Virus record (IMG/VR): IMGVR_UViG_3300028597_000007
Reading direction: 5' to 3' (one strand)
From: a virus
DNA: 64,000 nt
Numbering within the stretch: position 1 is the stretch's first letter; the number at the start of each line of letters is the position of its first letter. The position numbers and the translations under genes were made by a program. A model generated the notes under the pieces. That model worked only from the letters and a program-made list of their open reading frames with translations. It did not search any database and had not been told where the DNA came from. Positions 1 through 64,000 of this stretch are shown one piece after another.

Positions 1-239
1 TACGGGATCTCTCGCTGGCCAAACAATTTGCTCGGCGCGAGAAACGAATGCTGGAAGTGATGCGGGTTGTCCCCAACTCCCGTTTCGCTCGTGTTGTTTG
101 CGTGGTGGGTGACATCCACCTGCGCAGTAAGTCAAGTAAAGAACTAGGCGATGCATCCTGCATTGTCAAGGCCATCAACAATCGTTCTCTTAAGGCAGAC
201 GTAGTCCGCTGCCGGGAAGAATGGAGAGAAGCAGAATGA
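1..239 (+). CDS. hypothetical protein, probably 5'-truncated by the window edge
   Basis: Frame open from position 3 to TGA at 237-239; stop overlaps the next start (ATGA). Confidence 0.6.
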   Translation, partial: RDLSLAKQFARREKRMLEVMRVVPNSRFARVVCVVGDIHLRSKSSKELGDASCIVKAINNRSLKADVVRCREEWREAE

Positions 240-718
240 CAAAGCAATATCGAATCCCCCTACGCATCGGCACTTTCTTTACCACTTTTCAATCGGAGGG
301 TCAGGTTGTGGCTGACCTGATTGAAAGTGACTGGAGGGAACTCTACATGTTCCCCCTGTTCCTTGGCAATGAGCGTTACAAGCCCAAGCCTGAGAACCTC
401 CACCCGCAGGCCATGACTGCTGACACGCTGGTCGTTCCATGTGACGACCCGCAACCTCTGCGCCCGATGCCTGTAAAGGTCGGGCAGGTTACCGGCTTCT
501 TCATGTCGGCAAGTGATGGACCCTACATGGAGTTTGAGGCCACTTCTGACGAGGTGGACTTCGACAACCAGAACTGGGAAGCCCATGTGGAATTCACTCC
601 TCGGCTCAACAATCCCCGCGACTGTGTCACCCGCGTTCGTCTCAGTCAGTTGGGGGGTGGTGACGAAGTCCATGGCCTGCATCGTGACATGATGGAGGGG
701 CAGGATGAACCTGCGTAA
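236..718 (+). CDS. hypothetical phage protein
   Basis: ATG at 236 coupled to the upstream stop; part of a tiled operon. Confidence 0.75.
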   Translation: MTKQYRIPLRIGTFFTTFQSEGQVVADLIESDWRELYMFPLFLGNERYKPKPENLHPQAMTADTLVVPCDDPQPLRPMPVKVGQVTGFFMSASDGPYMEFEATSDEVDFDNQNWEAHVEFTPRLNNPRDCVTRVRLSQLGGGDEVHGLHRDMMEGQDEPA

Positions 719-1010
719 GTGGTGGGGTATGCGTCGGGCTAAGAAGCACTTCGCATACATTCGCACGCTCTGGATTGAGCAGCTTCGCGTTGACATTCAG
801 CCTTACGGCATTGGTATCACCGGCAACCTTAAAGTCTACTGTGGGTTCTGTCATTGTACCGAGTGTCGCTGTGGGGATTACCGCAACGACAAGCTAGCCA
901 AGGTGCGGGCAGAACTGCGCCGTATTCATGAACTACATCACAACGATGTCAAGAACACACTTGACGTCATTGAGAAACTGGAGAGAGATTGCGATGAACG
1001 TGTTTCATGA
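705..1010 (+). CDS. small Cys-rich protein (CGFCHCTECRC)
   Basis: RBS GGAGG/AGGA upstream; overlaps both neighbours. Confidence 0.75.
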   Translation: MNLRKWWGMRRAKKHFAYIRTLWIEQLRVDIQPYGIGITGNLKVYCGFCHCTECRCGDYRNDKLAKVRAELRRIHELHHNDVKNTLDVIEKLERDCDERVS

Positions 1011-1269
1011 AATGCTTAAGAGCATTCGTCGTTGGCGCCTGATTAAGCGCCTGGAGGCCGAGCACGAGAAGAGTCGTGCAGAGTTCCTCAAGCGTATCCA
1101 GGACGAAGGCTACACGCTGCTGGATGATTCCCAGGTGGTGTGCGACCAGTGCATGTCCAACTGCGGTCAATGTGGCTCCAGCATCCGCATGCATACTCTG
1201 ACCAAGGAGTACGACACGCTCAATGCCTGTCACCAGATCACGTTGGAATCGTTCAAGAGGCACGCGTAA
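994..1269 (+). CDS. small Cys-cluster protein (CDQCMSNCGQCG)
   Basis: GGAGAG upstream of ATG 994; motif shared with 1625-1840. Confidence 0.75.
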   Translation: MNVFHEMLKSIRRWRLIKRLEAEHEKSRAEFLKRIQDEGYTLLDDSQVVCDQCMSNCGQCGSSIRMHTLTKEYDTLNACHQITLESFKRHA

Positions 1270-1628
1270 TGGCCAGGGTAAATTTGTCTGTTTTCGACAG
1301 GACAGTGGATCGCACAACCAAGGCCTACGTGTACTACTCGAAGCTACGCGACATCAGGGAGAGACGCATCAAGGTTCTGGTGAGCAAGTACCAAAAGATT
1401 CGCCGCATCAAAGAGGTGGTTCGCCGGTTTGGCCTGACCATTGTCGATGGGTCGGTTGAGTTAGTGCCTGGTGTGGAATACAACGCTAGTGCGCCAGCAG
1501 TTGCCCGCAGCTTGAATGCAATGAACACCCGTAGTGGGTACATGCATCACTGCTTTGACAAGGCAAATATTCGCTCCACTATGTTGGCCAATCTGGTACT
1601 TAACCTCATCGAAAGGCGCACCCAATGA
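1269..1628 (+). CDS. basic hypothetical protein
   Basis: TAATG coupling at 1267-1271; ends ATGA with the next gene. Confidence 0.7.
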   Translation: MARVNLSVFDRTVDRTTKAYVYYSKLRDIRERRIKVLVSKYQKIRRIKEVVRRFGLTIVDGSVELVPGVEYNASAPAVARSLNAMNTRSGYMHHCFDKANIRSTMLANLVLNLIERRTQ

Positions 1629-1840
1629 AGTTGCTTAAATACATCTACCACTGGCTCAAGCTTGGGGTAGAGTACCGCAGGGAGATGGACCGTATCCGGG
1701 AACGGTACGAGTGCGATGACTGCTACAGCGATTGTGGTCAGTGTGGCATTGGCACCGGTATGATGACCAGACCGCGGGCAGAGGCTAAGCGCGCACTGCA
1801 GGTTGGTCGTGCAGTGCTTTTTGAAACCTACTGGAGGTAG
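1625..1840 (+). CDS. small Cys-cluster protein (CDDCYSDCGQCG)
   Basis: Coupled start; motif paralogous to 994-1269. Confidence 0.75.
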   Translation: MKLLKYIYHWLKLGVEYRREMDRIRERYECDDCYSDCGQCGIGTGMMTRPRAEAKRALQVGRAVLFETYWR

Positions 1841-1844
1841 TGCC

Positions 1845-2429
1845 ATGCCTAAAACTTACGCCGGAGTGGGGTCAAGGGATACCCCACAAGACATGCTGGA
1901 CCTGATGTATCGCATGGCCAAAGTGTTGTGTGACCTTGGATGGGTTGGTAACTCTGGCGAGGCTCCTGGTGCCGATTGGTATTTCCATGAAGGTGCCAGG
2001 GCTAGTAAGAATTATGGCCCTGGTATGTTCAATGCCATCATTCCGTGGAATGGATTCAAGACACAGAACCAGGTCAAGGTGTATGAGAAGCCTGGTAACA
2101 ACATCTACGTCATGGACAATTACCGCCGCAAGCGGGCAAGGGTATTGGGCATCGGGGCACGTGGGACATTACGTGGCCTAGATACACCGGGTAAGATTGA
2201 CCTACATGCACGCAACGCAATGCAGGTGCTTGGCATGGATCTTTGTACTCCAATCAAGTTCCTGGTCTGCTGGGCGAAACCAGTGGGCAAAGAAGGCAAG
2301 GTATCTGGCGGAACCAACACAGCAGTTGCGTTGGCACTGCACTTTGGTATCGATGTAATCAATCTAGCTACACCTCAAGGTTTGGGCAGGGCCCTGGCAT
2401 TCCTTGAGGAACATGAGGAAGCAGCATGA
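1845..2429 (+). CDS. SLOG-superfamily (DprA/Smf/YpsA-like) nucleotide-binding protein
   Basis: YAGVGSRDTP, SGEAPGAD and GGTNTAV motifs; RBS GGAGG before ATG 1845. Confidence 0.8.
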   Translation: MPKTYAGVGSRDTPQDMLDLMYRMAKVLCDLGWVGNSGEAPGADWYFHEGARASKNYGPGMFNAIIPWNGFKTQNQVKVYEKPGNNIYVMDNYRRKRARVLGIGARGTLRGLDTPGKIDLHARNAMQVLGMDLCTPIKFLVCWAKPVGKEGKVSGGTNTAVALALHFGIDVINLATPQGLGRALAFLEEHEEAA

Positions 2430-3037
2430 GCACTCAAAAGTTCCAACGTTTTGATCACATCAAGATTGCCGAAGATCTTGGTTCAGCGATGTCCCACTTC
2501 AAGTCTGGAGTGGAAGCCATCGTGTTGTACAGCTACAAGGAAAAGTACGGTGGGCGTCATCACGCCCACCAGTATTGTCTCTACTTCAAAGGTGGTGGTC
2601 AGTCTGCCTGGTACAACGAGAACCAGCTCACCCTCATCGCATCCGGTCAGGAAGCCCTTTACAACGACTGGAACACCCAAGCGGAAGAAAGAAAGAAGCG
2701 GCACAGTGATCTGGAATGGATCTTCTCTCCAAAGCACATGACCGCGGACTTCTCTCTGTCTGGCGACTCGGCCCAAGCCATTGCCGACCTGATGGATGCT
2801 GGTAGTCTCTGGGGATCTCGTGGGGAAGGTTGGACGTGGTACGATAACTACCAGGCCGTAGCCAGATTCGCTCTCCCGTACATCGTTGCGGGCGACAAGG
2901 ATGGCTTCATGGCCGCCGTTGAGAAGGTCAAGGAAAGCATCGCAGCGGCAAGGGCTGGACACAAACCCGAGCCATGCACTCCACCGTATCACCCACAACC
3001 CCCTGAACCTGAGCCGAAGCCTCAGGACAAGGATTAA
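2426..3037 (+). CDS. hypothetical phage protein with an SH3-like N-terminus and Pro-rich tail
   Basis: Coupled start; DLGSAMSHF...AWYNENQLTLI pattern common in phage proteins (from recall). Confidence 0.7.
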   Translation: MSTQKFQRFDHIKIAEDLGSAMSHFKSGVEAIVLYSYKEKYGGRHHAHQYCLYFKGGGQSAWYNENQLTLIASGQEALYNDWNTQAEERKKRHSDLEWIFSPKHMTADFSLSGDSAQAIADLMDAGSLWGSRGEGWTWYDNYQAVARFALPYIVAGDKDGFMAAVEKVKESIAAARAGHKPEPCTPPYHPQPPEPEPKPQDKD

Positions 3038-3039
3038 CA

Positions 3040-3381
3040 ATGGCTAAGAAAGGCTTTGTGATACATCGCACGGTCATTCTGGAATACGACCGGAATGACC
3101 TGGATGCCGAAGAACGCATCAATGACTTTGTTCATGACGGTATCCATCACATCGAATGGGAGGGTGACTTGCAAGATCCTTACATTCGGTCGAAGAAAGT
3201 TGTGTGTTATCTGCGCAGCTTCATGTTTAGCGACGGGTTCCTGTACGCATCCGTCATCCCCCGTGCGGGAGAGAAGACCTTGCCGGAAGGCTGGCCACTC
3301 ACCCATGACTTTAAAGTGATGAAGAGCCCTAGTGGTGGCATCACCAAAATTGTTCTGGTTAAGAAAGAGGACGAGGCGTGA
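3040..3381 (+). CDS. hypothetical protein
   Basis: Tiled ORF in the operon. Confidence 0.7.
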   Translation: MAKKGFVIHRTVILEYDRNDLDAEERINDFVHDGIHHIEWEGDLQDPYIRSKKVVCYLRSFMFSDGFLYASVIPRAGEKTLPEGWPLTHDFKVMKSPSGGITKIVLVKKEDEA

Positions 3382-3989
3382 CTACAGCAGTTTTCGATGG
3401 TAAGTATCTGGCGGCCGATACCCGTGTTACTTCCAGAATGCCGGAGATGGATCGTTGCTGTCCGTCCTGCGACAAAGAGATCAACAAGACCTACGGCGTT
3501 GTCAGGAAGTTGGCAGTACCGCCTTCTGGCAAGGCGATGTTCCGTGGGCAGAAGACTGTAGCGTGGGCCGGTGCAGGCATGCTTAAAACCATGAAAGCAT
3601 TCAGCCGGGCAATGGACAAGAACATGCCACTGGAAGACGTACACAACGTCATCAAGATGGCGGGTGGCAGCCTGGACTGCAGCATTCTGGTTGTTACCGA
3701 AGAAAGCTGCTGGCAGATCGAGGTGCGTGACACCCTGACAGTTACCGAAGTCAAAGAGTTCCCAGTGGCCATTGGCTCTGGTTTACCTGCTGCGCTGTTT
3801 GCCTGCAAGTACCTGAACATGACTGCGTTCGGTGCGGTGGGCGCTGCCTCGCTGAGTGATCCATCAACCGGCGGGGCTATCCATTACGTGGACTGTCGCC
3901 CAGAGAACGGCGAAGTTCCCCGTATGCAATCTGACACCTGGTCTGACCAGGAAATGCGTGACCACCTCAAGGAGATGCAACATGTCTGA
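3378..3989 (+). CDS. HslV/proteasome-beta-like Ntn-hydrolase peptidase
   Basis: N-terminal M-T-T (Thr1 nucleophile), LAADTRVT, AIGSG motif. Confidence 0.8.
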   Translation: MTTAVFDGKYLAADTRVTSRMPEMDRCCPSCDKEINKTYGVVRKLAVPPSGKAMFRGQKTVAWAGAGMLKTMKAFSRAMDKNMPLEDVHNVIKMAGGSLDCSILVVTEESCWQIEVRDTLTVTEVKEFPVAIGSGLPAALFACKYLNMTAFGAVGAASLSDPSTGGAIHYVDCRPENGEVPRMQSDTWSDQEMRDHLKEMQHV

Positions 3990-4815
3990 AGCCCAAAAGG
4001 ATTTCGTCCTTGTCCCGAACTACGACGACGGCAAGTATTTCCGTCTGACCGATGGCAACCACATCGTTGACGACCACGGTAATATCTTCATGAACAACGT
4101 GCGGATATTCCATCTCAATTACGAGAGTCCGTGGACCAACGTCTACTATCCGGCCAGCCCATCCGCGTTGGACGCGATCTACAGCTGGTGTAACCGCGGG
4201 GTAGACGGGCTCTTCTTCGCGGAGTACGGCAACCCACAATTACCAGAAGAGCACAGCGAGAAACTCAAGCGTCTGATGACGCTGGACGATAGTCGTTGTG
4301 TAGCGCGGTTCTCCAAGACCCGTGTGGTGAATGAGCTGAACGGACAGCATGTAGCCCCAGGTGCCTGGGTAGTGGCTGACGTTGTTTTCCCAGCACTCGC
4401 CCAGGGCAGTGACGGCTATCTCATCGCATACATGAAAGCGGGTGGTCCATTCCGATTCTCGCAGCGCTCCACTGCAGAAAGTCGGTACGGTTACGAGAGC
4501 AAGAGGCACATGCTCATCAACACCCTGGCCACGTTTGACATCATCACCAAGGAGATGGATGACAAGGACATCGCCGAAGAAGCTCGGATCAAGGCCGAGC
4601 GGGCAGAGCGCAATGAGCGCGAATCGGCTGAGTGCGGTGCCTCCGAGCTGATCGAGGAGCCGGCGGATGAGGCTGATCCCAACCCAAAGGCCGAACTGCA
4701 TCCGAAGACCCAGGCACTGATGCGTCGCGCGCTACCTGCCGGTTACGATGAGAAAGCTCCTTGCGATGTCGACACCAGCAAGGAAGCGTACCTCGAAAAG
4801 CCCGCCTCCGAATAA
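3982..4815 (+). CDS. prohead-protease (T4 gp21/phiKZ gp175-like) paralog with the catalytic His replaced by Asn
   Basis: AEYGNP (normally EYGHP), FSQRS and TFD motifs in the expected order; RBS AAGGAG. Confidence 0.6.
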   Translation: MSEAQKDFVLVPNYDDGKYFRLTDGNHIVDDHGNIFMNNVRIFHLNYESPWTNVYYPASPSALDAIYSWCNRGVDGLFFAEYGNPQLPEEHSEKLKRLMTLDDSRCVARFSKTRVVNELNGQHVAPGAWVVADVVFPALAQGSDGYLIAYMKAGGPFRFSQRSTAESRYGYESKRHMLINTLATFDIITKEMDDKDIAEEARIKAERAERNERESAECGASELIEEPADEADPNPKAELHPKTQALMRRALPAGYDEKAPCDVDTSKEAYLEKPASE

Positions 4816-4824
4816 CCGAATCTG

Positions 4825-4846
4825 AAACCTAGATCATTGAAGTGAA
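4825..4846 (+). promoter_or_regulatory. phage promoter motif AAACCTAGATCATT-N4-TGAA
   Basis: Matches the repeated intergenic consensus; upstream of the 4892 operon. Confidence 0.7.
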
Positions 4847-4891
4847 GACCTATACCAAGTCTTCACTTCTTTCACACAAGGGAACTTAACT

Positions 4892-6715
4892 GTGTCTGAA
4901 ACTAACGTTGTTCGCAAACTGACTCTGGTCAATGCGATTGTCGGTCTGGTAAAAGCTACCGGCAACTTCAACCATTTCCTGGCTACCCCGCAAGGTACCA
5001 CGGCCATGGTCGATCACCTCAACGATACCCGCAAGTGGTGGCCCGACTACTCCACCTACTTCACCGATGCGCGTATCCGCATTCTGCTGGCGGTCTACGT
5101 GGCCAAGCGTTACTACCCAGAGCTGGCCGACGAGTACAAGGACAAATTGGGTAGTCAGCGCGTAGCTGGTGATGTGCTCAAATCCTGCCTGGCTCGCATG
5201 GGTGCCGACGTTACTGACGAGGCCGCGATTCCGCCGAACGTCAAGGATGTCTGGAATACCCAGGACTACTGGGACAAGGCCTGTAAGTTTGCCGATACCA
5301 TCCAGAACAAACGCAACGAAGCCTACAACCTGGAAGTCGAGCGCAAGAAGAACCCAGGTCACTTCAAGGTGGCCGGCAAATGGGTTCCTTATGGCTCCGT
5401 GTTCACCGACGGCCAGGGCCAGGAGATGGTTGTCATCAACCACACCGTGTTGCCTAAGGCGCTGGTGGAGTCTCGTGGCCAGGGCTTCGAAAACAGCCTG
5501 GCCGTTATGCCTCTGGAAAAGGCGCAGCCGGCGATCAACCGTATCAACGAGCTGGGCGGTAGCATGTTCGCTGCTATCTGTCGTGTGGGCTTCGCCGAGA
5601 TCGAGCAGTTGGTTGCCGAGTGCGGTGAGATCGATGTGCGCGACGTGGCAATGAAGCGGGACTATCTCGCTGATCCAGGTTCCGCTGGCGACATTGCAGC
5701 CGGTTTCACCGAGATTCGTCAGGTAGCCATGCTCGAAGAACTCACCGACGAACAGCTGGACGCCGTCAAGCCTGGTTGGGCTCTGGCTGAAGGTAAAACT
5801 CGCCGCGAGTCATTCGAATTGTTGTTCGAACCGCGCGGTGCGACTCTTCAATGGGTTGCTCAGGCAAAGCCAGAAATCCAAATGTGTGTTTCCAGCGGCG
5901 TTCTGCGGGTCAAGGATGTGGCGGGTGCCAAGCTGGTCATGGTTTTGCCTGAAGGTTTCTACGACGGGTGCACCAAGCTTGACAACGGCATCGATCGCAT
6001 CCTCGAAGAGATGGATGAGAATGCCGTTGTCGTACAGCACGCCAAAGACGCGATGATGATCGAGCGTGGTGGCGAGTGGTACACCAACTACGCCCACGAC
6101 CCAAAGGTACCTGCAGCTGATCGGGCCAAAGGCGGCTGGTTGGACCCATGGGACATCAACAACCCATACCGCGAAAATGCGCCAATGTTCGTGACCTGGG
6201 CTGAAGTTCACCTGCTCGACTCCAAGGAAGAAACCAGGGCGCGCTGCCAGCGCCACTGGCACGAATCCTCGATCGATGACGGTGAACTTCGCCCAGCGGT
6301 CGACGGTCGTTTCCCGCAGTTCGGTCAGTACGTCATCATTCGCCCAGAATCACCTGAGAAGTACAAGGCGATCTGTGACCGCCTGCGCCCTATCCGTCGG
6401 GCCATGGCTATGCTGAGCAAACCGGCTGATCCGTACTGGCCGAAAGAGCAGCAGCTCAAGCACTGGGTTGATCTGGGCTTTACTGAGGGCGAAGCATTGG
6501 ACCTACATCTGCGTTCCCGCTTGCTGCGCGGGGTCAACAAGCTGTTCAACGACCTGGGCTGGGACGAAGACAAGGTTGCAGAAGCGACCGGCTACGCCAA
6601 GCACGCGGTGGCAGACCTGCGCAAGGGCTACATCGAAATGTTCGAACTGGAAGAGCTGACTGAGTTGGATAAGAAGGTCCGTCAGTTGGTTGAAGAAAAC
6701 AAACAAGGGGAGTAA
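4892..6715 (+). CDS. large hypothetical protein with a C-terminal XRE-like HTH
   Basis: 607 aa; C-terminus WDEDKVAEATGYAKHAVADLRKGYIEMFELEEL has HTH spacing. Confidence 0.7.
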   Translation: MSETNVVRKLTLVNAIVGLVKATGNFNHFLATPQGTTAMVDHLNDTRKWWPDYSTYFTDARIRILLAVYVAKRYYPELADEYKDKLGSQRVAGDVLKSCLARMGADVTDEAAIPPNVKDVWNTQDYWDKACKFADTIQNKRNEAYNLEVERKKNPGHFKVAGKWVPYGSVFTDGQGQEMVVINHTVLPKALVESRGQGFENSLAVMPLEKAQPAINRINELGGSMFAAICRVGFAEIEQLVAECGEIDVRDVAMKRDYLADPGSAGDIAAGFTEIRQVAMLEELTDEQLDAVKPGWALAEGKTRRESFELLFEPRGATLQWVAQAKPEIQMCVSSGVLRVKDVAGAKLVMVLPEGFYDGCTKLDNGIDRILEEMDENAVVVQHAKDAMMIERGGEWYTNYAHDPKVPAADRAKGGWLDPWDINNPYRENAPMFVTWAEVHLLDSKEETRARCQRHWHESSIDDGELRPAVDGRFPQFGQYVIIRPESPEKYKAICDRLRPIRRAMAMLSKPADPYWPKEQQLKHWVDLGFTEGEALDLHLRSRLLRGVNKLFNDLGWDEDKVAEATGYAKHAVADLRKGYIEMFELEELTELDKKVRQLVEENKQGE

Positions 6716-6718
6716 GCA

Positions 6719-7408
6719 GTGTCAAAGGCAAAGAAGTTCTTTGCGGAGGCAGCCGTGCAAGCGGCTGCTGCTAAAAAGGCCAAGGAAGAAGCAGAGATCG
6801 CTGAAGCCAAGCGCATCGCTGCAGAGGAGCGTGAAGCATGGCGGGAGAAGACCCGTCAAGACCCACTCAGCACGCTGGACACTTTGTTGATTCTGGCGTT
6901 GATGGAAAAGTTCCACGGCCAGGTCGGTATCACTGGCAAACCCAAGCGGTTCCTGGAAAAGGTGTGGGATCTTAAGGACCGGGTAAAGGTGGCTGTCGTG
7001 GCTACCGTGCTCGACCCGATCTATCGCGCACCTTTCCCGTTCAAGGTACTCACCCAGATGACCGAGCACTACGTCACTCTGGACGAGACCACGCAACAAT
7101 TTGTGGAAGATGGCTATCAGGGCCTGCTGATCCACGAAGGACTTATCTACCCGGTCAAGCTGTACGCCGAAGATAAGGAAGCGCATACCTGGGGCAAGGA
7201 AAACGAAGTCCAGTTGATGCGCATGGCCGCACATGTTGCATGTGCGGCTTTCGACATCCCCACCATTCAGTGTCACGTACTGTTCTTCATGCAATCTGGA
7301 TTCTCACATCGCATGGGCTCGGTAGGACACCGCGCGGTGGATATCAAGGAGGCCTTCCCTGATCAGGACGAGGCCAATGTAGTCAAGACTATTCGAGTGG
7401 TTGGATAA
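6719..7408 (+). CDS. hypothetical protein with an Ala/Lys/Glu coiled-coil N-terminus
   Basis: GTG start after GGGGAG; tiled operon. Confidence 0.75.
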   Translation: MSKAKKFFAEAAVQAAAAKKAKEEAEIAEAKRIAAEEREAWREKTRQDPLSTLDTLLILALMEKFHGQVGITGKPKRFLEKVWDLKDRVKVAVVATVLDPIYRAPFPFKVLTQMTEHYVTLDETTQQFVEDGYQGLLIHEGLIYPVKLYAEDKEAHTWGKENEVQLMRMAAHVACAAFDIPTIQCHVLFFMQSGFSHRMGSVGHRAVDIKEAFPDQDEANVVKTIRVVG

Positions 7409-7842
7409 TGGCAAAAATCATCTGTGCGTTTCATGGTACCGGACGTGTTCGGCTGTTCCACCATCTGCGCCAGAAGAAGGGCATGGACGTGGTGCTGGTT
7501 GGTGCTGGTTTCACCGACGCTGCATCGCTTCTTTGTGAGTACGGCAATGCCGATGTCATTATTGCTCCGGCAACTCCAGAACTGGTCGATAGCCTCGATC
7601 TGATCTGCGAGGACTTTGATCTGGTATACCCAGACCCTATGCTTTCGCCCAGTATGTTTACCACGGCAATGGCATTGGACGGCATGCAGTTGCAACAGAT
7701 CCACCGCGCCATCCACAACTGGCGTACGGATCTGCAAAAGCTACAAACGTTCCGCGATACCAATGTAAATCACATCGTTCTCGACGAGGGTCAAACCTTG
7801 CTCGACACCCATGGGATCAATAAAGATGAACAACGTAGTTGA
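7408..7842 (+). CDS. P-loop kinase-like protein with a degenerate Walker A
   Basis: IICAFHGTGRV resembles IxxAFPGTGKS; DLVYP and NW motifs typical of this small phage family (recall). Confidence 0.55.
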   Translation: MAKIICAFHGTGRVRLFHHLRQKKGMDVVLVGAGFTDAASLLCEYGNADVIIAPATPELVDSLDLICEDFDLVYPDPMLSPSMFTTAMALDGMQLQQIHRAIHNWRTDLQKLQTFRDTNVNHIVLDEGQTLLDTHGINKDEQRS

Positions 7843-8482
7843 AATACGCGAAGGGGTGCTTCACCAACAAGCGCGCCACTCGCCAAGCAAGTTGAAGGGG
7901 TTCTATCGGGCCCTTTGCAGAAGTCACGCAGCTGCCCGTGATGGCGGCTGGTCCTCGGCAGCCATGCTGTCTGCATCCATCGTGAATGAGATGCTGACCA
8001 AAGGCAGTCGATTGTGGTGGGACCTGATTGATCTGGAGTTCGGATCTCTCGCGTCTCCCGATAGTACGCGTGACGAGATTGGTTTCCGCACGCAAGCAGG
8101 CTGGGTATGCACAGGCACGCCTAGTCAGCCATTCATGATTGTCATGGCCATTCAACAACAGAATGGAATCCGTCCTGACATCACACAGAACCTGTTCCCC
8201 GAGGAGGTGGACGCCAGGTTGGCTGAAATGCTATCTGACCGGGATTTCCCGTCGGGTGGCCTGGAGCCCATGATCTCGAATCTGGGCACTGCCGCATTGT
8301 CGGCGAACCTGAAGGTAGAATCTCTGGAGGATAAGAACTCCTACATTCTGCTCAAGCTGCAAGATCCAAACGAACACGGCGGGTACACCAAATACACTGT
8401 ACACGTCTATCCCGATGCTCTGCTCAAAGACATCGATCTCATTAAAGCATCTCTTGCTACTCAGGAAGGAACCAAGCAATGA
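7826..8482 (+). CDS. hypothetical protein
   Basis: Tiled ORF; stop overlaps the next start. Confidence 0.7.
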   Translation: MNNVVEIREGVLHQQARHSPSKLKGFYRALCRSHAAARDGGWSSAAMLSASIVNEMLTKGSRLWWDLIDLEFGSLASPDSTRDEIGFRTQAGWVCTGTPSQPFMIVMAIQQQNGIRPDITQNLFPEEVDARLAEMLSDRDFPSGGLEPMISNLGTAALSANLKVESLEDKNSYILLKLQDPNEHGGYTKYTVHVYPDALLKDIDLIKASLATQEGTKQ

Positions 8483-8763
8483 TCAGCGTCAACCAACTGC
8501 AGGCTGAAATTCGTGAAGTCGAAGGTGTGGATGTAGTTGTCCACTCCGCCAAGCCTGGTGAGTTGTTCGAGTCTTACAAAACCAAATGGCCAAAAGGTCT
8601 GTCCAACGAGCGCACCCTGTCGGCGTTCAAGCGTCGCCTTGAGCACTGCCTGCGTGGGCACAGCTACGGCATTCTGAAAGCCGATGGCAACAAGACTCAA
8701 GGCGCTGGCAACATCTACATGTCCACCATTCGTGGTGTGGAAGTAGAGAAGGCCGAGGCATAA
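8479..8763 (+). CDS. small hypothetical protein, paralog of 16060-16353
   Basis: RBS AAGGA; followed by a terminator; aligns with the 16060 protein by eye. Confidence 0.8.
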   Translation: MISVNQLQAEIREVEGVDVVVHSAKPGELFESYKTKWPKGLSNERTLSAFKRRLEHCLRGHSYGILKADGNKTQGAGNIYMSTIRGVEVEKAEA

Positions 8764-8815
8764 AGGCCCTGCCCCCTGCCTTCGGGCAGGGGGCTAGCCT
8801 ATGCTTTTTCTTTTT
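8758..8815 (+). terminator. intrinsic terminator with GCATA/TATGC flanks
   Basis: GCCCCCTGCC-TTCG-GGCAGGGGGC stem followed by a T tract. Confidence 0.9.
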
Positions 8816-8831
8816 GTTTCAACCAATATTC

Positions 8832-8853
8832 AAACCTGAATTATCCCTTTGAA
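8832..8853 (+). promoter_or_regulatory. phage promoter motif AAACCTGAATTATC-N4-TGAA
   Basis: Consensus match directly after a terminator. Confidence 0.75.
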
Positions 8854-8878
8854 TCTAACCCGCGTAATGGAGTTACAC

Positions 8879-9160
8879 ATGTTCAAGTTTATCGTCGTAG
8901 CAGTTCTCGGGATGGTCTCTCAGGGCGCTATGGCTACGAGTCAATTGCAGCAAGAGCAACCTGATCCAATCGTCAAGATGATCCAAGCCGCCAAGGATCA
9001 AGGCCTCGCTGTAGCCCAGTGTCGCTATGGGCTGTGTCGCGATACAGAAGACGGTGATTATGTAGTCATCGACGGCTACGACAAGGACGGCTATTACGCC
9101 TATGATCCTTCCGTGGCCACCCCATCAGACGGCTTTGATTCAAACATGGTTGAAAACTAA
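8879..9160 (+). CDS. small exported protein with a Sec signal peptide
   Basis: MFKFIVVAVLGMVSQGAMA (basic, hydrophobic, AxA site); two Cys; RBS GGAG. Confidence 0.75.
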   Translation: MFKFIVVAVLGMVSQGAMATSQLQQEQPDPIVKMIQAAKDQGLAVAQCRYGLCRDTEDGDYVVIDGYDKDGYYAYDPSVATPSDGFDSNMVEN

Positions 9161-9174
9161 ACCATCTAGGTGAG
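9153..9174 (+). promoter_or_regulatory. phage promoter motif AAAACTAAACCATC-N4-TGAG
   Basis: Consensus-like; upstream of the 9214 operon. Confidence 0.6.
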
Positions 9175-9213
9175 CCGTTGTTGCATTAAACTACTTCTCC
9201 AGAGAACGACAAA

Positions 9214-10254
9214 ATGGAAGCAAGTGTATTCAAGCGCCGCTTGAAAGGCACCCAACGGATGTACCGTGAGGAATCATCTGCTTGGATGGAAATGGGCATG
9301 GACAACATTGCCCGAACGGATGTCCTGCGACTGTTGGGCGTCACTGAAGATGGCAGCGACATTGTGCGAGCGATGCGTGGTCAGTTCGATAACGTCCTGC
9401 ATCACTATCAGAAGTATGGGCGCCATTACCTACCGTGGACCAAGCCTGAGCTTAATCCATACTTCGGTTGGTTGTTGACCCTGTGCTACATCGTTATTAC
9501 CCGCGCGCGCATGCATCCTCGGGCACTGCCACCGTTCCTGGTAAAGGTCACTCGTGACCCGCACCTGGTTATGCGAGTGTCGTACAAGATCCTCAACTTC
9601 ATCCACGACCATACACAGTGGAGCCGAGGTGAGGAGTGGGTACAGGGGCTGTTGCAAGACATGAACATGCCATACAACCCTATCGGCGTCTGGCGCGAAT
9701 CGGACGACATTCTCGCGGTAGCCAACCTCATTGGTTGCCGTAAGTGGGAAAAGCTCGGCGTTGGCAGTATCTGGCGGCTACAGGACTTCTACGAGAAGAA
9801 CCCTGACCCTCAGATCGATGCATTCTCCCTGGACCCTGAGATTGGTGGGGTGTTGCCGGAGGATGAGCGTGAAGAGTTCTTGATGGCTTACGCGTTCAAT
9901 GCGATCTCTGCCGAGACTCGTCGCCCGCTGTACCTGACCATGCCTTTCTCTGTGGACATGCAACTCAACATCATGCGTGCGGTGTTGATCACTAACAAGT
10001 GCATTACGCTGGAAGGCCTTATCATGCCGGACACCGATGAGCTGATCCAAGAGCTTATCCGGTACATGCAAGTCATGCGCACCGAACCCATCCCGCAGCC
10101 TCGTGCCGTGGAGTTAAGCAAGCGCATGTATGAGCGCTTTGGGTTCAACCTTCTGACAGACCAGAACGATATGGAGCAAATGCGGATCTTCCAAGTTTGC
10201 TCTATCTTCGCACTCTGCCTTGCCCCAGAAGGCGAGTCCAACCTGCTTAACTGA
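9214..10254 (+). CDS. hypothetical protein (346 aa)
   Basis: Long ORF downstream of a promoter motif. Confidence 0.8.
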   Translation: MEASVFKRRLKGTQRMYREESSAWMEMGMDNIARTDVLRLLGVTEDGSDIVRAMRGQFDNVLHHYQKYGRHYLPWTKPELNPYFGWLLTLCYIVITRARMHPRALPPFLVKVTRDPHLVMRVSYKILNFIHDHTQWSRGEEWVQGLLQDMNMPYNPIGVWRESDDILAVANLIGCRKWEKLGVGSIWRLQDFYEKNPDPQIDAFSLDPEIGGVLPEDEREEFLMAYAFNAISAETRRPLYLTMPFSVDMQLNIMRAVLITNKCITLEGLIMPDTDELIQELIRYMQVMRTEPIPQPRAVELSKRMYERFGFNLLTDQNDMEQMRIFQVCSIFALCLAPEGESNLLN

Positions 10255-10266
10255 AGGAGCAACCCC

Positions 10267-10692
10267 ATGGCAAACGTACATCTCGGCCAGCCGCCTAGTC
10301 CTGAAACCCTCCTAGCTGGTGGGTCCATTGACGTGGCAATTGTGGAAACTGGAGTGGAGCAGGTAGCCTTACTGCATCGACGTCCTCCGACGATGAACGA
10401 AACACTGCAAATCCATGCAACCATGGCTGATCATCGCGTATCCCATACGCAGTGCCCGTTTTCAGTTGTCGTGATCGAACCTGCATCCTACGCCAACCTT
10501 TTGGCTTATGGTGTGATTGACACTGAATACAACATTAGCTCGGACACGGGCTACTTGGTGTTCATCGAGAACCTGAACGAACCGACGAAGTTCGAAAGGC
10601 TTCTACCCAACGATGAGCGGGTACTTAACCACATAGGAGTGGTCAGGCACTCTGTGTCTGGCCGAACAGACAATGGCAAAAAAGAAGACTGA
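10267..10692 (+). CDS. hypothetical protein
   Basis: RBS AAGGAG. Confidence 0.75.
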   Translation: MANVHLGQPPSPETLLAGGSIDVAIVETGVEQVALLHRRPPTMNETLQIHATMADHRVSHTQCPFSVVVIEPASYANLLAYGVIDTEYNISSDTGYLVFIENLNEPTKFERLLPNDERVLNHIGVVRHSVSGRTDNGKKED

Positions 10693-11185
10693 AATCTTCT
10701 ACACTTCCTGCATGGGGCAGGGTAGTGCTGAGTTCTCCTTGGTCGAGGGTTTCTTCGGCCGAGGAGTTTATGTGGGCAGGCGGAAGTTGGCTGATGAGAA
10801 TCAGTTGGCTCTCTACCATGAACAACTCAAAGCGGCACACATGACCATCCCCAGTGGCACTGTCTATGTCACGGTCATGGAGCCTTTCCGCATGGGTGAC
10901 CTTATCAACAACGGCAGTGTACTGGCGAAGGAATTGTTCCTCGCCATGCAGAGCCATCTGGAAGCGGACTACCACAAACGTAAGCCGGTACCCAGCGCCA
11001 ATATCTGTTACGTGGGGAAGGACTTTGCTGGTCGCCTGGACAAAGTCCGTCCTCTACTCAATGGGTTTGATCGAGCGATTATTCGTGAGGGCATTGCGGA
11101 CACGCTGCTCGACAACCTGCCTGTGAATGCTCGTCATGTGTTCAACCGCTACGAGCTTCAACAACTAAGGGACATAAGGGGTTAA
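10673..11185 (+). CDS. hypothetical protein
   Basis: Tiled ORF. Confidence 0.75.
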   Translation: MAKKKTEIFYTSCMGQGSAEFSLVEGFFGRGVYVGRRKLADENQLALYHEQLKAAHMTIPSGTVYVTVMEPFRMGDLINNGSVLAKELFLAMQSHLEADYHKRKPVPSANICYVGKDFAGRLDKVRPLLNGFDRAIIREGIADTLLDNLPVNARHVFNRYELQQLRDIRG

Positions 11186-11187
11186 GT

Positions 11188-12354
11188 GTGAAACAAGCCG
11201 AATACCTGAGTACCGTTCTGGGACCCAAGTACAAACTGACCACATTCGAAGTTGACACCATGGCGGCAGCCTTGGCGGAAATCTACCGCACTGGTTTCCG
11301 CATGAAACTGGACGGCGCTCCATTGCTGTGGGACTTCGATACCTTTACCGATGACGAGATCTACGAGGTGGTTCGTCAAGGTATCAACTACTGGGGCCTG
11401 CTGTCGCGCCTGGGTCACACCGCCGACCCAGTAGGCGTCTTCCATACCCTGCGCATGTTCATGACCAAGGGCGATGCACCGAGCGACCTGCGCAAGGTTG
11501 CCATGGTGCTACTGACCGAGTGGTCTGAAGGCGTGGTTTTGGAAGAGCGTTCTCGCCAGATCGCCCCGCAAGAATCCGACGAAGCGCCAGTGCGTAAGCG
11601 CCTGTCTGACCTGGCCATGGGCATGGAGGTCGAACACGAGGGCTGGCTGGCCACTGGCAAGTACCCGCTGCAGGTGCCCAACGAAAACGGCGTCGGTAGC
11701 GAGACCACCATCATCGACCTGGACCAGCCCTTCGACGAAGAGAAGCTGCCTGCTGCCCTGAGCATTGCTCGTCTGATGCGCGCCGCCTGGAACGCAGAGA
11801 AGGGCATCGTTGAACCAATGCGCGTCGAGGCCATGGTCGAGCTGCTGGCTGGCCTGTTCCATGCCGAGCGCGTCATGTTCGAGCAGAAGATCAACGAAGC
11901 GCAAAGCAGTCGCAGTGAAGCCAGCAGTCTCTGGCCGAAACACGAGGGTCACTGGATCTTTGATCAGCAGGTATCTGTTCTGCAACCTGGCTTGAAGATG
12001 GCCCACGACCACCCGAACCGCATGGAAGTGGAAGCCGCCGTCAACCGCGCTGCTCGCTTTGCGGTATCTCGTGCCAGTGGCATGGGTACCAGCCGCATCT
12101 TCAACATCGAAGGCTTCGTCCACAACGTGGCTCTCGGTCTGTTGGGCGATGGTCAGGATGGTGAGAACTTCGACATCGGCGAGATGTTCGGCCGTTCCGA
12201 GGTTCACCTCCCCTGCACTCGCCAGCACGTCGATGATGTCGGAACTACCCTGCCACAAGTCGGCGATCAACTCAACGCCGTAGCACAAGAAGCAAATGCT
12301 CCAGCGCGTAAACCACGTACGCGTAAACCTGCTGTACAACCAACCGCCAAGTAA
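11188..12354 (+). CDS. hypothetical multidomain protein with a basic C-terminal tail
   Basis: GTG after AAGGGG; biased codon use; followed by a terminator. Confidence 0.8.
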   Translation: MKQAEYLSTVLGPKYKLTTFEVDTMAAALAEIYRTGFRMKLDGAPLLWDFDTFTDDEIYEVVRQGINYWGLLSRLGHTADPVGVFHTLRMFMTKGDAPSDLRKVAMVLLTEWSEGVVLEERSRQIAPQESDEAPVRKRLSDLAMGMEVEHEGWLATGKYPLQVPNENGVGSETTIIDLDQPFDEEKLPAALSIARLMRAAWNAEKGIVEPMRVEAMVELLAGLFHAERVMFEQKINEAQSSRSEASSLWPKHEGHWIFDQQVSVLQPGLKMAHDHPNRMEVEAAVNRAARFAVSRASGMGTSRIFNIEGFVHNVALGLLGDGQDGENFDIGEMFGRSEVHLPCTRQHVDDVGTTLPQVGDQLNAVAQEANAPARKPRTRKPAVQPTAK

Positions 12355-12362
12355 ATGCGTCT

Positions 12363-12395
12363 GGCCTGCTCCCTCACGGGAGTGGGCCTTATGCC
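12363..12395 (+). terminator. terminator-like hairpin followed by TTATGCC
   Basis: GGCCTGCTCCC-TCAC-GGGAGTGGGCC, 11 bp including G-U pairs. Confidence 0.65.
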
Positions 12396-12408
12396 ATCGG
12401 AGAGAATC

Positions 12409-13707
12409 ATGGATCGTCCAGAAGCATTTCAAACCAACATCATCACTGGTCTGTACCTGTTCCAGATGCTGTATCGCCAACAGCTCAACGACCACCCAGA
12501 CCTTGACAATGGTATCGAACTGGCCCTGTCCAGTGATATCGATACGTCCGATCAAAAGGACATTGACAACGTCGCCATTCACACACTGGACATGGCGCGC
12601 ACTCAGCTGGGCCTGCAACAGATCCTGCGCCTGACCACCGGATTGTTCAACATGTCCGTTCTCAAAGTCCTGGCCGAGCAGATCGTGGAGCACGAACAGG
12701 AGATCAATTGGGACGCAGTGGGTGACAACATCCCAGTGTTGGCCGATCTCTACCACCTGAACGGCATGTTCCGTCCTTACCTCGACTGCGATCTGGGACG
12801 CGTTCGCGGTGACAGTGTTCGTAAGGCCATGATGGAATTGCCTAAGCTGCTGGATTCGGTGGTGTGGGGTGGCTACTTCTCCACCAACTCCGACTACACT
12901 TACATGCTGGTGTGGAAGGAACACTTCCCCACCTGGACTGGTTTGCAAAAGACACTGCAGGAGGCCGGTTGTCACCCGCGTGATGATGACCACAACTCCA
13001 ATGCAGTAGAGAACCTCATGAACGGCGACACTGCCGTCTTCGAGGCTTTCTGTTATCTCCACAGCCTCACCGTCGACCAAGCTCGGCATTGGGAAGACAT
13101 GGTTGTTGGTTGGGGTCACACTGACCGCAAGGGCTCCGTTGATCGGGCTATCCGCATCAAGACCCCAGAGTCAATTGATCTGCTCATGGCAGGTGCACTG
13201 TCGGCAGGCTTCCCCGTTCACGACCGTGAAGCCGAGTCCCCATACGCTGACCTGATCATGCAGATCAATGGGTTCATCAATTTCATTGAACGCCAACGGG
13301 TCAACTTGATGATCGAAGGCCTAGCGCCGATCCTTTACATGGAACTGACCAACGCAGACACCTCGCGTTACAAGTCCCAGAAGTGGCGCGGGGTACCAGT
13401 CAGTCCAGGCCACTTGGCGACTATGAACTACCTGGACGATAACGTTGATGTGGATCTGATCCCCATTCTCAAACTGCGTGCCTCCAAGTACGCCAACCGC
13501 AATACCAGCAACAACTACACCGTCAGCCTTCACGGCGAAAACTATACCGGGGAGCCTAGTTCCGAGGAAGAGTTCTTCCGCGAAGGCGGTGAGATCGCAG
13601 CACGTCGTAGTAACCGGCGCCCGTCGGCCAACCGCGTGATCTACCTGGTTGACCAACTCTGTGAAATCATCCACAACGACTTCACTCGTCTGGGTTACTT
13701 CAGCTAA
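12409..13707 (+). CDS. hypothetical protein (about 430 aa)
   Basis: ATG 12409 preceded by GGAGAG and lying after the hairpin. Confidence 0.8.
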   Translation: MDRPEAFQTNIITGLYLFQMLYRQQLNDHPDLDNGIELALSSDIDTSDQKDIDNVAIHTLDMARTQLGLQQILRLTTGLFNMSVLKVLAEQIVEHEQEINWDAVGDNIPVLADLYHLNGMFRPYLDCDLGRVRGDSVRKAMMELPKLLDSVVWGGYFSTNSDYTYMLVWKEHFPTWTGLQKTLQEAGCHPRDDDHNSNAVENLMNGDTAVFEAFCYLHSLTVDQARHWEDMVVGWGHTDRKGSVDRAIRIKTPESIDLLMAGALSAGFPVHDREAESPYADLIMQINGFINFIERQRVNLMIEGLAPILYMELTNADTSRYKSQKWRGVPVSPGHLATMNYLDDNVDVDLIPILKLRASKYANRNTSNNYTVSLHGENYTGEPSSEEEFFREGGEIAARRSNRRPSANRVIYLVDQLCEIIHNDFTRLGYFS

Positions 13708-13708
13708 C

Positions 13709-13765
13709 GGCATAGCCTCCCCTGCCTTGCGGCAGGGGAGGCCACTGTCACGCGTTTTCTTTTTG
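13709..13765. terminator. bidirectional terminator between convergent genes
   Basis: GGCATA then GCCTCCCCTGCC-TTGC-GGCAGGGGAGGC, then a T tract. Confidence 0.85.
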
Positions 13766-14065
13766 TTCCGGGGCGTAATAGATCGCCATCAACACACGGC
13801 CTTCCTGCCCCTGGCACTGGACGTCAGGGATACGTTCGGCAGTGTAGCCAGTGGATACATGCAGACCCATCTTGGCGTGTTCGGATGAGCAAGAGATAAC
13901 CATGGCTTCCTTAAGCGCACCTGGCTTCTTGTTGTCCAGGTGGCAGGTTACCCGGTACAGGCTGTTTGGACGCTTGGGCTTGGCCGGAGGTGTGTTAAAA
14001 TCTGGATGGCATTCCACTTCTGAGTTTTCCTTGGACTTCTGACGGGGGTGTTGGTACGGGTGCAT
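13748..14065 (-). CDS. hypothetical protein
   Basis: TAATG coupling to the upstream minus-strand gene. Confidence 0.6.
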   Translation of the reverse strand: MHPYQHPRQKSKENSEVECHPDFNTPPAKPKRPNSLYRVTCHLDNKKPGALKEAMVISCSSEHAKMGLHVSTGYTAERIPDVQCQGQEGRVLMAIYYAPEQKENA

Positions 14066-14307
14066 TAGTGCTTCTCCAACTTTGCCTTGACCAACGTCAA
14101 GTGTTCACAACGAGCGGTCAACGCGTACCCGCCACCATCGTAACGGTGGTCGAAGGAAACAACGGATGGATAGCTGGTTGGGTATCCGCAGCAGTGGTCA
14201 ACATCAGTTGCCCCTTTCAGGTAATGTCTGGTGGCCTGCTTAAACCCGGCTTGGGTGCGGACCACGTAGACAGACCCGAAGATGTGTTCAAAGTTTGGAT
14301 GGCTCAT
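14065..14307 (-). CDS. small hypothetical protein
   Basis: RBS AAGGAGG before the start. Confidence 0.75.
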   Translation of the reverse strand: MSHPNFEHIFGSVYVVRTQAGFKQATRHYLKGATDVDHCCGYPTSYPSVVSFDHRYDGGGYALTARCEHLTLVKAKLEKH

Positions 14308-14316
14308 GGTGCCTCC

Positions 14317-14949
14317 TTAGCAGAGCTGTATGCTATCTCGCTTAAGTTCCATTGGTGCCCGTGGCTCGATACCGGAACATGGCTGACCGGTCAGATCGGC
14401 AAAGAACTGAGGATACGCTTTGTGCTTGATGTCTTCCAGAACAGCTCGGGCCATCCCGCCGGAATGACCAACCGAATAGACCAGGCTGATCACCGATGGG
14501 AACTCAGACGGAAGGGAACTTTGAACCACGTCGCTCACATTGGCCCAATTGCCGAAGCCCAGCTCTTCCACAGCGTGGTCGATCGCGTTCATTACTGCGT
14601 CTGGCGAGAGTACGATGTAGGTCGAGTCAACCACCTGCAGGAAGCCATCTTTCCAGTTGCGGATGGGGGCAACCACTGGTGTTGGCTGATATTCCAATTC
14701 AGCCAGACGGTTGTCGCCATGTGCATTCGGGTTGGTCTCCCGCAGAACGAACACGGTGTTGTTGAGATTAGGGCGATTCATCTCCAGATCGCTACCTACC
14801 AGGTTACGCTCTTCAGCGAGGTCGCGACTGACTACCTGGACTGTGGGACCGTATGCTGCTTTGAGTCCCTGTTCGATACTTGCAAGCACATGGCTCTTGC
14901 CAGTGCCGACTTCGCCTTCTACTGTGATTTCAAGAACCTTGGTTTGCAT
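14317..14949 (-). CDS. P-loop-containing protein
   Basis: Walker A GEVGTGKS after a beta-strand; RBS GGAGA. Confidence 0.75.
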   Translation of the reverse strand: MQTKVLEITVEGEVGTGKSHVLASIEQGLKAAYGPTVQVVSRDLAEERNLVGSDLEMNRPNLNNTVFVLRETNPNAHGDNRLAELEYQPTPVVAPIRNWKDGFLQVVDSTYIVLSPDAVMNAIDHAVEELGFGNWANVSDVVQSSLPSEFPSVISLVYSVGHSGGMARAVLEDIKHKAYPQFFADLTGQPCSGIEPRAPMELKRDSIQLC

Positions 14950-15014
14950 TGCATTCTCCAACGTGTTTAGAAAGTAGCTAGACTATCTTTCCTCCCCTTG
15001 TCATTTGAAGTGCT

Positions 15015-15041
15015 GCATAAAAGCCAGCCTGATGGCTGACT
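15015..15041 (-). terminator. minus-strand terminator
   Basis: Reverse complement reads AGTCAGCC-ATCA-GGCTGGCT-TTTATGC. Confidence 0.6.
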
Positions 15042-15044
15042 GGA

Positions 15045-15450
15045 CTTGATGGATTATTTCTGAACAGATGTTTTATACATTGTGAATACTACTACTACTA
15101 CAAAAGGGCTTCGCCCCCCTGGGGCGCATTCTCCGGTTGGCGGCCTCCTGCGGAGTCCTACCTAGGACGAAGCGCTCTTTACCAGCCATCTCCATTCCTT
15201 TCAGTCATTACAATGTCTAGTAACGCTGCTTCTACAATATCCTGCTCATTACAATATACACGCCCCTGTGGGGCTAAAATTAAAATAGTTTTTCTTTCTC
15301 TTTTCTCTCTTTGCTTTTGGGTTCCCTTAAGGGGAACTTTGGTTGGTATCCTTAGCTTGAGGCTTCGCCTAAACAAAGCTTGTAAACGCGCGGGGGCGCG
15401 GCTGGGCTAGCGTGTGTGCGGGGGCGTCAGCGCGCCCTCGATTGAACTTT
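15045..15450. other. non-coding island with multiple GC hairpins, TAC repeats, three TACAAT boxes and a pyrimidine tract (candidate origin or ncRNA)
   Basis: No credible ORF; many short inverted repeats; composition unlike the flanks. Confidence 0.5.
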
Positions 15451-15455
15451 CCTTC

Positions 15456-15477
15456 AGAACTAAATCATCTTGGTGAA
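15456..15477 (+). promoter_or_regulatory. phage promoter motif AGAACTAAATCATC-N4-TGAA
   Basis: Consensus match upstream of 15516. Confidence 0.7.
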
Positions 15478-15515
15478 GCGCTGTTCGAAAAAGAAATTTT
15501 CCGGGAGAACCCCTC

Positions 15516-15986
15516 ATGGGACGCGTGATCAAGGTTCATGGATTTGACTCACCTCGTGTGGGTCGCATGGCAGACATGATGTTGCTACGGTGGAAGGAAG
15601 CTTTCCTTGTTGCTATGCCGGGAACGACTGTCTGGGAATACCTGGACGCGCTCCCAGCAGATAACCTGGAGATGGACTTCACTCCGAAGTTGTTTACACG
15701 GTTCACGCCGGGGATTGAATATCCCCAGTATTGGATCAGCGACTTCTACCACACCGTTTACTGGGACAGTCTGATTCTGGTTGGTCTGCACCCAGGTATC
15801 ATCTTTGCCGTACCCAACGATCCGGTGGTTCAGCGTTACGTGTTGCTTGGACAAGCAGCGCTGATGCAGCACTATCCTGATTGGTTCGCACGCTTTGGCC
15901 AGACTGGCTGGGCGAGTAATGCGGAATGGGTGAAAGCAGAAGTAGAAGAAGTGCCTCAGGTTAACTGGGTGCACCACACGTATTGA
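15516..15986 (+). CDS. hypothetical protein
   Basis: RBS GGGAG; downstream of a promoter motif. Confidence 0.75.
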   Translation: MGRVIKVHGFDSPRVGRMADMMLLRWKEAFLVAMPGTTVWEYLDALPADNLEMDFTPKLFTRFTPGIEYPQYWISDFYHTVYWDSLILVGLHPGIIFAVPNDPVVQRYVLLGQAALMQHYPDWFARFGQTGWASNAEWVKAEVEEVPQVNWVHHTY

Positions 15987-16059
15987 AACCGAGTAGTCTG
16001 CTAGGTAGCCCCTAGTGGACTTACTCACTTATGCCCTTTGGGCACCTTTAGGAGTTGTA

Positions 16060-16353
16060 ATGAAACCATCTAAGAAAATCACCATCGCTGAACTGGTCGA
16101 GGAGATCTGGGTTCGCGATAAGGTTCGGGTCGTGATTCACAAGGACCCAGAGTTCATCTGCCGCAACTATCGCTTCTCGCGAGCGCTGCACGGCAACCAC
16201 ACCATCGCTCACCTGAAAGATCGGGTACAGCGTCGGTTGGGCAAGTCTTTCAAGATCGTGCCAAGCTTCACGATCGTCCTGGGTAATGGGTCGATCAATC
16301 CACGGTCGGACATGCACCTGCGCACTGCGCGCAAGTCCTACAAGCGTGGGTAG
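16060..16353 (+). CDS. small basic protein, paralog of 8479-8763
   Basis: RBS AGGAG before ATG 16060. Confidence 0.75.
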   Translation: MKPSKKITIAELVEEIWVRDKVRVVIHKDPEFICRNYRFSRALHGNHTIAHLKDRVQRRLGKSFKIVPSFTIVLGNGSINPRSDMHLRTARKSYKRG

Positions 16354-16432
16354 TCAGTATATTTGGAGAGCACTTTTAGAGGCGCTCCAAGATTACCGCA
16401 AAGAAAAATCAACTGATTCAAGGAATTCGAAC

Positions 16433-17224
16433 GTGACCATTGGTACCGACCCAAACGCAGCACGCGAAGCAAAACAACAATCCAAGCAGCACTCCCAGGA
16501 GCGCATGCGCGTCATTCAGATCATGGCGCCCAAGTCCTACGAATTCGACCACGAGTTCCGTACGGGCTTTGAGTTGGAGGTTGGCTTCTCCAACCGAAAC
16601 GTAGGCGAGCAGCCTATCGTGCGTTTCGAAAGCGTTGACGCAGCCTTCAAGGAACTGCCTGCACAGATCTGCCGTCAGGATTTGATGCCTAACCTGGGCA
16701 AGCCGTTCTTCTTTGTTCGCCAGGTTGAGCAGACCGGCAGCGATACCCGCAACCACCACCCGTACCTGCCAGAGGTTGAAACCTTTGTACCTGCAGGCAT
16801 GGCGGCGATCTACCGCAACATGTACGACACCTTCAAGTACCAGCCATGCATCATCCCACGCGATGGCGCTACCCCACAATCCACGGTGATGGACGTCATG
16901 GCGCTGGAGGTGTTCCACAATCGCACCAACATTGACTGGCTGTTCTCCCCAGATGTGAAGGCTGACGAGTTGGCCAAACGTTTGGGCTTCAATGGCGGTC
17001 AGAAAGATCCAGCTTACCAAGGCGAGTGGTCTGGTATCCTGGATAGCGTGGAACGTGCACTACGCAGCCGTCATCCACGTGATAGCTCGCGGTCCATGAT
17101 GCATCGTGCTAGCGACTGCGTCAACTACATGTACAGCGAGCACCTGCTCCCAGCAGACCCGCACGTACGCCAGCTCCTCCGCCTGCCAATTTCTACCCTG
17201 CGTAACTACGTGGAAGGTTTCTGA
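16433..17224 (+). CDS. hypothetical protein
   Basis: GTG 16433 preceded by AAGGA; biased codons. Confidence 0.8.
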   Translation: MTIGTDPNAAREAKQQSKQHSQERMRVIQIMAPKSYEFDHEFRTGFELEVGFSNRNVGEQPIVRFESVDAAFKELPAQICRQDLMPNLGKPFFFVRQVEQTGSDTRNHHPYLPEVETFVPAGMAAIYRNMYDTFKYQPCIIPRDGATPQSTVMDVMALEVFHNRTNIDWLFSPDVKADELAKRLGFNGGQKDPAYQGEWSGILDSVERALRSRHPRDSSRSMMHRASDCVNYMYSEHLLPADPHVRQLLRLPISTLRNYVEGF

Positions 17225-17225
17225 C

Positions 17226-17495
17226 ATGAACGATCGTTTCAACAAAGACTTCGCTGATATCTTTGGCGACTTCACCAAGCAAGCCACCCTCGATCCCATG
17301 GCCTCCGCTCGCAACTGCATCGCGCCACGCGGCATGATGATGACGGGTGCGAAGTCCTACCCAGGTTCGGTTGGTGCTCGTCAGCCAGTGCCTGGCGTGC
17401 ATGGTGGTATGGTTCGTGGCCAAGAGCCACTGATCGTCAAAAGCGGCCACACCTCGATCACCCGCTTGGCTCTGCGGCATAAAGGCCAGCCGTAA
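17226..17495 (+). CDS. small hypothetical protein
   Basis: ATG immediately after the upstream stop. Confidence 0.6.
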   Translation: MNDRFNKDFADIFGDFTKQATLDPMASARNCIAPRGMMMTGAKSYPGSVGARQPVPGVHGGMVRGQEPLIVKSGHTSITRLALRHKGQP

Positions 17496-17503
17496 GGCCG
17501 GCC
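17476..17503 (-). terminator. terminator of the minus-strand structural gene
   Basis: Reverse complement GGCCGGCC-TTAC-GGCTGGCC-TTTATGCC. Confidence 0.75.
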
Positions 17504-17510
17504 CCAGTGC

Positions 17511-18332
17511 TCAAAGCAGTCCACCCACAATGGACTGAATGTGATCCAAATGCGAAAGCGGATCGGAGAGGATAGCTACCTTCTCCCACTTCTTCATCTG
17601 CTCTTCGTAGAGTTCGTTGGCATCGGAATAGCTGTCAACGATCTCCTTGAAGCGGCCAATGGACATACCGCCTGCGATCTGCGCCTCATCCATGGGGATG
17701 ACAATGTTGTTGTAGATGTACGCTTTAACGGCGAACTCGCACAACTTCTTGAAATGGCGCCAGGCTGCAGGTGGAATGTGGGACAGGGTGCTGTCGTTCT
17801 CCAGCTGGCAATCCAGATACATGGTACCTGCCAGGCGCAGAGGCGATCGTATGAGGATCATGTTGTCGCCGATGATCTGAAGATTGCTGTCAGACATCAG
17901 CGGCATGGCTTCACGCGATTGCTTCACGGCACGCATGGAGTCAACCAGGCTACTCGCTGCACCAAACTGCATCGAGACCGAACCGCCCAAGGCACCTGTC
18001 GGCGTACCGGTTACCATTGCATAGACTGCAGTGATCGACCGGTTGTTGGTACGGTTCTTTGGAATGGTGATTACCAGGCTCCAGTCGTCTTGTTGCTCTT
18101 GCACCAGGCCAACCAAGGAGACCAGCTCACGCTGACCCGAGATGAGGTTGATGCCGGGCAACACACGGCCTTCAATCACCTTGTCGCGGATCACGTGATC
18201 AATGCTGACCACGGGAGCGTTACGGCGTCCCCACGTCTCTCGGCGGATCAGGTCATTCTGAAAAGCTTCGCGAAGAATGGGCATCGGAATCAGATGCTTC
18301 AGTTCGTTAAGTGTATGCTGAATGGCGTTCAT
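17511..18332 (-). CDS. conserved virion structural protein (phiKZ gp32-like, putative neck/head-tail connector)
   Basis: Divergent from phuZ as in phiKZ-like phages; sequence pattern recalled from the family; function inferred. Confidence 0.6.
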   Translation of the reverse strand: MNAIQHTLNELKHLIPMPILREAFQNDLIRRETWGRRNAPVVSIDHVIRDKVIEGRVLPGINLISGQRELVSLVGLVQEQQDDWSLVITIPKNRTNNRSITAVYAMVTGTPTGALGGSVSMQFGAASSLVDSMRAVKQSREAMPLMSDSNLQIIGDNMILIRSPLRLAGTMYLDCQLENDSTLSHIPPAAWRHFKKLCEFAVKAYIYNNIVIPMDEAQIAGGMSIGRFKEIVDSYSDANELYEEQMKKWEKVAILSDPLSHLDHIQSIVGGLL

Positions 18333-18414
18333 GATTTAAACTCGCAATGACCATTAGGTATTTATTAGCTAATACATGTTGATGAATGCCACATTTCCCC
18401 TAAGGAGCAATACC

Positions 18415-19467
18415 GTGACTCGTAAAGTAAACATTCTGGCTTGCGGCGGCTTTGGCCAAAACATGATGCTGGCTCTGTCCACTCGCCCCCTCTTCGAATC
18501 GATCAAGGACTCCCTGAACCTGGTCGCGTTCGACACCTCCGAGTCCAACCTCAAGCGCTTCGCTGGCTCCGCCATCGAGAAGCAGGTCAAGAAGGTGCTG
18601 GTCGAAAAGGCCGACGGCTCCGGCAAGCGTCGCGCTGAAAACCACGAAGCCATCACCGCCGTTGCCACCGACTTCGTCAACGACAACGGTGTCGAAAACG
18701 GCCTGGTCATCATCGTGTCCTCGGCCTCCGGTGGTTCGGGTTCGAAGTTCGCTGACGACCTGCACGAACTGCTGGCCAAGCGCGGCCATCGCGTGATCTC
18801 CATGATCCTGGGTACCGACGAGGACTCCGAGGCTCTGGGCAACACCGTCAAGACCATCAAAACCTACCGCCACAAGGCGAGCCTGTCCGACAAGAACTTC
18901 GCCATGTTCTACGGCCAGAACCGCTTCCCGGTCGAAGGCGAGGAAGGCAAGACCTACATCGACGAGGCGCGTGCCGACGAGCTGTTCGTGACCAACCTGG
19001 AAGACATCATCATGATCGGCCATCCAGGCAACGACACCCTGGACACCATGGACCAGCTGCGCTTCCTGAACTACCGCACCGACGCTGAAGGCGGCCTGAA
19101 GGGCCAGGGTCAGCTGCGCTTCCTGTCGCTGATTTCCCGTGGCGAGAAGGAAGACTTCCCGGACGATGAAGATGCCCCGGTATCGGCGCTGTCCCTGCTG
19201 TCCAAGCGTGGCGTTACCCCGCAGTTCCCAACCGGTACCGGCTACTCCACTCGTGGTTACCTGTCCGATGGTCTGACCTTCACCCACGACACCGTGGAAG
19301 TCCAGTACCAGCTGTTCTCCGGCCGTACCGGCAAGCTGGCCAACCAGCTGGCCAAGCAGCAGAAGCTGTACGACGATATCCAAGCCAAGCAGGCCCAGGC
19401 CAGCTCTGGCGACGAGATCAAGCGCAGCGAGCGTGATGAGCTGAGCGAATCTGGCAGCTTCCTGTAA
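18415..19467 (+). CDS. phuZ: PhuZ phage tubulin
   Basis: ACGGFGQN T1 loop, SASGGSGS tubulin signature, acidic-hydrophobic C-tail; GTG 18415 after AAGGAG; extreme codon bias. Confidence 0.95.
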   Translation: MTRKVNILACGGFGQNMMLALSTRPLFESIKDSLNLVAFDTSESNLKRFAGSAIEKQVKKVLVEKADGSGKRRAENHEAITAVATDFVNDNGVENGLVIIVSSASGGSGSKFADDLHELLAKRGHRVISMILGTDEDSEALGNTVKTIKTYRHKASLSDKNFAMFYGQNRFPVEGEEGKTYIDEARADELFVTNLEDIIMIGHPGNDTLDTMDQLRFLNYRTDAEGGLKGQGQLRFLSLISRGEKEDFPDDEDAPVSALSLLSKRGVTPQFPTGTGYSTRGYLSDGLTFTHDTVEVQYQLFSGRTGKLANQLAKQQKLYDDIQAKQAQASSGDEIKRSERDELSESGSFL

Positions 19468-19474
19468 TACCCGC

Positions 19475-19522
19475 GCATGGGGCTGGCCTTCGGGCCAGCC
19501 TTTATGCCCCATCTTTTTTTTT
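19475..19522 (+). terminator. phuZ terminator
   Basis: GGCTGGCC-TTCG-GGCCAGCC-TTTATGC and a long T tract. Confidence 0.9.
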
Positions 19523-19552
19523 TGTTAAACTAAACAAGGGGATGTAATGTAT

Positions 19553-19654
19553 TGAGGTCTCTGCAGATACGGTCAGGTGTCTGCCCCGGTTGTCACGGTC
19601 CGGGTTGATTTCAGGCATGACTCCATCGCCTCCCTTCGGGGAGGTTTTTTTTTT
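19553..19654 (+). ncRNA. candidate small structured RNA (three-way junction) with its own terminator
   Basis: Three helices (19553-59/19607-13, 19563-70/19577-84, 19585-89/19600-04) between two terminators; no ORF. Confidence 0.5.
19629..19654 (+). terminator. intrinsic terminator
   Basis: CCTCCC-TTCG-GGGAGG followed by T10. Confidence 0.9.
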
Positions 19655-19679
19655 GCCCTAATTTCGAAGGATGCCCCAA

Positions 19680-20048
19680 ATGTCCTATATTCTCAGCAGC
19701 AAAGCCAACACCATTTTCAACCTGCGTTCGCTCATTACCGCCCCCATGATCCAGTCCCAAGTGCTGGTCAGTGTCTACCCGGATGGCAGGGTCCAGGCAG
19801 TGCTGTCCTATCAGGGCATCGTGGTTGAGCAGCCGGACGAGCGCCAGGACACCGACGAAACCCTGTACGCTGACGACATCCGTCAGCAGTACGCACAATT
19901 CGATGTTATCCAGGACGGCCTGCTGGACGTCGGGGTGGGCAACACCCATCGCATTGCCATCACCGAACACTCCCTGGAAAACGAGATGTTCGCATTCATC
20001 CCCATGACCATCCAGCCAAGTACCCACTTCGACGCCGGTGAAGAGTGA
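19680..20048 (+). CDS. hypothetical protein
   Basis: RBS AAGGA; tiled with the next genes. Confidence 0.75.
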   Translation: MSYILSSKANTIFNLRSLITAPMIQSQVLVSVYPDGRVQAVLSYQGIVVEQPDERQDTDETLYADDIRQQYAQFDVIQDGLLDVGVGNTHRIAITEHSLENEMFAFIPMTIQPSTHFDAGEE

Positions 20049-20404
20049 TGGAGCCGCGCCTCGTCTATGGCCGTGACGAACACGGCAATGAGGTGACGCC
20101 ACTTGGCGTAGACTTCAAGCAGCAGTTCACGCTGGGTCAATTGGTTCTGGCCAGTCACGTACCTGAGACGATGATGTTCAAGGTGCGTGCCGATGGCAAA
20201 CCAGGCCACATGCTGCAGTACCAAGGCACTTGGCCTCTGCGCCGTCACAATGCCCAAGAGCCTGGCATCATCAACAACTACGCTCACTTCACCCCGTACA
20301 TTCGTAAGGGGCCTGGGGTGTGGGTACTGGACAACAACGGTCAGGTCTCGGTACCGCTCAGTAAAGAAGAGCTGCTGAGCCTTTACCAGTTCTATCAACT
20401 GTAA
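20045..20404 (+). CDS. hypothetical protein
   Basis: Coupled start. Confidence 0.75.
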   Translation: MMEPRLVYGRDEHGNEVTPLGVDFKQQFTLGQLVLASHVPETMMFKVRADGKPGHMLQYQGTWPLRRHNAQEPGIINNYAHFTPYIRKGPGVWVLDNNGQVSVPLSKEELLSLYQFYQL

Positions 20405-20413
20405 GGAGACGAT

Positions 20414-20836
20414 ATGTTCAAGTTCGATCCGAGTGGCATCGTCGGGGTCAATTCTCACTTCGGTGTAATCCTCACCCCGTGTGTGTTTGTCGAAAACGCC
20501 ATCAATGGTAAAGAGGGTTACGACGTTACTCCGATGACCCCTGGCACCAACACCTCAACGATGTGGATGACCAAGGACCAGGCAGTCGACTGCACTGCAG
20601 TGATCGAAGAGCCCAACCTCCGCTTGATCCCGCATGAAGAACGCGCCATTCATGCCGAGCTGGCTGTCCATCGGCAGCGCATCCGCGAATTGAACGCCGA
20701 GGTTGCGAACCGCCACCCGCACTACAAGGCCAACGGCACCACCGACGTCCATGCGGTCAGTTTCCTGAACCCACAGATCGAGCTGCTTGAAAAGCTGGTT
20801 ACTCTCCTCGAAGAGAAGCTCGCGCACATCGACTGA
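20414..20836 (+). CDS. hypothetical protein
   Basis: RBS AAGGAG. Confidence 0.8.
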   Translation: MFKFDPSGIVGVNSHFGVILTPCVFVENAINGKEGYDVTPMTPGTNTSTMWMTKDQAVDCTAVIEEPNLRLIPHEERAIHAELAVHRQRIRELNAEVANRHPHYKANGTTDVHAVSFLNPQIELLEKLVTLLEEKLAHID

Positions 20837-20943
20837 CTGCGTAATACTATGCAAACCTACGTTTGCTACGGACGCGGTTAGTAGTGCCCAGAGCCGAGCA
20901 GTCTTTCCGATAGCCGAATGGCTGGGTCAACCGCTAAGCCAAA

Positions 20944-20975
20944 GCCCTGCCCTTCGGGGCAGGGCACTTATGCCC
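20944..20975 (+). terminator. terminator hairpin followed by TTATGCC
   Basis: GCCCTGCCC-TTCG-GGGCAGGGC. Confidence 0.8.
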
Positions 20976-20987
20976 ATGGAGACCCCA

Positions 20988-21203
20988 ATGCCTGGAGTAT
21001 TTCGTTGCGTCAGCTGTAACCACGTCGACCTCATGGACGTTCGCTATCCCCACGGCGAAGACATGGATGTAGACCTGCGCCCCATTCCCCTCATCTGTAC
21101 CCAGTGTGCTGGGCTCCCCTGGCACAACCGAATGGTCTATGAAGTGTACAACCCAGAACTTCATGACGTGGTGAATAAACCTTCTTCAAATACAACGGGT
21201 TAA
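20988..21203 (+). CDS. small zinc-ribbon protein (CxxC...CxxC)
   Basis: RBS GGAGA; CVSC and CTQC motifs. Confidence 0.55.
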   Translation: MPGVFRCVSCNHVDLMDVRYPHGEDMDVDLRPIPLICTQCAGLPWHNRMVYEVYNPELHDVVNKPSSNTTG

Positions 21204-21333
21204 CCGGATCTATTGGTAAGACTCCTGCCGCTTTGCTCCTGTGCGGTTTAAGGTCTACCTGGACGAGCGCCCATCACTCTTTGGGGGAGTGGCTGTGAAC
21301 AGCTTGTCGGAAGGAAGTCGTTGTGTGTGGACT

Positions 21334-21372
21334 GCATACCCTCCGCCCTCGGAAGGGGCGGAGGGCTTATGC
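21334..21372 (+). terminator. terminator with GCATA/TATGC flanks
   Basis: CCCTCCGCCC stem pairing with GGGCGGAGGG. Confidence 0.8.
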
Positions 21373-21504
21373 TGCTAGAAGGCTTCTGTAAAGCGCTATG
21401 AGAAGGATTTATAGTAGAACGGTATCACGCTATGGTTTAGGACATATAAGGCAACATAGAGCATTCTAGGCCCTTTCTGGATAGGTGCGATACGAGCCTT
21501 TTTG

Positions 21505-21526
21505 AAACCTAAATTATCAAGATGAA
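21505..21526 (+). promoter_or_regulatory. phage promoter motif AAACCTAAATTATC-N4-TGAA
   Basis: Perfect consensus; the 14-mer is identical to that at 41521. Confidence 0.8.
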
Positions 21527-21546
21527 TTGGTCCTGGATATTCGTCT

Positions 21547-21888
21547 ATGAAGTTAACACCAATCCCCCAAGACCATACCACGTTCTTGTTCCACGTATCT
21601 GAGTATGAGCAGGACCTACTCCATGTCAACTGTGACATCGCCATGGAAGAGTATCTCGCTTGGCTCCTCGTGGATCTCGGGCTACCTGTCCTCACCCCAC
21701 CTTGGTGGACAGCGCCCGATCTTCCCTTTGAAGCACAGGTGACTCGTGATTTCCATATGAAGGAAATCTACAAGACGCTAACGGAAATGCTTTATGAAAA
21801 TGGATGGACAGGGGAAGAGGAACTGCTGGTGTGCGTCCAAGGTCGGGCTTATTGCTCGATCAGTTTTCTCAAGGAGCGTGCTGGATGA
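21547..21888 (+). CDS. small acidic protein, first gene of the tandem array
   Basis: First ORF after the promoter. Confidence 0.7.
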   Translation: MKLTPIPQDHTTFLFHVSEYEQDLLHVNCDIAMEEYLAWLLVDLGLPVLTPPWWTAPDLPFEAQVTRDFHMKEIYKTLTEMLYENGWTGEEELLVCVQGRAYCSISFLKERAG

Positions 21889-22460
21889 AATTCGTATTTG
21901 ACCTGGGCGAACAACTGGCTGAACTCCCTAAGCTGATACCTCAGGGTGGCTTCACCGAATCACTGGGTTTGAATCTGCTGGAGCCAAAGCACTGGCTTGA
22001 GTTTGTTCACACGGATGCCAAAGGTATTCTGCGTGAGAAGATTCTGGGCACCAACAACGACCGCGTACAAAACATGTTGGCCATTCTGCTCAAGGTGGCC
22101 AATGATGGCGGGGACGATGATCAGATCAAGTTCTTCGTCCGCGCAGTGCAAGAGTCCCACGAGCCACCGACCATTCCTGACCGTGGCGAAGATGGGGACA
22201 TCTATCCAAAGGACAGTCCAGAGCGCCGGTACCTGGAAGCGTTGGACGATCTGCTGGACGATATCTATTACGACATCGGCACGGAGCTTCATGAGTTCGT
22301 GTCTTCGTTCTACAACCGTGGTGATTTGTGGACGGTGGATGTCACACCGCACACCAAACACATGATCTTCAACTTCTGTTGCCAGCGCCATGTAGTTGAA
22401 GCCTCCGTTGTAGCTTCCGGGGGCAGCATGCATGACTTTGTGTACCACCTGATCGGATAA
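21885..22460 (+). CDS. small acidic array protein (FVFDLGEQLAEL)
   Basis: RBS AAGGAG; coupled start. Confidence 0.8.
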   Translation: MKFVFDLGEQLAELPKLIPQGGFTESLGLNLLEPKHWLEFVHTDAKGILREKILGTNNDRVQNMLAILLKVANDGGDDDQIKFFVRAVQESHEPPTIPDRGEDGDIYPKDSPERRYLEALDDLLDDIYYDIGTELHEFVSSFYNRGDLWTVDVTPHTKHMIFNFCCQRHVVEASVVASGGSMHDFVYHLIG

Positions 22461-22463
22461 CGC

Positions 22464-22952
22464 ATGAAGCAGTCATTCCATCCAGGGCCAATAGAGCCCA
22501 ACCCAGACTTCAAGATCGTCATCAATCTTGGAGAGATCATAGGTGCCTTCGACTATGACCTGGGAGACGATCGGTTTGCTACCATCGCTTCCCAGTTCAC
22601 TGGCGATACGTCGGGCTACTTGTGTCGCGGCATGATCCATTGCCTCCTGGGTATACCTGGAGGACTGTCGATCTCGGAAGCCGCTCGGTTCTTCCCCATT
22701 AACCTGCAACCATCTGCCACGATATTCCTGGAACACTTCTGGAATGCATTGGCAGCGGACATCGCCCGCATGGAAGGAATGATCAGGCAACAAAACCCTG
22801 GTCGTTCCTTCGACGCGAACCAAGTACCAACCCCAATGGTCAATGGTTACCACACCTTGACCATCTGGTACCACTGGTCTCTGGCCACACAACAACTGGA
22901 GGAACCTCTTGACTACGACGGGACTGACGAGCCCGAGGGTCGAGGGTTCTAG
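22464..22952 (+). CDS. array protein (IVINLGEIIGAF) ending in GRGF
   Basis: Tiled ORF. Confidence 0.8.
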   Translation: MKQSFHPGPIEPNPDFKIVINLGEIIGAFDYDLGDDRFATIASQFTGDTSGYLCRGMIHCLLGIPGGLSISEAARFFPINLQPSATIFLEHFWNALAADIARMEGMIRQQNPGRSFDANQVPTPMVNGYHTLTIWYHWSLATQQLEEPLDYDGTDEPEGRGF

Positions 22953-22960
22953 GAGATGCG

Positions 22961-23398
22961 ATGAAAGCAGTCGTACACTGGGACCTGTCTGAAATGATTG
23001 GGGAGGCGGACTTCGCGTTCAAGCAACACTCCCCTTTCGTGGATGGGCACGATGAAATAATCAGGGACACGCCGGTAGAGTGGAAACATCTGCTGGCTGA
23101 CCTTGCTGCGATTGCATTGCGTGACCAAGCAGCTGGCACAGACGCGCTGGCTGACTTTGTCGAGAGCAACATCGGTCGCAACTACGAGTTCTTGGGATTG
23201 TTCTTCAAGTCCCAGGCTCGACGCTGGTATAAAGAGATGACGTGGTTCACCGACTTCACTGCCCGTGATTTCGATTGGTACGTTATCGATGACGTTACAC
23301 AACTCACCCCCATGATGCTGAGAGTGGCTATCCATGGCGGGTACTATTATGAGAACCCTGACGCATGTTTGGACATTACCGAGTATCCATTGATCTAG
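22961..23398 (+). CDS. array protein (VHWDLSEMIGEA)
   Basis: RBS AGGAG. Confidence 0.8.
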   Translation: MKAVVHWDLSEMIGEADFAFKQHSPFVDGHDEIIRDTPVEWKHLLADLAAIALRDQAAGTDALADFVESNIGRNYEFLGLFFKSQARRWYKEMTWFTDFTARDFDWYVIDDVTQLTPMMLRVAIHGGYYYENPDACLDITEYPLI

Positions 23399-23940
23399 AA
23401 GAATCCATTGGAGAGATCGGCCTACTGCTGTCAGCGGTAACAGGCAACAAATTCAGCACCGAAATGACCACAATGGCATGCACACACTACAAGCACATGG
23501 CGCTTGTGTGTGCGTGTGCATTTATGATGTCGCCTGTTTCGCTGAGCTTGGCTGATCGTCACCGGGTGGTACAAGTACGCAACTCCATGGCTGAGAACAT
23601 TCAATCGGTTTATCCGATGTTCCAGCAAGAGGAATCCCGATGGGGCTATCAGGAGACCATGACCGTAGTGACTGAGTTGGCTTTCAACTTCGTCAACACG
23701 ATCCTGTTCTTCTATCCGCAACTTAAAGTAGCCCTGGGTCTGCCCCACTTGTATACATTCACACCTATCCAGATCGGAACACCTGAGAACTACTTGCCAG
23801 ATCCTCGGCAGATGGGTACCCCCCACGAGCAGAGAATGGCAGAGGCGTTCCCAGTGATCCGTGAAAGGAAGGACCCGGCCAACAGGTTGTCATTCACTCT
23901 TTGGGTGAGGCCTGGACCTAACCAAAGGCTACTGACCTAA
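23365..23940 (+). CDS. array protein (VSIDLEESIGEI)
   Basis: Overlaps its neighbours; TAATG coupling downstream. Confidence 0.75.
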   Translation: MFGHYRVSIDLEESIGEIGLLLSAVTGNKFSTEMTTMACTHYKHMALVCACAFMMSPVSLSLADRHRVVQVRNSMAENIQSVYPMFQQEESRWGYQETMTVVTELAFNFVNTILFFYPQLKVALGLPHLYTFTPIQIGTPENYLPDPRQMGTPHEQRMAEAFPVIRERKDPANRLSFTLWVRPGPNQRLLT

Positions 23941-24383
23941 TGAACCCGTATTGGAAGACCATCATGATCCTGCGATTATCCAGAGAAGATCATTTCTTCG
24001 ATCTGGGATTGGAGATTGGCAACATCGATGGTTACTGCACGGCGATCCTTGAACTTGTCTTAGAGGCAATTGCAATGGAACGCTTCAACACGCAGTACAT
24101 CCATACAGGTGCTCGTAGCGACTACTCGGTGCCGTGGAAGATTCAATTCCCCGGCACTGGTGCAGTTGAGTACCTGCAAAACTACGAACGCATCCTGTCA
24201 CGTTTTGTGTACATGACAGGCGGTAAGTTTGACACCGAGCGAATCATTGATGACCTGATGACGGTCTATGAATGGGTCGCCGATCCGATTGATCAAGAGT
24301 TCCCCGACTGGTCGATGCAGGCACCGGCCAAGATTGAGTTCACGCTGACTCCGGGGAGCTTTCAATTTGAGATAAGCAAATGA
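23940..24383 (+). CDS. array protein
   Basis: Coupled start. Confidence 0.75.
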   Translation: MNPYWKTIMILRLSREDHFFDLGLEIGNIDGYCTAILELVLEAIAMERFNTQYIHTGARSDYSVPWKIQFPGTGAVEYLQNYERILSRFVYMTGGKFDTERIIDDLMTVYEWVADPIDQEFPDWSMQAPAKIEFTLTPGSFQFEISK

Positions 24384-24808
24384 TGCGTAAAAAGAGAGTA
24401 TTGGTCATCGACCTCACTGAGGAGGTTAATGACTACGTGGGAGATTTGCCTGAGGAGTCTTGGGGACTGGACTCCGAGACTTCCGAATACGGAGGACCCG
24501 ACGAGCTGGCAATCAGTGCAGCCTGTGGGTTCTTTGGTTACATCGATCCCAACTCGCCTAATCATGACGAGGAAGAGGAATTCGAGGACATGGACAAGGC
24601 CATCGGGCATAGCTGCACGCTAGAGCCCAATGATCAATTTTGGTTTGATGTGCACCATAATCTGAATCTGTTCAAGCCGCAGCTGCTCGCGAATGGATTG
24701 TTCTACGCGACAGACATAAGCTTCAGTAACAAGCGACTGGTCATTGAAGTGTCCAACGAAATGGATATGGCGAAACATCATGATAGAATCCAACCCCCCA
24801 GAAGCTGA
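24380..24808 (+). CDS. acidic array protein (LVIDLTEEVNDY)
   Basis: Coupled start. Confidence 0.8.
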   Translation: MMRKKRVLVIDLTEEVNDYVGDLPEESWGLDSETSEYGGPDELAISAACGFFGYIDPNSPNHDEEEEFEDMDKAIGHSCTLEPNDQFWFDVHHNLNLFKPQLLANGLFYATDISFSNKRLVIEVSNEMDMAKHHDRIQPPRS

Positions 24809-25256
24809 TGAGCAATCAGCCAGAGACCCGAACAAGAAGGCATGGCAACACGAGTGCCCCCTTGAAATCGAGGTTGACCAGACCGCAGCTGTTGTAATTG
24901 TCGAGTCAGAGGTGCTGGCCGGCATCTATGACATGCTGCGTCGTAAGCGTTTTCGAATGGGTGTTCCTATGGACGCCCCGCAAAGCGCATGGCTACACAA
25001 GGTCTCCCAGGCGGTGGGTATCTGCCTCAATGACTACCACATGGAGCGTTTCTACGACGCTAACTGTTTGGCCATTGGCACCTTGCTCATGAATGAGTTG
25101 ATGGACGACCTCCGTGAAAGCATGACTTGGGTAGCCAACGTGTACTGGGAGGACGTTATCGGCTTCTCCGTAATCAGTGGCACCACAAAGGTGATGCTAC
25201 ACTTCTCTCAAGAGGATCTTGACAATGGCGGTATCATTGCGCAGCTTGGCGCCTAA
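24780..25256 (+). CDS. array protein
   Basis: Tiled ORF; start uncertain (24744 or 24780). Confidence 0.7.
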   Translation: MIESNPPEADEQSARDPNKKAWQHECPLEIEVDQTAAVVIVESEVLAGIYDMLRRKRFRMGVPMDAPQSAWLHKVSQAVGICLNDYHMERFYDANCLAIGTLLMNELMDDLRESMTWVANVYWEDVIGFSVISGTTKVMLHFSQEDLDNGGIIAQLGA

Positions 25257-25638
25257 TACCAAGATCAACCTCGTTGCCAGAATGCAAATCCAAGGACGTA
25301 CCACGTTCACGGGCTACACATTCCAGGGCGAGGTTCCAATGGCGGTTGCCGGCATGTTTGCCGGTGACCTGCGCGCTTTGGTGGCCCAGACCAAGGCGTA
25401 CTTCCGCAGTGGTTCTTCGGCCGACGAGAACAAGATCAACTACATCTTGCTCAAGCAGTCGGAGTCCACCCCGGTGTTCGTAATCCCTGAGCCACTGATC
25501 GAGTTGACCTCGGTGCAAGTGGCCGGGTCTACCGTGTACGACGTGGTGGTTCGTGATGGCATTACCGAGCAGGAGTTGCAGAACATCCTGTCCGGTAACG
25601 GTCTCAAGGACTTCTCTGTCACCGCACGACAGGTGTAG
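25225..25638 (+). CDS. conserved chimallivirus small beta-rich protein (SH3-like)
   Basis: RBS GAGGA; residue pattern resembles a gene found just upstream of the CYTH gene in phiKZ-like phages (recall). Confidence 0.65.
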   Translation: MAVSLRSLAPNTKINLVARMQIQGRTTFTGYTFQGEVPMAVAGMFAGDLRALVAQTKAYFRSGSSADENKINYILLKQSESTPVFVIPEPLIELTSVQVAGSTVYDVVVRDGITEQELQNILSGNGLKDFSVTARQV

Positions 25639-25640
25639 CC

Positions 25641-25997
25641 ATGTCCACCTACTCCGGCGTAGACGGGCTACTGCGGATAGCCCCCGGCCAACCTTTGGAT
25701 CTCACTCCGTGCCTGGAAGAGATTCACAAGGTTGGTCGGGACTACCGGGTCTTCTTTAAGGTTGGCTCTATCGAACTGGAGGATGATACCTACAGCGTCG
25801 AACAGTCGACCCAACACGTGATGTCCAGCGTGGGTGGAACCAGTGAGTCGTTTAGCTTTGAAGTAGACGACGAAGCGACACCTACGATCCGCAGCGTAGA
25901 TTTTGCGCTGGGTACCAAGAACGACCTCTACCTCTCGGCATGTGATGCGAGGGTGAGGTCGATCATCTTGGAAGATATGTACATCCTCGCCCCCTAA
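25641..25997 (+). CDS. hypothetical acidic protein
   Basis: RBS AGGTG. Confidence 0.7.
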   Translation: MSTYSGVDGLLRIAPGQPLDLTPCLEEIHKVGRDYRVFFKVGSIELEDDTYSVEQSTQHVMSSVGGTSESFSFEVDDEATPTIRSVDFALGTKNDLYLSACDARVRSIILEDMYILAP

Positions 25998-26025
25998 TTT
26001 TTTTGTCTCAAAACAGGTGCCCAGC

Positions 26026-26649
26026 ATGGCTCGCGACGTAAAACTCAATCAGCGAATGCTCATGATGCTCGAATCGTTGGACAACGAGGACGCATCCGGC
26101 AAAGCTACCCAAGAAGTCGAACACGTTTTCTACGGCAAGATCGCCGACGCCAACCAGTTGGCTGAACTGGCCAAGCAGCCGTACGTGACCAAGTTCTTGC
26201 AGGAGCAATCCCAGTGCAAGATCCTGATCAAGTCTGCTGCTGACAACCCGCCGACCCTGCGCGTGCGCCGCATCAACCGCGAGTCCTGCGTGATCACCCG
26301 TAAGGTGTTCGTGCCTGGCCAAGCTGGCATGATGGAAGACACCAAGGAATGCGGTGAAGCGCTGTACGACTTCCTCTCCCAGACCTTCGGCGAAGCGATG
26401 ACCAAAATGCGCTACGTCATCCAGCCAGAAGGTCAGAAGAAGTTGGAACTCGACGTGTTCCTCGACCGTCACGGTAATGCCTTGGGCTACGCCAAGTTCG
26501 ACTTCGAAGTGGAAAGCGCCGATGAGGCCTGTCCGCAACTGCCGCTCACCCTGACCGACCTGAAACACGTTGACCCGTACAAAGGTTCCGACGTAGATCG
26601 CGCCGCCCTGCGCGAGTTCATGCAGATGATGACTTACAAGACCATGTAA
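26026..26649 (+). CDS. CYTH-like (triphosphate tunnel) phosphatase, phiKZ gp49-like
   Basis: E-x-E start motif, LRVRR, KxRY, ELDVF and DFEV motifs; adjacent to the DNA polymerase. Confidence 0.8.
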   Translation: MARDVKLNQRMLMMLESLDNEDASGKATQEVEHVFYGKIADANQLAELAKQPYVTKFLQEQSQCKILIKSAADNPPTLRVRRINRESCVITRKVFVPGQAGMMEDTKECGEALYDFLSQTFGEAMTKMRYVIQPEGQKKLELDVFLDRHGNALGYAKFDFEVESADEACPQLPLTLTDLKHVDPYKGSDVDRAALREFMQMMTYKTM

Positions 26650-26653
26650 GTTG

Positions 26654-26683
26654 GTGGCCAGCCTTCGGGCTGGTCGCTATGCC
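26654..26683 (+). terminator. terminator hairpin followed by TATGCC
   Basis: GCCAGCC-TTCG-GGCTGGT. Confidence 0.7.
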
Positions 26684-26739
26684 GTCGTTTAGAATGAGCT
26701 GGGGACATTAAGTAGTCCCGCACACATAAGACATTTCCC

Positions 26740-27165
26740 ATGGACACACATTTCATTGGTAAAGTGGCGCTCGATGAGGTAATCGCTGACTTCCGTGATT
26801 ACCTGATTACCGAACGCGGCTTCAAAGAGTTGGCAGATGCTCTCCCCAACGAGTATCTGGCCCAAGAGTTTGAGTACATTGCAAAGGGTACAGTGAACCG
26901 TCACTACCTCAACATGCACGAACACCTGGAGCGCACCCGCGAGATCTTTACGTCGTTCAGTGATGAGACCGCCGCAGAAGCAGAAGACCTCGCCGACGAG
27001 ATGTACATCCTTCTACGCGATGAGTTTGGTCCAGGGTTCAGCAAAACCAAGGCAGTATACACGGTCAGTCGCGTCAACGACAATCTGTGCATTAATCTGT
27101 TAGCCTCTGGCGAAGCAGTCCACTACGGGATTGATCTTAAATCCCTTGCAGAACAGGTCTCCTGA
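26740..27165 (+). CDS. small acidic protein, possible array member (KVALDEVIADF)
   Basis: TGATG coupling to the polymerase. Confidence 0.75.
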   Translation: MDTHFIGKVALDEVIADFRDYLITERGFKELADALPNEYLAQEFEYIAKGTVNRHYLNMHEHLERTREIFTSFSDETAAEAEDLADEMYILLRDEFGPGFSKTKAVYTVSRVNDNLCINLLASGEAVHYGIDLKSLAEQVS

Positions 27166-29510
27166 TGGAACACTTCCTGCTGTCACCCGAGCAGTACCAG
27201 CGGGACCTGAACGTGGTCCGCACCTACATGCACGACAATGCCTTCTTCCTGACGAAGATGCGTGGCCGTGACTACGAGTACAACGTTGAGTGGATTCGCA
27301 AGACCATTGGTCGTGATGGTAAGTTCCCCATCAAGAACCCGCTCGTCACCATCATCGACAAGGATAAGAATGGTGACCGCTTCATCCGTAAGGTAGGTTA
27401 TCTCAACTACCTCAAGAACATCGTTGCCAAAGACCTCATCTGCGCCCCTTCCATGACCACCTATGTGCGTCCAGAAGTGCGCAAGTCCATGATGGGGGTT
27501 TACATCAACGGCAACATGGACCTGCGTAACGGTGCTAAGGCTGAGGCTCTCGAAGCTAAGCTGATGGCTTCCTCGTATGGTGGTAAGGTAGCCGAGCTGC
27601 TGGAGCAACCCCAAACTCCAGCTCGTGACGCAGCCCTGGCCGACTACGAACTCAAACAGGCCCAAGAGAAGAACAAGGCCGGTATTAAGAACAACGAACA
27701 GACCTCGCACAAGATCTTCAACAACGGGATCTCGGGCATGCAGACCATCGGGTCTACTCCGTTCGTTCTGGTATCCGCCCACTCCTCCCTGACATCTGGC
27801 TGTCGCTCCGCCGTGTCATACGGCAACGCCGCCATTGAACGTTTCGTTGCAGGTAGCCGTCACTACTGGTCGCCTGAAGTTGTGATTGCGCAGATACTTT
27901 CTATTTGCCGCAATACCAACTACGACAAACTGAAGAAGGTCATCGAGAAGTACAACCTGTACATCCCGACCCAGGAAGACATCATCGCCGCCATTCGTTA
28001 CTCGACCAGCCTGTATTGGTCACACGAGGAATCGATGGAAGAGATCGGTGAACTGGTTCAGACCCTGGACGGGTACGAGCGCGCTGCGTTCCTTTACACG
28101 GGTGACATGTATCACCTGCGTAAGTACAACGATGCGTTCATGAATGGTTTCCTGACCGAACTGGAAACAGTCGGCGGCGCCGATCACCCTGATCCAATCG
28201 CCGGTATCAAGAAGGTTAAAGGTGACCACAAGGCACTGGCTCTGATTCTGTGCTCTGAGGTAACTGCCGGTAAGTCGATCAAGGATATGATCGATAAGCA
28301 GGACCTGCAAGCGCTGGGCATGGTCTGCAATACCCATGCCAACATCATGGCTACCTTGGATAAGTACCATGACCTGATTGAGATCCTTTGGACTTCGCTC
28401 AACGTTCCGCCAAACATCAGCCGTACTCGTGACATTCGTCGCCGTTCGGTTGTAGGTTCCGACACTGACTCCTGTCTGTTCACTGTGCGCGAGTGGGTCA
28501 AGTGGAAGAACGGCGAAGCCTCGTTCAACAAACCATGCCAGGCTACTTGGCACTCGGTTGTGTTCTTGGCTTGCCAGGTTGTAACCCACACCCTCGCCTG
28601 TCTGTCTGCTGGCATGGGCGTGCGTGGTGAAGACGTCCTTAAGCTGGCAATGAAGAACGAATACGCCTTCTCGGCATTCGGCCTTACCAACATCGCCAAG
28701 CACTACGTTGCATCGATGATCGCTCAAGAAGGTGGCGTTTATACCAAAGCCGACTTGGAGATCAAAGGCGTTCAGTACAAGGACTCCAACTCCCCGCCAG
28801 AAATCATCGAAGAGGACAACGCGTATATCGAATCCGTCATGGATCAGATCTACGCAACTGGTCACTTTGAGATGATGCCAATCTTGAAGTCTATGGCGCA
28901 GACTGAAAAGAATGTGACTGAGTCCATCAAGAAGGGTGACACCAAGTACCTGAAGTCGGCTTACGTGCGTCCTAAGGAAGACTACAAAAAGCCAATGTCG
29001 TCAAACTACTTCCACTACCTTCTGTGGGAGAAAGCGTTCTCGCACAAGTACGGGGCCACGCCATCACTCCCGTACCGTGCTGTGAAAATCTCTGTTGATC
29101 TGCCGAACAAGACCGCCATCAAGAAGTGGGTCGACGGCATTGAAGACGACACCATGAGAAACGCTTTGTATGAGCTGTATGTGTACGGAGATGGTGGTGG
29201 TGCCGATGATGATGAGTTGGCGCCGGGTGAGATCAGTGCCAAGGAAGCGGACAGCGAGGAAACCACCGAGCAGCCCGAGGAAGCACCAAAGAGCAAAGAT
29301 GCTCCGATGAAGCCCAAGGTCAAGATCACATCGTTCCTGATGCCTCTGGACCTCGTGCAGTTGAACGGTATCCCAGAAGAGATTCTTCGGGTAGCAGACG
29401 TACGTCGTCAGACTTACTCGACGGTATCGCCCTTCTACCTGTGTGCTGAAACTCTGGGTTTGCCAATGATCAACGCCAACCTCACCACCCTCTTGTCAGA
29501 CATGCTCTAA
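27165..29510 (+). CDS. family-B DNA polymerase, catalytic half (phiKZ gp50-like)
   Basis: KIFNNGISG (motif B), SDTDS (motif C), KHY; synteny. Confidence 0.9.
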   Translation: MEHFLLSPEQYQRDLNVVRTYMHDNAFFLTKMRGRDYEYNVEWIRKTIGRDGKFPIKNPLVTIIDKDKNGDRFIRKVGYLNYLKNIVAKDLICAPSMTTYVRPEVRKSMMGVYINGNMDLRNGAKAEALEAKLMASSYGGKVAELLEQPQTPARDAALADYELKQAQEKNKAGIKNNEQTSHKIFNNGISGMQTIGSTPFVLVSAHSSLTSGCRSAVSYGNAAIERFVAGSRHYWSPEVVIAQILSICRNTNYDKLKKVIEKYNLYIPTQEDIIAAIRYSTSLYWSHEESMEEIGELVQTLDGYERAAFLYTGDMYHLRKYNDAFMNGFLTELETVGGADHPDPIAGIKKVKGDHKALALILCSEVTAGKSIKDMIDKQDLQALGMVCNTHANIMATLDKYHDLIEILWTSLNVPPNISRTRDIRRRSVVGSDTDSCLFTVREWVKWKNGEASFNKPCQATWHSVVFLACQVVTHTLACLSAGMGVRGEDVLKLAMKNEYAFSAFGLTNIAKHYVASMIAQEGGVYTKADLEIKGVQYKDSNSPPEIIEEDNAYIESVMDQIYATGHFEMMPILKSMAQTEKNVTESIKKGDTKYLKSAYVRPKEDYKKPMSSNYFHYLLWEKAFSHKYGATPSLPYRAVKISVDLPNKTAIKKWVDGIEDDTMRNALYELYVYGDGGGADDDELAPGEISAKEADSEETTEQPEEAPKSKDAPMKPKVKITSFLMPLDLVQLNGIPEEILRVADVRRQTYSTVSPFYLCAETLGLPMINANLTTLLSDML

Positions 29511-29523
29511 ATAACCCGGACTG

Positions 29524-29545
29524 AAACCTAGACTATCCATGTGAA
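29524..29545 (+). promoter_or_regulatory. phage promoter motif AAACCTAGACTATC-N4-TGAA
   Basis: Consensus match. Confidence 0.75.
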
Positions 29546-29596
29546 CTGTCTGGGTGATAAGTCCGGGCAATTCATTTGACGAGATAGGAGCATCTC

Positions 29597-29872
29597 ATGA
29601 AAGGTTATTTCCATTTCCGTGGAATCCGTTCTTTGACTTTAGGGCAGTCATTGGACGGGGAGCGTAACCCCAAGTTCGACGTAGTGCTGGAACCTGGTGC
29701 TGAAATCTTCGATGCTGCTACAGTTGTCGATGGGGAACCATCCGAGTATCTGTACGTGTTCGGTGACGTCAGGCATCATGCCTACCTTTACGACGAGAAA
29801 GAAAACGATAAGGATGCCTACCGCGAAGTTATCCGGCAATGGCAAGCCTTCAAAGAAAAGGAGTGTGTATAG
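29597..29872 (+). CDS. small acidic hypothetical protein
   Basis: RBS AGGAG. Confidence 0.75.
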   Translation: MKGYFHFRGIRSLTLGQSLDGERNPKFDVVLEPGAEIFDAATVVDGEPSEYLYVFGDVRHHAYLYDEKENDKDAYREVIRQWQAFKEKECV

Positions 29873-30076
29873 TTGAATCCGATAGAGGCGATTGCCTTCA
29901 TCATGGCCTTAGTCATCGAAGCTGGTAAAAAGCTCTGCATGGTTCTGGGCATCTTGCTGTACGTTTGCTTTGCAGTTTATCAGCCGTTGGCTGCACTGAT
30001 CTGCATCGTTGTCTTCTTTGCCGCCAAACCCCATGTGGTGAAGTGGTATCGTAAACGGCGGCAAGAAGAATGTTGA
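29873..30076 (+). CDS. small membrane protein with a basic C-tail
   Basis: TTG after AAGGAG; long hydrophobic segments; ends KWYRKRRQEEC. Confidence 0.7.
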   Translation: MNPIEAIAFIMALVIEAGKKLCMVLGILLYVCFAVYQPLAALICIVVFFAAKPHVVKWYRKRRQEEC

Positions 30077-30171
30077 AGTGGGCGACTCGAATCGCGATGG
30101 CCATATTGGTGATCGAGTTGATTATCGTGGTTCCTCCGGCTTTATACTGGTGGGCCACGATTCTGCTTTGA
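30070..30171 (+). CDS. 33-aa membrane peptide MLKWATRIAMAILVIELIIVVPPALYWWATILL (absent from the ORF track)
   Basis: ATG overlaps the preceding stop region; TGA directly abuts the terminator; single hydrophobic helix. Confidence 0.6.
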   Translation: MLKWATRIAMAILVIELIIVVPPALYWWATILL

Positions 30172-30172
30172 C

Positions 30173-30215
30173 GGCATACTGCCCCTGCCTTCTGGCAGGG
30201 GCAGCGCTTTATGCC
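30173..30215. terminator. bidirectional terminator with GGCATA/TATGCC flanks
   Basis: CTGCCCCTGCC-TTCT-GGCAGGGGCAG between convergent genes. Confidence 0.85.
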
Positions 30216-31339
30216 ATTGCTTGAGTAAGTAGTGCATCCAGCTTCAAGGTTACGTCCTGAAGCGTGCGGCGGTCCAATGCAGAGGACATGCCATTCGCTC
30301 CAGTGACGCGACCAATGATTCGGCGGATGTCATTGATGGGATACATCTTCGAATGGTTCGGTTCTACTCGCCCCAATGCCCAAAGGTAGCGGAGCAAGTT
30401 GTAACGACCCAGTACCAACGCCCAAGTCACTTGAGCAGTTGGAGCATACTGACCAACCGAAGTCGCTCGCCCCAGAGTACCAACCAGGGGAACAGGCAGG
30501 GTACCAATGAGCTTCTCAAAGGTCGTCTGTTTGGAGAGCATTATTTTGGTAAAGGTCTCGAAGATCTTCTGACCAGATGCCGTTCGATCGATGTAACTTT
30601 TCGAAAGGCGGACTGGAACATTGTTGACGGGCAGACCTTCTGCAATGGCGCAGCAGCGGTTCATGATGGCGATAGCGTACTGGCTGAATTTCAGACGGGG
30701 CAATACGTGCATCGCCACATACATCTGCGGGGTACGCTTGTACTTCTCCTCGCTGGCCAGCTGCTCCCGCATCCAGAGGGTGTACTGCAACATCAACAGC
30801 CCAAGGTCAATCTCGATAACATCCAACCCTAGCCCGATGAGGTCTTCGCTTTCAGCGTTGTTCCCCAGGGTAAGGTTGGTGGAGTCATGACTCAGGAACC
30901 GGATGGGATTCATGTCCCAGTAAGGCGTCGACCGCGTGACACCACGGCGGAACGGCGACTCACCGATCAGGTAGACTGTCTTGTTGCCAGAGTCACCAAT
31001 GTGAATGCGCCCTGCGTTCGATTGCGACGTGAACCCAAAGGTCATGGCGATCTCATTTGCGAGATAACCCGACCTGCGATAAATGTCTTCAACTGTGCGC
31101 GAAAGGTCGTAGCCCACTTTCTGGGCAAGGGTGGTAAGCATGCTGACCATCCAATGATCAGCGGGTACGTCAGACACATCCGTGGCCCTCCATTTAAGGT
31201 AGGCTTGGATGTCCTGCGTGTAGTTCTCGATGAACTGCCTGGATGCTCCCACAGGCGAGACTTCAACGTCTTCTGGTAGCGATCCGCCGGTGAGATCAAA
31301 CATTGGGGGAATCCTTTTGGGCGGTGTGTGAGGGGTCAA
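30209..31339 (-). CDS. conserved chimallivirus core protein (phiKZ gp52-like)
   Basis: 376 aa, divergent from chimallin, same synteny as phiKZ. Confidence 0.7.
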   Translation of the reverse strand: MTPHTPPKRIPPMFDLTGGSLPEDVEVSPVGASRQFIENYTQDIQAYLKWRATDVSDVPADHWMVSMLTTLAQKVGYDLSRTVEDIYRRSGYLANEIAMTFGFTSQSNAGRIHIGDSGNKTVYLIGESPFRRGVTRSTPYWDMNPIRFLSHDSTNLTLGNNAESEDLIGLGLDVIEIDLGLLMLQYTLWMREQLASEEKYKRTPQMYVAMHVLPRLKFSQYAIAIMNRCCAIAEGLPVNNVPVRLSKSYIDRTASGQKIFETFTKIMLSKQTTFEKLIGTLPVPLVGTLGRATSVGQYAPTAQVTWALVLGRYNLLRYLWALGRVEPNHSKMYPINDIRRIIGRVTGANGMSSALDRRTLQDVTLKLDALLTQAMA

Positions 31340-31465
31340 AAGATAGACCAGCGTGTTAAACTCACACAGGTGTTCCTATGGTATAGCTAGAAAGCTCTCC
31401 GCACTGAAAGGTGCATTAACCCTTTGCCGCCGGTTTAGAATAATGGCATGAAATAAACTCTTCTC

Positions 31466-31487
31466 AGAACTGAATTATCATTGTGAA
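31466..31487 (+). promoter_or_regulatory. chimallin promoter motif AGAACTGAATTATC-N4-TGAA
   Basis: Consensus match 56 nt upstream of the chmA start. Confidence 0.8.
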
Positions 31488-31542
31488 TCGTTCTGGGGAT
31501 TGATGATTCATGGCCACCTAAATCCCTCTAAGGAGACGGATA

Positions 31543-33540
31543 ATGTCCGTTGAAAAGAAGCAAAGCGCATCGGGTGGTAACATCATGGCAGAAGCCTTTA
31601 AAAGGGCCGGCCTTGACACCCAAGCGCAAGTGGAGCCTGCGACGTCTGCAGCGAAGCCCGCTGTGGATATCCAGGAACCTGCAGTACGACAACAGCCAGC
31701 CCAGCAACGCGAAGCTATTGTCGATCAATCTATTAACGTTAATAAGGACAGCATCACCATGAGCAACACTGATCAATACACCCAAGGTCGCCGCGACGCA
31801 AAATCGTTCAACACCCTGAACGACCTGGGCGCTCGTCGCCTGCGTCCTCTGTCGCGCTCTGCCGGCTCCGTCCGTGCCAAAGAGCTGCAGACTGCAATCG
31901 AGAAAGAACTGAAGGCCGGTCTGAAGGCTGACGGTGTTTCCGAATGGGCCGTGCAGATCATGGACGCCGCCCAGCTGAACCTGCCGACTTCGTCGGTTGT
32001 TCTGCTGATGACCGTCAAGACCTCCGACGCCGAGCACGTCGGCATGTACTCGTTCCTGATCGACGGCGCAGACATCCGTCTGACTCCGAAGGTCGACAAG
32101 GTCGATGGCCGTGCCTACGAGACCCCGATCGTCATCGGCGACATCTACAACAGCCAGGACTACATCACCCGCGCCACCGAGCTGGTCACTCAGACCCGCC
32201 AGGGCCGTGCGATCAACCTGATCGACGCCGGTGCCGTGATCCTGCCTGCCGCCTACAACATCGAAACCAACGGCGTGTACAACCTGCTGTACAAGGCCAC
32301 CCTGGCACTGTACAACACCCTGAACTACGTCGTTCAGCTCGATGACCAACCAGCCTACACCCTGGCCGGTCGTAACCAAGGCGGCGAGCAACTGGTCGGC
32401 CGTCTGAACTTCGGCGGCGAGCGTTACGTCGACGAAGTCGGCATGCCGCAGCGTCACGACGTTATCGTCGAGATGGATTCGGTCCGCAACCAGCAGAACC
32501 GCGACTTCGCCGGCGCCTCCAGCAACATCACCAAGGTTGCCGGTTACATGGAGCCGGTGTACGCGCAGCCTGACCCGCAGAACCCTGCCAACAACCAGCC
32601 GTTCTTCAACCAGATGGTGATCACCCAGATCGCCTCCGGCTTCGACGCGCAGGAAGTTGAAATGTCCCTGCTGGGCCTGGTCACTGCGACCATGGTGCAG
32701 ATCCGCAATGGCTGGGCTGACGCCTACCTGCCGCGCTTCGCCAACCAGGGCAAGGAGCTGAACTTCCGTGACGTCGGCGCCCTGGGCTTCTGCGTACCGG
32801 AAAATGCTCGTATCGACACCAAGGCTGCCAGCTTCAAGGAAAACTTCGGCAACTTCATGCGCGATTTCTTCCGCCTGAACGCCGGTGTGATCTTCGCGAT
32901 CGATATCCCAGAAGTCGGTCCTGACGCCTTCATCATGGACATCTTCCGCGCTGCTGCCTCGGGCAACGGCAACGCCATCAAGGCGCTGACCGATGCGTGC
33001 AACAACCTGACCGGTGGTATCTACGGCCAGAAAGCTGCAGCCATCGGTGGTGGCTTCCCGCTGTTCATCGATACCGGCAACCGCATCCACAACGGTTACT
33101 ACGCTTCCGAAACCGGCGAGCTGCGTGACATTCGTGATGTGGACCTGCTGGCCGTCGCCAACGTCCTGGGCAAGACCAACCCACAGGCGCTCATCGACTA
33201 CGCTGATTCGTTCGCTGCCGGCACCGCCCAAGCGCCGATCCGTATGTCCAAGCGTTTGGCCATCATCGACGACGTGCTGCAAGGTCGTCAGGTGATCACT
33301 GGCTACTCCGGCCGCTACATCATCGGCCCTGTGTTCCTGCGCGTCCTGTCGGAAGCCTGCCAAGCCTGCGGCCTGGTTGTCAACCCAGCGAACATGGTTC
33401 ACGGTCTGGGTTCGGGTCAGGTCCTGGGTGGCTACGACTACGGCGCATTCGCAGCTGGTGCTGCTGGTGCTGGCGTGTTCAACGGCGGTGGCAACACCGC
33501 GGCCAACACCGCTGCTTACGGCGGTCGTTCGGTCTGGTAA
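31543..33540 (+). CDS. chmA: chimallin, major phage nuclear shell protein (phiKZ gp54-like)
   Basis: Sits between the gp52-like gene and nvRNAP beta-prime N; 665 aa; extreme codon bias; Gly/Ala-rich C-tail; RBS AAGGAG. Confidence 0.9.
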   Translation: MSVEKKQSASGGNIMAEAFKRAGLDTQAQVEPATSAAKPAVDIQEPAVRQQPAQQREAIVDQSINVNKDSITMSNTDQYTQGRRDAKSFNTLNDLGARRLRPLSRSAGSVRAKELQTAIEKELKAGLKADGVSEWAVQIMDAAQLNLPTSSVVLLMTVKTSDAEHVGMYSFLIDGADIRLTPKVDKVDGRAYETPIVIGDIYNSQDYITRATELVTQTRQGRAINLIDAGAVILPAAYNIETNGVYNLLYKATLALYNTLNYVVQLDDQPAYTLAGRNQGGEQLVGRLNFGGERYVDEVGMPQRHDVIVEMDSVRNQQNRDFAGASSNITKVAGYMEPVYAQPDPQNPANNQPFFNQMVITQIASGFDAQEVEMSLLGLVTATMVQIRNGWADAYLPRFANQGKELNFRDVGALGFCVPENARIDTKAASFKENFGNFMRDFFRLNAGVIFAIDIPEVGPDAFIMDIFRAAASGNGNAIKALTDACNNLTGGIYGQKAAAIGGGFPLFIDTGNRIHNGYYASETGELRDIRDVDLLAVANVLGKTNPQALIDYADSFAAGTAQAPIRMSKRLAIIDDVLQGRQVITGYSGRYIIGPVFLRVLSEACQACGLVVNPANMVHGLGSGQVLGGYDYGAFAAGAAGAGVFNGGGNTAANTAAYGGRSVW

Positions 33541-33544
33541 GGAA

Positions 33545-33725
33545 TTCGGCAGACGCCTCCTAGGGGGGCGCCTAGCTGGATAGCTGTTGGTTGACCTAAA
33601 ACAAACTGCGTCATTCGGGGGTGGCTCCTCATTGGGATAAATCGACCGACAGCGAACAGGATGCAACGAAAGCCGCTTAGCCGAAGGCTAGGCAAAGATC
33701 ATGGGTAGGCTGCCCAGTTGTATCC
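33545..33725 (+). ncRNA. candidate structured RNA or 3' element between chmA and its terminator
   Basis: 12-bp helix 33583-94/33642-53, 9-bp helix 33659-67/33717-25, plus internal hairpins; no credible ORF. Confidence 0.5.
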
Positions 33726-33777
33726 GGGTATAGCCGCCCTCCGGGGCGGCTTTACTTATGCCCCAATTTACTTTTTA
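33726..33777 (+). terminator. chmA terminator
   Basis: GCCGCCC-TCCG-GGGCGGC followed by TTTACTTATGCC and T-rich sequence. Confidence 0.8.
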
Positions 33778-33791
33778 TGGGAGATTAGGCG

Positions 33792-35300
33792 GTGGGACTA
33801 TATGCCTACGTTGTTGACCATAAGGAGATCCTCCAGACAATGGAAGAGCCTCCGATGGTGGTCAATGATCTCAACTTGGACTTCGGTACCAAAGAGGGCA
33901 AAGACCAGCTGGCCATGTACCTGTCGTTTCAATTCGACGGTGACGTGATTCCTGCGGTCCCAACCTGTCTGGGTGGCCACATTGGCGGTGAGGATAAGCT
34001 CGGCGTCAAGTGCAAGATCTGTGACACCCGTGTAGCCAACCTGGTTGATCGTGCAGTAGACCAAGGGGTATGGATTCGTCCGCCGGAAGGTGTGAAGGGA
34101 TTCATCAACCCTGAAGTCTGGAACGTGCTATCGCCACGGCTGACCCCGCTCAAGTCGTTCTCGATGATGAGCTGGGTGTGTGACCCCAACTACAGCGAAA
34201 CGCTGCCAGCGTACCAAGGCGTGCTCGAAGAGTACAAGAAGGTGCACAAGCGTGGTATGAACTACGTGCTGGAAAACTTCGATGAGGTAATCCGCTTCAT
34301 CATCACATCGAAGCTCTGTAGTAAGCTGTCGATGCAGGACAAGGCTGACATCCAGCTCTTCCTGCTGCAGAACCGCGACAAGGTAGTTCAGCAGTATCTT
34401 CCGCTGCCGAGTTCCATCTTCGTGGTTTCTGAAAAGACAGCGATGGGTACTTACGCCGACGAAAAGACGCCGGCGTTGTTGGATGCGATCTACATGATCA
34501 CCTCCACCTACGGTTCTGCCATTGCGCTGAACCAGCGTCAACGTGAATCGCACACAGCCCGGTTCATGGCTGCGATTGGTCCGTGTTACCAGAACATCTG
34601 TACCAAGTTCATCGGTAGCAAGTATGGTCTGATCCGTCGCCAGCTGATCGGTTCGCGTCTGCACTTCACTGGTCGTGGTGTAATCACCTCCATCAGCGAT
34701 GCGCATCATTACGAAGAGATCCACGTCCCATGGGCCTTCGCAGTGCAGATCCTCGAACCACACCTGCAATCCAAGCTGATGCGTCGCGGCATGTCTGCGA
34801 ACGAAGCGTTGGAGTTCCTCGAAGACCACACGCTGCAATGGCATCCACTGCTGCGCCAACTGTTCGACGAGCTGATTGCAGAAGCTCCACCGATCGACGA
34901 CTTCCCACCAGGGATCTTCGAAGATCTGGACGAAGACCCATCGCTGCTGCGTGGCATCCCATGCCTGTTCCAGCGTAACCCTTCGTTGACCCGCCTGTCG
35001 GCACAATGCTTGCGCATTACCCGAATCAAAGACGATGTCGAGGATTACACGATCTCGGTTTCGAACATGATCCTGGTGAGCTGGAACGCCGACTACGATG
35101 GCGACGAACTGAACATGCTGCTCTGCCTCGACAAGAAGATGCTGAGCTGGTTCAACCGTTTCCGTCCACACCTGGGCATGCGTTCGCTGAGAGAGCCACG
35201 CGCACTGTCCGACAACCAGAAAATCCACGCACCAGTAGCCGCCACCTGGGCGCACTACGTGCACCACTCTGAACGTAAGGCACCCCCAAGCGTTCATTAG
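33792..35300 (+). CDS. non-virion RNA polymerase beta-prime subunit, N-terminal part (phiKZ gp55-like)
   Basis: Catalytic NADYDGD, FQRNPSL, GSRLHFTGRGVI, Zn-binding Cys residues. Confidence 0.92.
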   Translation: MGLYAYVVDHKEILQTMEEPPMVVNDLNLDFGTKEGKDQLAMYLSFQFDGDVIPAVPTCLGGHIGGEDKLGVKCKICDTRVANLVDRAVDQGVWIRPPEGVKGFINPEVWNVLSPRLTPLKSFSMMSWVCDPNYSETLPAYQGVLEEYKKVHKRGMNYVLENFDEVIRFIITSKLCSKLSMQDKADIQLFLLQNRDKVVQQYLPLPSSIFVVSEKTAMGTYADEKTPALLDAIYMITSTYGSAIALNQRQRESHTARFMAAIGPCYQNICTKFIGSKYGLIRRQLIGSRLHFTGRGVITSISDAHHYEEIHVPWAFAVQILEPHLQSKLMRRGMSANEALEFLEDHTLQWHPLLRQLFDELIAEAPPIDDFPPGIFEDLDEDPSLLRGIPCLFQRNPSLTRLSAQCLRITRIKDDVEDYTISVSNMILVSWNADYDGDELNMLLCLDKKMLSWFNRFRPHLGMRSLREPRALSDNQKIHAPVAATWAHYVHHSERKAPPSVH

Positions 35301-35314
35301 TCAGGAGCAAATGC

Positions 35315-35692
35315 ATGAAACAGTTGGGCCCCATTCTGACCAGCGTCGTGCAGGAACAAACTGAACACCAGGACGCGTCCATCCAGGGCATGATCTCGGA
35401 AAGTGATGCAGTCAACTCCGTCATCGACGGCGTGACCATCGTTGTCCTGGAGAAGCTCGCCATGGCAACTGCTCTGGCCATTCCGATGGCACTGAGCGAT
35501 GGCAAGAAGGTCGACCTGAGTAAGATCCAACGGGGTCGAGTAAAGATTGTAGAAGGTCTGCTGGAAATGCTGGAAGGCCAGGAAGAACTCCTGGAATTCG
35601 TCGGCGAAGAGCAGGTCCTCGGTGACGCTGATGTGCTGGCCGCACTCCGCGAATTCATCGACTACAACACCCCAGAAAAGGAGGCAGCATGA
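35315..35692 (+). CDS. small acidic helical protein
   Basis: RBS AGGAG. Confidence 0.75.
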   Translation: MKQLGPILTSVVQEQTEHQDASIQGMISESDAVNSVIDGVTIVVLEKLAMATALAIPMALSDGKKVDLSKIQRGRVKIVEGLLEMLEGQEELLEFVGEEQVLGDADVLAALREFIDYNTPEKEAA

Positions 35693-36126
35693 GTCTCGAA
35701 AAATACAGTACCCTGCACAAGTACGTGCAGCGTATCGCGGAAGATGACCTGTGCGAAGAGCAGGACGATGCCGCGGCAGTGGCCTACGGCGTAGGTCAAG
35801 TCGTGTGCGCGGTTGGCAACACCATCCAGGCCGCCGCCCAGCGCCTGTACAATGCCAACAACCCGGAAGCCGTGCAGAACTTCCATGCCGGGGTTAGCAT
35901 GATCGCTGACCATGTCAAGCAGATGGCTGAAGAAGTCAGTGAGATGGTTGCCCCATTCGCCGAAGTTACCGACGGCGTCATGGGCGGCGCACTGGCCAAT
36001 GAAGCCGCCATGTTCAACGACGGTGTCCACAACACCCTGCTGAACGAAGCACAGCTGTTCCTCAGCGAGCACCTCGTAGCTGAAGCGAACAAAACCCACG
36101 GCGAAGCGCCTAAGGAAGCACAATGA
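35689..36126 (+). CDS. small acidic helical protein, paralog of 36123-36548
   Basis: RBS AGGAGG; KYxxLH motif. Confidence 0.8.
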   Translation: MSLEKYSTLHKYVQRIAEDDLCEEQDDAAAVAYGVGQVVCAVGNTIQAAAQRLYNANNPEAVQNFHAGVSMIADHVKQMAEEVSEMVAPFAEVTDGVMGGALANEAAMFNDGVHNTLLNEAQLFLSEHLVAEANKTHGEAPKEAQ

Positions 36127-36548
36127 GCAAGAACCTGAGCAAGTACGCAGCACTGCATCGCCTGACCAACGAGCTGAACATCGAAGACCAGTCGAGCGAA
36201 GGCGCCCCGATGAGCGACGATCGCCGTGTCGTGGCTACCGTCGGCGCTGCTGTAATGACCCTGGGCATGGGTATGACCGAACTGGCCACCTCCAACGAAC
36301 TGCCAGAAGAGCAGGTTGGTAAGCTGCTGGAGCTGGCCGGCAATTTGGCCGTGCATACGGCCGTCGGTTTCGACACTCTGGTCGATATCGACAAAACCAG
36401 CATCGGCGTCAGCATCGCTGGCGACATCGCCCAGGATGTTGAAGGTGTTGACATCTTCACCATGGGTCTGCGTGAAGTGTCCAGCTACGTGGCCGAGCGC
36501 CCGAAGCCAATCCCGCTGGCCGAGCAAGCCGTGCCAGCAAGCGAGTAA
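36123..36548 (+). CDS. small acidic helical protein, paralog of 35689-36126
   Basis: RBS AAGGA; KYxxLH motif. Confidence 0.8.
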   Translation: MSKNLSKYAALHRLTNELNIEDQSSEGAPMSDDRRVVATVGAAVMTLGMGMTELATSNELPEEQVGKLLELAGNLAVHTAVGFDTLVDIDKTSIGVSIAGDIAQDVEGVDIFTMGLREVSSYVAERPKPIPLAEQAVPASE

Positions 36549-36551
36549 GTT

Positions 36552-37193
36552 ATGAACCAGGTGATCTATGGAGACGAGGGCGCAATCAACGAGCTGGTGT
36601 ATGGCTCGCGAAGTGACGCCTTGATTACTGAGCTGAAGCAACAGATCAGTATTCAGAACCCAATGCTCACCGAACAAGGTCGACTGCATGCTCAGCACGC
36701 CCACCGGGTATTTGAAGAGGTATCCGGTTGGGATGTTGTCCGCGCTGCTCGTCGAGCAGTTGCAGCAGCAGAAGGCTATGTCCAGAGTAGTCAGATCGCA
36801 CTCTATGAGACGGTTGAGCAATTCCAGATGGCCCCTCCACGCCAACAGCGTTGGATCATGGCTCATCCAGAAACTCGCCGCCTGTTCCAAGACGGGCGCA
36901 TTGACGGCTACTCCGAATCTTACGTCGACATCCAGCCCGACGCCATTGGTCGTGATCATTACGATTACAGCCTGGCTATCCATGGCGTCACTCGTGGTTA
37001 CGAGTTCGTCAAGGAAGATGGTGAGGTTGAACTGATGTATGAGAATACTCAGATCAAGCGTGATCTTGCCAGCTGGGATGAACCCCTGTCGCAGCGTAAC
37101 ATTCTGGACATCGCCAGACTGCACCAAGTCCAAGACGGCTTCTGCAAAGAAGGCGCTGAAGACTTCACCAGTCGATTCGGTGGCACCATCTGA
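36552..37193 (+). CDS. conserved chimallivirus protein (phiKZ gp59-like, nuclear-import-associated Imp3)
   Basis: WIMAHP...IDGYSESY..DY pattern and synteny (recall). Confidence 0.65.
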   Translation: MNQVIYGDEGAINELVYGSRSDALITELKQQISIQNPMLTEQGRLHAQHAHRVFEEVSGWDVVRAARRAVAAAEGYVQSSQIALYETVEQFQMAPPRQQRWIMAHPETRRLFQDGRIDGYSESYVDIQPDAIGRDHYDYSLAIHGVTRGYEFVKEDGEVELMYENTQIKRDLASWDEPLSQRNILDIARLHQVQDGFCKEGAEDFTSRFGGTI

Positions 37194-37200
37194 AGTGAGA

Positions 37201-37253
37201 ATGAGGGCGGCCTTCGGGTCGCCCTCATTTTTATGACGTATCTTTTTTTTTTG
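37201..37253 (+). terminator. intrinsic terminator
   Basis: ATGAGGGCGGCC-TTCG-GGTCGCCCTCAT and T tracts. Confidence 0.85.
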
Positions 37254-37267
37254 TCTCGGAGTAGACC

Positions 37268-37702
37268 ATGCCTACCAATGCCGTTGTGACGTTATCCTCC
37301 GATGGGTGGGTAACAGCGATTGACAAGAAGTGTGACCGCATTCTGATGAACGCGTTCGCCAGTGATTTCTCCCAGTCCAATATGTTTGTCGGACAGATCA
37401 CTTCCATTCAGCACATGATCTATGCCGCGGGCCAGGATGTAAACGGTGCAGGTACCACCATCGCCAACGCATTGGAGCGGCTCTACAATCGCTTCTTCGA
37501 TTCCGCTATCTTTAAGTGCACCGTCACTGCGTGGGGCGATAATAGCGGGAGATATGATTTAGCGATCCAAGGGACAGTGGCCCAAGCCGGTCGGAAGTAT
37601 GACTTCGGTCGCCAACTTTCTTCGGCTAACGGTAAGATTGTCCAGTTCCTAACCAAGACTGGGGAAGTGATATGGTCGAATCAGACGGTGACGGGGCTGT
37701 AA
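37268..37702 (+). CDS. conserved chimallivirus protein (phiKZ gp61-like)
   Basis: RBS GGAG; TLSSDGWV...SDFSQS pattern; synteny. Confidence 0.65.
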   Translation: MPTNAVVTLSSDGWVTAIDKKCDRILMNAFASDFSQSNMFVGQITSIQHMIYAAGQDVNGAGTTIANALERLYNRFFDSAIFKCTVTAWGDNSGRYDLAIQGTVAQAGRKYDFGRQLSSANGKIVQFLTKTGEVIWSNQTVTGL

Positions 37703-38007
37703 AGACTATTAAGGTGGGCGTCATTGCTCACCACCATCCCAACACTACAACTAGCCTCGTGGTCTCTGCGCTAAGGGCAATGGAGAACGTTGAGGTAGTC
37801 GAGTTGGGGGAGAAAGACATCCTCTTTACCGAAGACGGTATCCGGGCCTCCATCAAAGACCTCGTGGATAAGTTCCCCGAGTCGTCACTGCACTGCGGGC
37901 TTGAACTCATCTCGCCGTATGCGGGGATGGGTCGTCGAGGTAAAGGTGAAAAGAAACGAGAGCGTGCGCATCTGCGCAGGTTCTATGGAAGGAGGAATTC
38001 ATTTTGA
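37672..38007 (+). CDS. small protein with an Arg/Lys-rich C-terminus
   Basis: RBS GGGGAAG; fills the gap between core genes. Confidence 0.6.
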   Translation: MVESDGDGAVKTIKVGVIAHHHPNTTTSLVVSALRAMENVEVVELGEKDILFTEDGIRASIKDLVDKFPESSLHCGLELISPYAGMGRRGKGEKKRERAHLRRFYGRRNSF

Positions 38008-38669
38008 ACGACCAAGACTTGCAGAAGCTCAACGAGCATCACAACGCCGTTGCGGCTGAGGCCGATAAGATGCCTGCTGGCCTGCCTTACTCGATGCGAG
38101 AGGCGCTGGCAGAGCTGAAGGTGGGCGAATTGAACTCTCTGGTGCGAGTACCTGAGAGCATCTTCGTACGTGACATCCTCCCAGCGCTGTGCGGTGAACT
38201 CGGCACGCTGGTGGATTTCAAATGGTGGGGGTTCCGCTTCGGTAGTCCGTACAAGGGCTTCCTGATTGTCAAAGACCACAACCAGAGCGAGGTGTTGTTC
38301 GAGGCACCTCCCCTACTTGACCGCAACTTCAAACTACGTCCTGCCCGCTCCCCTAAGGATACGGTGCGTGAGGCGGCGGCCAATTACCAGAACCGCGCCT
38401 ACAGTCGCCCGCACCAGGCCAAGAACGAGTTCAACGACGCCTTGCGTGGTCGCCTGGACTTCTCTGAAACTGGCCAGGCCCTGAAGTTCATGACCATGTT
38501 GGATAAGATCTTCATCCACTACGGAAAACCCTCTATCTTTGAGTCGATCACCGACCCAGCAGTTCTGGAAGCGGTTGGTCACGAAAAGATAGAGAGTCCT
38601 GCAACCGCCGGGACCGTTTCGACAGTCTACGACGAGCAGGCATATTCCGATGATGGACTCTACGATTAA
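38004..38669 (+). CDS. conserved chimallivirus protein (phiKZ gp62-like)
   Basis: TTG after AAGGAGG; VPESIFVRDILP...EAPPL pattern; synteny. Confidence 0.7.
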   Translation: MNDQDLQKLNEHHNAVAAEADKMPAGLPYSMREALAELKVGELNSLVRVPESIFVRDILPALCGELGTLVDFKWWGFRFGSPYKGFLIVKDHNQSEVLFEAPPLLDRNFKLRPARSPKDTVREAAANYQNRAYSRPHQAKNEFNDALRGRLDFSETGQALKFMTMLDKIFIHYGKPSIFESITDPAVLEAVGHEKIESPATAGTVSTVYDEQAYSDDGLYD

Positions 38670-39831
38670 CATCGCCAGTGTCAGCGATGTTCACATGGGG
38701 CACCCCCGCACCCCGACGCAGTTGATCGCTGACAACTTCCGCAAGCACGTCCTGCCGGATAACGCAGTCACTGCCCAGCTGGATGTCCTGAACATCTGTG
38801 GTGATTTCTGGGACCGACTACTGAACTTACCAGAGGAAGAAGTATACATAGCCCGCCAGCTGATCGTGTACATCCTCCTTATCTGTGCCAAGTACGGTAT
38901 CATTCTGCGTGTTCTGGAGGGCACTCCCCGCCATGACCGCAAGCAGTCGAAGATCTTCCAGGAATTGATCGACATTCTCAATCTGGATATCGATTACAAG
39001 TACATGGACGGCTGCCAGATCGAGTACATTGAAAAGCTCGACAAGCATGTCCTGTACATCCAGGATGAGTACGAGACGCCAGAGGTTGCACTGGCAGAGT
39101 TTCGTCGTCTGTTGGCTGAACGTGGCCTGGAGAAAGTTGACTGGGCAGTGATGCATGGTCAGTATGAGTTCCAACTGCCGGACATTGGTAACGCTCGACA
39201 CAAGTGCCATGACTCCCGTGCCTACCTTGCACTGGTGCGGTACTTCATCTTCATTGGCCACGACCACACCCATTCCACATTGGAGCTGCCTGAGTTTAGC
39301 AGCATCATTTGTGCGCACGGTTCTTGTGATCGTTTGGCACATGGCGAGGAAGAGCCTAAAGGCCACGTACGAGCGCGTATCGAGCCCGATGGTAGTAGGA
39401 CACTCACGTTCGTCGAAAACACCGATGCGATGGACTACAGGACCTTAGACGTGGCAGGACTCTCGACCGATGAGGTGATTGTTCTGATCCGTGCACAAGA
39501 GCTGCGCGACGGCAGCCACATTCGTCTTAAGGGTGACATTTTTGACAAGGGGCTGCGGATGATTCGTCATCTGCGTAAAGACTTCCCACAATACCGTCTT
39601 GAGCCTTTCCCGGTCAAAGAGAAGAAGCGAGAAACTGAGCAGGTTGTGCAAATCTCCTCTCGGTATCTCCCCGTGCAGTTCGGCCCATCCAACATCACTT
39701 CGTTGACAATGGATTGGTTGGCGCGCAATGGGTATTCTGAAACGGAGATCAAGGATTGTGAGGATCACTTGAATGAGCAAATCAACGCAGGCACTCGCCA
39801 GCAGGGAGCAAGGGCAGTTCCCGATTTCTAA
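38650..39831 (+). CDS. sbcD: SbcD/Mre11-like metallophosphoesterase nuclease (phiKZ gp65-like)
   Basis: SDVHMG, GDFWD, GTPRHD, HG and GHDH motifs. Confidence 0.9.
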   Translation: MMDSTINIASVSDVHMGHPRTPTQLIADNFRKHVLPDNAVTAQLDVLNICGDFWDRLLNLPEEEVYIARQLIVYILLICAKYGIILRVLEGTPRHDRKQSKIFQELIDILNLDIDYKYMDGCQIEYIEKLDKHVLYIQDEYETPEVALAEFRRLLAERGLEKVDWAVMHGQYEFQLPDIGNARHKCHDSRAYLALVRYFIFIGHDHTHSTLELPEFSSIICAHGSCDRLAHGEEEPKGHVRARIEPDGSRTLTFVENTDAMDYRTLDVAGLSTDEVIVLIRAQELRDGSHIRLKGDIFDKGLRMIRHLRKDFPQYRLEPFPVKEKKRETEQVVQISSRYLPVQFGPSNITSLTMDWLARNGYSETEIKDCEDHLNEQINAGTRQQGARAVPDF

Positions 39832-40636
39832 GGGCACCAGTTACGCAATCGAGTCTCTGGTAAACATGCACCCGGATCGGGAGAAGATCAAGCCCGAACC
39901 GTTGTCGCAGATCGATGTGTTGTTGGTCAACATTCGTACGTTGTACCGCAACATGTTGGGCGGCTTGAAAGCGGCTGTGAAAGAGCAGGTACAGGCAGTG
40001 GACATCCCTGACTTCCTCTTTCAGGAAATGCAGCAGGTGCGTGCCGCGGTAGACAAGATCGGTCATGGCAGGGTGCAGGTGTTCTTCTACCTCTGCACCT
40101 ATCCTGACCTGAAGAAACATTTCCCCAAGGCCAACCTGATTGAACCCACAACGCTCAAGCAGAAGGCTGCCAAGGCAATGGAGGATCAGGTGATCGCTGC
40201 CATGGTGGCGAGTCCTCAACTGTACGGCTATCCAAAGATCTTCGAGTACACCGTGGAGGGTGGTAAGCTTGAGAACGAACGGGTGGCTCTGCTGACCCAC
40301 CTCCCCCTGGACTTGGTAAATCGCTACCAGTTCAAGGAGATGTATTTGCTAGAGAGCAACACTGGCGCATTCAAAAAGCCCAGCGAGTTCAATAGCAAGT
40401 TCAAGGTGAAACCAGAAGGCACGCACCTCCCCTTCTCGGCGTTCACCCTGCAGATCTTTGGCGACGGTGGGAAGATGTTTATGCCCATGGCGTCTGAGAT
40501 TACGAATTCCGTAGCGGAGCTGGCGAGGAAGAATCGCTGGACTCCACTGACCACTGCCGAGAAGATCAGGTACAACCTGGACAACTCGCAGGGCAACAAG
40601 TTTTCAGGTTTCCTGAAGGCATTACTGCGCGAGTAA
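39773..40636 (+). CDS. conserved chimallivirus core protein (phiKZ gp66-like)
   Basis: GQFPISKGTSYAIESL N-terminus; synteny. Confidence 0.7.
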   Translation: MSKSTQALASREQGQFPISKGTSYAIESLVNMHPDREKIKPEPLSQIDVLLVNIRTLYRNMLGGLKAAVKEQVQAVDIPDFLFQEMQQVRAAVDKIGHGRVQVFFYLCTYPDLKKHFPKANLIEPTTLKQKAAKAMEDQVIAAMVASPQLYGYPKIFEYTVEGGKLENERVALLTHLPLDLVNRYQFKEMYLLESNTGAFKKPSEFNSKFKVKPEGTHLPFSAFTLQIFGDGGKMFMPMASEITNSVAELARKNRWTPLTTAEKIRYNLDNSQGNKFSGFLKALLRE

Positions 40637-40700
40637 AACGTAACCGGATCAGGTTATTGTTTGAAGGCCATGACCCCAAATTTTCACTAGGAGCAACACC

Positions 40701-41447
40701 ATGTCTGGTGGCAACGAATCCCGTGTCAACATTCCAACCGCACTGATCGAATTCCGTCTGCGCCTCACCGCCGACAAACTTCCAGAAGGTCGTAAGAACC
40801 CGAACCTGGAAGTCAGCGTCAACAAGAAGAACGAGATCCAGATCAGCTGCAACACCGGTATCTTCGGCGCCGACAATGCCCAGGTGCGCATCGATGGCAA
40901 GCTGGGTCTGCTGGACTTCAACGCCCTGCACACCTACGTGGAGAACATCCACAAGGAAGCCGCCGGCCACAAGTACCCGCTGATCCGTCTGTACGGCCCG
41001 CGCAAGAAGCGCACCCCGCAGGATTCCGGCAAGGGTCTGGACGCAGTGCTGATCGTCGGCAAAGATGCCAACGGCGTGTGCTACATGTCCGTCATGCGCA
41101 AAGATGCCCCGCAGGTCAAGTTCGTGTTCCAGCCAGGCCGTTGGGTTGACCTGGTCGATGCCAACACCCAGCAGCCTCTGCCACTGGCCGACATCTCCAA
41201 CCTGTACTCGCAGGCCTGGGCCAAGACCTTCGCCCCTCTGGTCACCTACGCGCTGAATGTCAAGGTCTACGACTTCCGCGAAGACAACCAGCAAGGTGGC
41301 AACGGCGGCGGTAACAACTACCAGAACAACGGCGGTAGCAACAACAACTACCAGAACAACAACCGCGGCGGTGGTCAGCAACAGCAGCAACAAGCTCCTG
41401 CACCGGCCGGCGACTTCAACGGGTTCGATGACGACATCCCGCTGTAA
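40701..41447 (+). CDS. chmC: ChmC-like nucleus-associated ssDNA/RNA-binding protein (phiKZ gp67-like)
   Basis: Directly upstream of the gp68 and PicA genes; N/Q/G-rich linker; acidic FDDDIPL tail; strong codon bias. Confidence 0.7.
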   Translation: MSGGNESRVNIPTALIEFRLRLTADKLPEGRKNPNLEVSVNKKNEIQISCNTGIFGADNAQVRIDGKLGLLDFNALHTYVENIHKEAAGHKYPLIRLYGPRKKRTPQDSGKGLDAVLIVGKDANGVCYMSVMRKDAPQVKFVFQPGRWVDLVDANTQQPLPLADISNLYSQAWAKTFAPLVTYALNVKVYDFREDNQQGGNGGGNNYQNNGGSNNNYQNNNRGGGQQQQQQAPAPAGDFNGFDDDIPL

Positions 41448-41462
41448 TTGCTTTTGAAAAAA

Positions 41463-41494
41463 ACGGTGGGCCAGGAATGGTCCTCCGTTTATGC
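41463..41494 (+). terminator. imperfect terminator hairpin followed by TTTATGC
   Basis: ACGGTGGGCCA...TGGTCCTCCGT. Confidence 0.55.
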
Positions 41495-41520
41495 TGTCGT
41501 CTAGGAAATGACGATTTTTG

Positions 41521-41542
41521 AAACCTAAATTATCAAGTTGAG
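41521..41542 (+). promoter_or_regulatory. phage promoter motif AAACCTAAATTATC-N4-TGAG
   Basis: Perfect 14-mer; upstream of the gp68-picA-gp70 operon. Confidence 0.8.
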
Positions 41543-41592
41543 ATCCTCCCCAAAAGGAACTCTAGATCGACAACAAAAGGAGTCATCGCTTT

Positions 41593-43116
41593 ATGGAGAT
41601 CCAAATTGAAGGTTACTCTCCAACAGGCGCCTTCAAGCGAGTGGCTACCGTGCATAACGGTGAGTCCATTTCGTGGAACACGCAGACTTATTCCAAGCTG
41701 AAGTTCCACAATGCGGCTGTGATCTTTTCGGAGATCAATGCGCTCTGGGCTACGCTACCCATGGCAGCTCAGGACAAGATCTTCGCGGCGTACAAAGAGG
41801 TCCATCAACACCTCACTGAACCTGAGGATAATAAGCAGCAGGTCGAAAGGCTCATGGTGCTTATCGTTGAGATCTACAAGCACTACACGGCCAAAGATGC
41901 CGAGGATATCGTCAATGGGTTGAACCTGACATATCCAAGCTCGATGGCTGAGACCTACGGCGACAGTGGCGACAACGGGCGTACCCATACCCGTGCCGAC
42001 TACCATCGCCTGGTCCAACTGGCAATCCGGCTGCGCCCCATGTTGCCGGTGTTCGGCCAGTACATTCATACGTTCCTCGACCAACCGGGCTCGCAATACC
42101 GTGAGACCAGTGCGGTCAAGATCCTGAACGATACGGACGTACTGACCATGCCAGCGGTGGAGAAGTTGGTAAGTTTCATGGAGGCAACTCTGAAGAACTT
42201 CCAGCATCAGAACTCCGCCATTCTGGGAGGGAAGCTGGGTACTGCAGAAATGCCTTACTGGCTGGTCGCCAAGGCAATCTTCCGCAGGATCGCACCCGGC
42301 GAAGTACACAGCGTGGACGATGTATCTTCCATCATCACCAACGTGTACAACTTTGTGGTGAAGTCGACCCTCGACTCCATCCCCAGGAACTTTGGTGGCA
42401 CCAAAAACAAAACCCGCACCACAGAAGGTTCGAACAAAGACGAGAACGTTTCCTTGCTGGAAGCGATTCGAATCCGTGAGCAAATCTCTGGCGGGCGTAA
42501 GAAAGTGGTTGACGTGTATTCGCGTAACATCCTGTTCACAGCGCGTCGGGTAGATCCGACCGTGCCTGAGGCCATGGTGGAAGAATGCACCCGACCAGAC
42601 ATCACCAGACTGAACCGTGACGTGCATGAAGTGCAGTCGATCATGGCGCGTTGGGTAATGTCGCGAGGCCAGCCACCGTCGCACTATGACCTGCTCAAGC
42701 GCGAGCCGGTGTTCCGCTTCCTCGGGGCTGCTCAAGCCCTGCTCTGGCACTGGGGCTACCTGGAGCTGGCTGCATTGATGGATGCGGTTCCCCTGCAAGA
42801 CCTGACCATGGCTCCCTCGGCCACGCTGTGGGCACGAGAAGAGCTTAGCAAGGATCGTCTGGAACTGCTACGTGAGCGGTATCCACACGTGTCGCAACTG
42901 ACCCGCGGTAGCCAGAATCCCGATGAGGCTATCAAGGGTGTCGTGGAGAACGCAGAGCTTGCTCGCATGATCCACAGTGAAGAATGGGTCCTGGCAAAAG
43001 ACTCTCGGTTCTACGATCTCGTGAACCACAATGAGCAAGGACATCTGATCCTGTCCCCAGGCTTTAGAAACACCATCGCAGACCTGCAGCTTCAAGTATC
43101 TGCTGGTACGTGGTAA
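41593..43116 (+). CDS. non-virion RNAP fifth, sigma-like subunit (phiKZ gp68-like)
   Basis: 507 aa; TYxRADY..L..LAIRLRPMLPVFG pattern; synteny. Confidence 0.75.
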   Translation: MEIQIEGYSPTGAFKRVATVHNGESISWNTQTYSKLKFHNAAVIFSEINALWATLPMAAQDKIFAAYKEVHQHLTEPEDNKQQVERLMVLIVEIYKHYTAKDAEDIVNGLNLTYPSSMAETYGDSGDNGRTHTRADYHRLVQLAIRLRPMLPVFGQYIHTFLDQPGSQYRETSAVKILNDTDVLTMPAVEKLVSFMEATLKNFQHQNSAILGGKLGTAEMPYWLVAKAIFRRIAPGEVHSVDDVSSIITNVYNFVVKSTLDSIPRNFGGTKNKTRTTEGSNKDENVSLLEAIRIREQISGGRKKVVDVYSRNILFTARRVDPTVPEAMVEECTRPDITRLNRDVHEVQSIMARWVMSRGQPPSHYDLLKREPVFRFLGAAQALLWHWGYLELAALMDAVPLQDLTMAPSATLWAREELSKDRLELLRERYPHVSQLTRGSQNPDEAIKGVVENAELARMIHSEEWVLAKDSRFYDLVNHNEQGHLILSPGFRNTIADLQLQVSAGTW

Positions 43117-43143
43117 GCAATTTCAAATTTAGGAGTTAGGCAT

Positions 43144-44757
43144 ATGAAAACTGGCGTAAAGATTCTGAACATCCTGTTGGCCGAAGCAGTTCCATCGGTA
43201 CAGTTGTTCCACCGTCCGTGGGAAGTGAACTATCGCCCAGAGTACCTGGATGGGCTGATGGAGTCCACCAATGACGGTACCAACCTGTCGCCGGGCGCGA
43301 TCAAGCGCGTGGCTAACCAGATGCTGGTTCCTTCTGCCGCTCATACCGGGGCCGTGCAAATCGCAAACGGCTTCGATACCCAGCGCTTCACCGTGACCTT
43401 CGTCGTTGAAACTGAAAACGTCGGCGGCCGCAAGACTCAGGAGATCCTCTCCGGCTACACCGACCACATGGGCATTGGTGGTACCGATACCAACCCGATC
43501 TACAACCCAGAGATGCGCTTCTTCTTCAACCACATGGGCACGCTGCAAATCACCCAAGGTTCCGGTGCTCTGGGTTACGGCATGTTCACCTTCGGCAACG
43601 CCACCGAGATCCTGACGCCGATGATTGGCTGGGATAACCAGGAGCACGTGCCAGTGGTCAACCGCCAAGCTACCGCCATGCGTCCTCGCGACGTTCTGGC
43701 CAGCATGGGCGAAGGCGCATTCTCCGGCATGGGTATGACCACCGGCCAAAGTCAGCTGAACGGCGCCCCTGTTCTGGCCAACACTGGTTATCAATTCGGT
43801 GCCCGTGCCAAGCGTTCCAGCTTCGACAACACCGACTCGGCCGAATACCTGAGCCGCGTGTTCACTAGCGTGCGCGATGTGAGCCTGTCCAATGAGAGCG
43901 ATGCCCGTACCTACGGCACCTCCCTGCAGCAGGCTGGTGAGAACAACTACACCGCTGAGCCGCTGACCTCCAACTCGGCCATGATGCTGCTCCTACAGCG
44001 CCGTAGCCAGTACCAGTCCGAGTGGTCCGTAACCCTGGGTGAGCTGTGCCAGATTGACCCAACCATCGCTCAGCGTATCCAACCGATCCGCATGAAGCGC
44101 GACTATGTTCACACCATGGCCGCTATGATGGGTAACACCGACGGCTGGGGCGAAACCAGCAATGAGTCCCAAGTGGCTCAGCTGGCTACCATGATCATGC
44201 CGAATGCCATGGCGAAGTTTGCTCTGGGTATGCTGCACTTCATCGCACACACCGACACCCTCGATGGCTCTGTCGACCTGCGCATCATGAACGCAGCTGG
44301 TGTGGCTCAAGGTATCGATCCTAAGCCGATCATCAACATGATCCGTCACCACCTGATCTACGAAGTATATCCGACTCTCACCAAGCAAGGTGCGATTAAG
44401 CTGTACATCGAAGCGAACATCTCGCTGAACCGGATCTCGAACGTGATCGTGTCGGTCAACGGCGGTGAGAAGAAGCCGTTCCCAATCGCGACCTACTGCT
44501 CGGCCCTGTATTCGCCAAACCTTGCACCGAACGTGCAGCGTCTGGAGTCTCTGGCATCCGACCTCAGTGTCGTATCGGCGCAGCTCACTGCGGCGGCAAT
44601 CAACCATGGTCCAGGCATCATCCGTCCAGATGGTGGCCAGTTCCACAATATGAACTACGGTGGGAGCAGCATTGCCGCTACTCCGATCGCTGATCTCAAC
44701 GTTAATCTGTCGGGCCAGGGCGGCGTCCCAGGCACTGGCAATGGTCGTGGCTTCTAA
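43144..44757 (+). CDS. picA: PicA/Imp1 phage-nucleus protein import factor (phiKZ gp69-like)
   Basis: Between the gp68-like and gp70-like genes; IANGFDTQRF, SGYTDHMG and FFFN motifs (recall). Confidence 0.75.
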   Translation: MKTGVKILNILLAEAVPSVQLFHRPWEVNYRPEYLDGLMESTNDGTNLSPGAIKRVANQMLVPSAAHTGAVQIANGFDTQRFTVTFVVETENVGGRKTQEILSGYTDHMGIGGTDTNPIYNPEMRFFFNHMGTLQITQGSGALGYGMFTFGNATEILTPMIGWDNQEHVPVVNRQATAMRPRDVLASMGEGAFSGMGMTTGQSQLNGAPVLANTGYQFGARAKRSSFDNTDSAEYLSRVFTSVRDVSLSNESDARTYGTSLQQAGENNYTAEPLTSNSAMMLLLQRRSQYQSEWSVTLGELCQIDPTIAQRIQPIRMKRDYVHTMAAMMGNTDGWGETSNESQVAQLATMIMPNAMAKFALGMLHFIAHTDTLDGSVDLRIMNAAGVAQGIDPKPIINMIRHHLIYEVYPTLTKQGAIKLYIEANISLNRISNVIVSVNGGEKKPFPIATYCSALYSPNLAPNVQRLESLASDLSVVSAQLTAAAINHGPGIIRPDGGQFHNMNYGGSSIAATPIADLNVNLSGQGGVPGTGNGRGF

Positions 44758-44766
44758 GGGGTAACC

Positions 44767-46122
44767 ATGAACGCAAAGGAAAAAACACTCAGCTTCTTGA
44801 CCAGCATCCTCGTCTCGTTGGGTGCTTCGGTCAAGGGTCGAGCGGTGGTGATTGAAACCGAAGACGGTGAAGATCCCATCGTGATCGATGGCAAGACGCT
44901 GGTCATGCCTACCGATGAAACGCTCAAGCTCTCCAACTGGGATACGGAGATTCCGTTCTTCCCACTCTGCGAGAGCATCCTGCGCGGTGAATCTGAAGTT
45001 CAGCAAGAGCTGCTCGACATGATTCGCAGCGCCGTCAACATCCGCCTGGCCTCGCTTGTCTGGCAAATGTTCAAAGTAGCGAACTCCGACGAGTGCAAGG
45101 CTAACAAGCTCAGTCCAGAACAGGCAGAGTTCCTGCCTTGTCTGCCTGGCTTCGATGCCGAGATGGTCAAACGCATCGGTAAGGTAGTGCTTGGCGTAGA
45201 TCCGTCCGAGTACAAGTCCAGCCTGGTTCACATGAACCTCAAGCGCCGCGCCAAGATCAATGGCAAGGCGTACGATCGTGCATGTCTGGTTCGCTTCCCT
45301 CTGGCCGAGATGGAACGCAAGGAGAAGCCTTACAGCGCCGACCTGCGTGTCAAGGACATGGATGCACTGACCAACCTGCTGGACTACGTGCTGCCTAACT
45401 GGCAGGTGGAGAACACCTACAGCCGTGGCACCGATAGCCAGGTCGCCCCGTACTTCGTGGCAAGCCTGCTGGCCTACCAGAACATCAATGCCCGTATCAC
45501 TGAGCTGGCCAAGCGCTTCGAACCAACCTTCCCGATCTTCGGGACGCTGGTCAACGAAGATGACTGGGTCGAGTGCATGGATGATCTGTCGCGCATGCGC
45601 GACAGCATGCCGAACCTGCCGGGCAACGATGGTAAGGTTGTGCGCGGTCAGGCCGATGCTCCGATCATCGACGATCCAAAGCCTGCTCGTGGCGTACAGA
45701 TGCCAACTCCAAGCGCAGCTCCTCAGCGTCAGCCGGGTAGCCTGCCATGGGAAGATCAACCGCAGCAAGAGCAGCGCCCGGTCGAACGTCGTGTGGTGGA
45801 CGATGAGGCTGTCGAGTACAAGCCGCGTCAACAACCGCAGTACGGCAACCCAGGTCACATCCCGGTGCATCAGCCAGTGCACACTGGTGGTCCGAACGGC
45901 TATGGTAACCAGAACCATCAGCCAAGCTTCGCCGAACTGCAGCGCCAACGTCAGCAAGGCCACTACGGCTACGCTACCGTGAACACGCAGCCAGAAGTTG
46001 GCGGTAGTCCGTTCAGCAGCAGTGCACAACCAGGTTCCACGACTAACGTGGGTAACTACAACGTCAGCTACACGACCGCGAACAACGGGTATAGCACCCA
46101 GCCTCAAGGTCGGGGCTACTAA
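44767..46122 (+). CDS. conserved chimallivirus protein (phiKZ gp70-like) with a Q/P/N/G/Y low-complexity C-terminus
   Basis: Synteny; FFPLCESILRGES pattern. Confidence 0.7.
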   Translation: MNAKEKTLSFLTSILVSLGASVKGRAVVIETEDGEDPIVIDGKTLVMPTDETLKLSNWDTEIPFFPLCESILRGESEVQQELLDMIRSAVNIRLASLVWQMFKVANSDECKANKLSPEQAEFLPCLPGFDAEMVKRIGKVVLGVDPSEYKSSLVHMNLKRRAKINGKAYDRACLVRFPLAEMERKEKPYSADLRVKDMDALTNLLDYVLPNWQVENTYSRGTDSQVAPYFVASLLAYQNINARITELAKRFEPTFPIFGTLVNEDDWVECMDDLSRMRDSMPNLPGNDGKVVRGQADAPIIDDPKPARGVQMPTPSAAPQRQPGSLPWEDQPQQEQRPVERRVVDDEAVEYKPRQQPQYGNPGHIPVHQPVHTGGPNGYGNQNHQPSFAELQRQRQQGHYGYATVNTQPEVGGSPFSSSAQPGSTTNVGNYNVSYTTANNGYSTQPQGRGY

Positions 46123-46123
46123 C

Positions 46124-46165
46124 GGCATACTCCCCCGCCTTAACCGGCGGGGGAGATTTATCACC
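46124..46165. terminator. bidirectional terminator
   Basis: GGCATA then CTCCCCCGCC-TTAACC-GGCGGGGGAG. Confidence 0.8.
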
Positions 46166-46171
46166 TAGTTA

Positions 46172-46522
46172 TTATTTTAGCACCTTGCCGCGAGATGTAG
46201 CGTACAGTCCCTTAAGTGTCGTATATGACTCTTTGGTCGGAATGTACAAAACCTCGACACTGGCATCGAACGCTGTGGGTACTTCAATGTCGCTCATGCG
46301 CATCGTTGCGAAGTGATACTCAGGATGTATCTTCATCGAGGCCAGGTAACCGTAAAGGTCATACTGGTACTTGAAGGCTTGGTGTTGGTCCACGGTGTGA
46401 ACCTCAAACCGGCCATCCTGACGGAGGAACCCTCGATGAGTTTCAATCATCAAGCGGAACCCATCCTCGTTGGTAAGGGAATCGGGTGTAGCAATCGCCA
46501 GCTTTCTCAGTGGTGAGCCCAT
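46172..46522 (-). CDS. small conserved hypothetical protein
   Basis: ATG at 46522; FRLMIETH...KYQYDLYGYL...HFATMR pattern seen in phiKZ-like phages (recall). Confidence 0.7.
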   Translation of the reverse strand: MGSPLRKLAIATPDSLTNEDGFRLMIETHRGFLRQDGRFEVHTVDQHQAFKYQYDLYGYLASMKIHPEYHFATMRMSDIEVPTAFDASVEVLYIPTKESYTTLKGLYATSRGKVLK

Positions 46523-46550
46523 AGTTGATTTCCTGCAGTAAGGGAATTTC

Positions 46551-46572
46551 AGACCTAAAGTATCTAGGTGAA
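46551..46572 (+). promoter_or_regulatory. phage promoter motif AGACCTAAAGTATC-N4-TGAA
   Basis: Consensus match upstream of the RNAP beta gene. Confidence 0.75.
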
Positions 46573-46647
46573 GGTTATACAACCTCAATTGCTGTTAGGC
46601 TTTGTCTATGACGATTACTTCCGTCGTTGTCGACAAAAGGAGATAAG

Positions 46648-48750
46648 ATGCCTCGTTCAAAGGTCAATCAACTGCATCCAGAGTTTCTCTCGACGCAGAA
46701 CTTGAACCCATTCGTGGGTAACGACTCGGCGTCGCGTAAGCAGATGATGGCAGGCAACATGCCCCAAGCGTTGTCCCTGCTCAATCCAACTCGTCGGATT
46801 CTCATGACGGGTATGGAACCTGAATACGCGAAGTACGTGTTTAAGATCGAGATGCCGTGTGACGCTTATGTCATCGACGTCATCGATCGCGTTACTGCCA
46901 GTAACGTAAAAGGAGCGTTGAAACGTAACCCATCAACCCTCGTGATTTACGAGGACATCAAGACCGGTGAAGTGGGGCAGTTGAACATCCCCGAGTACCT
47001 GTCGTTCCACAAGCGGTTTGGTTTTGAGCTGGTGAAGAACCCAGAGGCCATGGCCTTGCTCAAGCCAGGGAACGGCGTCCCCAAAGGTACAGTCTTCGCC
47101 CAGCCTGCTACTGTGACACCGGAAGGTGAATACATGTACGGGCGTGAGCTGTCCTGCGTCTGGGCAACCTTGCCAGGCGTAATTGAAGACGGTGGTATCA
47201 TTTCCGAGACCGCTGCGCGAAACATGTCAACTTACATTTACGAGGAGCGTTCTGCCTCGTACGGTAAGCAGGAATACCCGCTAAACCTGTTCGGCGACGA
47301 CAGCGTCTACAAGCTTTGCCCGGATGTGGGTGAGTTCGTGGGTGACGACGGTATCCTCATGGCGTTCCGTAAGAAACGTGACATGATGGGTACCGTCGAG
47401 ATGACGCCAGAACGACTGCGCAAGATCGACCGCATCTTCGATCGCCAGATCAAGGTGCCGCCAGGATCTGAAGTGGTTGACATCCAGGTTCAGCACGACA
47501 GCGAACAACGTGTGAACAATACGCCACTCGGCATGGAGTACACACCGAACCGCTATGACGATGCACAGCGCCGTTACTATCAGCGCATCATCGCCAAGTA
47601 CCGTGAGCTGGAGCAACGTGGTGAAGGTCTGTCGCTAACGCGTGAATTCCACCGTCAGGTGGTTGAAGCGCTGGTGTACATGAACCCGTACCATAAAGGC
47701 GGTCGTAAACTCTGCTATCGCAAGGTAGAGCTGGATGACTGGCGCATCACCGTAACCATCCGTCGCGAGATCCGCGCTGGCATGGGCATCAAGATCACCT
47801 GTACCCATGGTGGTAAGGGTGTGATTGTAAAGGTGATGAAGGACGAGGATATGCCGCGCGACAAGCACGGCCGTATCATCGATCTGGTCATGGACCCTAT
47901 GTCGCTTACCAAGCGGATGAACATGGGTCGTGTGATCGAGCCTCGCATCAGTTCCGTCTGCATGGAGTACACCCGCCTGCTGCGTGAAGCACTGGGGTTG
48001 CGTGATGAGTTCACCGACTACAGTGTTGCTCAGACTGCATTGCAGAAGATGGCCGAAGATCAGCAACAAGAGTTCTTCAAGCGGTTCCTGAGCTTCTATG
48101 AGCTTATGAGCCCACGCATGCATAAGGGCATCGTCGACTTCCCAGACTTCGACGTTAAAGGTCACCTGACCACGGTGGCTTCCCATGGCATGCAGCTCTG
48201 GCTGCCGACTGACAACCCTGTGGTCTACTCGGACATTCTGCCGCGACTTAAAGCAGAGCATCCATGCAACTACAGTCAGATCACCTGGCGCAACGCGAAA
48301 GGCAAGTGGATCACCAGCCGCAAGGAAATGGTCGTAGGCTCTATCTACACGATCATGCTGGAGAAGATTGCCCGAGACTTGGCTGCCGTATCCTCGGCGA
48401 AGCTGCAGATCAACGGCGTTCCATCCAGGATTGCAAACAGCGACCGTTACAGCACCCACATCCGCATGCAGCCAATGCGCTTTGCAGGCGAGACCGAAGT
48501 GCGACTGATGCTGATGGCAATCGGCGGCATGGCGACACGGGACCTGTTGGAGCAAACCAACAACCCAGACTCTCACAGCATCGTCTATGAGAGCATCCTC
48601 TTGGCCGATCAACCAACGAACATTGAGGAGGTCATTCCACGCGATAAGTTCCCTGCAAACGGGCACCGCATCGCAAAACAGATCGAGCACCTACACATGT
48701 GTGCGGGTGTTGGATTCAGACTGGAACCTGACCACATTCCAACGGAGTGA
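46648..48750 (+). CDS. non-virion RNA polymerase beta subunit, C-terminal part (phiKZ gp71-73-like), uninterrupted
   Basis: DSASRKQM, IEDG, THGGKGVI, DLVMDP and QPMRFAGETE motifs; RBS AGGAG. Confidence 0.92.
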   Translation: MPRSKVNQLHPEFLSTQNLNPFVGNDSASRKQMMAGNMPQALSLLNPTRRILMTGMEPEYAKYVFKIEMPCDAYVIDVIDRVTASNVKGALKRNPSTLVIYEDIKTGEVGQLNIPEYLSFHKRFGFELVKNPEAMALLKPGNGVPKGTVFAQPATVTPEGEYMYGRELSCVWATLPGVIEDGGIISETAARNMSTYIYEERSASYGKQEYPLNLFGDDSVYKLCPDVGEFVGDDGILMAFRKKRDMMGTVEMTPERLRKIDRIFDRQIKVPPGSEVVDIQVQHDSEQRVNNTPLGMEYTPNRYDDAQRRYYQRIIAKYRELEQRGEGLSLTREFHRQVVEALVYMNPYHKGGRKLCYRKVELDDWRITVTIRREIRAGMGIKITCTHGGKGVIVKVMKDEDMPRDKHGRIIDLVMDPMSLTKRMNMGRVIEPRISSVCMEYTRLLREALGLRDEFTDYSVAQTALQKMAEDQQQEFFKRFLSFYELMSPRMHKGIVDFPDFDVKGHLTTVASHGMQLWLPTDNPVVYSDILPRLKAEHPCNYSQITWRNAKGKWITSRKEMVVGSIYTIMLEKIARDLAAVSSAKLQINGVPSRIANSDRYSTHIRMQPMRFAGETEVRLMLMAIGGMATRDLLEQTNNPDSHSIVYESILLADQPTNIEEVIPRDKFPANGHRIAKQIEHLHMCAGVGFRLEPDHIPTE

Positions 48751-48755
48751 CCTGA

Positions 48756-50747
48756 ATGTCATTAGTAATTGAAGGGAGAACACTTCTGGGTATGCGCCCA
48801 GAACGTGTGAACGAATGGCTGATGGGTCAGGGCCTCGAAGAGGATGGCGCCTTTACCCTGAAGCTGGATGACGGGGAACATCCCTGCACTGTTCAGCGGG
48901 CGGTCTACTCGACGTTCTGCTGGAACTTCCAGCGCATCTGGCCAAAGACGCCGTTGGAAAAGCGTCACGTGTTGCTGTACCCGGATCGGATCACTAGCAA
49001 CGCACACTTGCAGCTGATGAAGCACAGCTATTGGGATACGTTCGACATCTACCTGGAGGCAGGTGAAGAACTGGATCTTGAGTACCTGGACCTCATTGGC
49101 TGTAAGTCGGCCAACGCCATCTACAACTACGCGGTTAATGAGCTGCAGGAATGGGTGGAAACCCTGTCGCTCGACGACTACGTGGACGTGGTGGAATCGC
49201 CGCTGATCAAACATGAGCTGGATACCGTTGAGCCGTCTCGCCGTGGTGTGAGTAATTGCCACGACAACATCGGTCGCCTGCTCATGACCAGCGATGACCT
49301 GGAGAAGAACACGCTGTCTGAGTTCTGCCGGTCGAAGTTCATCTCGCTGGGCCAGGTGTTGCAATGTATTGGTCCTAAAGGCTACCCAACCGAGATCAGT
49401 TCGGAATACTTCCGTCATCCGATCCTGAACTCGTTCTTGACTGGTCTGAACACGCTGTACGAAAGTGCAGCAGAGTCGCGCTCGGCTACCAAAGCGATGT
49501 ACTACTCGAAAGACCATGTTGAGAAGGGCGAATACTTCCAGCGTAAGATGCAGCTTGGCGCCTTCCCTGTGGCCAGGTTGTTCAAGGGCGACTGCGGTTC
49601 TACCAAGTACCTGCAGATCACCATGCGTGAGGATCTCCTCTACGCATTCGCTGGTAAGTACATGCTGGTGCCTGAGACTGGCAAGCTTAAAGCGATCTGG
49701 AAAGATAGCCGCGAGCTTATCGGTCAAACGATCCTGTTGCGTTCCTCGATCCACTGCCAGCGCTTCCACGAGCATGGCGTGTGCCAGACCTGCTTCGGCT
49801 ATCTTGGTCACTCGATCGTGCGCAACTCCAACCTCGGCCACATCTCGTCGTCTGAGCTGTGTAAGGATGCCTCCCAGGCGCTGCTGGCAGTTAAGCACAG
49901 CGATGCCACGGTGGACATTGCCGACGTTGCGCTCGGGGATCTGGAGCAGCTATTCCTCACGCCATCGGCGGACGAGGAGGTTGCAGACCTGCGGCTGTTG
50001 TACAACCCAGAGCTGCACAACCTGCGCATCGCGATCGACGAGCGCTACGTTCGCAACCTGCACGACATCAAGGTGGTTGACGATCTGTCCAAGCTGACCC
50101 TGTCCAACACCACGAGCATGTACTCCATGCAGCTGTGGTACGTGGACGAGGATGGTTTCGATCAGGTTCAACGACTGACAGTTGCCAACGGTTCCCGTCA
50201 GGCGTCGTTCACGCTGCAAGCGCTGGAGTACATCCGTAAAACCGGGTGGACCATCAGCGAAGGCATGGTGGTGGTCGACATGAAGGACTGGGAATTCGAA
50301 GACAGCCTGCTGTCGCTGCCGGTTCAGCATGCGAACATGTTGGAGTACATCAACGACGTGGAAACCTTCACCCGCTCTAGTGGCAAGGGCAGCGGAGATG
50401 GCGCACGCGATCGTCTGGTGAACTACGAGACTCTGGACGAGGGCTTGTTGATGATGAACAAGATGGTTTCCTCGAAGCTGTCTGTCAATATCGCCCACCA
50501 GGAAATCGTTATCTCCTGCATGACCGCCATCAGTGAAGATGACTCGCGCTTCCCGCGCATGCCATCGGAAGGGGTAATCCGTCCGTACGAAGATCTTATT
50601 CGTGATCGATCCCTCGCAGGGACTCTTTCTTACGAACATTTGGAACGTATTTATGGAAACCCACGTACCTATCTTAACCAGAACAGGTGCTACCATCCGA
50701 TGGACGCATTGCACGCCAACATTCCTGAAGGCATGACAGTGCTGTAA
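48756..50747 (+). CDS. non-virion RNA polymerase beta-prime subunit, C-terminal part (phiKZ gp74-like)
   Basis: QVLQCIGPKG, bridge-helix-like GEYFQRKM, DCGS, CQTCFG. Confidence 0.9.
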   Translation: MSLVIEGRTLLGMRPERVNEWLMGQGLEEDGAFTLKLDDGEHPCTVQRAVYSTFCWNFQRIWPKTPLEKRHVLLYPDRITSNAHLQLMKHSYWDTFDIYLEAGEELDLEYLDLIGCKSANAIYNYAVNELQEWVETLSLDDYVDVVESPLIKHELDTVEPSRRGVSNCHDNIGRLLMTSDDLEKNTLSEFCRSKFISLGQVLQCIGPKGYPTEISSEYFRHPILNSFLTGLNTLYESAAESRSATKAMYYSKDHVEKGEYFQRKMQLGAFPVARLFKGDCGSTKYLQITMREDLLYAFAGKYMLVPETGKLKAIWKDSRELIGQTILLRSSIHCQRFHEHGVCQTCFGYLGHSIVRNSNLGHISSSELCKDASQALLAVKHSDATVDIADVALGDLEQLFLTPSADEEVADLRLLYNPELHNLRIAIDERYVRNLHDIKVVDDLSKLTLSNTTSMYSMQLWYVDEDGFDQVQRLTVANGSRQASFTLQALEYIRKTGWTISEGMVVVDMKDWEFEDSLLSLPVQHANMLEYINDVETFTRSSGKGSGDGARDRLVNYETLDEGLLMMNKMVSSKLSVNIAHQEIVISCMTAISEDDSRFPRMPSEGVIRPYEDLIRDRSLAGTLSYEHLERIYGNPRTYLNQNRCYHPMDALHANIPEGMTVL

Positions 50748-50758
50748 CAGGTGACTGC

Positions 50759-50798
50759 GCCCCCTCTTCGGAGGGGGCACGGCTCCCTGTATTTTTTT
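50759..50798 (+). terminator. intrinsic terminator
   Basis: GCCCCCTC-TTCG-GAGGGGGC with a downstream T7. Confidence 0.8.
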
Positions 50799-50814
50799 GT
50801 GAGGGAGATAGCGA

Positions 50815-52335
50815 ATGCGGATTGACGTTTACTCCCACGGGTATACGGTGCGAGGTCTTACCAATGCCACTCGCGTTGGTGTTGGTAAGCTGTGTCGTTT
50901 CCTCGGTCACTTTGAATTGCAACCTACGGAGACTGGTCGCTACGAGCAAAAGCAAACAGCGACTTATGCCGGGGGTTTTGCAAACAGGGAGCAGTTCTGT
51001 TTCCACAAAGATACATTGGAGCGATTCCTGCGCATCATTGCAGACATCGTCCCAGGTATCAAACCGGAAATAGTGCACCATGACCTGTGGGACTCGGTCG
51101 ATGTAAAGATCGAGCTTAAAGACCTGCGTGAACCTCGTTGGGGACAACCCGGTGCCATTGAGCATGGGCTTAGCGAGGGCAACATCAAAGCGATCTGCCT
51201 AGGCCCTGGCCGTGGTAAGACGTTTGTATTCAACCGGATCTCCTTCGCCAAGCAAAAGCGTGTGGCGATGATTCTCCGGTCGGGGTATGTGGACAAGTGG
51301 GAAAAAGACATCGGCAGTGCGCATCACTGCGAAGAAGGCGACATCCTCAAGATCAAGGGTGGCAAGGACCTGATGAAGTTGATGCTTGCAGCATTGACGG
51401 GAACCATCACGGCCAAGTACATCCTGATCTCCAACTCCACCTACCGCAATTACCTGAAGCTCTGGGAGATGGCCAACGGCGACCTGAAAGATCAAGGTTT
51501 CCCGTTGTCGCCCTTTGAGTTGATGGGTGCGTTGGGCGTGGAGATTCTGGGCATCGACGAGGTGCACCAAGACTTCCACTTCAACCACCGCTGCATCATT
51601 CACCAAAACGTGCCATTGATCGTTACGCTCTCTGGTACGCTGGACCCTGACAACTCGTTCAAGAACGACATCACCAAGCTGACGTTCCCCGCGAGTACCC
51701 GTTACATCGAGCCACCACCTCCACCCTACATCCGTTGTAAGGCATTGCAGTTCAGTCTGCAGAGCCCGCACCTGATCAAGTGGAAGCACCGGGGGCGGTC
51801 TGAGTATTCTCAGGCAGCCTTTGAAAAGAGTATCATGCACTATGGAAAGGTCCTGACCAAGTACAAAGAGATGATCCTCGACATTGCGGCCATCTCCTTC
51901 ATGCCATTGTGGAAGCCAGGCAGGAAACTGCTGGTGTTCGCAGGTACGAAGAAGATGTGTACGATCCTGGCTGAAGCGTTCACCAAGAAGTACCCTGATC
52001 TCAAGGTACGGCGCTACATCGGTGAGGACCCGTACTCGCACATTGGTGAGGCAGACATTCTTGTCTCCACTACCAAGTCGTGTGGTACCGCAATCGACAT
52101 CCCCGGCTTGGCAATCTCGTTGATGACTGAAGCCGTCAACGACACTCAGGCAAACTTGCAGCACATCAAACGTCTGCGCGAGCCTGATCAGGGACCTGAT
52201 TATTTCACGCCGGAGTTCTTGTATCTTCTGTGCTCGAACATTCCGCAACACATGAACTACCACAAGCACAAGGTTGAAATCTTCCGCTCTGAGGTAATTT
52301 CTCACGAAACACTTTTAACGGACTATGTGATCTGA
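50815..52335 (+). CDS. SF2 (UvsW-like) DEAD/DEAH helicase (phiKZ gp75-like)
   Basis: Walker A GPGRGKT, DEVH, TLSGT, GTAIDIPGL. Confidence 0.92.
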   Translation: MRIDVYSHGYTVRGLTNATRVGVGKLCRFLGHFELQPTETGRYEQKQTATYAGGFANREQFCFHKDTLERFLRIIADIVPGIKPEIVHHDLWDSVDVKIELKDLREPRWGQPGAIEHGLSEGNIKAICLGPGRGKTFVFNRISFAKQKRVAMILRSGYVDKWEKDIGSAHHCEEGDILKIKGGKDLMKLMLAALTGTITAKYILISNSTYRNYLKLWEMANGDLKDQGFPLSPFELMGALGVEILGIDEVHQDFHFNHRCIIHQNVPLIVTLSGTLDPDNSFKNDITKLTFPASTRYIEPPPPPYIRCKALQFSLQSPHLIKWKHRGRSEYSQAAFEKSIMHYGKVLTKYKEMILDIAAISFMPLWKPGRKLLVFAGTKKMCTILAEAFTKKYPDLKVRRYIGEDPYSHIGEADILVSTTKSCGTAIDIPGLAISLMTEAVNDTQANLQHIKRLREPDQGPDYFTPEFLYLLCSNIPQHMNYHKHKVEIFRSEVISHETLLTDYVI

Positions 52336-52337
52336 CA

Positions 52338-52637
52338 ATGAGCCATCCACGCCCGTATCAGCTCTATCGGGTCGATGCAGGTGGAAACCGGGTCTACGTG
52401 CCCGGTCTTGTCATTCAGCTTGTAGGGACTCACCCAGGCTGTCTGGCAGAGTATCACCTGATCCATCGACACTACAAAGTCGGCAAGATCATCGTCAAGT
52501 ATCCGGTCCACGGACCGGAATTGATGGAGGTCATCATCGACGCAGATTTCCCTGCCCGCGACTGGAAAGTTGAAGACCAGTACGGTAACGACTACAACCT
52601 TGCCCGAGTTGTTGGGCTCATGCAAAAGGAAGAGTAA
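52338..52637 (+). CDS. hypothetical protein
   Basis: Tiled ORF. Confidence 0.7.
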   Translation: MSHPRPYQLYRVDAGGNRVYVPGLVIQLVGTHPGCLAEYHLIHRHYKVGKIIVKYPVHGPELMEVIIDADFPARDWKVEDQYGNDYNLARVVGLMQKEE

Positions 52638-53375
52638 GTGAACAAGCCCTATCAATCTGCACCCCTGTCTGAACTGCACCTGCGCGTCGGTGCCCTGCTG
52701 TTCTTCGCCAACGAAGTCAACCGTGGCCTGGAGCGTAAAGAGCTGAACCCAATGGGTAGCTTCTACATGTTCGACGACCACAGCGAAATCCGTACCCCGG
52801 CCAATGTGCCCGACAACTGGCCACACGGCCTGGTGCGCATCTTCACCGAACAAGTGAAGGGCGACGAGAAGTTCGAATTCCAGCTGTCTCAGTTCGACCC
52901 GGCCATGAACACCGCAGCCTACGACGCCAAACGCGGCGGCGGCCTTGACCAGCAGGGCATCCGCTTCGTGGCTGGTACCGGCTGGCAAGGTCTGAGCGCG
53001 CACTACCTGATGGTGCCTGAGTATGACCAGATCTCCTACGTGCCACTGATCGGTAGTCATACCGACGACATCGAAACCATTCTGGAGCAGTCCAAGCTGG
53101 GTGGCTACGATCGCAAGGTCATTCGTGAAACCTACGAAGCCACCGCCATGGCAGCGTACGAGAACGAAGACGACCTCGAACACGCTCGTGGTGTTCCGCA
53201 CACCTACCACAACTGGCTGATGCTCAACGCCCTGATCATCGCCAAGATCGTCACCCTGCGCGCGATCGCGCTGGCCGAGCATGGTGAGAACGTCCTCAAC
53301 GAAACCATGCAACGCGATTCCAAGACCGGTGCTGTACTGCCGATCGACGTATCAGAAGAGCAAGATCCAGCCTGA
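52638..53375 (+). CDS. hypothetical protein, probably highly expressed
   Basis: GTG after AAGGAAGAG; strong codon bias; followed by a terminator. Confidence 0.8.
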   Translation: MNKPYQSAPLSELHLRVGALLFFANEVNRGLERKELNPMGSFYMFDDHSEIRTPANVPDNWPHGLVRIFTEQVKGDEKFEFQLSQFDPAMNTAAYDAKRGGGLDQQGIRFVAGTGWQGLSAHYLMVPEYDQISYVPLIGSHTDDIETILEQSKLGGYDRKVIRETYEATAMAAYENEDDLEHARGVPHTYHNWLMLNALIIAKIVTLRAIALAEHGENVLNETMQRDSKTGAVLPIDVSEEQDPA

Positions 53376-53435
53376 CGGCATAGCTGCCCCTCCCCGCAAG
53401 GGGAGGGGCAGTGAGCCTATGCTCTTTTTTTTTTG
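53375..53435. terminator. bidirectional terminator with GGCATA/TATGC flanks
   Basis: CTGCCCCTCCCC-GCAA-GGGGAGGGGCAG and a T tract. Confidence 0.9.
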
Positions 53436-53442
53436 CTTCAGA

Positions 53443-53970
53443 TCACATGTACTGTGCGTAGAAGCCTTGCAGGCGCTCGGCCTGACTTACGTCGCTGACG
53501 CACTTCTCGATGCGACCGAAGCCGTAACGGGAGATGGCAACACCACGGCTTCGGCCGTCGCAGGTGGAGGTCATCAGGTGCAACATGGCTTCCAGCAGGC
53601 GCAGGTCCATCACCGGCATGGTCTTGAGCAGGTCCATGAAGCGGTTGCGGTAGCGCATGCTCATGACGCCATTGATGTTCTTCAGCACCCACTGCAGGAG
53701 TGCCTCGTAGGCCTGGTTGAAGTCTTGGCCTTCGAGCTTGAGTACCATCTTGATGATCTTGAGAATGGCTTTCTGCTGCTTGATGCCTTCCTCTTCGCTC
53801 GGTTCATTGCCTTTGGGGTCCATGACCTTTTCGTAGTCAGCCAGCAGGCCGTTGACGGTCTCCATGGTGATGTCGTATTTGGTCTTGGGTGTCACGTTGG
53901 CTTTCGCCACCTCTTTGGCCATGACTTCGGTACCTTCTTCGGTTGGAGTTTGTTCTTCGCCAGCCATCAT
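53443..53970 (-). CDS. conserved chimallivirus protein (phiKZ gp77-like)
   Basis: RBS GAGGA; downstream of the vRNAP subunit; synteny. Confidence 0.7.
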   Translation of the reverse strand: MMAGEEQTPTEEGTEVMAKEVAKANVTPKTKYDITMETVNGLLADYEKVMDPKGNEPSEEEGIKQQKAILKIIKMVLKLEGQDFNQAYEALLQWVLKNINGVMSMRYRNRFMDLLKTMPVMDLRLLEAMLHLMTSTCDGRSRGVAISRYGFGRIEKCVSDVSQAERLQGFYAQYM

Positions 53971-53977
53971 TGTTTCC

Positions 53978-55261
53978 TCAGGTGAAATGGCGCCTTGGAT
54001 CAAAGCGCGTAGTTTTAAGGGCCGTACCGTGGGCTTTACCCATGAAGATGTACAGCATCATCGAACCCATGTCGGAGGCTTGACCACCAGGAGAGTTCGG
54101 GAAGCGAGCGTTCATGTCGCCCATACACTTGCCGCAGTAACCTGCACCAGGGGTCAGGCAGCGCTGAGGACTCCGCAGGGTAATCGTCTTGTTGACAATC
54201 GCGTCCAGGTTCTGCTCAGTAATGTGCACCGTCTTGCCATTGACGATGATGTAGAAGCCGATGTAGCGCTTGGCTTTATCTGCTGCCACAAACCGCTTGA
54301 TACCCAGCACAGACCCGCAGTCGTCTTCGGTGATCGCATGGTTCTGGAATACCCGGATCAGGTACTGTACCGCTTCACCACCGAGCGCTGTCTGCGCACC
54401 ACGGTTGAAGGAACCTTCGCGGAGCGAGTTCGCATAGTCCGGGAGGTTCTTAAGGTTCAGGCCTTCGTCCAGAGACGTTGGGATCAGGTTCACCTGAGTA
54501 CCGTCACCGAAAGCAGATTCCTCACCGTGCATGAGCAGCGTCTTCATGCGAACGATGTCGAAGTTCTTCTTACCGATGAGGTAGTCTTGCGAGTCGTCCC
54601 CCTTTACCCAGTCCTTGTCCACCTTGGACAACTCGCCTTTGATGATGGCGATGGTGGCTGGGTCGTGTAGGCGATCCTTGTACTGCTCCAGAAGCTTTTC
54701 GCGCAGTTCCCGTACCTTGGGGTCAGTCACCAGAGATTTACGCGTGGTGCCTGGTGTGAAGAGCTGCGTGAGGCCAGAGAGGATACATGCAGTAGCCTCC
54801 GTGTATCGCAGCAACTCCCAGACATAGATCTTGGCAGGATCGTTCTGGCTACGGTCTTCCGGGTTATTGGTCAGACGCTGAGCAATGATCTTCTCGATGT
54901 CTGACAGACGACGCGGGTTGGGGTCGAAAGGAATCTTGCCATTGAACGCGTAGACCACAGCCAGATGATGCCACAGCACCCAGGCGTAAGGTGCATTGCA
55001 GTCTGCCTCACATCCGATGAAGTCACCTTTCTTGAAGTCGGCCACCTCACGCTTGGAGAACAGTGGCTTGGTGATGTCTGCTTCAAAGCGAAGCTTGGAC
55101 TCACCCATCTTAACCACCCACTCCTTACCTTCCACGTAAGGCTCGTACTCGCCCGCCTCACCACGGGTCAGGGAGAATGCACGGATCGACCAGGACAAAC
55201 GTTTGTACAGGCCAAGCTCCATGCATTTGAGAAAGAACAACCGCTTATCAAGCGTTTCCAT
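53978..55261 (-). CDS. virion RNA polymerase beta-prime middle subunit (phiKZ gp80-like)
   Basis: NSLREGSFNRGAQTALGG, DDCGS, RSPQRC...CGKCMG Zn site. Confidence 0.88.
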   Translation of the reverse strand: METLDKRLFFLKCMELGLYKRLSWSIRAFSLTRGEAGEYEPYVEGKEWVVKMGESKLRFEADITKPLFSKREVADFKKGDFIGCEADCNAPYAWVLWHHLAVVYAFNGKIPFDPNPRRLSDIEKIIAQRLTNNPEDRSQNDPAKIYVWELLRYTEATACILSGLTQLFTPGTTRKSLVTDPKVRELREKLLEQYKDRLHDPATIAIIKGELSKVDKDWVKGDDSQDYLIGKKNFDIVRMKTLLMHGEESAFGDGTQVNLIPTSLDEGLNLKNLPDYANSLREGSFNRGAQTALGGEAVQYLIRVFQNHAITEDDCGSVLGIKRFVAADKAKRYIGFYIIVNGKTVHITEQNLDAIVNKTITLRSPQRCLTPGAGYCGKCMGDMNARFPNSPGGQASDMGSMMLYIFMGKAHGTALKTTRFDPRRHFT

Positions 55262-56087
55262 GACCCAGTACCCTTGTCAGAATTTTGTTGATCTCTGCCA
55301 AGAGGCGTTGACCTGCTTGGGAACTGCCCAGCACAGGCTCCATCAACTTGGCCACTTCTTCACGCAGGGTATCGCGCTTGAGGTCAGACATCAGTGCCAT
55401 GCCAGACACCTCGACTGCCATCTGCTCAATCGGCAGTGCCTCGAACCACTTGTCGTTGTTCACGATCAGGGTGTTCATCGACTGACCCAGTGCAGCGCCA
55501 CTGCGCACGTAGTCCACGACCTTGGACTCTGGGTAGATGGCCGCGAACACACGGAAGTCGCTCAGCGCAGCGCCTGGGATGGTGGACTCCTCATCCGAGA
55601 GCAATGGCTTGGATTCCATCGACTCGCCCAGCCGTTTGATCAAGCTGGGGGATACGGAAACGATCCAGTCAATCAGGTGACCATCGTGGTTCTTACCGAC
55701 CATCTCGAACAGTTCGGTGAGGATGTCGGTGTTGGAGTTACCCAGCTCATGGATGTCAATGCCGTCTGGGTAGTCCAGGTGTGATACACCTTCTGCCGTG
55801 TCCCAAGTCAGGAGGAACTCCAGCAGGTCGGCAGTGGTGGAGATTGCACTAGGCTCGAATTCGATCTCAACGCCAAATTGAGCATAGGCAGCCAAGATCC
55901 CATCGATCATCATCTTCTCAGCGTTACCTGCGATGACTTCAGGTTCAAGACCCTGCTCACCCTTGATGATGTGCTCGATGCGATCGGTGTGTCCGGTCAT
56001 CCCGCAGCGATAGAGCAGGTTGATGCAGTGCATCAGCTCTACGGTGCGGTTGGGGTGATAAACCGCGTTAAAGAATTGTTCAAGCAT
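55248..56087 (-). CDS. conserved acidic protein co-transcribed with the vRNAP subunit
   Basis: RBS AGGTG; overlaps the vRNAP start. Confidence 0.75.
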   Translation of the reverse strand: MLEQFFNAVYHPNRTVELMHCINLLYRCGMTGHTDRIEHIIKGEQGLEPEVIAGNAEKMMIDGILAAYAQFGVEIEFEPSAISTTADLLEFLLTWDTAEGVSHLDYPDGIDIHELGNSNTDILTELFEMVGKNHDGHLIDWIVSVSPSLIKRLGESMESKPLLSDEESTIPGAALSDFRVFAAIYPESKVVDYVRSGAALGQSMNTLIVNNDKWFEALPIEQMAVEVSGMALMSDLKRDTLREEVAKLMEPVLGSSQAGQRLLAEINKILTRVLGHGNA

Positions 56088-56174
56088 GGCGCACCTAAAC
56101 TGTGTGTTATATAGGAAGAGCGTCTACTAAGATATAGCGGCTATGGCCTCTTCAACAGACAAGGAAATATACAA

Positions 56175-57065
56175 ATGGCAAATGGCAAGAGCGGCGCGTT
56201 CGGTAGCCGCAAAGGTATCAAGACTCCAGCGGTCATGGTTCAGGGAAACCAGCTGCGTGTGGCAAAGGACCCAGCCCCATGGTTCGCTGACTTCGACTCG
56301 CTGGCGGCACAGTGCACCGCACTGACCACCTCCCCGGCAATGATCATGCCGTACTTCGGCGACGCCGAACTGATGGCCAAGATCGACCGTCAGGGCGTTA
56401 ACGATGCCACCAAGGCATTGATGGAACAGATCAAGCAACAGAAAGAACGTCTGGCTGCACTGGTTGCTGAGACCAAGGCCATGCGTGAAGGCGTCCCGGC
56501 CATGGACGGCAAACCTGCTCGTGCCCCGATCACCAAGGTCACCCAGGACAACACCATCGAGCTGCTGAACCACGGCGAGCAGTTCCAAACCTTCATGGAT
56601 GACTGGCTGCGCATCATCTACTTCTCCATGGACAAGGTGCTGGACTTCTTCCGCGCCCTCGGTCAGGACATCCCGGTACTGTGCCCTTACAGCCAGGGCT
56701 TCGTGAAGACCGAGCAGAACATGACCCCAGAAGAGCTGAAGGCGGCCTCCGGTGCCAGCCTCGACGAGCTGGCCGCAGAAGTCGCCGAAGAAGATCACCT
56801 GGGCAAGATGATCCTCGGCGTACTGCAGGCAGCACCGCTGAAGGCGCACCAGCGCAAGGCCTTCGCCAAGATGATCGAGGTCACCCCTGAGCAGTTCAAC
56901 AAGCTGATCAAGGGCGACTACCGCCAGTTCTCCCTGACCAAGCTGCGTTCCATCCATGAGAAGATGGACGGCCCTGCCTACGAGCAGGAACTGGCAGCTG
57001 TCGAGCAGACCGAACTCCAGCAGATGGCAGAAGCTGCCGAATCCACCACTCAAAAGGTTGAGTAA
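56175..57065 (+). CDS. abundant coiled-coil protein with a C-terminal XRE-like HTH
   Basis: AHQRKAFAKMIEVTPEQFNKLIKGDYRQFSLTKL; RBS AAGGA; strong codon bias. Confidence 0.75.
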   Translation: MANGKSGAFGSRKGIKTPAVMVQGNQLRVAKDPAPWFADFDSLAAQCTALTTSPAMIMPYFGDAELMAKIDRQGVNDATKALMEQIKQQKERLAALVAETKAMREGVPAMDGKPARAPITKVTQDNTIELLNHGEQFQTFMDDWLRIIYFSMDKVLDFFRALGQDIPVLCPYSQGFVKTEQNMTPEELKAASGASLDELAAEVAEEDHLGKMILGVLQAAPLKAHQRKAFAKMIEVTPEQFNKLIKGDYRQFSLTKLRSIHEKMDGPAYEQELAAVEQTELQQMAEAAESTTQKVE

Positions 57066-57067
57066 CC

Positions 57068-58696
57068 ATGCAAGGTTCCGACATCGAAAGCGAAGCACCA
57101 GCGCCGGATGATTCCGATCTGGTGCATGAGGCCGAGGCTGTTGCGCAGGTAGAACTGCCGGCCGAAGAACGTGCCCCGGCCGAAGAAAAGCCGCGCACTG
57201 AAATGCACGACGACGAAGACTCCGACCTGCCCAATGAAGACCAAGCGTCTTCCGAAGCCGGTAAGCCGTTCTTCGAAGCCGACCACTGGCAGAGCGACAA
57301 GACCTACCAGAAGGAGCCGATGGTTAAAGACCGTCCGGCTAACTTCGAACCCCCGTTCACCTTGATTGTCCCCTCGCTGAACACCAAAGACGCTACCCGC
57401 GTTGCTGAAGCGCTGGAACCAGTCATCAAGCATGTCTCTCCACAGACTGCTGAATGGCTCCGCCGCATTGTGACCAGCCAGTCGATGATCGTGGCCAACG
57501 GTCAGTTCGAAGCTTCTCTGCAACGTGATGGCTCGCTCTGGCTGCAAGCACCTGAACACGACGGCATCAAGCTGGTCGCTCAGGTGCCCGCCATTGCACA
57601 GCCTGCACCTGGCACTATCCTGACCGGCCAAGATGCTGAGATCCACATGGCTCAGCAAACCAAGACCTATGCCCGGATGATGTTCCCCCTGTACCACACC
57701 GGTATCTGGTTGAACGTCGCAGTGCCCCACGGCTCCGAGCTGCACGTCCTGGAAGAAGCACTGGCTGCTGCCAAGTACGACCTGGGCTACATGACCAAGG
57801 GCCTGGTTTACTCCAATACCTCAGTCATGCAGAACATCGCGCTGGTCAACTTCGTGTTGGACCATGTGATCAACTCTTCGGCGGAACACACCACCACTGC
57901 GTTCCTGAAGAAGGTGATTCGCATCACCGACATTAACTTGATCGCTGCGAACATGTCGTCGGCTATCTATCCGTCGGGCTTCCCGCTGGAGCGCCCGTGC
58001 TCTGCTGAGCCGATGAAGTGCCACAACGTTACCAAGGGCCTGCTGCGCCTGTCCAAGATCATCTGGACCGACGACAACGGCCTGTCGGCTTACCAGAAGA
58101 AGTTCATGGCTACTCGTCTGGCTGGCCAGAAGAAAACCGAGGCGGACTTCAAGAAGTATCAGGAGGAATTCCCCGGTGTTACTCAACGTGTTGTCGAAAT
58201 TGCTCCTGGCATCAGCGTTCTGCTCATGCCTCCAACTATCGAACAGTACGAGCAGTCCGGCTATTCCTGGATCGAGTCGATTGAGCGTGGGGCGAACGCC
58301 ATGCTCAACACCCCAACTGGTCCTGAACTGAACGCTCACATGACTGCGCAGTATCAACTGCAGTCGATGCGCCAGTACGCCCACTGGGTAGACGCGATCA
58401 TTTACCCGAACGACGTGTCGGTACGTGACCGCGAGACCATCAACAATCTGCTTGCCAAGCAGTCGGATAACACCGACCTGGTTGACAAGTTCATTGCTGC
58501 GGTCAAGCAGTTCATCGAAGACTGTGTTGTCTCGGTCGTCGGCATTAACAACTACAGCTGCCCATCCTGTGGTAAGTCCCAGACTGCCGAAGGTTCGCGC
58601 AATCCGAAGTTGATCCCCCTCGACCCGGTCCACACTTTTTTCACCCTCAGCGGCCTGAAGACTCAAACTACTCTCTCGAAAAACTCGGAGCACTAG
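57068..58696 (+). CDS. putative baseplate-hub/tail assembly chaperone (T4 gp26-like) with a C-terminal CxxC; upstream part of a candidate frameshift fusion
   Basis: Acidic N-tail; CPSCG near the end; IPLDPVHTFF overlaps the slippery site; function inferred. Confidence 0.6.
   Translation: MQGSDIESEAPAPDDSDLVHEAEAVAQVELPAEERAPAEEKPRTEMHDDEDSDLPNEDQASSEAGKPFFEADHWQSDKTYQKEPMVKDRPANFEPPFTLIVPSLNTKDATRVAEALEPVIKHVSPQTAEWLRRIVTSQSMIVANGQFEASLQRDGSLWLQAPEHDGIKLVAQVPAIAQPAPGTILTGQDAEIHMAQQTKTYARMMFPLYHTGIWLNVAVPHGSELHVLEEALAAAKYDLGYMTKGLVYSNTSVMQNIALVNFVLDHVINSSAEHTTTAFLKKVIRITDINLIAANMSSAIYPSGFPLERPCSAEPMKCHNVTKGLLRLSKIIWTDDNGLSAYQKKFMATRLAGQKKTEADFKKYQEEFPGVTQRVVEIAPGISVLLMPPTIEQYEQSGYSWIESIERGANAMLNTPTGPELNAHMTAQYQLQSMRQYAHWVDAIIYPNDVSVRDRETINNLLAKQSDNTDLVDKFIAAVKQFIEDCVVSVVGINNYSCPSCGKSQTAEGSRNPKLIPLDPVHTFFTLSGLKTQTTLSKNSEH
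58636..58642 (+). other. candidate -1 programmed ribosomal frameshift heptamer T TTT TTC
   Basis: X XXY YYZ in the correct phase of the 57068 ORF; the -1 frame is open from 58576 to 59178. Confidence 0.6.
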
Positions 58697-59178
58697 AGCC
58701 TTCACAAATCCAAACCGAAGCCGGATTATCAGTTAACACTAAGCGCCACGTTAACGATCCGAACTTCGGTTTGGACACCGACCTTTATGACACAGAGCTG
58801 GCGCGCATCCGCGAGGTGATCCATGAGACAGGTGATAAGCCTGACTATGTGGACTCCGAGATGATGATGCGCACGGTGTACGAGTCTGCGTTCGGTATAC
58901 ACAACCACTACGGGCCTAATCAACATCCTTTCGCTTTGGTCGCGGCTCATCCAAAGGAAGATTTTGTTCCGTACTCCAGTCGGTTCCGTGACTATGCGGC
59001 TTACATCAATGCGCGGGTCTACGAGACTACCGGGATTCCAATGGACAAGTTCTTTGATCGGCCTCGTGCCGAGATTGAAATGATCATGGGTCTTGTGCGA
59101 GTCAGCAACCGCAAGCAGGCACACAGCGCTGAAGAGATTGCCGCGGCAGCGCGAGCAGCTCAGCAGGGCAAGAAGTAA
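58636..59178 (+). CDS. downstream -1-frame ORF (T4 gp51/lambda gpT-like assembly chaperone tail), probably reached by frameshift
   Basis: No RBS before TTG 58771; coding-like sequence extends upstream to the slippery site; MDKFFDRPRAEIEMIM C-terminal motif. Confidence 0.65.
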   Translation, partial: FFHPQRPEDSNYSLEKLGALEPSQIQTEAGLSVNTKRHVNDPNFGLDTDLYDTELARIREVIHETGDKPDYVDSEMMMRTVYESAFGIHNHYGPNQHPFALVAAHPKEDFVPYSSRFRDYAAYINARVYETTGIPMDKFFDRPRAEIEMIMGLVRVSNRKQAHSAEEIAAAARAAQQGKK

Positions 59179-59191
59179 TGGGGAGTCTACA

Positions 59192-59479
59192 ATGATCGAC
59201 AACCGCATGATGCGTCACGCTATCATGGGACATGAGGAGGGGGATGATCCACGCCCCTCCCGCTTTGTGGTGGATAACCACACACGTCGCCTGATCCCTT
59301 ACCGTGACACGTACACGGAGAGCCAGGTCTGTACCAAGTTCGGTATCACCAAGGGCCAGCTGCGTAAAGCAGTGAAGTCTGGAGGCTTCCCGAAGCCTAC
59401 CAAGTACGGTCCAGGCAACAAGCCGTGGTGGGCTGACACCATCATCGACAAAGTGTCCCGTGTTGACGAAGACGAGTGA
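59192..59479 (+). CDS. AlpA/excisionase-like winged-helix DNA-binding protein
   Basis: YTESQVCTKFGITKGQLRKAVKSGGFPKP...W; RBS GGGAG. Confidence 0.75.
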   Translation: MIDNRMMRHAIMGHEEGDDPRPSRFVVDNHTRRLIPYRDTYTESQVCTKFGITKGQLRKAVKSGGFPKPTKYGPGNKPWWADTIIDKVSRVDEDE

Positions 59480-59480
59480 C

Positions 59481-59522
59481 GGCATAACCTCCCTCCCCGC
59501 AAGGGGAGGGAGGGCTTTATGC
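59481..59522. terminator. bidirectional terminator with GGCATA/TATGC flanks
   Basis: CCTCCCTCCCC-GCAA-GGGGAGGGAGG. Confidence 0.9.
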
Positions 59523-61268
59523 TGCGTCTTTGTGTTCCTCGTCGTACAGTGCCAGCAGTTCGTTCGAAGCAGGCAGGCCCAGCAGTTGTTGTGCGATCAT
59601 GTTACCGTTGACATGACCACCAGTTAGATCGATACCGATCCATCTCCACTGATCCTCCTCCATGCCCTCCACAGATGACAGTTCCGTTTGCGTTGTGAAC
59701 TTGTCAATGTTGAGCATGTCCTGCAACTTAGGATACGTTGACACCACGTCGATGTCGGATACGTGCGTGAACAGTAATGGAACATGTCCTCGCATGTCAG
59801 ACACAATGTCGTCGTCTGGTTCCGGTCCCATGTAAGCAGGTAGTGTGACGATCCAGTTTCCAAGGCCAGGGCTGGCTTGGTCCACCTCCGTTAACATCTC
59901 GTCGGAAGTAGTACCCGCCATCAGCTTGTACTTCTGCAGGAAGAAGTGCAGGTCGTCAGCGATCATCCGTGGCTGGGAGTCGTAGTTCTTGTACTCGGAG
60001 CACTTCAGAAGAGCTGGCAGGCACATGGCGATGTCGTTGGTGGTTTCATCCAGCATTTCTACCGAGATGTCGTCCCACAAGTTGTAGATGCAGTATTCCA
60101 CAGGGAAATACTTCTGCATGAACTGGTGCCACTCTTTCTTCACGAACCCGTCAGCTTCCGTGAACTTAAGCTTGCCGCCCAGCTTGTGCTTACGCAGCAG
60201 ATAGTCCAGGTTGTACTCGGGGTCGTTCGCCGATGCCGTGCGGATACGCTTGTACAGAAGCATCGAGTCACAGATGACAAAGGAAGCCTGGTTGGTCACC
60301 GTGTGCCATTGGTCAATCGGGTTGATTGGAACCTTGGTGTCTTTACCGCCGTCCTTCTTGACCTTGTGTGCCGCGCCTTGGTTCCATTTGAAGTTACGGA
60401 ACTTCTTAGGAATACGGGGATCGCAGAATACGTCAGCCGGGTCATAGCCAGAGTCACGTAAGGCGCGTTCTGATTTGGGAATATCGAACGCCATGTTGAA
60501 GATGGTGACGTAGTCTGGTTGCCATTCATGGGCTGCCTCAAAGCTACGCTGCACCAATTGAGCCGGGAAGTCATGGATGTTGATTTCCATGGTCTGCGGG
60601 TCAATGCCACGTTTCTTTAAGATCGGCCCTAATAACTCTTCAGCCTTGTCGCGCACCAGTTGAATGAAGCGTTCTGGTTTCTTGTCTTCAGCAGACAGCG
60701 CAGACTCATCAATCCAGCTGCCCAGAATGTTCATGCTGACATTCTTTTTGTTGGTCATCGACGCGATAATGATCTCCTCTTCTTCGGAGTTCATATTCGT
60801 CTCGATATCGTAGACCGCCACGTTACTTGGGGTAGGTGTTCCACCCCAGCGATCGCGGTAACCACGCTTGACCAACACCGGTGTAGATACGTCCGCACCG
60901 TACAGGTAAGGGGACCTGGCAAGCTGTCTCAGACCGCCCCGAGCATTGGGGTTGCCGAGGGCGCGAGCGACCTTATTATGTAGTTCATGCTGACTGCAAG
61001 TGAACTTCCGAAGCTGCGAGATAGGTGCCCACGGGCGCTTGTCTTTATGTGTCCTGTACTTTTCCAGAGTGACGTAAAAGTCACGCTGGTAGTTGTGGAT
61101 CAGACGCAGGTTAGGAATAGGGGGACGCCCGTCCTTGCAGTGAATCAGTTCTTTAACGACGACCACGTCATTAGGCGAATAGTCGTTAGCCTTCGAATAA
61201 GTTGCGTGCACACATTCGAAGCGGTCGATCTCTTCCCGATCGGGGAGATTTGGATACATGAATGGCAT
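59517..61268 (-). CDS. family-B DNA polymerase, N-terminal exonuclease and motif-A half (phiKZ gp82-like)
   Basis: ExoI YDIET, ExoII FNMAFD, ExoIII YNLWD, motif A DIDVVSTYP. Confidence 0.9.
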   Translation of the reverse strand: MPFMYPNLPDREEIDRFECVHATYSKANDYSPNDVVVVKELIHCKDGRPPIPNLRLIHNYQRDFYVTLEKYRTHKDKRPWAPISQLRKFTCSQHELHNKVARALGNPNARGGLRQLARSPYLYGADVSTPVLVKRGYRDRWGGTPTPSNVAVYDIETNMNSEEEEIIIASMTNKKNVSMNILGSWIDESALSAEDKKPERFIQLVRDKAEELLGPILKKRGIDPQTMEINIHDFPAQLVQRSFEAAHEWQPDYVTIFNMAFDIPKSERALRDSGYDPADVFCDPRIPKKFRNFKWNQGAAHKVKKDGGKDTKVPINPIDQWHTVTNQASFVICDSMLLYKRIRTASANDPEYNLDYLLRKHKLGGKLKFTEADGFVKKEWHQFMQKYFPVEYCIYNLWDDISVEMLDETTNDIAMCLPALLKCSEYKNYDSQPRMIADDLHFFLQKYKLMAGTTSDEMLTEVDQASPGLGNWIVTLPAYMGPEPDDDIVSDMRGHVPLLFTHVSDIDVVSTYPKLQDMLNIDKFTTQTELSSVEGMEEDQWRWIGIDLTGGHVNGNMIAQQLLGLPASNELLALYDEEHKDAA

Positions 61269-61330
61269 GATGTGCTCCAGCGTGAATCTCGAAATTCTCT
61301 AAACAGTATCCCGGCCGGGTAGGAACTCAC

Positions 61331-62632
61331 ATGACACGTCGTCTCAAACAGTGCGCCACGATGGTGCAAGAGGCTATCGCCCACCAGGGTCGAAGCCAAC
61401 TCTTCCGTGATCTCCTCATGATCATCCGCGAGGTCAAGGAAGTCCCTTACGCTGCGCTGGGCAAAGAATTGCTCATCAAGAAGGGCATCGATAAGGTGAT
61501 CGAGAAACACACGGGTCTGAAGATCCCTGTGTACATCGACAACTCGCCGTACATCAATGCCTGGATCTATCCTCCGTACATCGACGCCAACCACGCGGTG
61601 TTCGCCGGTAACCAGTGGCAGCGTGGCGACAACTGGACCCTGGAGTACATCAACAAGCAGTCCAACAAGGTCTTCGGTAAATCCGAATCGATCTTCGGCA
61701 CTGTTGACCGTGAGCGCTCGCGCGTGTCTGGTGACTTCACCAAGATCGAGTGTCCGATGTACGTCACTCGTATGGCCATCAATCATCCAGAGGCGACCCC
61801 TGAGATGATCGTGTCGGTTATCCTGCACGAGATCGGTCACGTCTTCACCTACTTCGAGTTCATGGGTCGAGTGACCACCTTCAACGGCGCACTGCAGGCT
61901 GCCTCAGAAATGTTCTTCCAGTGCAACTCCCGCGAAGACCGCCTCAAGGTTGTCCGTGACGTGGGTGACAAGTTCGGCGTCGATACCGACGACCGCGATG
62001 CATTGATGAACTCCCGCTCCAAAGACGGCTTCATTACCGTCCTGGCCCGCGGTTACGTCATCGACCGCAAGTCGAGCCTGGGTTCTTCGATTTATGACAT
62101 CACCCTGTGGGAGTCGCTGTCTGACCAGTTCAGCATGCGCCACGGCTCCGGCGTTGATGGTGTGAAGATGATGGACCTGATCTACAAGAACAGCGGCGCC
62201 TCGGCCTACCACGGTACCCTGACCCACATCATCTTTACCCTGTTCAAGGTTCTGATGTTCATCGTCATGACCTTCTCGCTGTTCGGCCTGCCTCTGCTGC
62301 TGTTGTTTATCAACCCGGCAGAGAAGATCTATGACGAGCCAGAAGCCCGCATGTTGCGCATGCGTAACGACTTCGTCTCGGGTCTGAAGTCTCCCACCAT
62401 CTCCAAAGAGGAGAAGGCAAAGATCGCTGAAGACGTTAAGGAAATTGATCTGATCATCAAGGACCTGGACGACAAGCGCGGCCTGATTGAACTGTTCTAC
62501 ACCTCCTGCACCCCAGAAGGTCGTCGTCAGTACAGTCAGATGCGCTTCCAGCAAGCCGTAGAGAACCTGGTTGCCAACGACCTGCTCGTGGCCTCTACCC
62601 GCCTGACCAACCTCGCTAACCGCCTTTCCTGA
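61331..62632 (+). CDS. virion head/ejection protein with an HExxH zinc-metallopeptidase-like motif (phiKZ gp84-like)
   Basis: ILHEIGH; hydrophobic hairpin near the C-terminus; RBS AGGA; synteny. Confidence 0.7.
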   Translation: MTRRLKQCATMVQEAIAHQGRSQLFRDLLMIIREVKEVPYAALGKELLIKKGIDKVIEKHTGLKIPVYIDNSPYINAWIYPPYIDANHAVFAGNQWQRGDNWTLEYINKQSNKVFGKSESIFGTVDRERSRVSGDFTKIECPMYVTRMAINHPEATPEMIVSVILHEIGHVFTYFEFMGRVTTFNGALQAASEMFFQCNSREDRLKVVRDVGDKFGVDTDDRDALMNSRSKDGFITVLARGYVIDRKSSLGSSIYDITLWESLSDQFSMRHGSGVDGVKMMDLIYKNSGASAYHGTLTHIIFTLFKVLMFIVMTFSLFGLPLLLLFINPAEKIYDEPEARMLRMRNDFVSGLKSPTISKEEKAKIAEDVKEIDLIIKDLDDKRGLIELFYTSCTPEGRRQYSQMRFQQAVENLVANDLLVASTRLTNLANRLS

Positions 62633-62643
62633 GGAGTGCCACC

Positions 62644-63096
62644 GTGCGCGAACTTAAAATCACCCGCAAGAAGTCGGGTAACATTCTGGCCAACATCAAC
62701 CAGATGCTCACCGCCACCAAAGTCGACGCCATCGATCGTACCGCGGTAACTGAACTGGGCTTTGCTGAGCTGGTAGCAGCCACCCTGCCCCTGTGCCCAA
62801 CTGGCCAAGACCCAGCCGACTTCTACCGTGCCAACTGCATCGAGGGCGTGCGTGCGTTCCTGGACCAGGTGGTCGAGATGGTCAACATCAACCAGGAACA
62901 GTGCCTGCTGGCTGTCTGGGGCGTCTACGCTTACCGCCTGTCGATCATCCAGCCGATGAACCTGACCGACGTGCGGCCTTGTGTGGGTCGCTACATGGCC
63001 AAGTTGCCCGAGCGCCACAGCGCCATGGTTGCCAAGTACCCGACCCTGAACGAGAACTACTGGGCTCTGGCTGACAGTATCTACGTCAACGTTTAA
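62644..63096 (+). CDS. virion structural protein (phiKZ gp85-like)
   Basis: GTG after GAGGAG; biased codons; synteny. Confidence 0.65.
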   Translation: MRELKITRKKSGNILANINQMLTATKVDAIDRTAVTELGFAELVAATLPLCPTGQDPADFYRANCIEGVRAFLDQVVEMVNINQEQCLLAVWGVYAYRLSIIQPMNLTDVRPCVGRYMAKLPERHSAMVAKYPTLNENYWALADSIYVNV

Positions 63097-63106
63097 GGTG
63101 ATCGCG

Positions 63107-64000
63107 ATGAAGATGATCACTGAGAACCTGACAGAGGAGTTGTTTACCGACGACCCTCTGATTCCCAAGGGGATCATCACGGCCTACGAGACGATCAAAC
63201 GAGATCGAATGGTAAGCCAAGAGATGGTGAGCCCCTACATCCAGAACTTCCCGATGAACGTGTCGCTCAGCAACTTTACCGTTGAGCCATCGGAGAAAGG
63301 ATTGGAAATCGCGCTGGAAGGCTTTGCGGTGCTGTTTAAGGTGACTGCCGGTGTTTTGCTGGTGTCTGCCCTGGGTGTGTGCATCTTCAACTTCATACGC
63401 TCCCGTAAAGCGGCTGAAGCCACTGCAGATGCGGCCACCAATGGTGTACTCCTGCATAAGGAAATCACCAAGCTGGTTCAGGGTATCCGTGCAGCCAAAG
63501 GCTTCCATGACCGTACCATCAAGATCAAGGCAAGTGACATCCCGCTGGGTCCAACCCGGCGTGCCTTGGGCCTGCATGGCGAGATTATCTACCCCGAGTG
63601 GGCAGATCGTTTCTACGCCTACGGTCACGACCAGCACTTCACCAACGCCATTGCCTCCAAGGTAGCAACCGGTCAGTTCTTCAGCATCACCGAGCATCTC
63701 ATGACGCCGATGGCTGATTACATGTCGGATCTGGCAGGTCGTGTCAAGCAGCTGACCAAGATGGTGGATAACCTCCCAGCCACCATCAACTCCGGTCGCC
63801 TGGAACAGGTCGCTCGTGACATCGAGCAACTGGACACCCGTTCTATCCGTGGCACGTTCCTGGGTCACCTCGAACGAGTTTATGGCAAAGAGCTGCCGCA
63901 GCCTCGGGTAACCTTCCAAGCCAACAGCGCGGAGTTACTAGATGCACGGGTAACGGCGCTGAAGGAGTTCTACGACAGCACTCGGGACGACAAGAAGTTC
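63107..64000 (+). CDS. virion head/inner-body protein, 3'-truncated by the window edge (not in the ORF track)
   Basis: Open frame from ATG 63107 to the window end; FTVEPSEKGLEIALEGF contains the A-x-E prohead protease site, followed by a hydrophobic helix. Confidence 0.8.
   Translation, partial: MKMITENLTEELFTDDPLIPKGIITAYETIKRDRMVSQEMVSPYIQNFPMNVSLSNFTVEPSEKGLEIALEGFAVLFKVTAGVLLVSALGVCIFNFIRSRKAAEATADAATNGVLLHKEITKLVQGIRAAKGFHDRTIKIKASDIPLGPTRRALGLHGEIIYPEWADRFYAYGHDQHFTNAIASKVATGQFFSITEHLMTPMADYMSDLAGRVKQLTKMVDNLPATINSGRLEQVARDIEQLDTRSIRGTFLGHLERVYGKELPQPRVTFQANSAELLDARVTALKEFYDSTRDDKKF

Follow-up and report, generated by a model that had tools for sequence, protein, structure and literature searches.

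The window analyzed here, a 64,000-nucleotide stretch of DNA, is part of an IMG/VR viral record (G000) of 140.7 kb that is about 51% complete. Its + strand carries the gene for the tubulin PhuZ, followed by an intergenic gap and a small gene (Table 1). The start of phuZ was set at the GTG codon by comparison with 350-aa homologues beginning MTRKVN, and the Shine-Dalgarno (SD) sequence AAGGAG precedes it; the longest open reading frame starts at ATG 18376, but both the homologues and the SD favor the GTG instead. In relatives with 53-60% PhuZ identity, ATG is used at the position of the start codon. Among cultured phages, the nearest relatives of this PhuZ come from jumbo phages of Erwinia, Klebsiella and Ralstonia, with an identity of only about 27%. 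No Pfam or PHROG match was obtained for the product of the first downstream gene, and the next proteins of the window behaved likewise, leaving three downstream proteins without a family.

A search with the PhuZ protein returned 13 close homologues (53-99% identity), and the contigs are designated L004-L015, L028-L030 and L023-L025. The comparison covered the phuZ loci of about 11 metagenomic jumbo phages related to this one, with PhuZ proteins 53-87% identical. Within the gap, the original prediction had placed a stand-alone structured RNA between the phuZ terminator and a second strong terminator. The stems, loops, TGAC tract and terminators that it listed are all present, and the three-way junction is the minimum-free-energy fold. 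The gap had also been described as free of open reading frames, and comparison of the homologues revealed none that is conserved on either strand. Two coding readings were rejected. A 38-codon open reading frame of the window on the minus strand, starting opposite CAT 19616-19618, is broken by stop codons in L004, L006, L009 and other loci, which have no conserved peptide in common. A translated leader mini-ORF (AUG-UAU-UGA, with an SD-like GGGG upstream) begins with AUC in L028 and AUA in L015, and several loci have no SD.

Table 1. Coordinates of features at the phuZ locus, elsewhere in the window and in related loci
Feature	Position	Strand	Details
phuZ (tubulin PhuZ)	18415..19467	+	350 aa; stop codon 19465-19467; PHROG 4733, E 1.3e-34
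phuZ terminator	19481..19523	+	hairpin 19481-19488/19493-19500, tail TTTATGCC, T10 run 19514-19523; read from sequence
Invariant 5' flank	19545..19555	+	TAATGTATTGA; overlaps start of P1; contains GU↓AUU
Three-way junction	19552..19614	+	∼63 nt; minimum-free-energy fold (ViennaRNA) and covariation
P1	19553-19559/19607-19613	+	TGAGGTC/GATTTCA, plus U19552-G19614 wobble; read from sequence
P2	19563-19570/19577-19584	+	GCAGATAC/GTGTCTGC; loop GGTCAG
P3	19585-19589/19600-19604	+	CCCGG/CCGGG; loop TTGTCACGGT (RNA: UUGUCACGGU)
Linker, single-stranded, CU-rich	19615..19627	+	GCAUGACUCCAUC; 13 nt; family consensus RGCACUU..ACUCC
Intrinsic terminator of the RNA	19628..19654	+	7-bp GC stem 19628-19634/19639-19645, UUCG loop, U10; terminator scan
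First downstream gene (MSYI...)	19680..20048	+	122 aa, no family; ORF list; SD GAAGGA 8 nt upstream
Early-promoter-like sites	4826, 8833, 9154, 15457, 21506, 29525, 31467, 41522, 46552	+	two more in G000 beyond the window
T8-T10 runs	19514-19523, 37250-37260, 50795-50801, 53424-53433, others		after terminators
Small-gene insertions between phuZ and the RNA	L011 4116-4532; L014 4100-4591; L015 4106-4555; L012 4173-4888		one or two genes each

Fold of the RNA in the window

The interval 19540-19660 folds at -47.3 kcal/mol (z = -3.1), a value reached by 0 of 200 shuffles, and the junction alone gives z = -2.1, with 4 of 200 shuffles as good (ViennaRNA). Given these z values and shuffle counts, the single window sequence only modestly beats chance, and the decisive evidence for the predicted fold is comparative. 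Loop 2 comprises 6-7 nt, GGUCAG(G), and loop 3 comprises 9-11 nt. The strands that join the three helices are short and variable between homologues (UCU/UC/A, 0-1 nt and 0-2 nt; 0-3 nt overall). Counted from AAUGUAUUGA, the predicted transcript would be ∼105 nt long; a start at the TATG within the phuZ terminator would lengthen it to as much as ∼150 nt.

The TGAC at 19618-19621 of the window had suggested a pseudoknot with the GUCA of the loops. This pairing does not hold across the family: TGAC is confined to the window and L014 (L009 has UGAU) and is missing in L004, L006, L007, L011, L013 and L028, the last two of which also lack GUCA in loop 2. A kissing interaction between the two loops was rejected on similar grounds, their complementarity not being conserved among homologues.

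Relatives, distribution and covariation

In L004/5, L006, L007, L009/10, L013 and L028/9, the gap after phuZ measures 183-216 nt and contains a recognizable copy of the RNA. A covariance model (R1), built from seven sequences and a hand-drawn structure, matched 10 distinct loci at 43-115 bits, with a single copy in each complete or near-complete genome. The RNA follows phuZ directly in 7 loci and lies one inserted gene further downstream in 3 (L011, L014 and L015; inserted products of 138-163 aa), where R1 scored 46 bits (E 1e-9), 43 bits and 26 bits, respectively. The L011 copy has the full junction, both loop motifs and one compensatory change in P1. The copies in L014 and L015 retain the P1 base, both flanks, the linker and the terminator, and their interior is different. 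At the equivalent position, the genome G003 carries a different structured unit.

Covariation in relatives had been named as a test of the original prediction, and it was found. In the model-fitted alignment of 10 distinct sequences, 91.8% of cells were standard pairs, and 15 of the 28 pairs had undergone compensatory change on both sides. These values were matched by 0 of 500 shuffles, and controls with slid partners were 32-57% paired. P1 was 94% paired, its variation consisting mostly of G-U/A-U/G-C exchanges with one double change; P2 and P3 were 94 and 86% paired, with 4 compensatory pairs each; and the stem of the RNA's terminator was 100% paired, with compensatory changes in 5 of its 7 pairs. 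Given that a fitted alignment leans toward its model, the count was repeated on a plain, unfitted MAFFT alignment of 7 sequences, which was 86% paired and had 4 compensatory pairs in P2 (matched by 0-2 of 500 shuffles). G-U pairs are frequent, at about 12% of cells, which assigns the fold to the RNA of the + strand. The covariation of the three stems in relatives thus argues for the discrete structured RNA with a dedicated terminator that had been proposed.

It could be supposed that the gap holds only tandem terminators and spacer DNA that folds by chance, with no separate function, and the z of -2.1 for the junction of a single sequence, modestly above shuffles, would suit that view. It is scarcely credible, since each of the three stems shows compensatory changes, the loops are kept across phages with PhuZ proteins only 57% identical, and the RNA is kept even in L011, L014 and L015, where the terminator ahead of it is absent. 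That the gap holds a genuine, conserved and structured non-coding RNA belonging to a new family is given a probability of about 90%.

The RNA diverges somewhat faster than its neighbor (57-73% identity versus 68-86% for phuZ DNA). Its flanks are exchanged while it stays in place: phuZ or an inserted gene lies upstream, and the MSYI gene, a Sequestin-domain gene or another gene lies downstream. The original reading had recognized no known family, and the Rfam search bears this out, with no match even at E ≤ 10; in Rfam 15 no family came near its gathering threshold, the best scores being those of STnc100 (18 bits versus 47) and anti-hemB (15 versus 49.5), both driven by the terminator, and five relatives searched at gathering thresholds gave no match. 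When the RNA was compared by blastn with 50,697 records of cultured phages, including phiKZ-like Pseudomonas phages such as PhiPA3, the terminator part alone matched. A model of the three-way junction only (R2) had no match in Erwinia phages pEa_SNUABM_54 and PhiEaH1, Ralstonia phage RP12 or G003. A protein-based search of IMG/VR returned only three relatives of the clade. Pattern scans returned five stretches among metagenome contigs, namely one copy of the L007 version and four chance matches in coding DNA, and two among viral contigs, both from relatives already known. On present data, the predicted RNA family is confined to one uncultivated clade of PhuZ-encoding (chimallivirus-like) jumbo phages.

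Conserved sequence elements

Four elements are fixed in sequence: the 5' flank AAUGUAUUGA, loop 2 GGUCAGG, loop 3 UCACGG and the 3' side UCAAGCACUU..ACUCC. Within the flank, 9 of 10 homologues have AATGTATTGA unchanged, irrespective of upstream context, and L028 has AATCTATTGA. Loop 2 is replaced entirely in L013 and L028. The linker motif GCACUU..ACUCC is unpaired in all predicted folds, spans 10-16 unpaired nt among relatives and is kept even in L014 and L015.

The flank TAATGTATTGA was considered as a general promoter word and rejected, being unique within the window, not enriched as a word in non-coding DNA and unable to satisfy the early-promoter matrix described below. As a -10 element it would put the transcription start within P1, in conflict with the covariation. 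A resemblance of GGUCAGGU to a strand of domain IV of 4.5S/SRP RNA was also discarded, with no SRP match in Rfam and the partner strand missing.

Terminators and promoters

Recurrent intergenic elements of this phage are of three kinds: an early-promoter-like word, a GC hairpin followed by (Y)TTATGCCGTCA, and a T8-T10 run. The word, AACCTAAATTATC-N4-TGAA (TCAGAACCTAAATTATC-N4-TGAA), is present in 11 copies at 28.6-39.4 bits, the next best score in 140 kb being 16.6. All TCAGAACCTAAATTATC-N4-TGAA copies lie upstream of + strand genes, and the motif fits the early promoters known from phiKZ-like phages, which are AT-rich, centered on -10 and used by the virion RNA polymerase. Upstream of the RNA, the best score of the matrix was -16.7 bits, compared with at least 28.6 bits at the 11 true sites, and no sigma-70-like site was found. 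The AT-rich promoter proposed for 19523-19552 is thus not borne out, the T run there being a recurrent appendage of terminators.

Units of GC hairpin plus (Y)TTATGCCGTCA number 39 in G000, 59 in G002 and 62 in G001, against about 4 expected by chance. They equal the experimentally mapped phiKZ terminator motif, BCCYCCCC..GGGRRGGBYTTATKYYGT (PMC10914365), which extends this signal to the distant clade of G000, G001 and G002; the phuZ terminator, T run included, is a standard example. The TATG after such hairpins was also considered as a late promoter and rejected: given that hairpin+TTATGCCGT matches the phiKZ motif and is present on both sides of bidirectional hairpins, it was treated as a terminator. 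The hairpin-embedded TATG equals the phiKZ late-promoter core, and a dual terminator/promoter role is conceivable. The T8-T10 run, followed by G, lies 10-15 nt past many terminators and 3-15 nt before the SD of the next gene, and might serve as a further termination element, enhance translation as a U-rich sequence or form part of a promoter.

The terminator of the RNA itself is non-standard, with the U run directly after the stem (U10 in the window, U6-U12 in relatives). A U9-U12 run in this place is close to unique in genomes with 39-73 phiKZ-type terminators (hairpin+TTATGCC). Hairpins followed directly by T≥6 occur once in G000, where the single case is the RNA's terminator, and three times each in G001 and G002, versus 46-73 of the TTATG type. 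In L013, L028, L015 and L012, the RNA ends instead in a terminator with the ordinary TTTTTTATGCC tail, as at usual gene boundaries. The terminator in the window exemplifies a switch from the usual phiKZ-type to a poly-U terminator for one special transcript.

The gene island downstream of phuZ

The gene that follows the RNA is MSYI in L004, L007, L009 and L011, other genes in L006 and L013, and a PF21825 gene in L028, L012, L014 and L015. The PF21825 protein, Sequestin, blocks Thoeris by acting as a sponge for 3'cADPR (bioRxiv 10.1101/2025.07.12.664507). Of the genes that separate phuZ from the RNA, two have a recorded Acb2/Tad1-hairpin match in Pfam; in the Pfam run performed here, PF21825 was confirmed for L028 and the Acb2/Tad1 match was not reproduced. 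Judged by gene content, the interval after phuZ behaves as a putative hotspot for exchange of anti-defense genes, in which PF21825 genes come and go downstream of the RNA.

A second non-coding unit was observed at 33664-33759 of the window (within 33541-33791), between two large genes. It contains a three-way junction closed by GGATGCAAC/GTTGTATCC, followed by a short linker and a standard terminator, a layout like that of the RNA after phuZ. Given that R1 scores just 18 bits on it, this unit probably represents a separate family; a similarly weak match lies in G001 at 56564-56668.

Proposed function and rival explanations

A short RNA that ends at its own terminator is probably released from this locus. 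How it would then act is much less certain, and a trans-acting, base-pairing regulator with an Hfq-type 3' end, either a stand-alone or a 5'-UTR-derived phage sRNA, is proposed tentatively, at somewhat short of even odds. In enterobacterial sRNAs, an unpaired stretch followed by a GC hairpin and a long 3' U tail forms the established Hfq-binding module. The RNA has such an end (a U tail of at least 6-7 nt and an unpaired region before it), which is exceptional for G000-G002. In the proposed mechanism, the RNA would be released as a short transcript and act in trans as a regulatory RNA, with the junction as the scaffold on which the conserved apical loops GGUCAGG and UCACGG are presented. The linker beside the poly-U terminator would form the Hfq-type 3' module, and the loops, together with the anti-Shine-Dalgarno-like linker (ACUCC), would reduce the translation of mRNAs by pairing with their ribosome-binding regions. 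The 5' end may be set by transcription initiated within the phuZ terminator or continuing past it, or alternatively by cleavage at the conserved GU↓AUU just ahead of P1. This site, at the 5' edge of the fold, matches the RNase E consensus RN↓WUU, and given this match and the invariance of AAUGUAUUGA irrespective of upstream context, processing of the 5' end is a reasonable guess. A precedent for such units is found in jumbo phage 201phi2-1, where 8 of 11 sRNAs derive from premature termination in 5' UTRs and a start site is soon succeeded by a termination site (PMC11512511).

The sole candidate target seen is the phuZ ribosome-binding region, and it is a weak one. In the window, loop 3 (GUCACGGU) is fully complementary to ACCGUGAC, a sequence that covers the GUG start codon of phuZ; for L014 and L015, pairing is predicted instead between the conserved linker and the SD region of phuZ, GGAGAAAGUGC. 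Each phuZ translation initiation region (TIR) was compared with its own dinucleotide shuffles. The predicted pairing was significant in L014 (-16.6 kcal/mol, p 0.007) and L015 (-14.4 kcal/mol, p 0.005) and borderline in L006 (-11.8 kcal/mol, p 0.06) and L009 (-9.8 kcal/mol, p 0.03); L004 gave -9.4 kcal/mol (p 0.15). In the loci with an AUG start, which lack significant pairing, values of -6.1 (L011, p 0.17), -5.8 (L013, p 0.33) and -6.4 kcal/mol (L028, p 0.54) were obtained. The figures for the window and L007, -7.2 and -6.9 kcal/mol (p about 0.3) with automatic choice of segments, leave out loop 3, which is predicted to be partly paired and was therefore not chosen. The phuZ start changes from GUG to AUG without a matching change in loop 3, and complementarity to phuZ is not family-wide. 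Given that the match between loop 3 and phuZ was noticed after looking, its significance is inflated, and it is to be read as a lead rather than a result.

Prediction of duplexes between the whole RNA and all TIRs gave only meaningless long-range pairings. In a search for loop-complement words near start codons, CCUGACC was found in the 5' UTR of the PHROG 3196 gene in G000, G001 and G002, where it could pair with loop 2 over 7-10 bp with no compensatory change. This CCUGACC, at L063 735-765 (G000:C1 about 7734-7764, outside the window), lies in a 30-nt spacer between the conserved, divergent PHROG 3196 and PHROG 3239 genes; its opposite-strand sequence, GGUCAGGAG, is the SD region belonging to the divergent gene.

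The main rival is that the structured RNA is a cis-acting 5' leader of the variable gene set downstream, which in relatives includes anti-defense sponge genes. Transcription from the phuZ side would meet the junction and the strong terminator, the short RNA would be a by-product of premature termination, and downstream expression would depend on regulated read-through, either at a factor- or ligand-dependent attenuator or by a put-like RNA that renders the phage polymerase terminator-resistant. The layout is consistent with such a role: a same-strand gene with its own SD always lies 20-45 nt past the RNA's terminator; in the window, where this distance is 25 nt, and in L004, L006, L007 and L009, no promoter-like sequence intervenes, which would suit a stand-alone gene equally well; and the genes directly 3' of the RNA in L028, L012, L014 and L015 encode Sequestin. 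The 201phi2-1 precedent, with 8 of its 11 sRNAs arising in 5' UTRs (PMC11512511), points the same way. The reading is nevertheless doubtful: no antiterminator pairing is conserved. When the 3' arm of the terminator is withheld, 6 of 10 sequences still have the junction as their minimum-free-energy fold, and the alternative folds of the remaining 4 are unlike one another; junction and terminator are separate modules. The downstream gene varies, which leaves no gene-specific logic; the terminator tail is an ordinary TTTTTTATGCC in L013, L028, L015 and L012; a U10 tract makes a poor leaky attenuator; and junction strands of 0-3 nt are too short and variable for a ligand pocket at the junction.

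Somewhat less probable again is a role in protein binding, as a decoy, sponge or scaffold for a host or phage protein, possibly an immune sensor in view of the sponge genes nearby. The arms show related loop motifs, (G)UCA(C)GG, and the P1 base with its bulged A (UGU-A-UUGA/UCAA-GCA) would offer a second surface. Stems that covary freely while loops and P1 base stay fixed in sequence are the pattern of an RNP RNA, and sequence-conserved loops on a covarying scaffold of several helices are seen more typically in RNAs that bind proteins or ligands than in simple base-pairing sRNAs. L014 and L015 keep the P1 base, flanks and linker while the interior is replaced, and the RNA heads an island with Sequestin-domain genes and, in relatives, genes with the recorded Acb2/Tad1-hairpin match. 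Against this, none of the genes tracks the RNA in its presence or absence, L013 and L028 have an altogether different loop 2, no likeness to known protein-sponge RNAs is seen (GGA motifs as in CsrB/RsmZ are not conserved, and Rfam gave no Y RNA, 6S or SRP match), and the Acb2/Tad1 match did not recur. The suggestions of a tRNA-like decoy against anticodon nucleases or a self-cleaving ribozyme, both made originally, are very improbable. The three-way shape with its 7-8-bp closing stem, and a GUUCGAUUCC-like stretch in L014 alone, would be compatible with them, but ARAGORN found 0 genes in the window and Rfam no tRNA or tmRNA even at E ≤ 10; the fold has no fourth arm, D arm, T-loop consensus or CCA, loop 2 lacks U33 and loop 3 the UUCRA motif. 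Nor was any self-cleaving family (hammerhead, twister, twister-sister, pistol, hatchet, HDV) matched in Rfam at E ≤ 10, and junction strands of 0-3 nt that are not conserved make a hammerhead-type core impossible.

A more specific idea, and a quite speculative one, is that the RNA, rather than regulating by base pairing, is a counter-defense decoy for a host RNA-sensing immune protein, or a put-like polymerase-modifying element at the head of the variable anti-defense island. If true, it would be the first counter-defense or polymerase-modifying RNA of nucleus-forming phages, and in the put-like form the non-canonical phiKZ-type RNA polymerase would run through its own terminators.

Whichever role applies, few RNAs of nucleus-forming jumbo phages are backed by more than a transcript peak, and the RNA described here has covariation and conserved loops. 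It occupies a fixed place beside phuZ and a fast-changing gene island with, in relatives, sponge genes for immune signals. At ∼105 nt it is a compact object for studying how these phages use RNA, be it in timing, control of the PhuZ spindle or counter-defense. It is previously undescribed, and its submission as a new RNA family would be possible.

Comparison with known RNA systems

Aptamers of the purine-class riboswitches share with the present RNA their size, the P1-P2-P3 layout and a terminator that follows. By contrast, their junction strands comprise about 3-8 conserved nt rather than 0-3, and the RNA here has loops that are not mutually complementary, no antiterminator and no Rfam match. 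The put RNAs of phage HK022 act on the host RNA polymerase and have no enclosing P1. Like the present RNA, they place two adjacent stem-loops of a phage transcript ahead of a terminator and of genes dependent on read-through, with no call for an alternative pairing; the two are not linked by any match in sequence or model. To our knowledge, no put-like elements have been described for phiKZ-type polymerases.

The proposed base-pairing regulator has a counterpart in the Hfq-dependent sRNAs of Gammaproteobacteria, including those cut by RNase E from 3' UTRs, which have the same GC hairpin, long U tail and unpaired stretch before it, and whose conserved short single-stranded elements are possible seeds, as those of the RNA here may be. 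The body of such sRNAs is one or two simple hairpins, whereas the RNA described here is a covarying three-way junction. Finally, the sRNAs of the PhuZ-encoding jumbo phages 201phi2-1 and phiKZ (e.g. sRNA005, upstream of gp277/gp182; PMC11512511, PMC10914365) are likewise short non-coding units. No sequence similarity to them was found by blastn among the 50,697 phage records, where only the terminator matched, and sRNA005 precedes a tail gene whereas the present RNA follows phuZ. The phage sRNAs were mapped by ONT-cappable-seq and share a predicted fold; the RNA here is known from sequence alone, and its covariation is far stronger support than such a likeness in fold. In both cases, a terminator lies just ahead of a gene, and position and fold are conserved among relatives.

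Follow-up and report, generated by a model that had tools for sequence, protein, structure and literature searches.

The extreme C-terminus of chimallin of bacteriophage 201phi2-1 (the CTS2 segment) binds to an adjacent protomer (bioRxiv 10.1101/2022.02.14.480162). In PhiPA3, the nuclear shell is where gp63 (PicA) and gp64 are found, and both co-purify with ChmB (PMC10643120). Experiments in phiKZ, PhiPA3 and Goslar have shown that PicA is needed for selective protein import and forms puncta at the shell (PMC11087766); it recognizes cargo via folded surfaces, and the cargo uses no terminal signal (PMC11087766; bioRxiv 10.1101/2024.03.27.586873). phiKZ Imp6 binds Imp1 directly (bioRxiv 10.1101/2024.03.27.586873). 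In E. coli, gp70 was not recovered with phiKZ Imp1 in a pull-down. A question of phage-nucleus biology is how PicA and other accessory proteins are fixed on or within the chimallin lattice: neither PicA nor gp70 has a published structure or anchoring element, and no description of a tail motif in either was found in the literature searched.

We analysed a 64,000-nucleotide window of DNA from a nucleus-forming giant phage, belonging to a contig of 140,672 bp, in which three proteins, all encoded on the plus strand, end in GRGF, GRGY and GRGF, respectively: a PicA/Imp1 homologue (43144..44757), its gp70/gp64-like neighbour (44767..46122) and a protein of 162 amino acids (22464..22952). Translation reproduced exactly the C-termini given in a preliminary description of this DNA (...GTGNGRGF for PicA, ...QPQGRGY for the gp70-like protein and ...EPEGRGF for the small protein, as well as ...YGGRSVW for chimallin). 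In a megablast comparison with known phages, the region had no match. The PicA homologue (537 amino acids) belongs to its family by sequence homology (phrog_3141, E=4.8e-62), with tblastn matches in 128 chimallivirus records, PhiPA3 063 and Goslar 174 among them, and 1052 homologue clusters in a homologue search. It also occupies the expected place in the conserved block SbcD-gp66-ChmC-gp68-PicA-gp70-nvRNAP, the order gp66-ChmC-gp68-PicA-gp70 in the window being that of phiKZ, PhiPA3, 201phi2-1, Goslar, LucasX and RAY. The gp70-like protein (451 amino acids) is a member of the gp70 (phiKZ)/gp64 (PhiPA3) family both by homology (phrog_3520, E=7.7e-68) and by the position of its gene immediately after PicA, an arrangement also present in phiKZ, PhiPA3, 201phi2-1, Goslar and others. 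Neither PicA nor gp70 has relatives in the PDB, and comparison of the PicA fold with the PDB also gave no match. The small protein, characterized through its translation, orthologues and AlphaFold2 model, is specific to the clade: it has no Pfam or PHROG family and no INPHARED match, and its matches in BFVD are weak (E of at least 0.012) and mostly to uncharacterized chimallivirus proteins. The preliminary description had taken it for a member of a gene array; a paralogous array at ~21.5-27 kb was rejected, since the small protein has no blastp similarity to its neighbours and no Pfam families were found.

In all three proteins the tip follows a linker that the preliminary description had called flexible, and the data agree. 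PicA consists of a folded domain (~1-490), a disordered tail rich in G, P, N and S (~490-533; nt ~44611-44742) and the GRGF tip (nt 44743-44754). In its AlphaFold2 monomer model, built from 145 sequences (pLDDT 88.6, pTM 0.86), residues ~490-537 score under 57 and residues 525-537 under 50. The small protein has an alpha/beta domain (~16-140), an acidic linker (143-158; nt ~22890-22937) and GRGF (nt 22938-22949); its model has a pLDDT of 72, with the tail (143-162) under 50. In the gp70-like protein, a folded part (~1-290) is followed by a low-complexity linker of ~160 amino acids rich in Q, P, G, N and Y (nt ~45634-46107), which holds small conserved islands, and by GRGY (nt 46108-46119). The pairwise identity of gp70 orthologues is 88% in the last four columns but 22% in the 40 that precede them.

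GRG[FY] ends occur in 3 of the 441 stop-to-stop frames of at least 60 codons in the window, and in no further frame of the whole contig. For the 143 gene calls (the preliminary description was right about the three ends but counted about 95 proteins), 0.003 such ends are expected by chance, and the probability of three or more is ~4e-9. When any tip was allowed, provided that it was exact at positions -4 to -2, of one residue class at -1 and present in at least three of the 143 proteins, 195 of 300,000 simulations (6.5e-4) produced one; the value rose to 0.05 when the criterion was relaxed to a reduced alphabet across the four positions. Chance as the origin of the common tip is rejected on the values of ~4e-9 and, after this look-elsewhere correction, 6.5e-4, which puts numbers to the earlier judgement that the coincidence was unlikely.

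Common descent does not explain the tip either. When the profiles of PicA and gp70 were compared with hhalign, just the last 6 residues aligned, and in the complete relative G002 the Ser-Arg of the tip is encoded by TCC AGG in one gene versus AGC CGC in the other, ruling out paralogy or gene conversion among the carriers. Judged from these comparisons, the three carriers are not paralogues, and they hold the tip in common without common descent.

A survey of C-termini in orthologues, which the preliminary description had proposed, found the motif conserved. The tip is retained in orthologues of 45-90% identity, and the preceding linkers diverge. All 13 gp70-like orthologues (45-84% identity) end in GRG[FY]; PicA orthologues end in G[RLI]GF or SRGF, and those of the small protein in GRGF, GRGF, LLGF, LLGF, SRGF and ALGF, the terminal GF being invariant in both. 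In three relatives of ~230 kb, the only substantial open reading frames with the relaxed tip pattern were those of the same three orthologue groups. A search for a third carrier in PhiPA3 found the LGLL end only in gp63 and gp64; frames with another G[LIVM][LIVM] end were short or doubtful, and the count of the tip pattern in PhiPA3 DNA equalled that of its control.

Across the wider family, the character of the terminus is maintained and its letters change by lineage. Among PicA representatives, 137 of 150 (91%) end in I, L, V, F, Y, M or W, compared with a background of 33% (p=3e-51); small residues are enriched at -2 and -3, and positions -4 to -8 are not enriched in hydrophobic residues. 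PicA and gp70 tips match better within than across phages (24 chimalliviruses, p=2e-5 to 6e-5; LGLL/LGLL, SGLL/GGVL, WKL/YRL in FLC9 and DLF/DLF in JM-2012 are examples of same-phage pairs, and Goslar has GNF/NRF), also without the phage of the window (p=4e-5) and after thinning to 16 lineages (p=6e-5 to 3e-4). Control comparisons with ChmC tips showed no significant within-genome match. The match is absent in about half of the sampled lineages (RAY, SA002, SNUABM48, Eowyn, PhiEaH1, Totoro, RSF1, Xoo-sp14 and several Vibrio phages), where the last residue of gp70 is mostly Arg or an aromatic residue preceded by Arg. Within the clade of the window, the PicA tip has undergone several R-to-L switches, and in four genomes the tips of PicA and the small protein are GRGF/GRGF, GLGF/LLGF, SRGF/SRGF and GLGF/ALGF. 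Thus R or L at -3 of the small protein tracks PicA, over perhaps 2-3 independent changes, and gp70 keeps a constant GRG.

The above results support the view of the tip as a short linear motif under selection that unrelated proteins have in common. Since it is conserved, confined to three orthologue groups, encoded by varied codons and co-varying, a common binding partner is implied. We consider it probable that GRG[F/Y]-COOH is the version, in this lineage, of a C-terminal docking peptide read by one co-evolving, phage-encoded receptor. In each carrier, a disordered tether would then connect a folded domain to a tip of 4-6 residues with an aromatic or hydrophobic end and a free carboxylate, and the tip would most likely insert into a pocket of that single receptor, which changes together with it. 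Through such docking, PicA, the gp70-like protein and the small protein of the clade would be kept at the same site, either on the nuclear shell or on the import complex. That PhiPA3 gp63 and gp64 localize to the shell and co-purify with ChmB makes the shell a plausible target; this localization comes from the literature, and the pocket, the receptor and the functional consequence are what we infer. The small protein probably uses the site of PicA, because its tip tracks the PicA variant, and may act there as an adaptor, competitor or regulator. Because gp70 keeps GRG while PicA switches from R to L, these two may not use an identical site, and, since phiKZ Imp1 failed to pull down gp70, the common tip is no sign of a direct PicA-gp70 pair.

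Several products of the window are candidates for the other side of this interaction. One candidate receptor is the main protein of the nuclear shell, chimallin (ChmA; 31543..33540, plus strand; phrog_4795 'nuclear shell protein', E=3.2e-68). Candidate partners are the homologue of the import factor Imp3 (phiKZ gp59; 36552..37193, plus strand; 34% identity to phiKZ gp59 in BLASTP, E=7e-25, with the alignment reaching the C-terminus) and that of ChmC/Imp6 (40701..41447, plus strand; in the position of phiKZ gp67, assigned by synteny and C-terminal comparison). The ChmC homologue itself has a different tip, ...FDDDIPL, which is SSB-like (...DDDIPL) and constitutes a separate motif. In a scan for the receptor over 187 four-genome orthologue alignments, 544 columns tracked the PicA R/L switch, the same rate as for another incongruent split; among the window genes this chance-level scan of four genomes included five acidic-to-other changes, one of them gp68 E437A.

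The tips might, alternatively, not be keys to a single pocket, but act with their low-complexity tethers as 'stickers' in a fuzzy or condensate-like shell layer (a gel resembling that of FG-nucleoporins), so that matching tips would reflect a common interaction grammar rather than a receptor. The composition of the last 60 residues without the tip does co-vary within genomes (ChmA-gp70, p<=5e-5; ChmA-PicA, p~1e-3; PicA-gp70, p~5e-4), as the composition of the folded parts does not. We, however, find this explanation unlikely, given that the signal is strongest at the very end of the protein (a hydrophobic last residue in 91% of PicA, as opposed to -4 to -8), that the tip is conserved far above the linker, that the small protein keeps its tip on a short acidic linker without such grammar, and that the tails of ChmC show no co-variation with those of the other proteins. 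Another option is mimicry of CTS2, the tails plugging into the chimallin pocket that normally takes the tail of a neighbour. The extreme C-terminus of chimallin is indeed a docking segment with an aromatic end after a G-rich linker, clade chimallins end in the loosely GRGF-like GGRSVW, AGRGRW and PGGRW, and ChmA and gp70 show a marginal tip similarity (p=0.02-0.05) along with the co-varying tail composition. Yet the tip did not prove to resemble that of chimallin of the same phage, as would be expected of a CTS2-type segment: the ChmA-PicA similarity is not significant (p=0.13-0.70), and in 201phi2-1 and PhiPA3 chimallin ends in ...SSFY and ...GSGFY versus ...LGLL, ...MGLI and ...LGLL for PicA and gp126/gp64, which makes such mimicry quite improbable. 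The earlier proposal of a motif docking on a common hub therefore stands as regards a selected motif and a pattern that implies a common partner, but not as regards the analogy to the chimallin tail.

It is also conceivable that the PicA tail docks on PicA itself, in auto-inhibition or in tail-swapped oligomers, with the other carriers competing for the site. The assembly of chimallin via tail swapping and the discrete puncta of PicA (PMC12908238) would fit such an arrangement, which we nevertheless rate as very unlikely: in the confident AlphaFold2 monomer (pTM 0.86) the tip is undocked, residues 525-537 having a pLDDT <50, a weak negative for a monomer model. Finally, the reader of the tips could be a host factor, either a chaperone or a protease or adaptor for hydrophobic C-termini (the tip being a degron), and lineage differences would then follow the host. 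Bacterial proteolysis systems typically recognize hydrophobic C-termini, and the tips do vary between phages of different host genera. Pseudomonas phages, however, differ among themselves (GLL in PhiPA3, 201phi2-1 and Noxifer, QVL/RLL in phiKZ and KFKF/RRRY in DT01), PicA switched from R to L repeatedly inside one clade, and the tip is common to just two or three proteins per phage, leaving a host reader as the least likely of these explanations.

A docking tip read by a phage-encoded receptor, which we prefer, would have several implications. The common, co-varying tip provides a concrete and cheap hypothesis on the anchoring of PicA and gp70. A fluorescent tag fused to the C-terminus of either protein would hide its free carboxylate and could change where the protein localizes. 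The small clade-specific carrier suggests that a new protein can join PicA and gp70 at their site by gaining the tip. A bolder version, which we regard as doubtful, is a lineage-specific C-terminal 'address code', in which tips of 3-6 residues plug PicA, gp70 and occasional extras into a dedicated, co-evolving socket that would sit in the chimallin lattice or the import pore. If true, it would explain how the importer is anchored, might help to make nuclear shells species-specific and might give a portable tag that sends any protein to the phage nuclear surface.

Among the known systems, the closest are the chimallin segments NTS, CTS1 and CTS2 (Laughlin et al. 2022), in which a terminal segment with an aromatic end, on a flexible G-rich linker, likewise docks on a shell subunit. 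Here, in contrast, the segment is on accessory proteins, its sequence does not track the chimallin tip (not significant for PicA), and docking is predicted. Two of the three carriers lie in the conserved gene block of the PicA/Imp1-Imp3-Imp6 import system, of which PicA is the core factor, but the published work on that system contains nothing on PicA's own tail or on a tip common to gp70. The tips also bring to mind the SSB tip (D-D-D-I-P-F) and clamp-binding or PDZ-type motifs, where a pocket reads the last hydrophobic or aromatic residue and the free carboxylate on a disordered tether. SSB, however, is one protein whose tag serves many partners, whereas here one tag is on several proteins, and GRGF is basic and glycine-containing, not acidic. 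Unlike class I PDZ ligands, GRGF has R rather than S/T at -2, so it lacks the [S/T]-x-hydrophobic-COOH form, and a single PDZ model, PDZ_2 (PF13180), found no partner in the contig or in G002 (a control search gave matches in 14 of 14 genomes). Shell-targeting peptides as a class are characterized by one short terminal sequence that unrelated proteins carry behind a flexible linker, and this is the arrangement found here. It functionally resembles the one generally known from encapsulin cargo-loading and microcompartment encapsulation peptides, which bring unrelated proteins to one shell site, with the differences that chimallin has neither the HK97 fold nor that of BMC proteins, that the carriers are shell-associated rather than lumenal cargo, and that the motif varies by lineage.

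The window comes from an uncultivated chimallivirus, one of the jumbo phages that build a nucleus, and lies on a contig of 140,672 bp; no close relative was found among deposited phages. It carries the complete conserved chimallivirus block, which runs from chimallin (ChmA, the main nuclear shell protein; 31543-33540, + strand; phrog_4795) through nvRNAP beta' (33792-35300), an Imp3 homolog (36552-37193, +; 34% identity to phiKZ gp59, E=7e-25), SbcD-like and gp66-like proteins, a ChmC/Imp6-like protein (40701-41447, +), a gp68-like protein (41593-43116) and PicA/Imp1 (43144-44757, +; phrog_3141, E=5e-62) to the gp70/gp64-like protein (44767-46122, +; phrog_3520, E=8e-68). PicA is 21-26% identical to its homologs from other jumbo phages, those of Xanthomonas, Burkholderia, Pseudomonas and Erwinia among them.

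Translation agrees exactly with the three GRG[FY] C-terminal ends reported in the preliminary description, on PicA (GRGF), the gp70-like protein (GRGY) and a small protein of 162 aa (22464-22952; GRGF). These are the only such ends among 441 stop-to-stop frames of at least 60 codons in the window, and the rest of the contig has no further frame ending in this way. The sharing had been judged unlikely to be accidental, and the calculation bears this out: 0.003 such ends are expected among 143 gene calls (probability of three or more, about 4e-9), and a simulation allowing any tip common to three proteins (identical residues at -4 to -2 and the same residue class at -1) gave 6.5e-4. The motif is also kept in orthologs of all three carriers. 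PicA orthologs at 50-90% identity, collected by database searches, end in GRGF, SRGF, GLGF or GIGF, the terminal GF being invariant; 13/13 gp70-like orthologs (45-84% identity) have GRG[FY]; and the six small-protein orthologs end in GRGF (two), LLGF (two), SRGF and ALGF. Across the gp70 family, identity is 88% in the last four columns versus 22% in the 40 preceding ones. When all six frames of three ~230-kb IMG/VR relatives (one complete, with terminal repeats) were scanned with the relaxed pattern [GSLA][RLIKVM]G[FYW]-stop, only the same three ortholog groups were recovered, apart from a single short frame that some of the relatives have on the other strand.

Common ancestry of the carriers was rejected on the evidence of profile comparison, the isolation of the small protein and unlike tip codons. 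In profile-profile comparison of PicA with gp70 the last six residues are the sole aligned part; the small protein resembles none of its neighbours, and its relatives outside the clade were not detectable by Pfam, PHROG and INPHARED searches, among others. The codons encoding the tip vary between genes and between genomes, a difference that favours selection acting on the peptide over recent exchange of DNA. The tips also sit on flexible segments. In an AlphaFold2 model of PicA built with 145 homologs (pLDDT 88.6, pTM 0.86) residues 1 to ~490 are confident, and residues 490-537 have pLDDT 43-57 with the tip undocked; the model had no fold match in the PDB, and no solved relatives of PicA or of gp70 were found. 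The small protein is predicted with moderate confidence to have an alpha/beta domain (residues 16-140), followed by an acidic 20-residue tail with pLDDT <50. The gp70-like protein has a low-complexity linker of ~160 residues (45634-46107), in which short islands (LPWE, VEY-x-PRQ, P-x-GYG, TFAELQ, VGGSPF and Y-x-V-x-Y) are kept across orthologs of 45-84% identity and are possibly further linear motifs.

Beyond the clade, the last residue is I/L/V/F/Y/M/W in 137 of 150 PicA representatives, drawn from 1052 homolog clusters (33% background, p=3e-51), so that ending in a hydrophobic residue is a trait of the PicA family. S/G/T/A/N are over-represented at -2 and -3, and positions -4 to -8 have no hydrophobic preference. 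The tips of PicA and gp70 agree in several independent lineages: GRGF and GRGY in this window, LGLL in both proteins of PhiPA3, LGLL and MGLI in 201phi2-1, GLL and SLL in Noxifer, SGLL and GGVL in LucasX, GNF and NRF in Goslar, WKL and YRL in FLC9, DLF in both proteins of JM-2012, and SVI and GVV in an IMG/VR contig (L046). We compared the last 2-5 residues (BLOSUM62) of same-genome pairs with shuffled genomes in a panel of 24 (22 deposited phage or IMG/VR genomes, the window and its context). Same-genome tips matched with p=2e-5 to 6e-5 in all 24, p=4e-5 without the window, and p=6e-5 to 3e-4 in 16 thinned lineages without the window; control ChmC tips did not co-vary (p>0.5). In roughly half of the lineages the two tips are unlike, and most gp70 ends there are Arg, or Arg with an aromatic residue (RAY, SA002, SNUABM48, PhiEaH1, Totoro, Eowyn, RSF1 and Xoo-sp14). 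In the Enterobacterales phages among them (loci L009, L017, L021, L016, L121 and L122: RAY, SNUABM48, SA002, Eowyn, PhiEaH1 and Totoro) these ends are FQFGR, FVQGR, FTFVR, HRRW, GWRR and RRRW, unlike the PicA ends NVF, NVL, NVM and so on; gp70 thus seems to have tips of two classes.

The tip of the small protein changes with that of PicA. Where PicA ends in GLGF, GLGF and SRGF (relatives G001, G003 and G002), the small protein ends in LLGF, ALGF and SRGF, and gp70 in GRGY, GRGF and GRGY; it thus tracks PicA at -3, and in G002 at -4 too, with differing codons. This tracking, seen in four genomes with few independent changes, suggests that the small protein uses PicA's putative docking site.

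The ChmC/Imp6-position protein has an N/G/Q-rich linker that leads to an acidic tip like that of SSB (GFDDDIPL). Such tips are found in many chimalliviruses (PhiPA3 DDEIPNF, LucasX DDDIPM, RAY ADDLPF, SA002 DESIPF, DT01 DDDVPL), are missing from ChmC of Goslar, 201phi2-1 and several Vibrio phages, and do not co-vary with PicA or gp70 tips. The Imp3 homolog keeps E-D-[F/P]-T-S-x-x-G-x-x-[I/L] at its extreme C-terminus, as do phiKZ, 201phi2-1, PhiPA3, Goslar, Noxifer and clade relatives; this would be another terminal motif of the import gene block. A very basic 111-aa ORF (37672-38007, +) ends in RRFYGRRNSF, and in relatives in YGRGNSF, YGKRNSF or YGRGNW, a G/R-plus-aromatic end like the clade chimallin tips GGRSVW and AGRGRW that falls outside the strict pattern. 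Strings resembling GRGF turn up in other members of the family too: LucasX chimallin (L008:992-2935) has an internal GNGRGF within its C-terminal arm, and RSF1 PicA (L010:3464-4912) ends in QGRGFNY.

In PhiPA3 the orthologs of PicA and gp70, gp63 and gp64, lie on the nuclear shell and occur in ChmB pull-downs (PMC10643120); PicA/Imp1 gathers into puncta at the nuclear periphery, it binds Imp6/ChmC, and in E. coli it did not pull down gp70 (bioRxiv 10.1101/2024.03.27.586873). Chimallin assembles by docking of its N- and C-terminal segments, the last of which, CTS2, is its last ten residues (bioRxiv 10.1101/2022.02.14.480162). Simple mimicry of CTS2 is not borne out: the similarity of ChmA tips to PicA tips is not significant and to gp70 tips marginal, and the chimallin tips of 201phi2-1 and PhiPA3 are plainly unlike those of PicA and gp70. 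With tips removed, the disordered tails do co-vary in amino-acid composition within genomes (ChmA-gp70, p<=5e-5 by permutation; PicA-gp70, p~5e-4; ChmA-PicA, p~1e-3; loci L001-L021; in the window 33400-33540, 45634-46107 and 44611-44742 for chimallin, gp70 and PicA), with no such co-variation for ChmC or for folded parts. RSF1 and Xoo-sp14, for example, have tails rich in R and D, LucasX and FLC9 tails rich in G, W and R. The co-variation suggests that the three tails share a common environment at the shell.

The original observation was thus right and even understated: GRG[F/Y] is the local form of a feature of the whole PicA family, common to gp70 in many lineages. As the reading we moderately favour, the tip would be a flexibly tethered C-terminal docking peptide that brings its carriers to a common phage-encoded receptor, as yet a candidate, at the nuclear shell or import complex and co-evolving with the tips. 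A scan of 187 four-genome ortholog alignments for receptor residues tracking the R/L switch of the PicA tip, which lacked power, gave 544 columns, a rate equal to that of the other incongruent split. The complete relative encodes no PDZ domain matching the one model searched (PF13180). We found no tail motif described for PicA or gp70; the literature searched has PicA recognising its cargo via folded surfaces. A terminal docking motif is a known type of element, docking here being putative, and by analogy the tip would be closest in function to the tail segments of chimallin and to the shell-targeting peptides of encapsulins.

Follow-up and report, generated by a model that had tools for sequence, protein, structure and literature searches.

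The locus described here lies within a window of 64,000 nucleotides, i.e., the whole stretch of viral DNA that was analyzed (IMG/VR record IMGVR_UViG_3300028597_000007). It consists of an open reading frame for a 542-aa protein, a homopolymeric T run close to the 3' end of this gene, and a long second open frame, displaced by -1, which continues well beyond the stop codon of the first (Table 1). The run belongs to the in-frame sequence CAC ACT TTT TTC ACC (58631-58645, codon 522 beginning at 58631) and forms a heptamer of the X_XXY_YYZ type, the motif defining -1 slippery sites together with the shorter Z_ZZN tetramer (PMC4066793). A preliminary description of this DNA placed the heptamer 18 codons before the stop of the 542-aa frame, which agrees with the 17 sense codons and the subsequent TAG found here. 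Of the 16 Phe codons of this frame, the one within the heptamer is the only TTT. Runs of at least six T residues occur about ten times separately on the two strands of the window (29 overlapping matches against 19 expected, a count equalled in 5 of 100 shuffles of the window); a lone T6 run is therefore not rare in this DNA, and the site exceeds chance only through its conservation. The -1 frame is devoid of internal stop codons from 58576 to 59178, and its earliest ATG, GTG, or TTG after the run, the TTG at 58771, sits 43 codons past the run. None of the motifs GGAG, GAGG, or AGGA is present in the 15 nt 5' of this TTG, unlike the situation at the next gene (ATG 59192), which is preceded by GGGGAG. 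The same description had reported this uninterrupted frame and its lack of a start supported by a ribosome-binding site, and both observations were confirmed on reading the sequence.

Table 1. Positions of the features of the gp77-like locus within the window.
Feature	Position	Strand	Remarks
Zero-frame gene (short form)	57068-58696	+	542 aa; stop codon TAG at 58694-58696
Slippery heptamer T TTT TTC	58636-58642	+	in phase; Thr523-Phe524-Phe525 encoded by ACT TTT TTC
Continuation in the -1 frame	58642-59178	+	178 codons, then TAA; homologue of 201phi2-1 gp135 and PhiPA3 gp073
Overlap with both frames open	58643-58696	+	inside the 34-nt block 58631-58664
Conserved motif HVNDPNFG of the -1 frame	58747-58770	+	family pattern H-x4/5-FG; 3' of the zero-frame stop, 5' of any canonical start
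TTG, earliest ATG/GTG/TTG of the -1 frame after the run	58771-58773	+	sole candidate for an independent start; without Shine-Dalgarno sequence
TCAG/CTGA hairpin	58647-58658	+	4 bp; 58647-58650 pairs with 58655-58658; loop CGGC

The 542-aa protein matches phrog_4585 over residues 12-536 (E 2e-98), and tblastn searches yielded matches to the zero-frame gene in 221 phage records; notes in some records equate the matching proteins with gp77 of phiKZ or gp136 of 201phi2-1. As judged from these sequence relationships, the zero-frame gene is the homologue of phiKZ gp77, 201phi2-1 gp136, and PhiPA3 gp074, and thus represents core gene cg18 of the Chimalliviridae, which is listed in the supplement of Prichard et al. 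(2023). It is accompanied by genes for a virion RNA polymerase beta subunit, gp79-like and gp78-like proteins, a small ORF, and a DNA polymerase, an order which is kept around the gp77-like gene in phiKZ-like records, and it was correctly described as not lying beside a tape-measure gene. The RNA polymerase of these phages is a phage-encoded multisubunit enzyme. When the locus was used to search the phage collection at the DNA level, no match was obtained; the relatives are detectable at the protein level only. The AF2 model of the 542-aa protein reaches a pLDDT of 86.4, and a sequence profile search of the PDB with the gp77-like protein returned no match. To our knowledge, neither the short nor a potential long form is a recognized virion component.

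The predicted product of the -1 frame matches phrog_12109 in all 61 relatives inspected, and its AF2 model is helical (pLDDT 81.2), with the first ca. 20 residues disordered in the manner of a linker. Within the extension, residues F42 and G43 hardly vary among the 61 sequences and are both encoded 5' of the TTG at 58771, so a start at this codon would remove the conserved motif. The first ATG, GTG, or TTG of the relatives is encountered up to 60-151 codons into the -1 frame, and the downstream gene is given arbitrary starts and lengths of 74-182 aa in public records; gene callers either miss or truncate it. Many loci additionally carry a stop codon of the -1 frame just 4-6 codons 5' of the T run, which implies that the frame is entered at or after the run.

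The conservation of this arrangement was evaluated in 104 loci, comprising 18 named phage records (from Pseudomonas, Ralstonia, Burkholderia, Xanthomonas, Erwinia, Serratia, Salmonella, Klebsiella, and Vibrio hosts, plus a Halocynthia phage), 6 close metagenomic relatives, and 80 IMG/VR loci (70 distinct); all of these share ancestry, and the counts given below do not represent independent events. A T run is present at the same Phe-Phe column in 104 of 104 loci, with a length of T6 to T9 in 102 and of T5 in the remaining two (L058 and L068), and the -1 frame stays open for 149-181 codons past the run in all of them. Run, phase, and open frame are retained in relatives with as little as about 20% protein identity. 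The check in orthologs proposed for the T run and the -1 overlap thus turned out positive throughout. Among 24 cleanly read sites, i.e., that of the window and those of 23 named and close loci, 22 read NNT TTT TTN and two NNG TTT TTT, and U_UUN or better is available in every locus compared. No T precedes the two Phe codons in four loci, namely in FLC9 and PhiPA3 (G_UUU_UUU) and in the two T5 loci; these sites would allow only imperfect re-pairing in the P site, leaving slippage to depend on the U_UUN tetramer. The junction of the phiKZ-like record OMKO1 reads ...STFF/YFGGLEVK... (slash at the frame change), and pEa_SNUABM_54 has retained the T run even with its second residue changed to Leu (TTG). 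With Phe-Phe held fixed, codon usage predicts runs of T6 or longer in 14.5 of 79 loci, as opposed to the 77 observed.

The constraint also extends to the nucleotide level. In seven relatives with 50-88% protein identity, the 34-nt block 58631-58664 is identical, and the proportion of codons without any change reaches its maximum here, at 0.87 compared to a gene mean of 0.56; synonymous variation is evidently suppressed across the site and the overlap among these seven genomes. Taken together, the sequence comparisons establish that the slippery signal and the open frame are present and conserved, and that the -1 frame is under a coding constraint which sets in 5' of any start codon. The locus therefore offers the in-phase slippery heptamer, the long start-less -1 frame, and the conservation beyond the need of the protein which characterize a frameshift cassette, and the central proposal of the preliminary description, a -1 shift fusing the 542-aa frame to a start-less one, is strongly supported.

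One might suspect that the extension is a remnant which is decaying or not translated, or that the run arose as an assembly or sequencing artefact, given that the record is an uncultured metagenomic contig with an estimated completeness of 51% and that errors in this homopolymer are on record, RTH11 showing T7 where T8 is needed. However, the same layout recurs in about 100 independently sequenced genomes, no stop codon interrupts the 149-181 codons of the -1 frame in any locus, and conservation of the extension is seen at the protein level, with a uniform phrog_12109 match and a confidently predicted helical model, all of which makes either version of this explanation very improbable.

A more serious alternative would be the synthesis of two separate proteins, with translation of the downstream frame starting at the TTG at 58771 or a non-canonical codon, or else through ribosomes that reinitiate past the TAG at 58696, and with the run being kept for Phe-Phe alone. 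All 18 named public records annotate two genes, and a fused form was found nowhere: no protein of more than 280 aa contains the extension domain, which is weak evidence, and no natural fusion exists among the best 150 of 1311 gp77-family clusters, whose members are all 477-645 aa long and end shortly past the FF motif. A few relatives also possess an early start codon, located 8 codons past the run in 201phi2-1, 2 in L073, and 7 in L091. Orthologs with a good start of their own but lacking the run had been named as the finding that would speak against a frameshift; early start codons do exist in these few cases and are often absent elsewhere; the run is never lost. Separate initiation is difficult to reconcile with many relatives in which the first ATG, GTG, or TTG comes only after the H-x4/5-FG motif and as many as 100 or more conserved codons, and it does not account for the fact that in every locus the -1 frame is free of stops from the run to the end of the zero frame, a distance of up to 44 codons. 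Moreover, the TTG at 58771 lacks a Shine-Dalgarno sequence, the zero-frame stop has no start codon nearby, candidate non-canonical start codons are not kept in the seven close relatives, and the excess of T runs over the expectation from codon usage is not explained by the need for Phe-Phe. We therefore regard the synthesis of two independent proteins as distinctly improbable.

A programmed -1 ribosomal frameshift at U_UUU_UUC, joining the gp77-like ORF to the downstream frame, is the explanation we consider likely to be correct. Most ribosomes would pass the heptamer and terminate at the TAG ending at 58696, yielding the 542-aa short form, and a minority would slip back by one base with tRNA-Phe on the UUU and UUC codons. 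These would continue from Phe524-Phe525 with CAC CCU and translate 178 further codons up to the TAA ending at 59178, giving the predicted junction ...DPVHTFF/HPQRPEDSNY... and, for this phage, the predicted tryptic junction peptide LIPLDPVHTFFHPQRPEDSNYSLEK. The resulting long form, previously estimated at about 700 aa, is calculated as 525 + 178 = 703 aa and would consist of residues 1-525, a disordered linker of ca. 20-30 residues, and the helical gp135/gp073-like domain. We infer that slippage does occur, that it is of ribosomal nature, and that its efficiency leaves the short form as the major product.

The identical fusion of about 703 aa would be obtained by transcriptional slippage, with RNA polymerase adding one U within the run. 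The variation of the run between T5 and T9 among the relatives would fit such a process, as would the deviating run of the RTH11 record, which suggests an unstable or hard-to-sequence tract, and UUUUUUU is avoided in all frames of E. coli genes, possibly on account of slippage (PMC4066793). Against this stands the fact that the closest clade is fixed at the minimum, with T6 followed by C in seven of seven relatives, whereas selection for transcriptional slippage would favor longer runs than the T5 or T6 of many lineages. Appreciable slippage by bacterial RNA polymerases typically takes runs of about 8-9 residues or longer, compared to T6 in this phage. The in-phase X_XXY_YYZ arrangement in 22 of 24 sites matters only to ribosomes, although its phase is also fixed by the conservation of Phe-Phe. 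Transcriptional slippage is thus unlikely, if somewhat less so than independent initiation, and ribosomal frameshifting is preferred.

A stimulatory element, the remaining and common though not universal feature of a frameshift cassette, was found neither at the locus nor across the 79 loci analyzed for it, which also conforms to the synthesis of two proteins. The 80 nt 3' of the site fold no better than shuffled sequences (z -0.32), and the mean z of the 79 loci is -0.43 compared to -0.38 for a control segment (p 0.98), both computed for folds free of pseudoknots. RNAalifold detected no covarying helix in the seven relatives, with pairs that are only invariant or trivial, and no sequence resembling a Shine-Dalgarno motif was found 5' of the slip site in the window. 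The TCAG/CTGA hairpin highlighted previously does exist shortly after the site, but a role as a stimulator finds no support in a stem of only 4 bp, in the local z value, or in a family average equal to that of the control.

The closest parallels to the proposed frameshift are found in the tail assembly chaperone genes of lambda (gpG/gpGT), P2 (E/E+E'), Mu, and HK97, which carry a conserved -1 frameshift (PMC5009743). As in lambda, the shift at the gp77-like locus would occur near the 3' end of the gene and yield two forms with a common N-terminus, the signal is kept across very divergent phages while the proteins diverge, and no obvious stimulatory RNA structure is apparent. The two systems differ in protein family and fold, in the size of the common body (about 140 aa in lambda versus 525 aa), and in the slippery motif (G_GGA_AAG versus U_UUU_UUY). 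An actual lambda G/GT-type tail assembly chaperone was considered and rejected, as there is no corresponding Pfam or PHROG match and the gene is not situated between those for the tail tube and the tape measure; the only PHROG matches are phrog_4585/8054 and phrog_12109/7580, all annotated as function unknown. Of the chaperone pair in the style of G/GT that had been suggested for this locus, the architecture with a short and a C-terminally extended form and a shift near the 3' end is therefore retained, but the assignment as tail chaperone is not, given the missing family match and the wrong position.

A similar codon pair is used in gene 10A/10B of phage T7, which shifts by -1 at G_GUU_UUC (PMC5009743). 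Here too, tRNA-Phe slips at UUU/UUC near the end of the gene, a minority product receives a C-terminal extension, and the system copes with imperfect re-pairing in the P site, a tolerance that the gp77 relatives with G_UUU_UUU would likewise require; the T7 signal depends on a distant 3' element. The extension of T7 10B is short, at about 53 aa. It contains no conserved domain, in contrast to the conserved domain of 150-180 aa of the gp77-like locus, which is otherwise annotated as a separate gene. Finally, the tau and gamma proteins encoded by E. coli dnaX arise from a -1 shift at A_AAA_AAG, which shortens the product and is assisted by an upstream Shine-Dalgarno-like element and a downstream stem-loop. 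This case shares with the mechanism proposed for the gp77-like site the bacterial-type -1 shift on a homopolymeric heptamer and the fixed ratio of two forms, but neither of its two stimulatory elements is found at that site.

Some indication of a function comes from structure prediction. A Foldseek search of BFVD with the predicted gp77-like fold retrieved many models annotated as baseplate hub assembly protein, chaperone, or hub subunit (E 2e-5 to 1e-2, TM by target 0.45-0.60, probability about 1), with predicted models on both sides of the comparison. The search of the PDB with Foldseek gave no solved structure at E<=0.001, and a wide VIA-align search gave Z values of at most 5.9 for the body and 5.4 for the extension, matching helical hairpins only. 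On the sequence level, the 542-aa protein has no Pfam match at E<=10; PF12322 (T4_baseplate) is the commonest Pfam match among 68 relatives, with four cases and a best E of 0.0021, none reaching the Pfam gathering score. A search with its HMM matched neither the phage's own record nor the control genomes and is thus uninformative. In hhalign comparisons, with alignments over 14-28 columns, the gp77 family scored 28% against T4 gp26 and 42% (E 2.7e-4) against an alignment of 23 gp51/gp26 sequences, the latter covering no more than 14 columns near CPxCG. In its predicted fold, the gp77-like protein thus resembles the hub assembly proteins gp26 and gp51 of T4, with sequence support that is sub-threshold, so that the earlier hint at these proteins gains some support from the predicted-fold match but not from the profile comparisons, which stay below significance.

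The CPxCG motif is common to the T4 and gp77-like proteins, the latter being twice as long, and T4 gene 26 also gives rise to two products, in this case by internal initiation (26' in the record). T4 employs two paralogous genes where the gp77-like locus presents a candidate frameshift. An equivalence of the short form with gp26 and of the long form with gp51, in which the extension would match the C-terminal domain of gp51, was rejected, as the extension reached 0.3% in hhalign against gp51/gp26. More tentatively than for the slippage itself, we infer from the gp26/gp51-like predicted fold that the two forms may take part in assembling the tail hub, in proportions governed by the shift. Carried further, an ancient, family-wide shift might fix the ratio of two forms of a hub assembly factor, one recoded gene thereby doing the work of the two paralogues of T4, if the helical domain, acting, e.g., in oligomerization or docking, must stay sub-stoichiometric. 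Such a requirement would explain that no lineage has either fused or separated the two frames; we grant this idea only a low chance of being right.

The claim that such a frameshift had not been described in the Chimalliviridae agrees with the literature searched. Searches on phiKZ or gp77, on Chimalliviridae, on frameshifting in jumbo phages, and on ribosome profiling gave no description of it, and it is not described in the core-genome paper, the 2025 Annual Review, the Goslar structure preprint, the PCH45 Tn-seq preprint, PRFect, or the 2016 recoding review, in which the name gp77 refers to other proteins. The literature searched contained no report of a trans-frame protein from mass spectrometry, western blots, reporter assays, or Ribo-seq, and none of the 18 named genome records carries a frameshift annotation. 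The mechanism itself is textbook knowledge, and the value of the finding lies in a new gene family and an annotation correction rather than in a new principle. As cg18, gp77 is a core gene common to all nucleus-forming jumbo phages, a group under intensive study. If the recoding holds true, -1 frameshifting would gain a deep, family-wide example other than the tail chaperone genes, every public genome of the family would mis-annotate the locus, and the proteome lists used for interaction, localization, and essentiality screens would lack a protein of about 700 aa. The frameshift would at the same time provide a direct handle on the function of this gene, by way of phages producing the short or the long form only.

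The zero frame encoding the 542-aa gp77-like protein of the window (P0001) is very probably joined by a recoding event at a T run near its C-terminus to a downstream domain encoded in the -1 frame. A renewed reading of the window agreed with all factual sequence statements of the preliminary description, namely the ORF, the in-phase heptamer, the open -1 frame and the missing RBS-supported start. Codon 522 starts at 58631, and the in-frame reading at 58631-58645 is CAC ACT TTT TTC ACC; as translated from the window, the product of a -1 slip would consist of 525 + 178 = 703 aa, with ...DPVHTFF continuing directly into HPQRPEDSNY... at the junction. Note that a T6 run alone is unremarkable: about ten runs of T6 or longer occur in the window, so the meaning of the run in the heptamer rests on the comparison with relatives. 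Four T10 runs on the + strand (19514-19523, 19645-19654, 37243-37252 and 53425-53434), far longer than the frameshift run, may represent terminator tails or intergenic signals.

Features of the gp77-like locus and its surroundings in the window
Feature	Position	Strand	Remark
Zero-frame ORF	57068-58696	+	542 aa
N-terminus, residues 1-55	57068-57232		strongly acidic, predicted disordered, pLDDT below 50
C311 and C318	57998-58021		C-x6-C
C498 and C501	58559-58570		C-x2-C
-1 frame	58576 to TAA 59176-59178	+	no stop inside
Slippery heptamer T TTT TTC	58636-58642	+	in phase with zero frame
Zero-frame stop TAG	58694-58696	+	17 sense codons after heptamer
H-x4/5-FG motif, here HVNDPNFG	58747-58770	+	contains F42 and G43 of the extension
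TTG	58771	+	first ATG/GTG/TTG of -1 frame past the run, 43 codons on
Small gene	59192-59479	+	95 aa, directly past the extension

P0001 matches phrog_4585 along its full length (E 2e-98). Syntenic matches were obtained in 221 phage records, exclusively of phiKZ-like jumbo phages; the counterparts according to the record notes are phiKZ gp77, 201phi2-1 gp136, PhiPA3 gp074 and EL gp47. Among the core genes compiled in a core-genome study for nucleus-forming phages, phiKZ gp077 appears as cg18 with the label "hypothetical protein". The -1 frame corresponds to 201phi2-1 gp135 and PhiPA3 gp073 and matches phrog_12109 (E 3e-24), the match starting ahead of any start codon. The neighbours comprise the genes for a virion-type RNA polymerase beta subunit and a DNA polymerase, the gp79- and gp78-like genes and a small ORF. 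The locus does not lie in a tail-morphogenesis module. The small gene past the extension weakly matches a DNA-binding PHROG (phrog_6401, E 6e-4).

The junction was compared in 18 named records (phages of Pseudomonas, Ralstonia, Burkholderia, Xanthomonas, Erwinia, Serratia, Salmonella, Klebsiella and Vibrio plus a Halocynthia phage), six metagenomic relatives with 50-88% protein identity, and 80 IMG/VR loci, 70 of them distinct and a few apparently duplicating named phages. Conservation of the T run and the -1 overlap in orthologs, proposed earlier as a check, was found in all named, metagenomic and IMG/VR loci read: with protein identity to the window dropping to about 14-20% among these relatives, every locus has a T run at an aligned Phe-Phe pair close to the C-terminus, and the -1 frame stays open for 149-181 codons from the run, reaching a homologue of the downstream domain. 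The run measures T6-T9 except in two loci with T5, in which the -1 frame is likewise open and leads into the downstream domain (ACC GTT TTT ACG, L058:2780-2800; GAG TTT TTC ATG, L068:2700-2720); slippage there would depend on a U_UUN tetramer. Of 24 named and close loci with a clean reading, 22 show NNT TTT TTN and two (FLC9 and PhiPA3) NNG TTT TTT. Just 4-6 codons upstream of the run, many loci carry a stop in the -1 frame, so that this frame can be entered no earlier than the run itself. The 18 annotated records carry no join or slippage mark, and their annotated starts of the downstream gene differ, several cutting into conserved sequence.

This conservation exceeds that of a Phe-Phe pair. 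With Phe-Phe taken as given, and with TTT/TTC usage and the T content of third positions estimated for each gene from its codons away from the site, a run of T6 or longer would be expected in 14.5 of 79 loci and is seen in 77. These counts are not independent trials because the loci share phylogeny, but over such distances synonymous positions have long reached saturation. In the window gene, 15 of 16 Phe codons are TTC, the sole TTT sitting in the heptamer, and Erwinia phage pEa_SNUABM_54 still keeps the run with Leu (TTG) as second residue. The seven closest sequences are invariant over a 34-nt block running from CAC ACT TTT TTC into the beginning of the overlap, whereas the codons just upstream vary synonymously; where residues are identical, the fraction that also share the codon reaches its maximum of 0.87 at the block, versus a gene mean of 0.56.

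An independent start of the downstream frame appears highly unlikely. F42 and G43 are among the nearly invariant residues in an alignment of 61 extensions and are encoded past the zero-frame stop, immediately ahead of TTG 58771, so that initiation at this codon would lose both. No Shine-Dalgarno-like sequence was seen ahead of this TTG, unlike ATG 59192 of the next gene, which is preceded by a strong GGGGAG ribosome-binding site. The absence of a start codon near the zero-frame stop of the window counts against termination-reinitiation, and no conserved non-canonical start candidates were found among close relatives. The first start-type codon after the run follows only after 60 and 73 codons in two close relatives (L020 and L022) and after 78-151 in some IMG/VR loci. 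Gene callers miss the extension or call a spurious opposite-strand ORF in its place, as at L020:3638-3871 (-) and L022:3623-3847 (-), owing to the lack of a start codon in the real frame.

The recoding is likely a ribosomal -1 frameshift. An identical protein would result from transcriptional slippage with one extra U in the mRNA, and the sequence therefore cannot tell the two mechanisms apart. The variation of the run from T5 to T9 leaves room for this rival, as does the record of Xanthomonas phage RTH11 (OQ790161.1, L003:2420-2426), which has T7 where the layout needs T8, so that from the run onward its annotated 627-aa CDS is read in the third frame instead of the conserved one; these phages moreover encode unusual polymerases for their transcription. 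This T7 may be either a homopolymer sequencing error or real heterogeneity of run length. Slippage by the polymerase is nevertheless judged unlikely, and ribosomal slippage favoured, because the bare heptamer (T6 then C) is fixed in 7/7 relatives of the window clade, several lineages have just T5-T6, and the canonical in-phase form predominates. The hairpin described earlier after the site is present with a 4-bp stem, but its role as stimulator found no support: the 80 nt after the site fold with a z-score of -0.32, across 79 loci this score does not differ between the segment after the site and a control segment within the gene (p 0.98), RNAalifold found no covarying helix, and neither approach revealed any other stimulator. 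The -1 site of lambda G/GT shows that a phage site can function without a stimulatory structure.

A confident AlphaFold2 model of the body built from 68 sequences reached pLDDT 86.4 and pTM 0.83. The N-terminus differs in length among relatives, some homologues carrying an extra 100-200 residues. Four cysteines (C311, C318, C498, C501), invariant in 68 homologues, suggest a putative structural zinc site, the second pair forming a CPxCG motif also present in T4 gp26 and gp51. In a Foldseek search of BFVD, models of the own family ranked first; they were followed by numerous T4-like entries labelled "baseplate hub assembly protein / chaperone / hub subunit" (E 2e-5 to 1e-2, TM by target 0.45-0.60). 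P0001 has no Pfam match; PF12322, which includes both gp26 and gp51, is the family most often matched among the 68 relatives, but by only four and below cut-off, and hhalign against T4 gp26 and a gp51/gp26 alignment gave 28-42%, confined to the CPxCG region. The predicted link to gp26 is at fold level only, and a possible hub-assembly role is a lead, not a finding. For the extension, modelling gave a helical domain (pLDDT 81.2) that includes a long helix at its C-terminus and is preceded by a disordered linker; the extension matches its own orthologues only; a correspondence to the C-terminal part of gp51 was rejected, the two being unrelated. Neither form seems to be an abundant virion protein, since 201phi2-1 gp135 and gp136 lack the note "identified by mass spectrometry" that gp138 carries, and the terms gp81 and gp081, denoting the Goslar cg18 homologue, are absent from a preprint on the structure of the Goslar virion with models of 28 different proteins.

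The G/GT-style pair proposed in the preliminary description holds as architecture, but the protein does not belong to the lambda G/GT chaperone family. The possible T4 counterpart, gene 26 (L025:2803-3429, -), also yields two proteins, annotated as 26 and internal 26', by a mechanism different from frameshifting. No literature on frameshifting in the gp77 gene or the phiKZ-like family was found, including a 2016 recoding review and a 2025 review of nucleus-forming phages, in line with the earlier statement that none is known to be described in Chimalliviridae, although such absence is not proof. The proposed mechanism is a standard -1 frameshift; the novelty lies in the gene family concerned and in how widely the layout is conserved. 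An exhaustive phmmer survey gave 1311 homologous clusters, the best 150 of which measure 477-645 aa and have their C-terminus only a few residues from the FF motif, and no longer protein containing the extension domain was found. As judged from these sequences, the two frames have apparently at no point been merged into one ORF, which fits selection for producing both forms.
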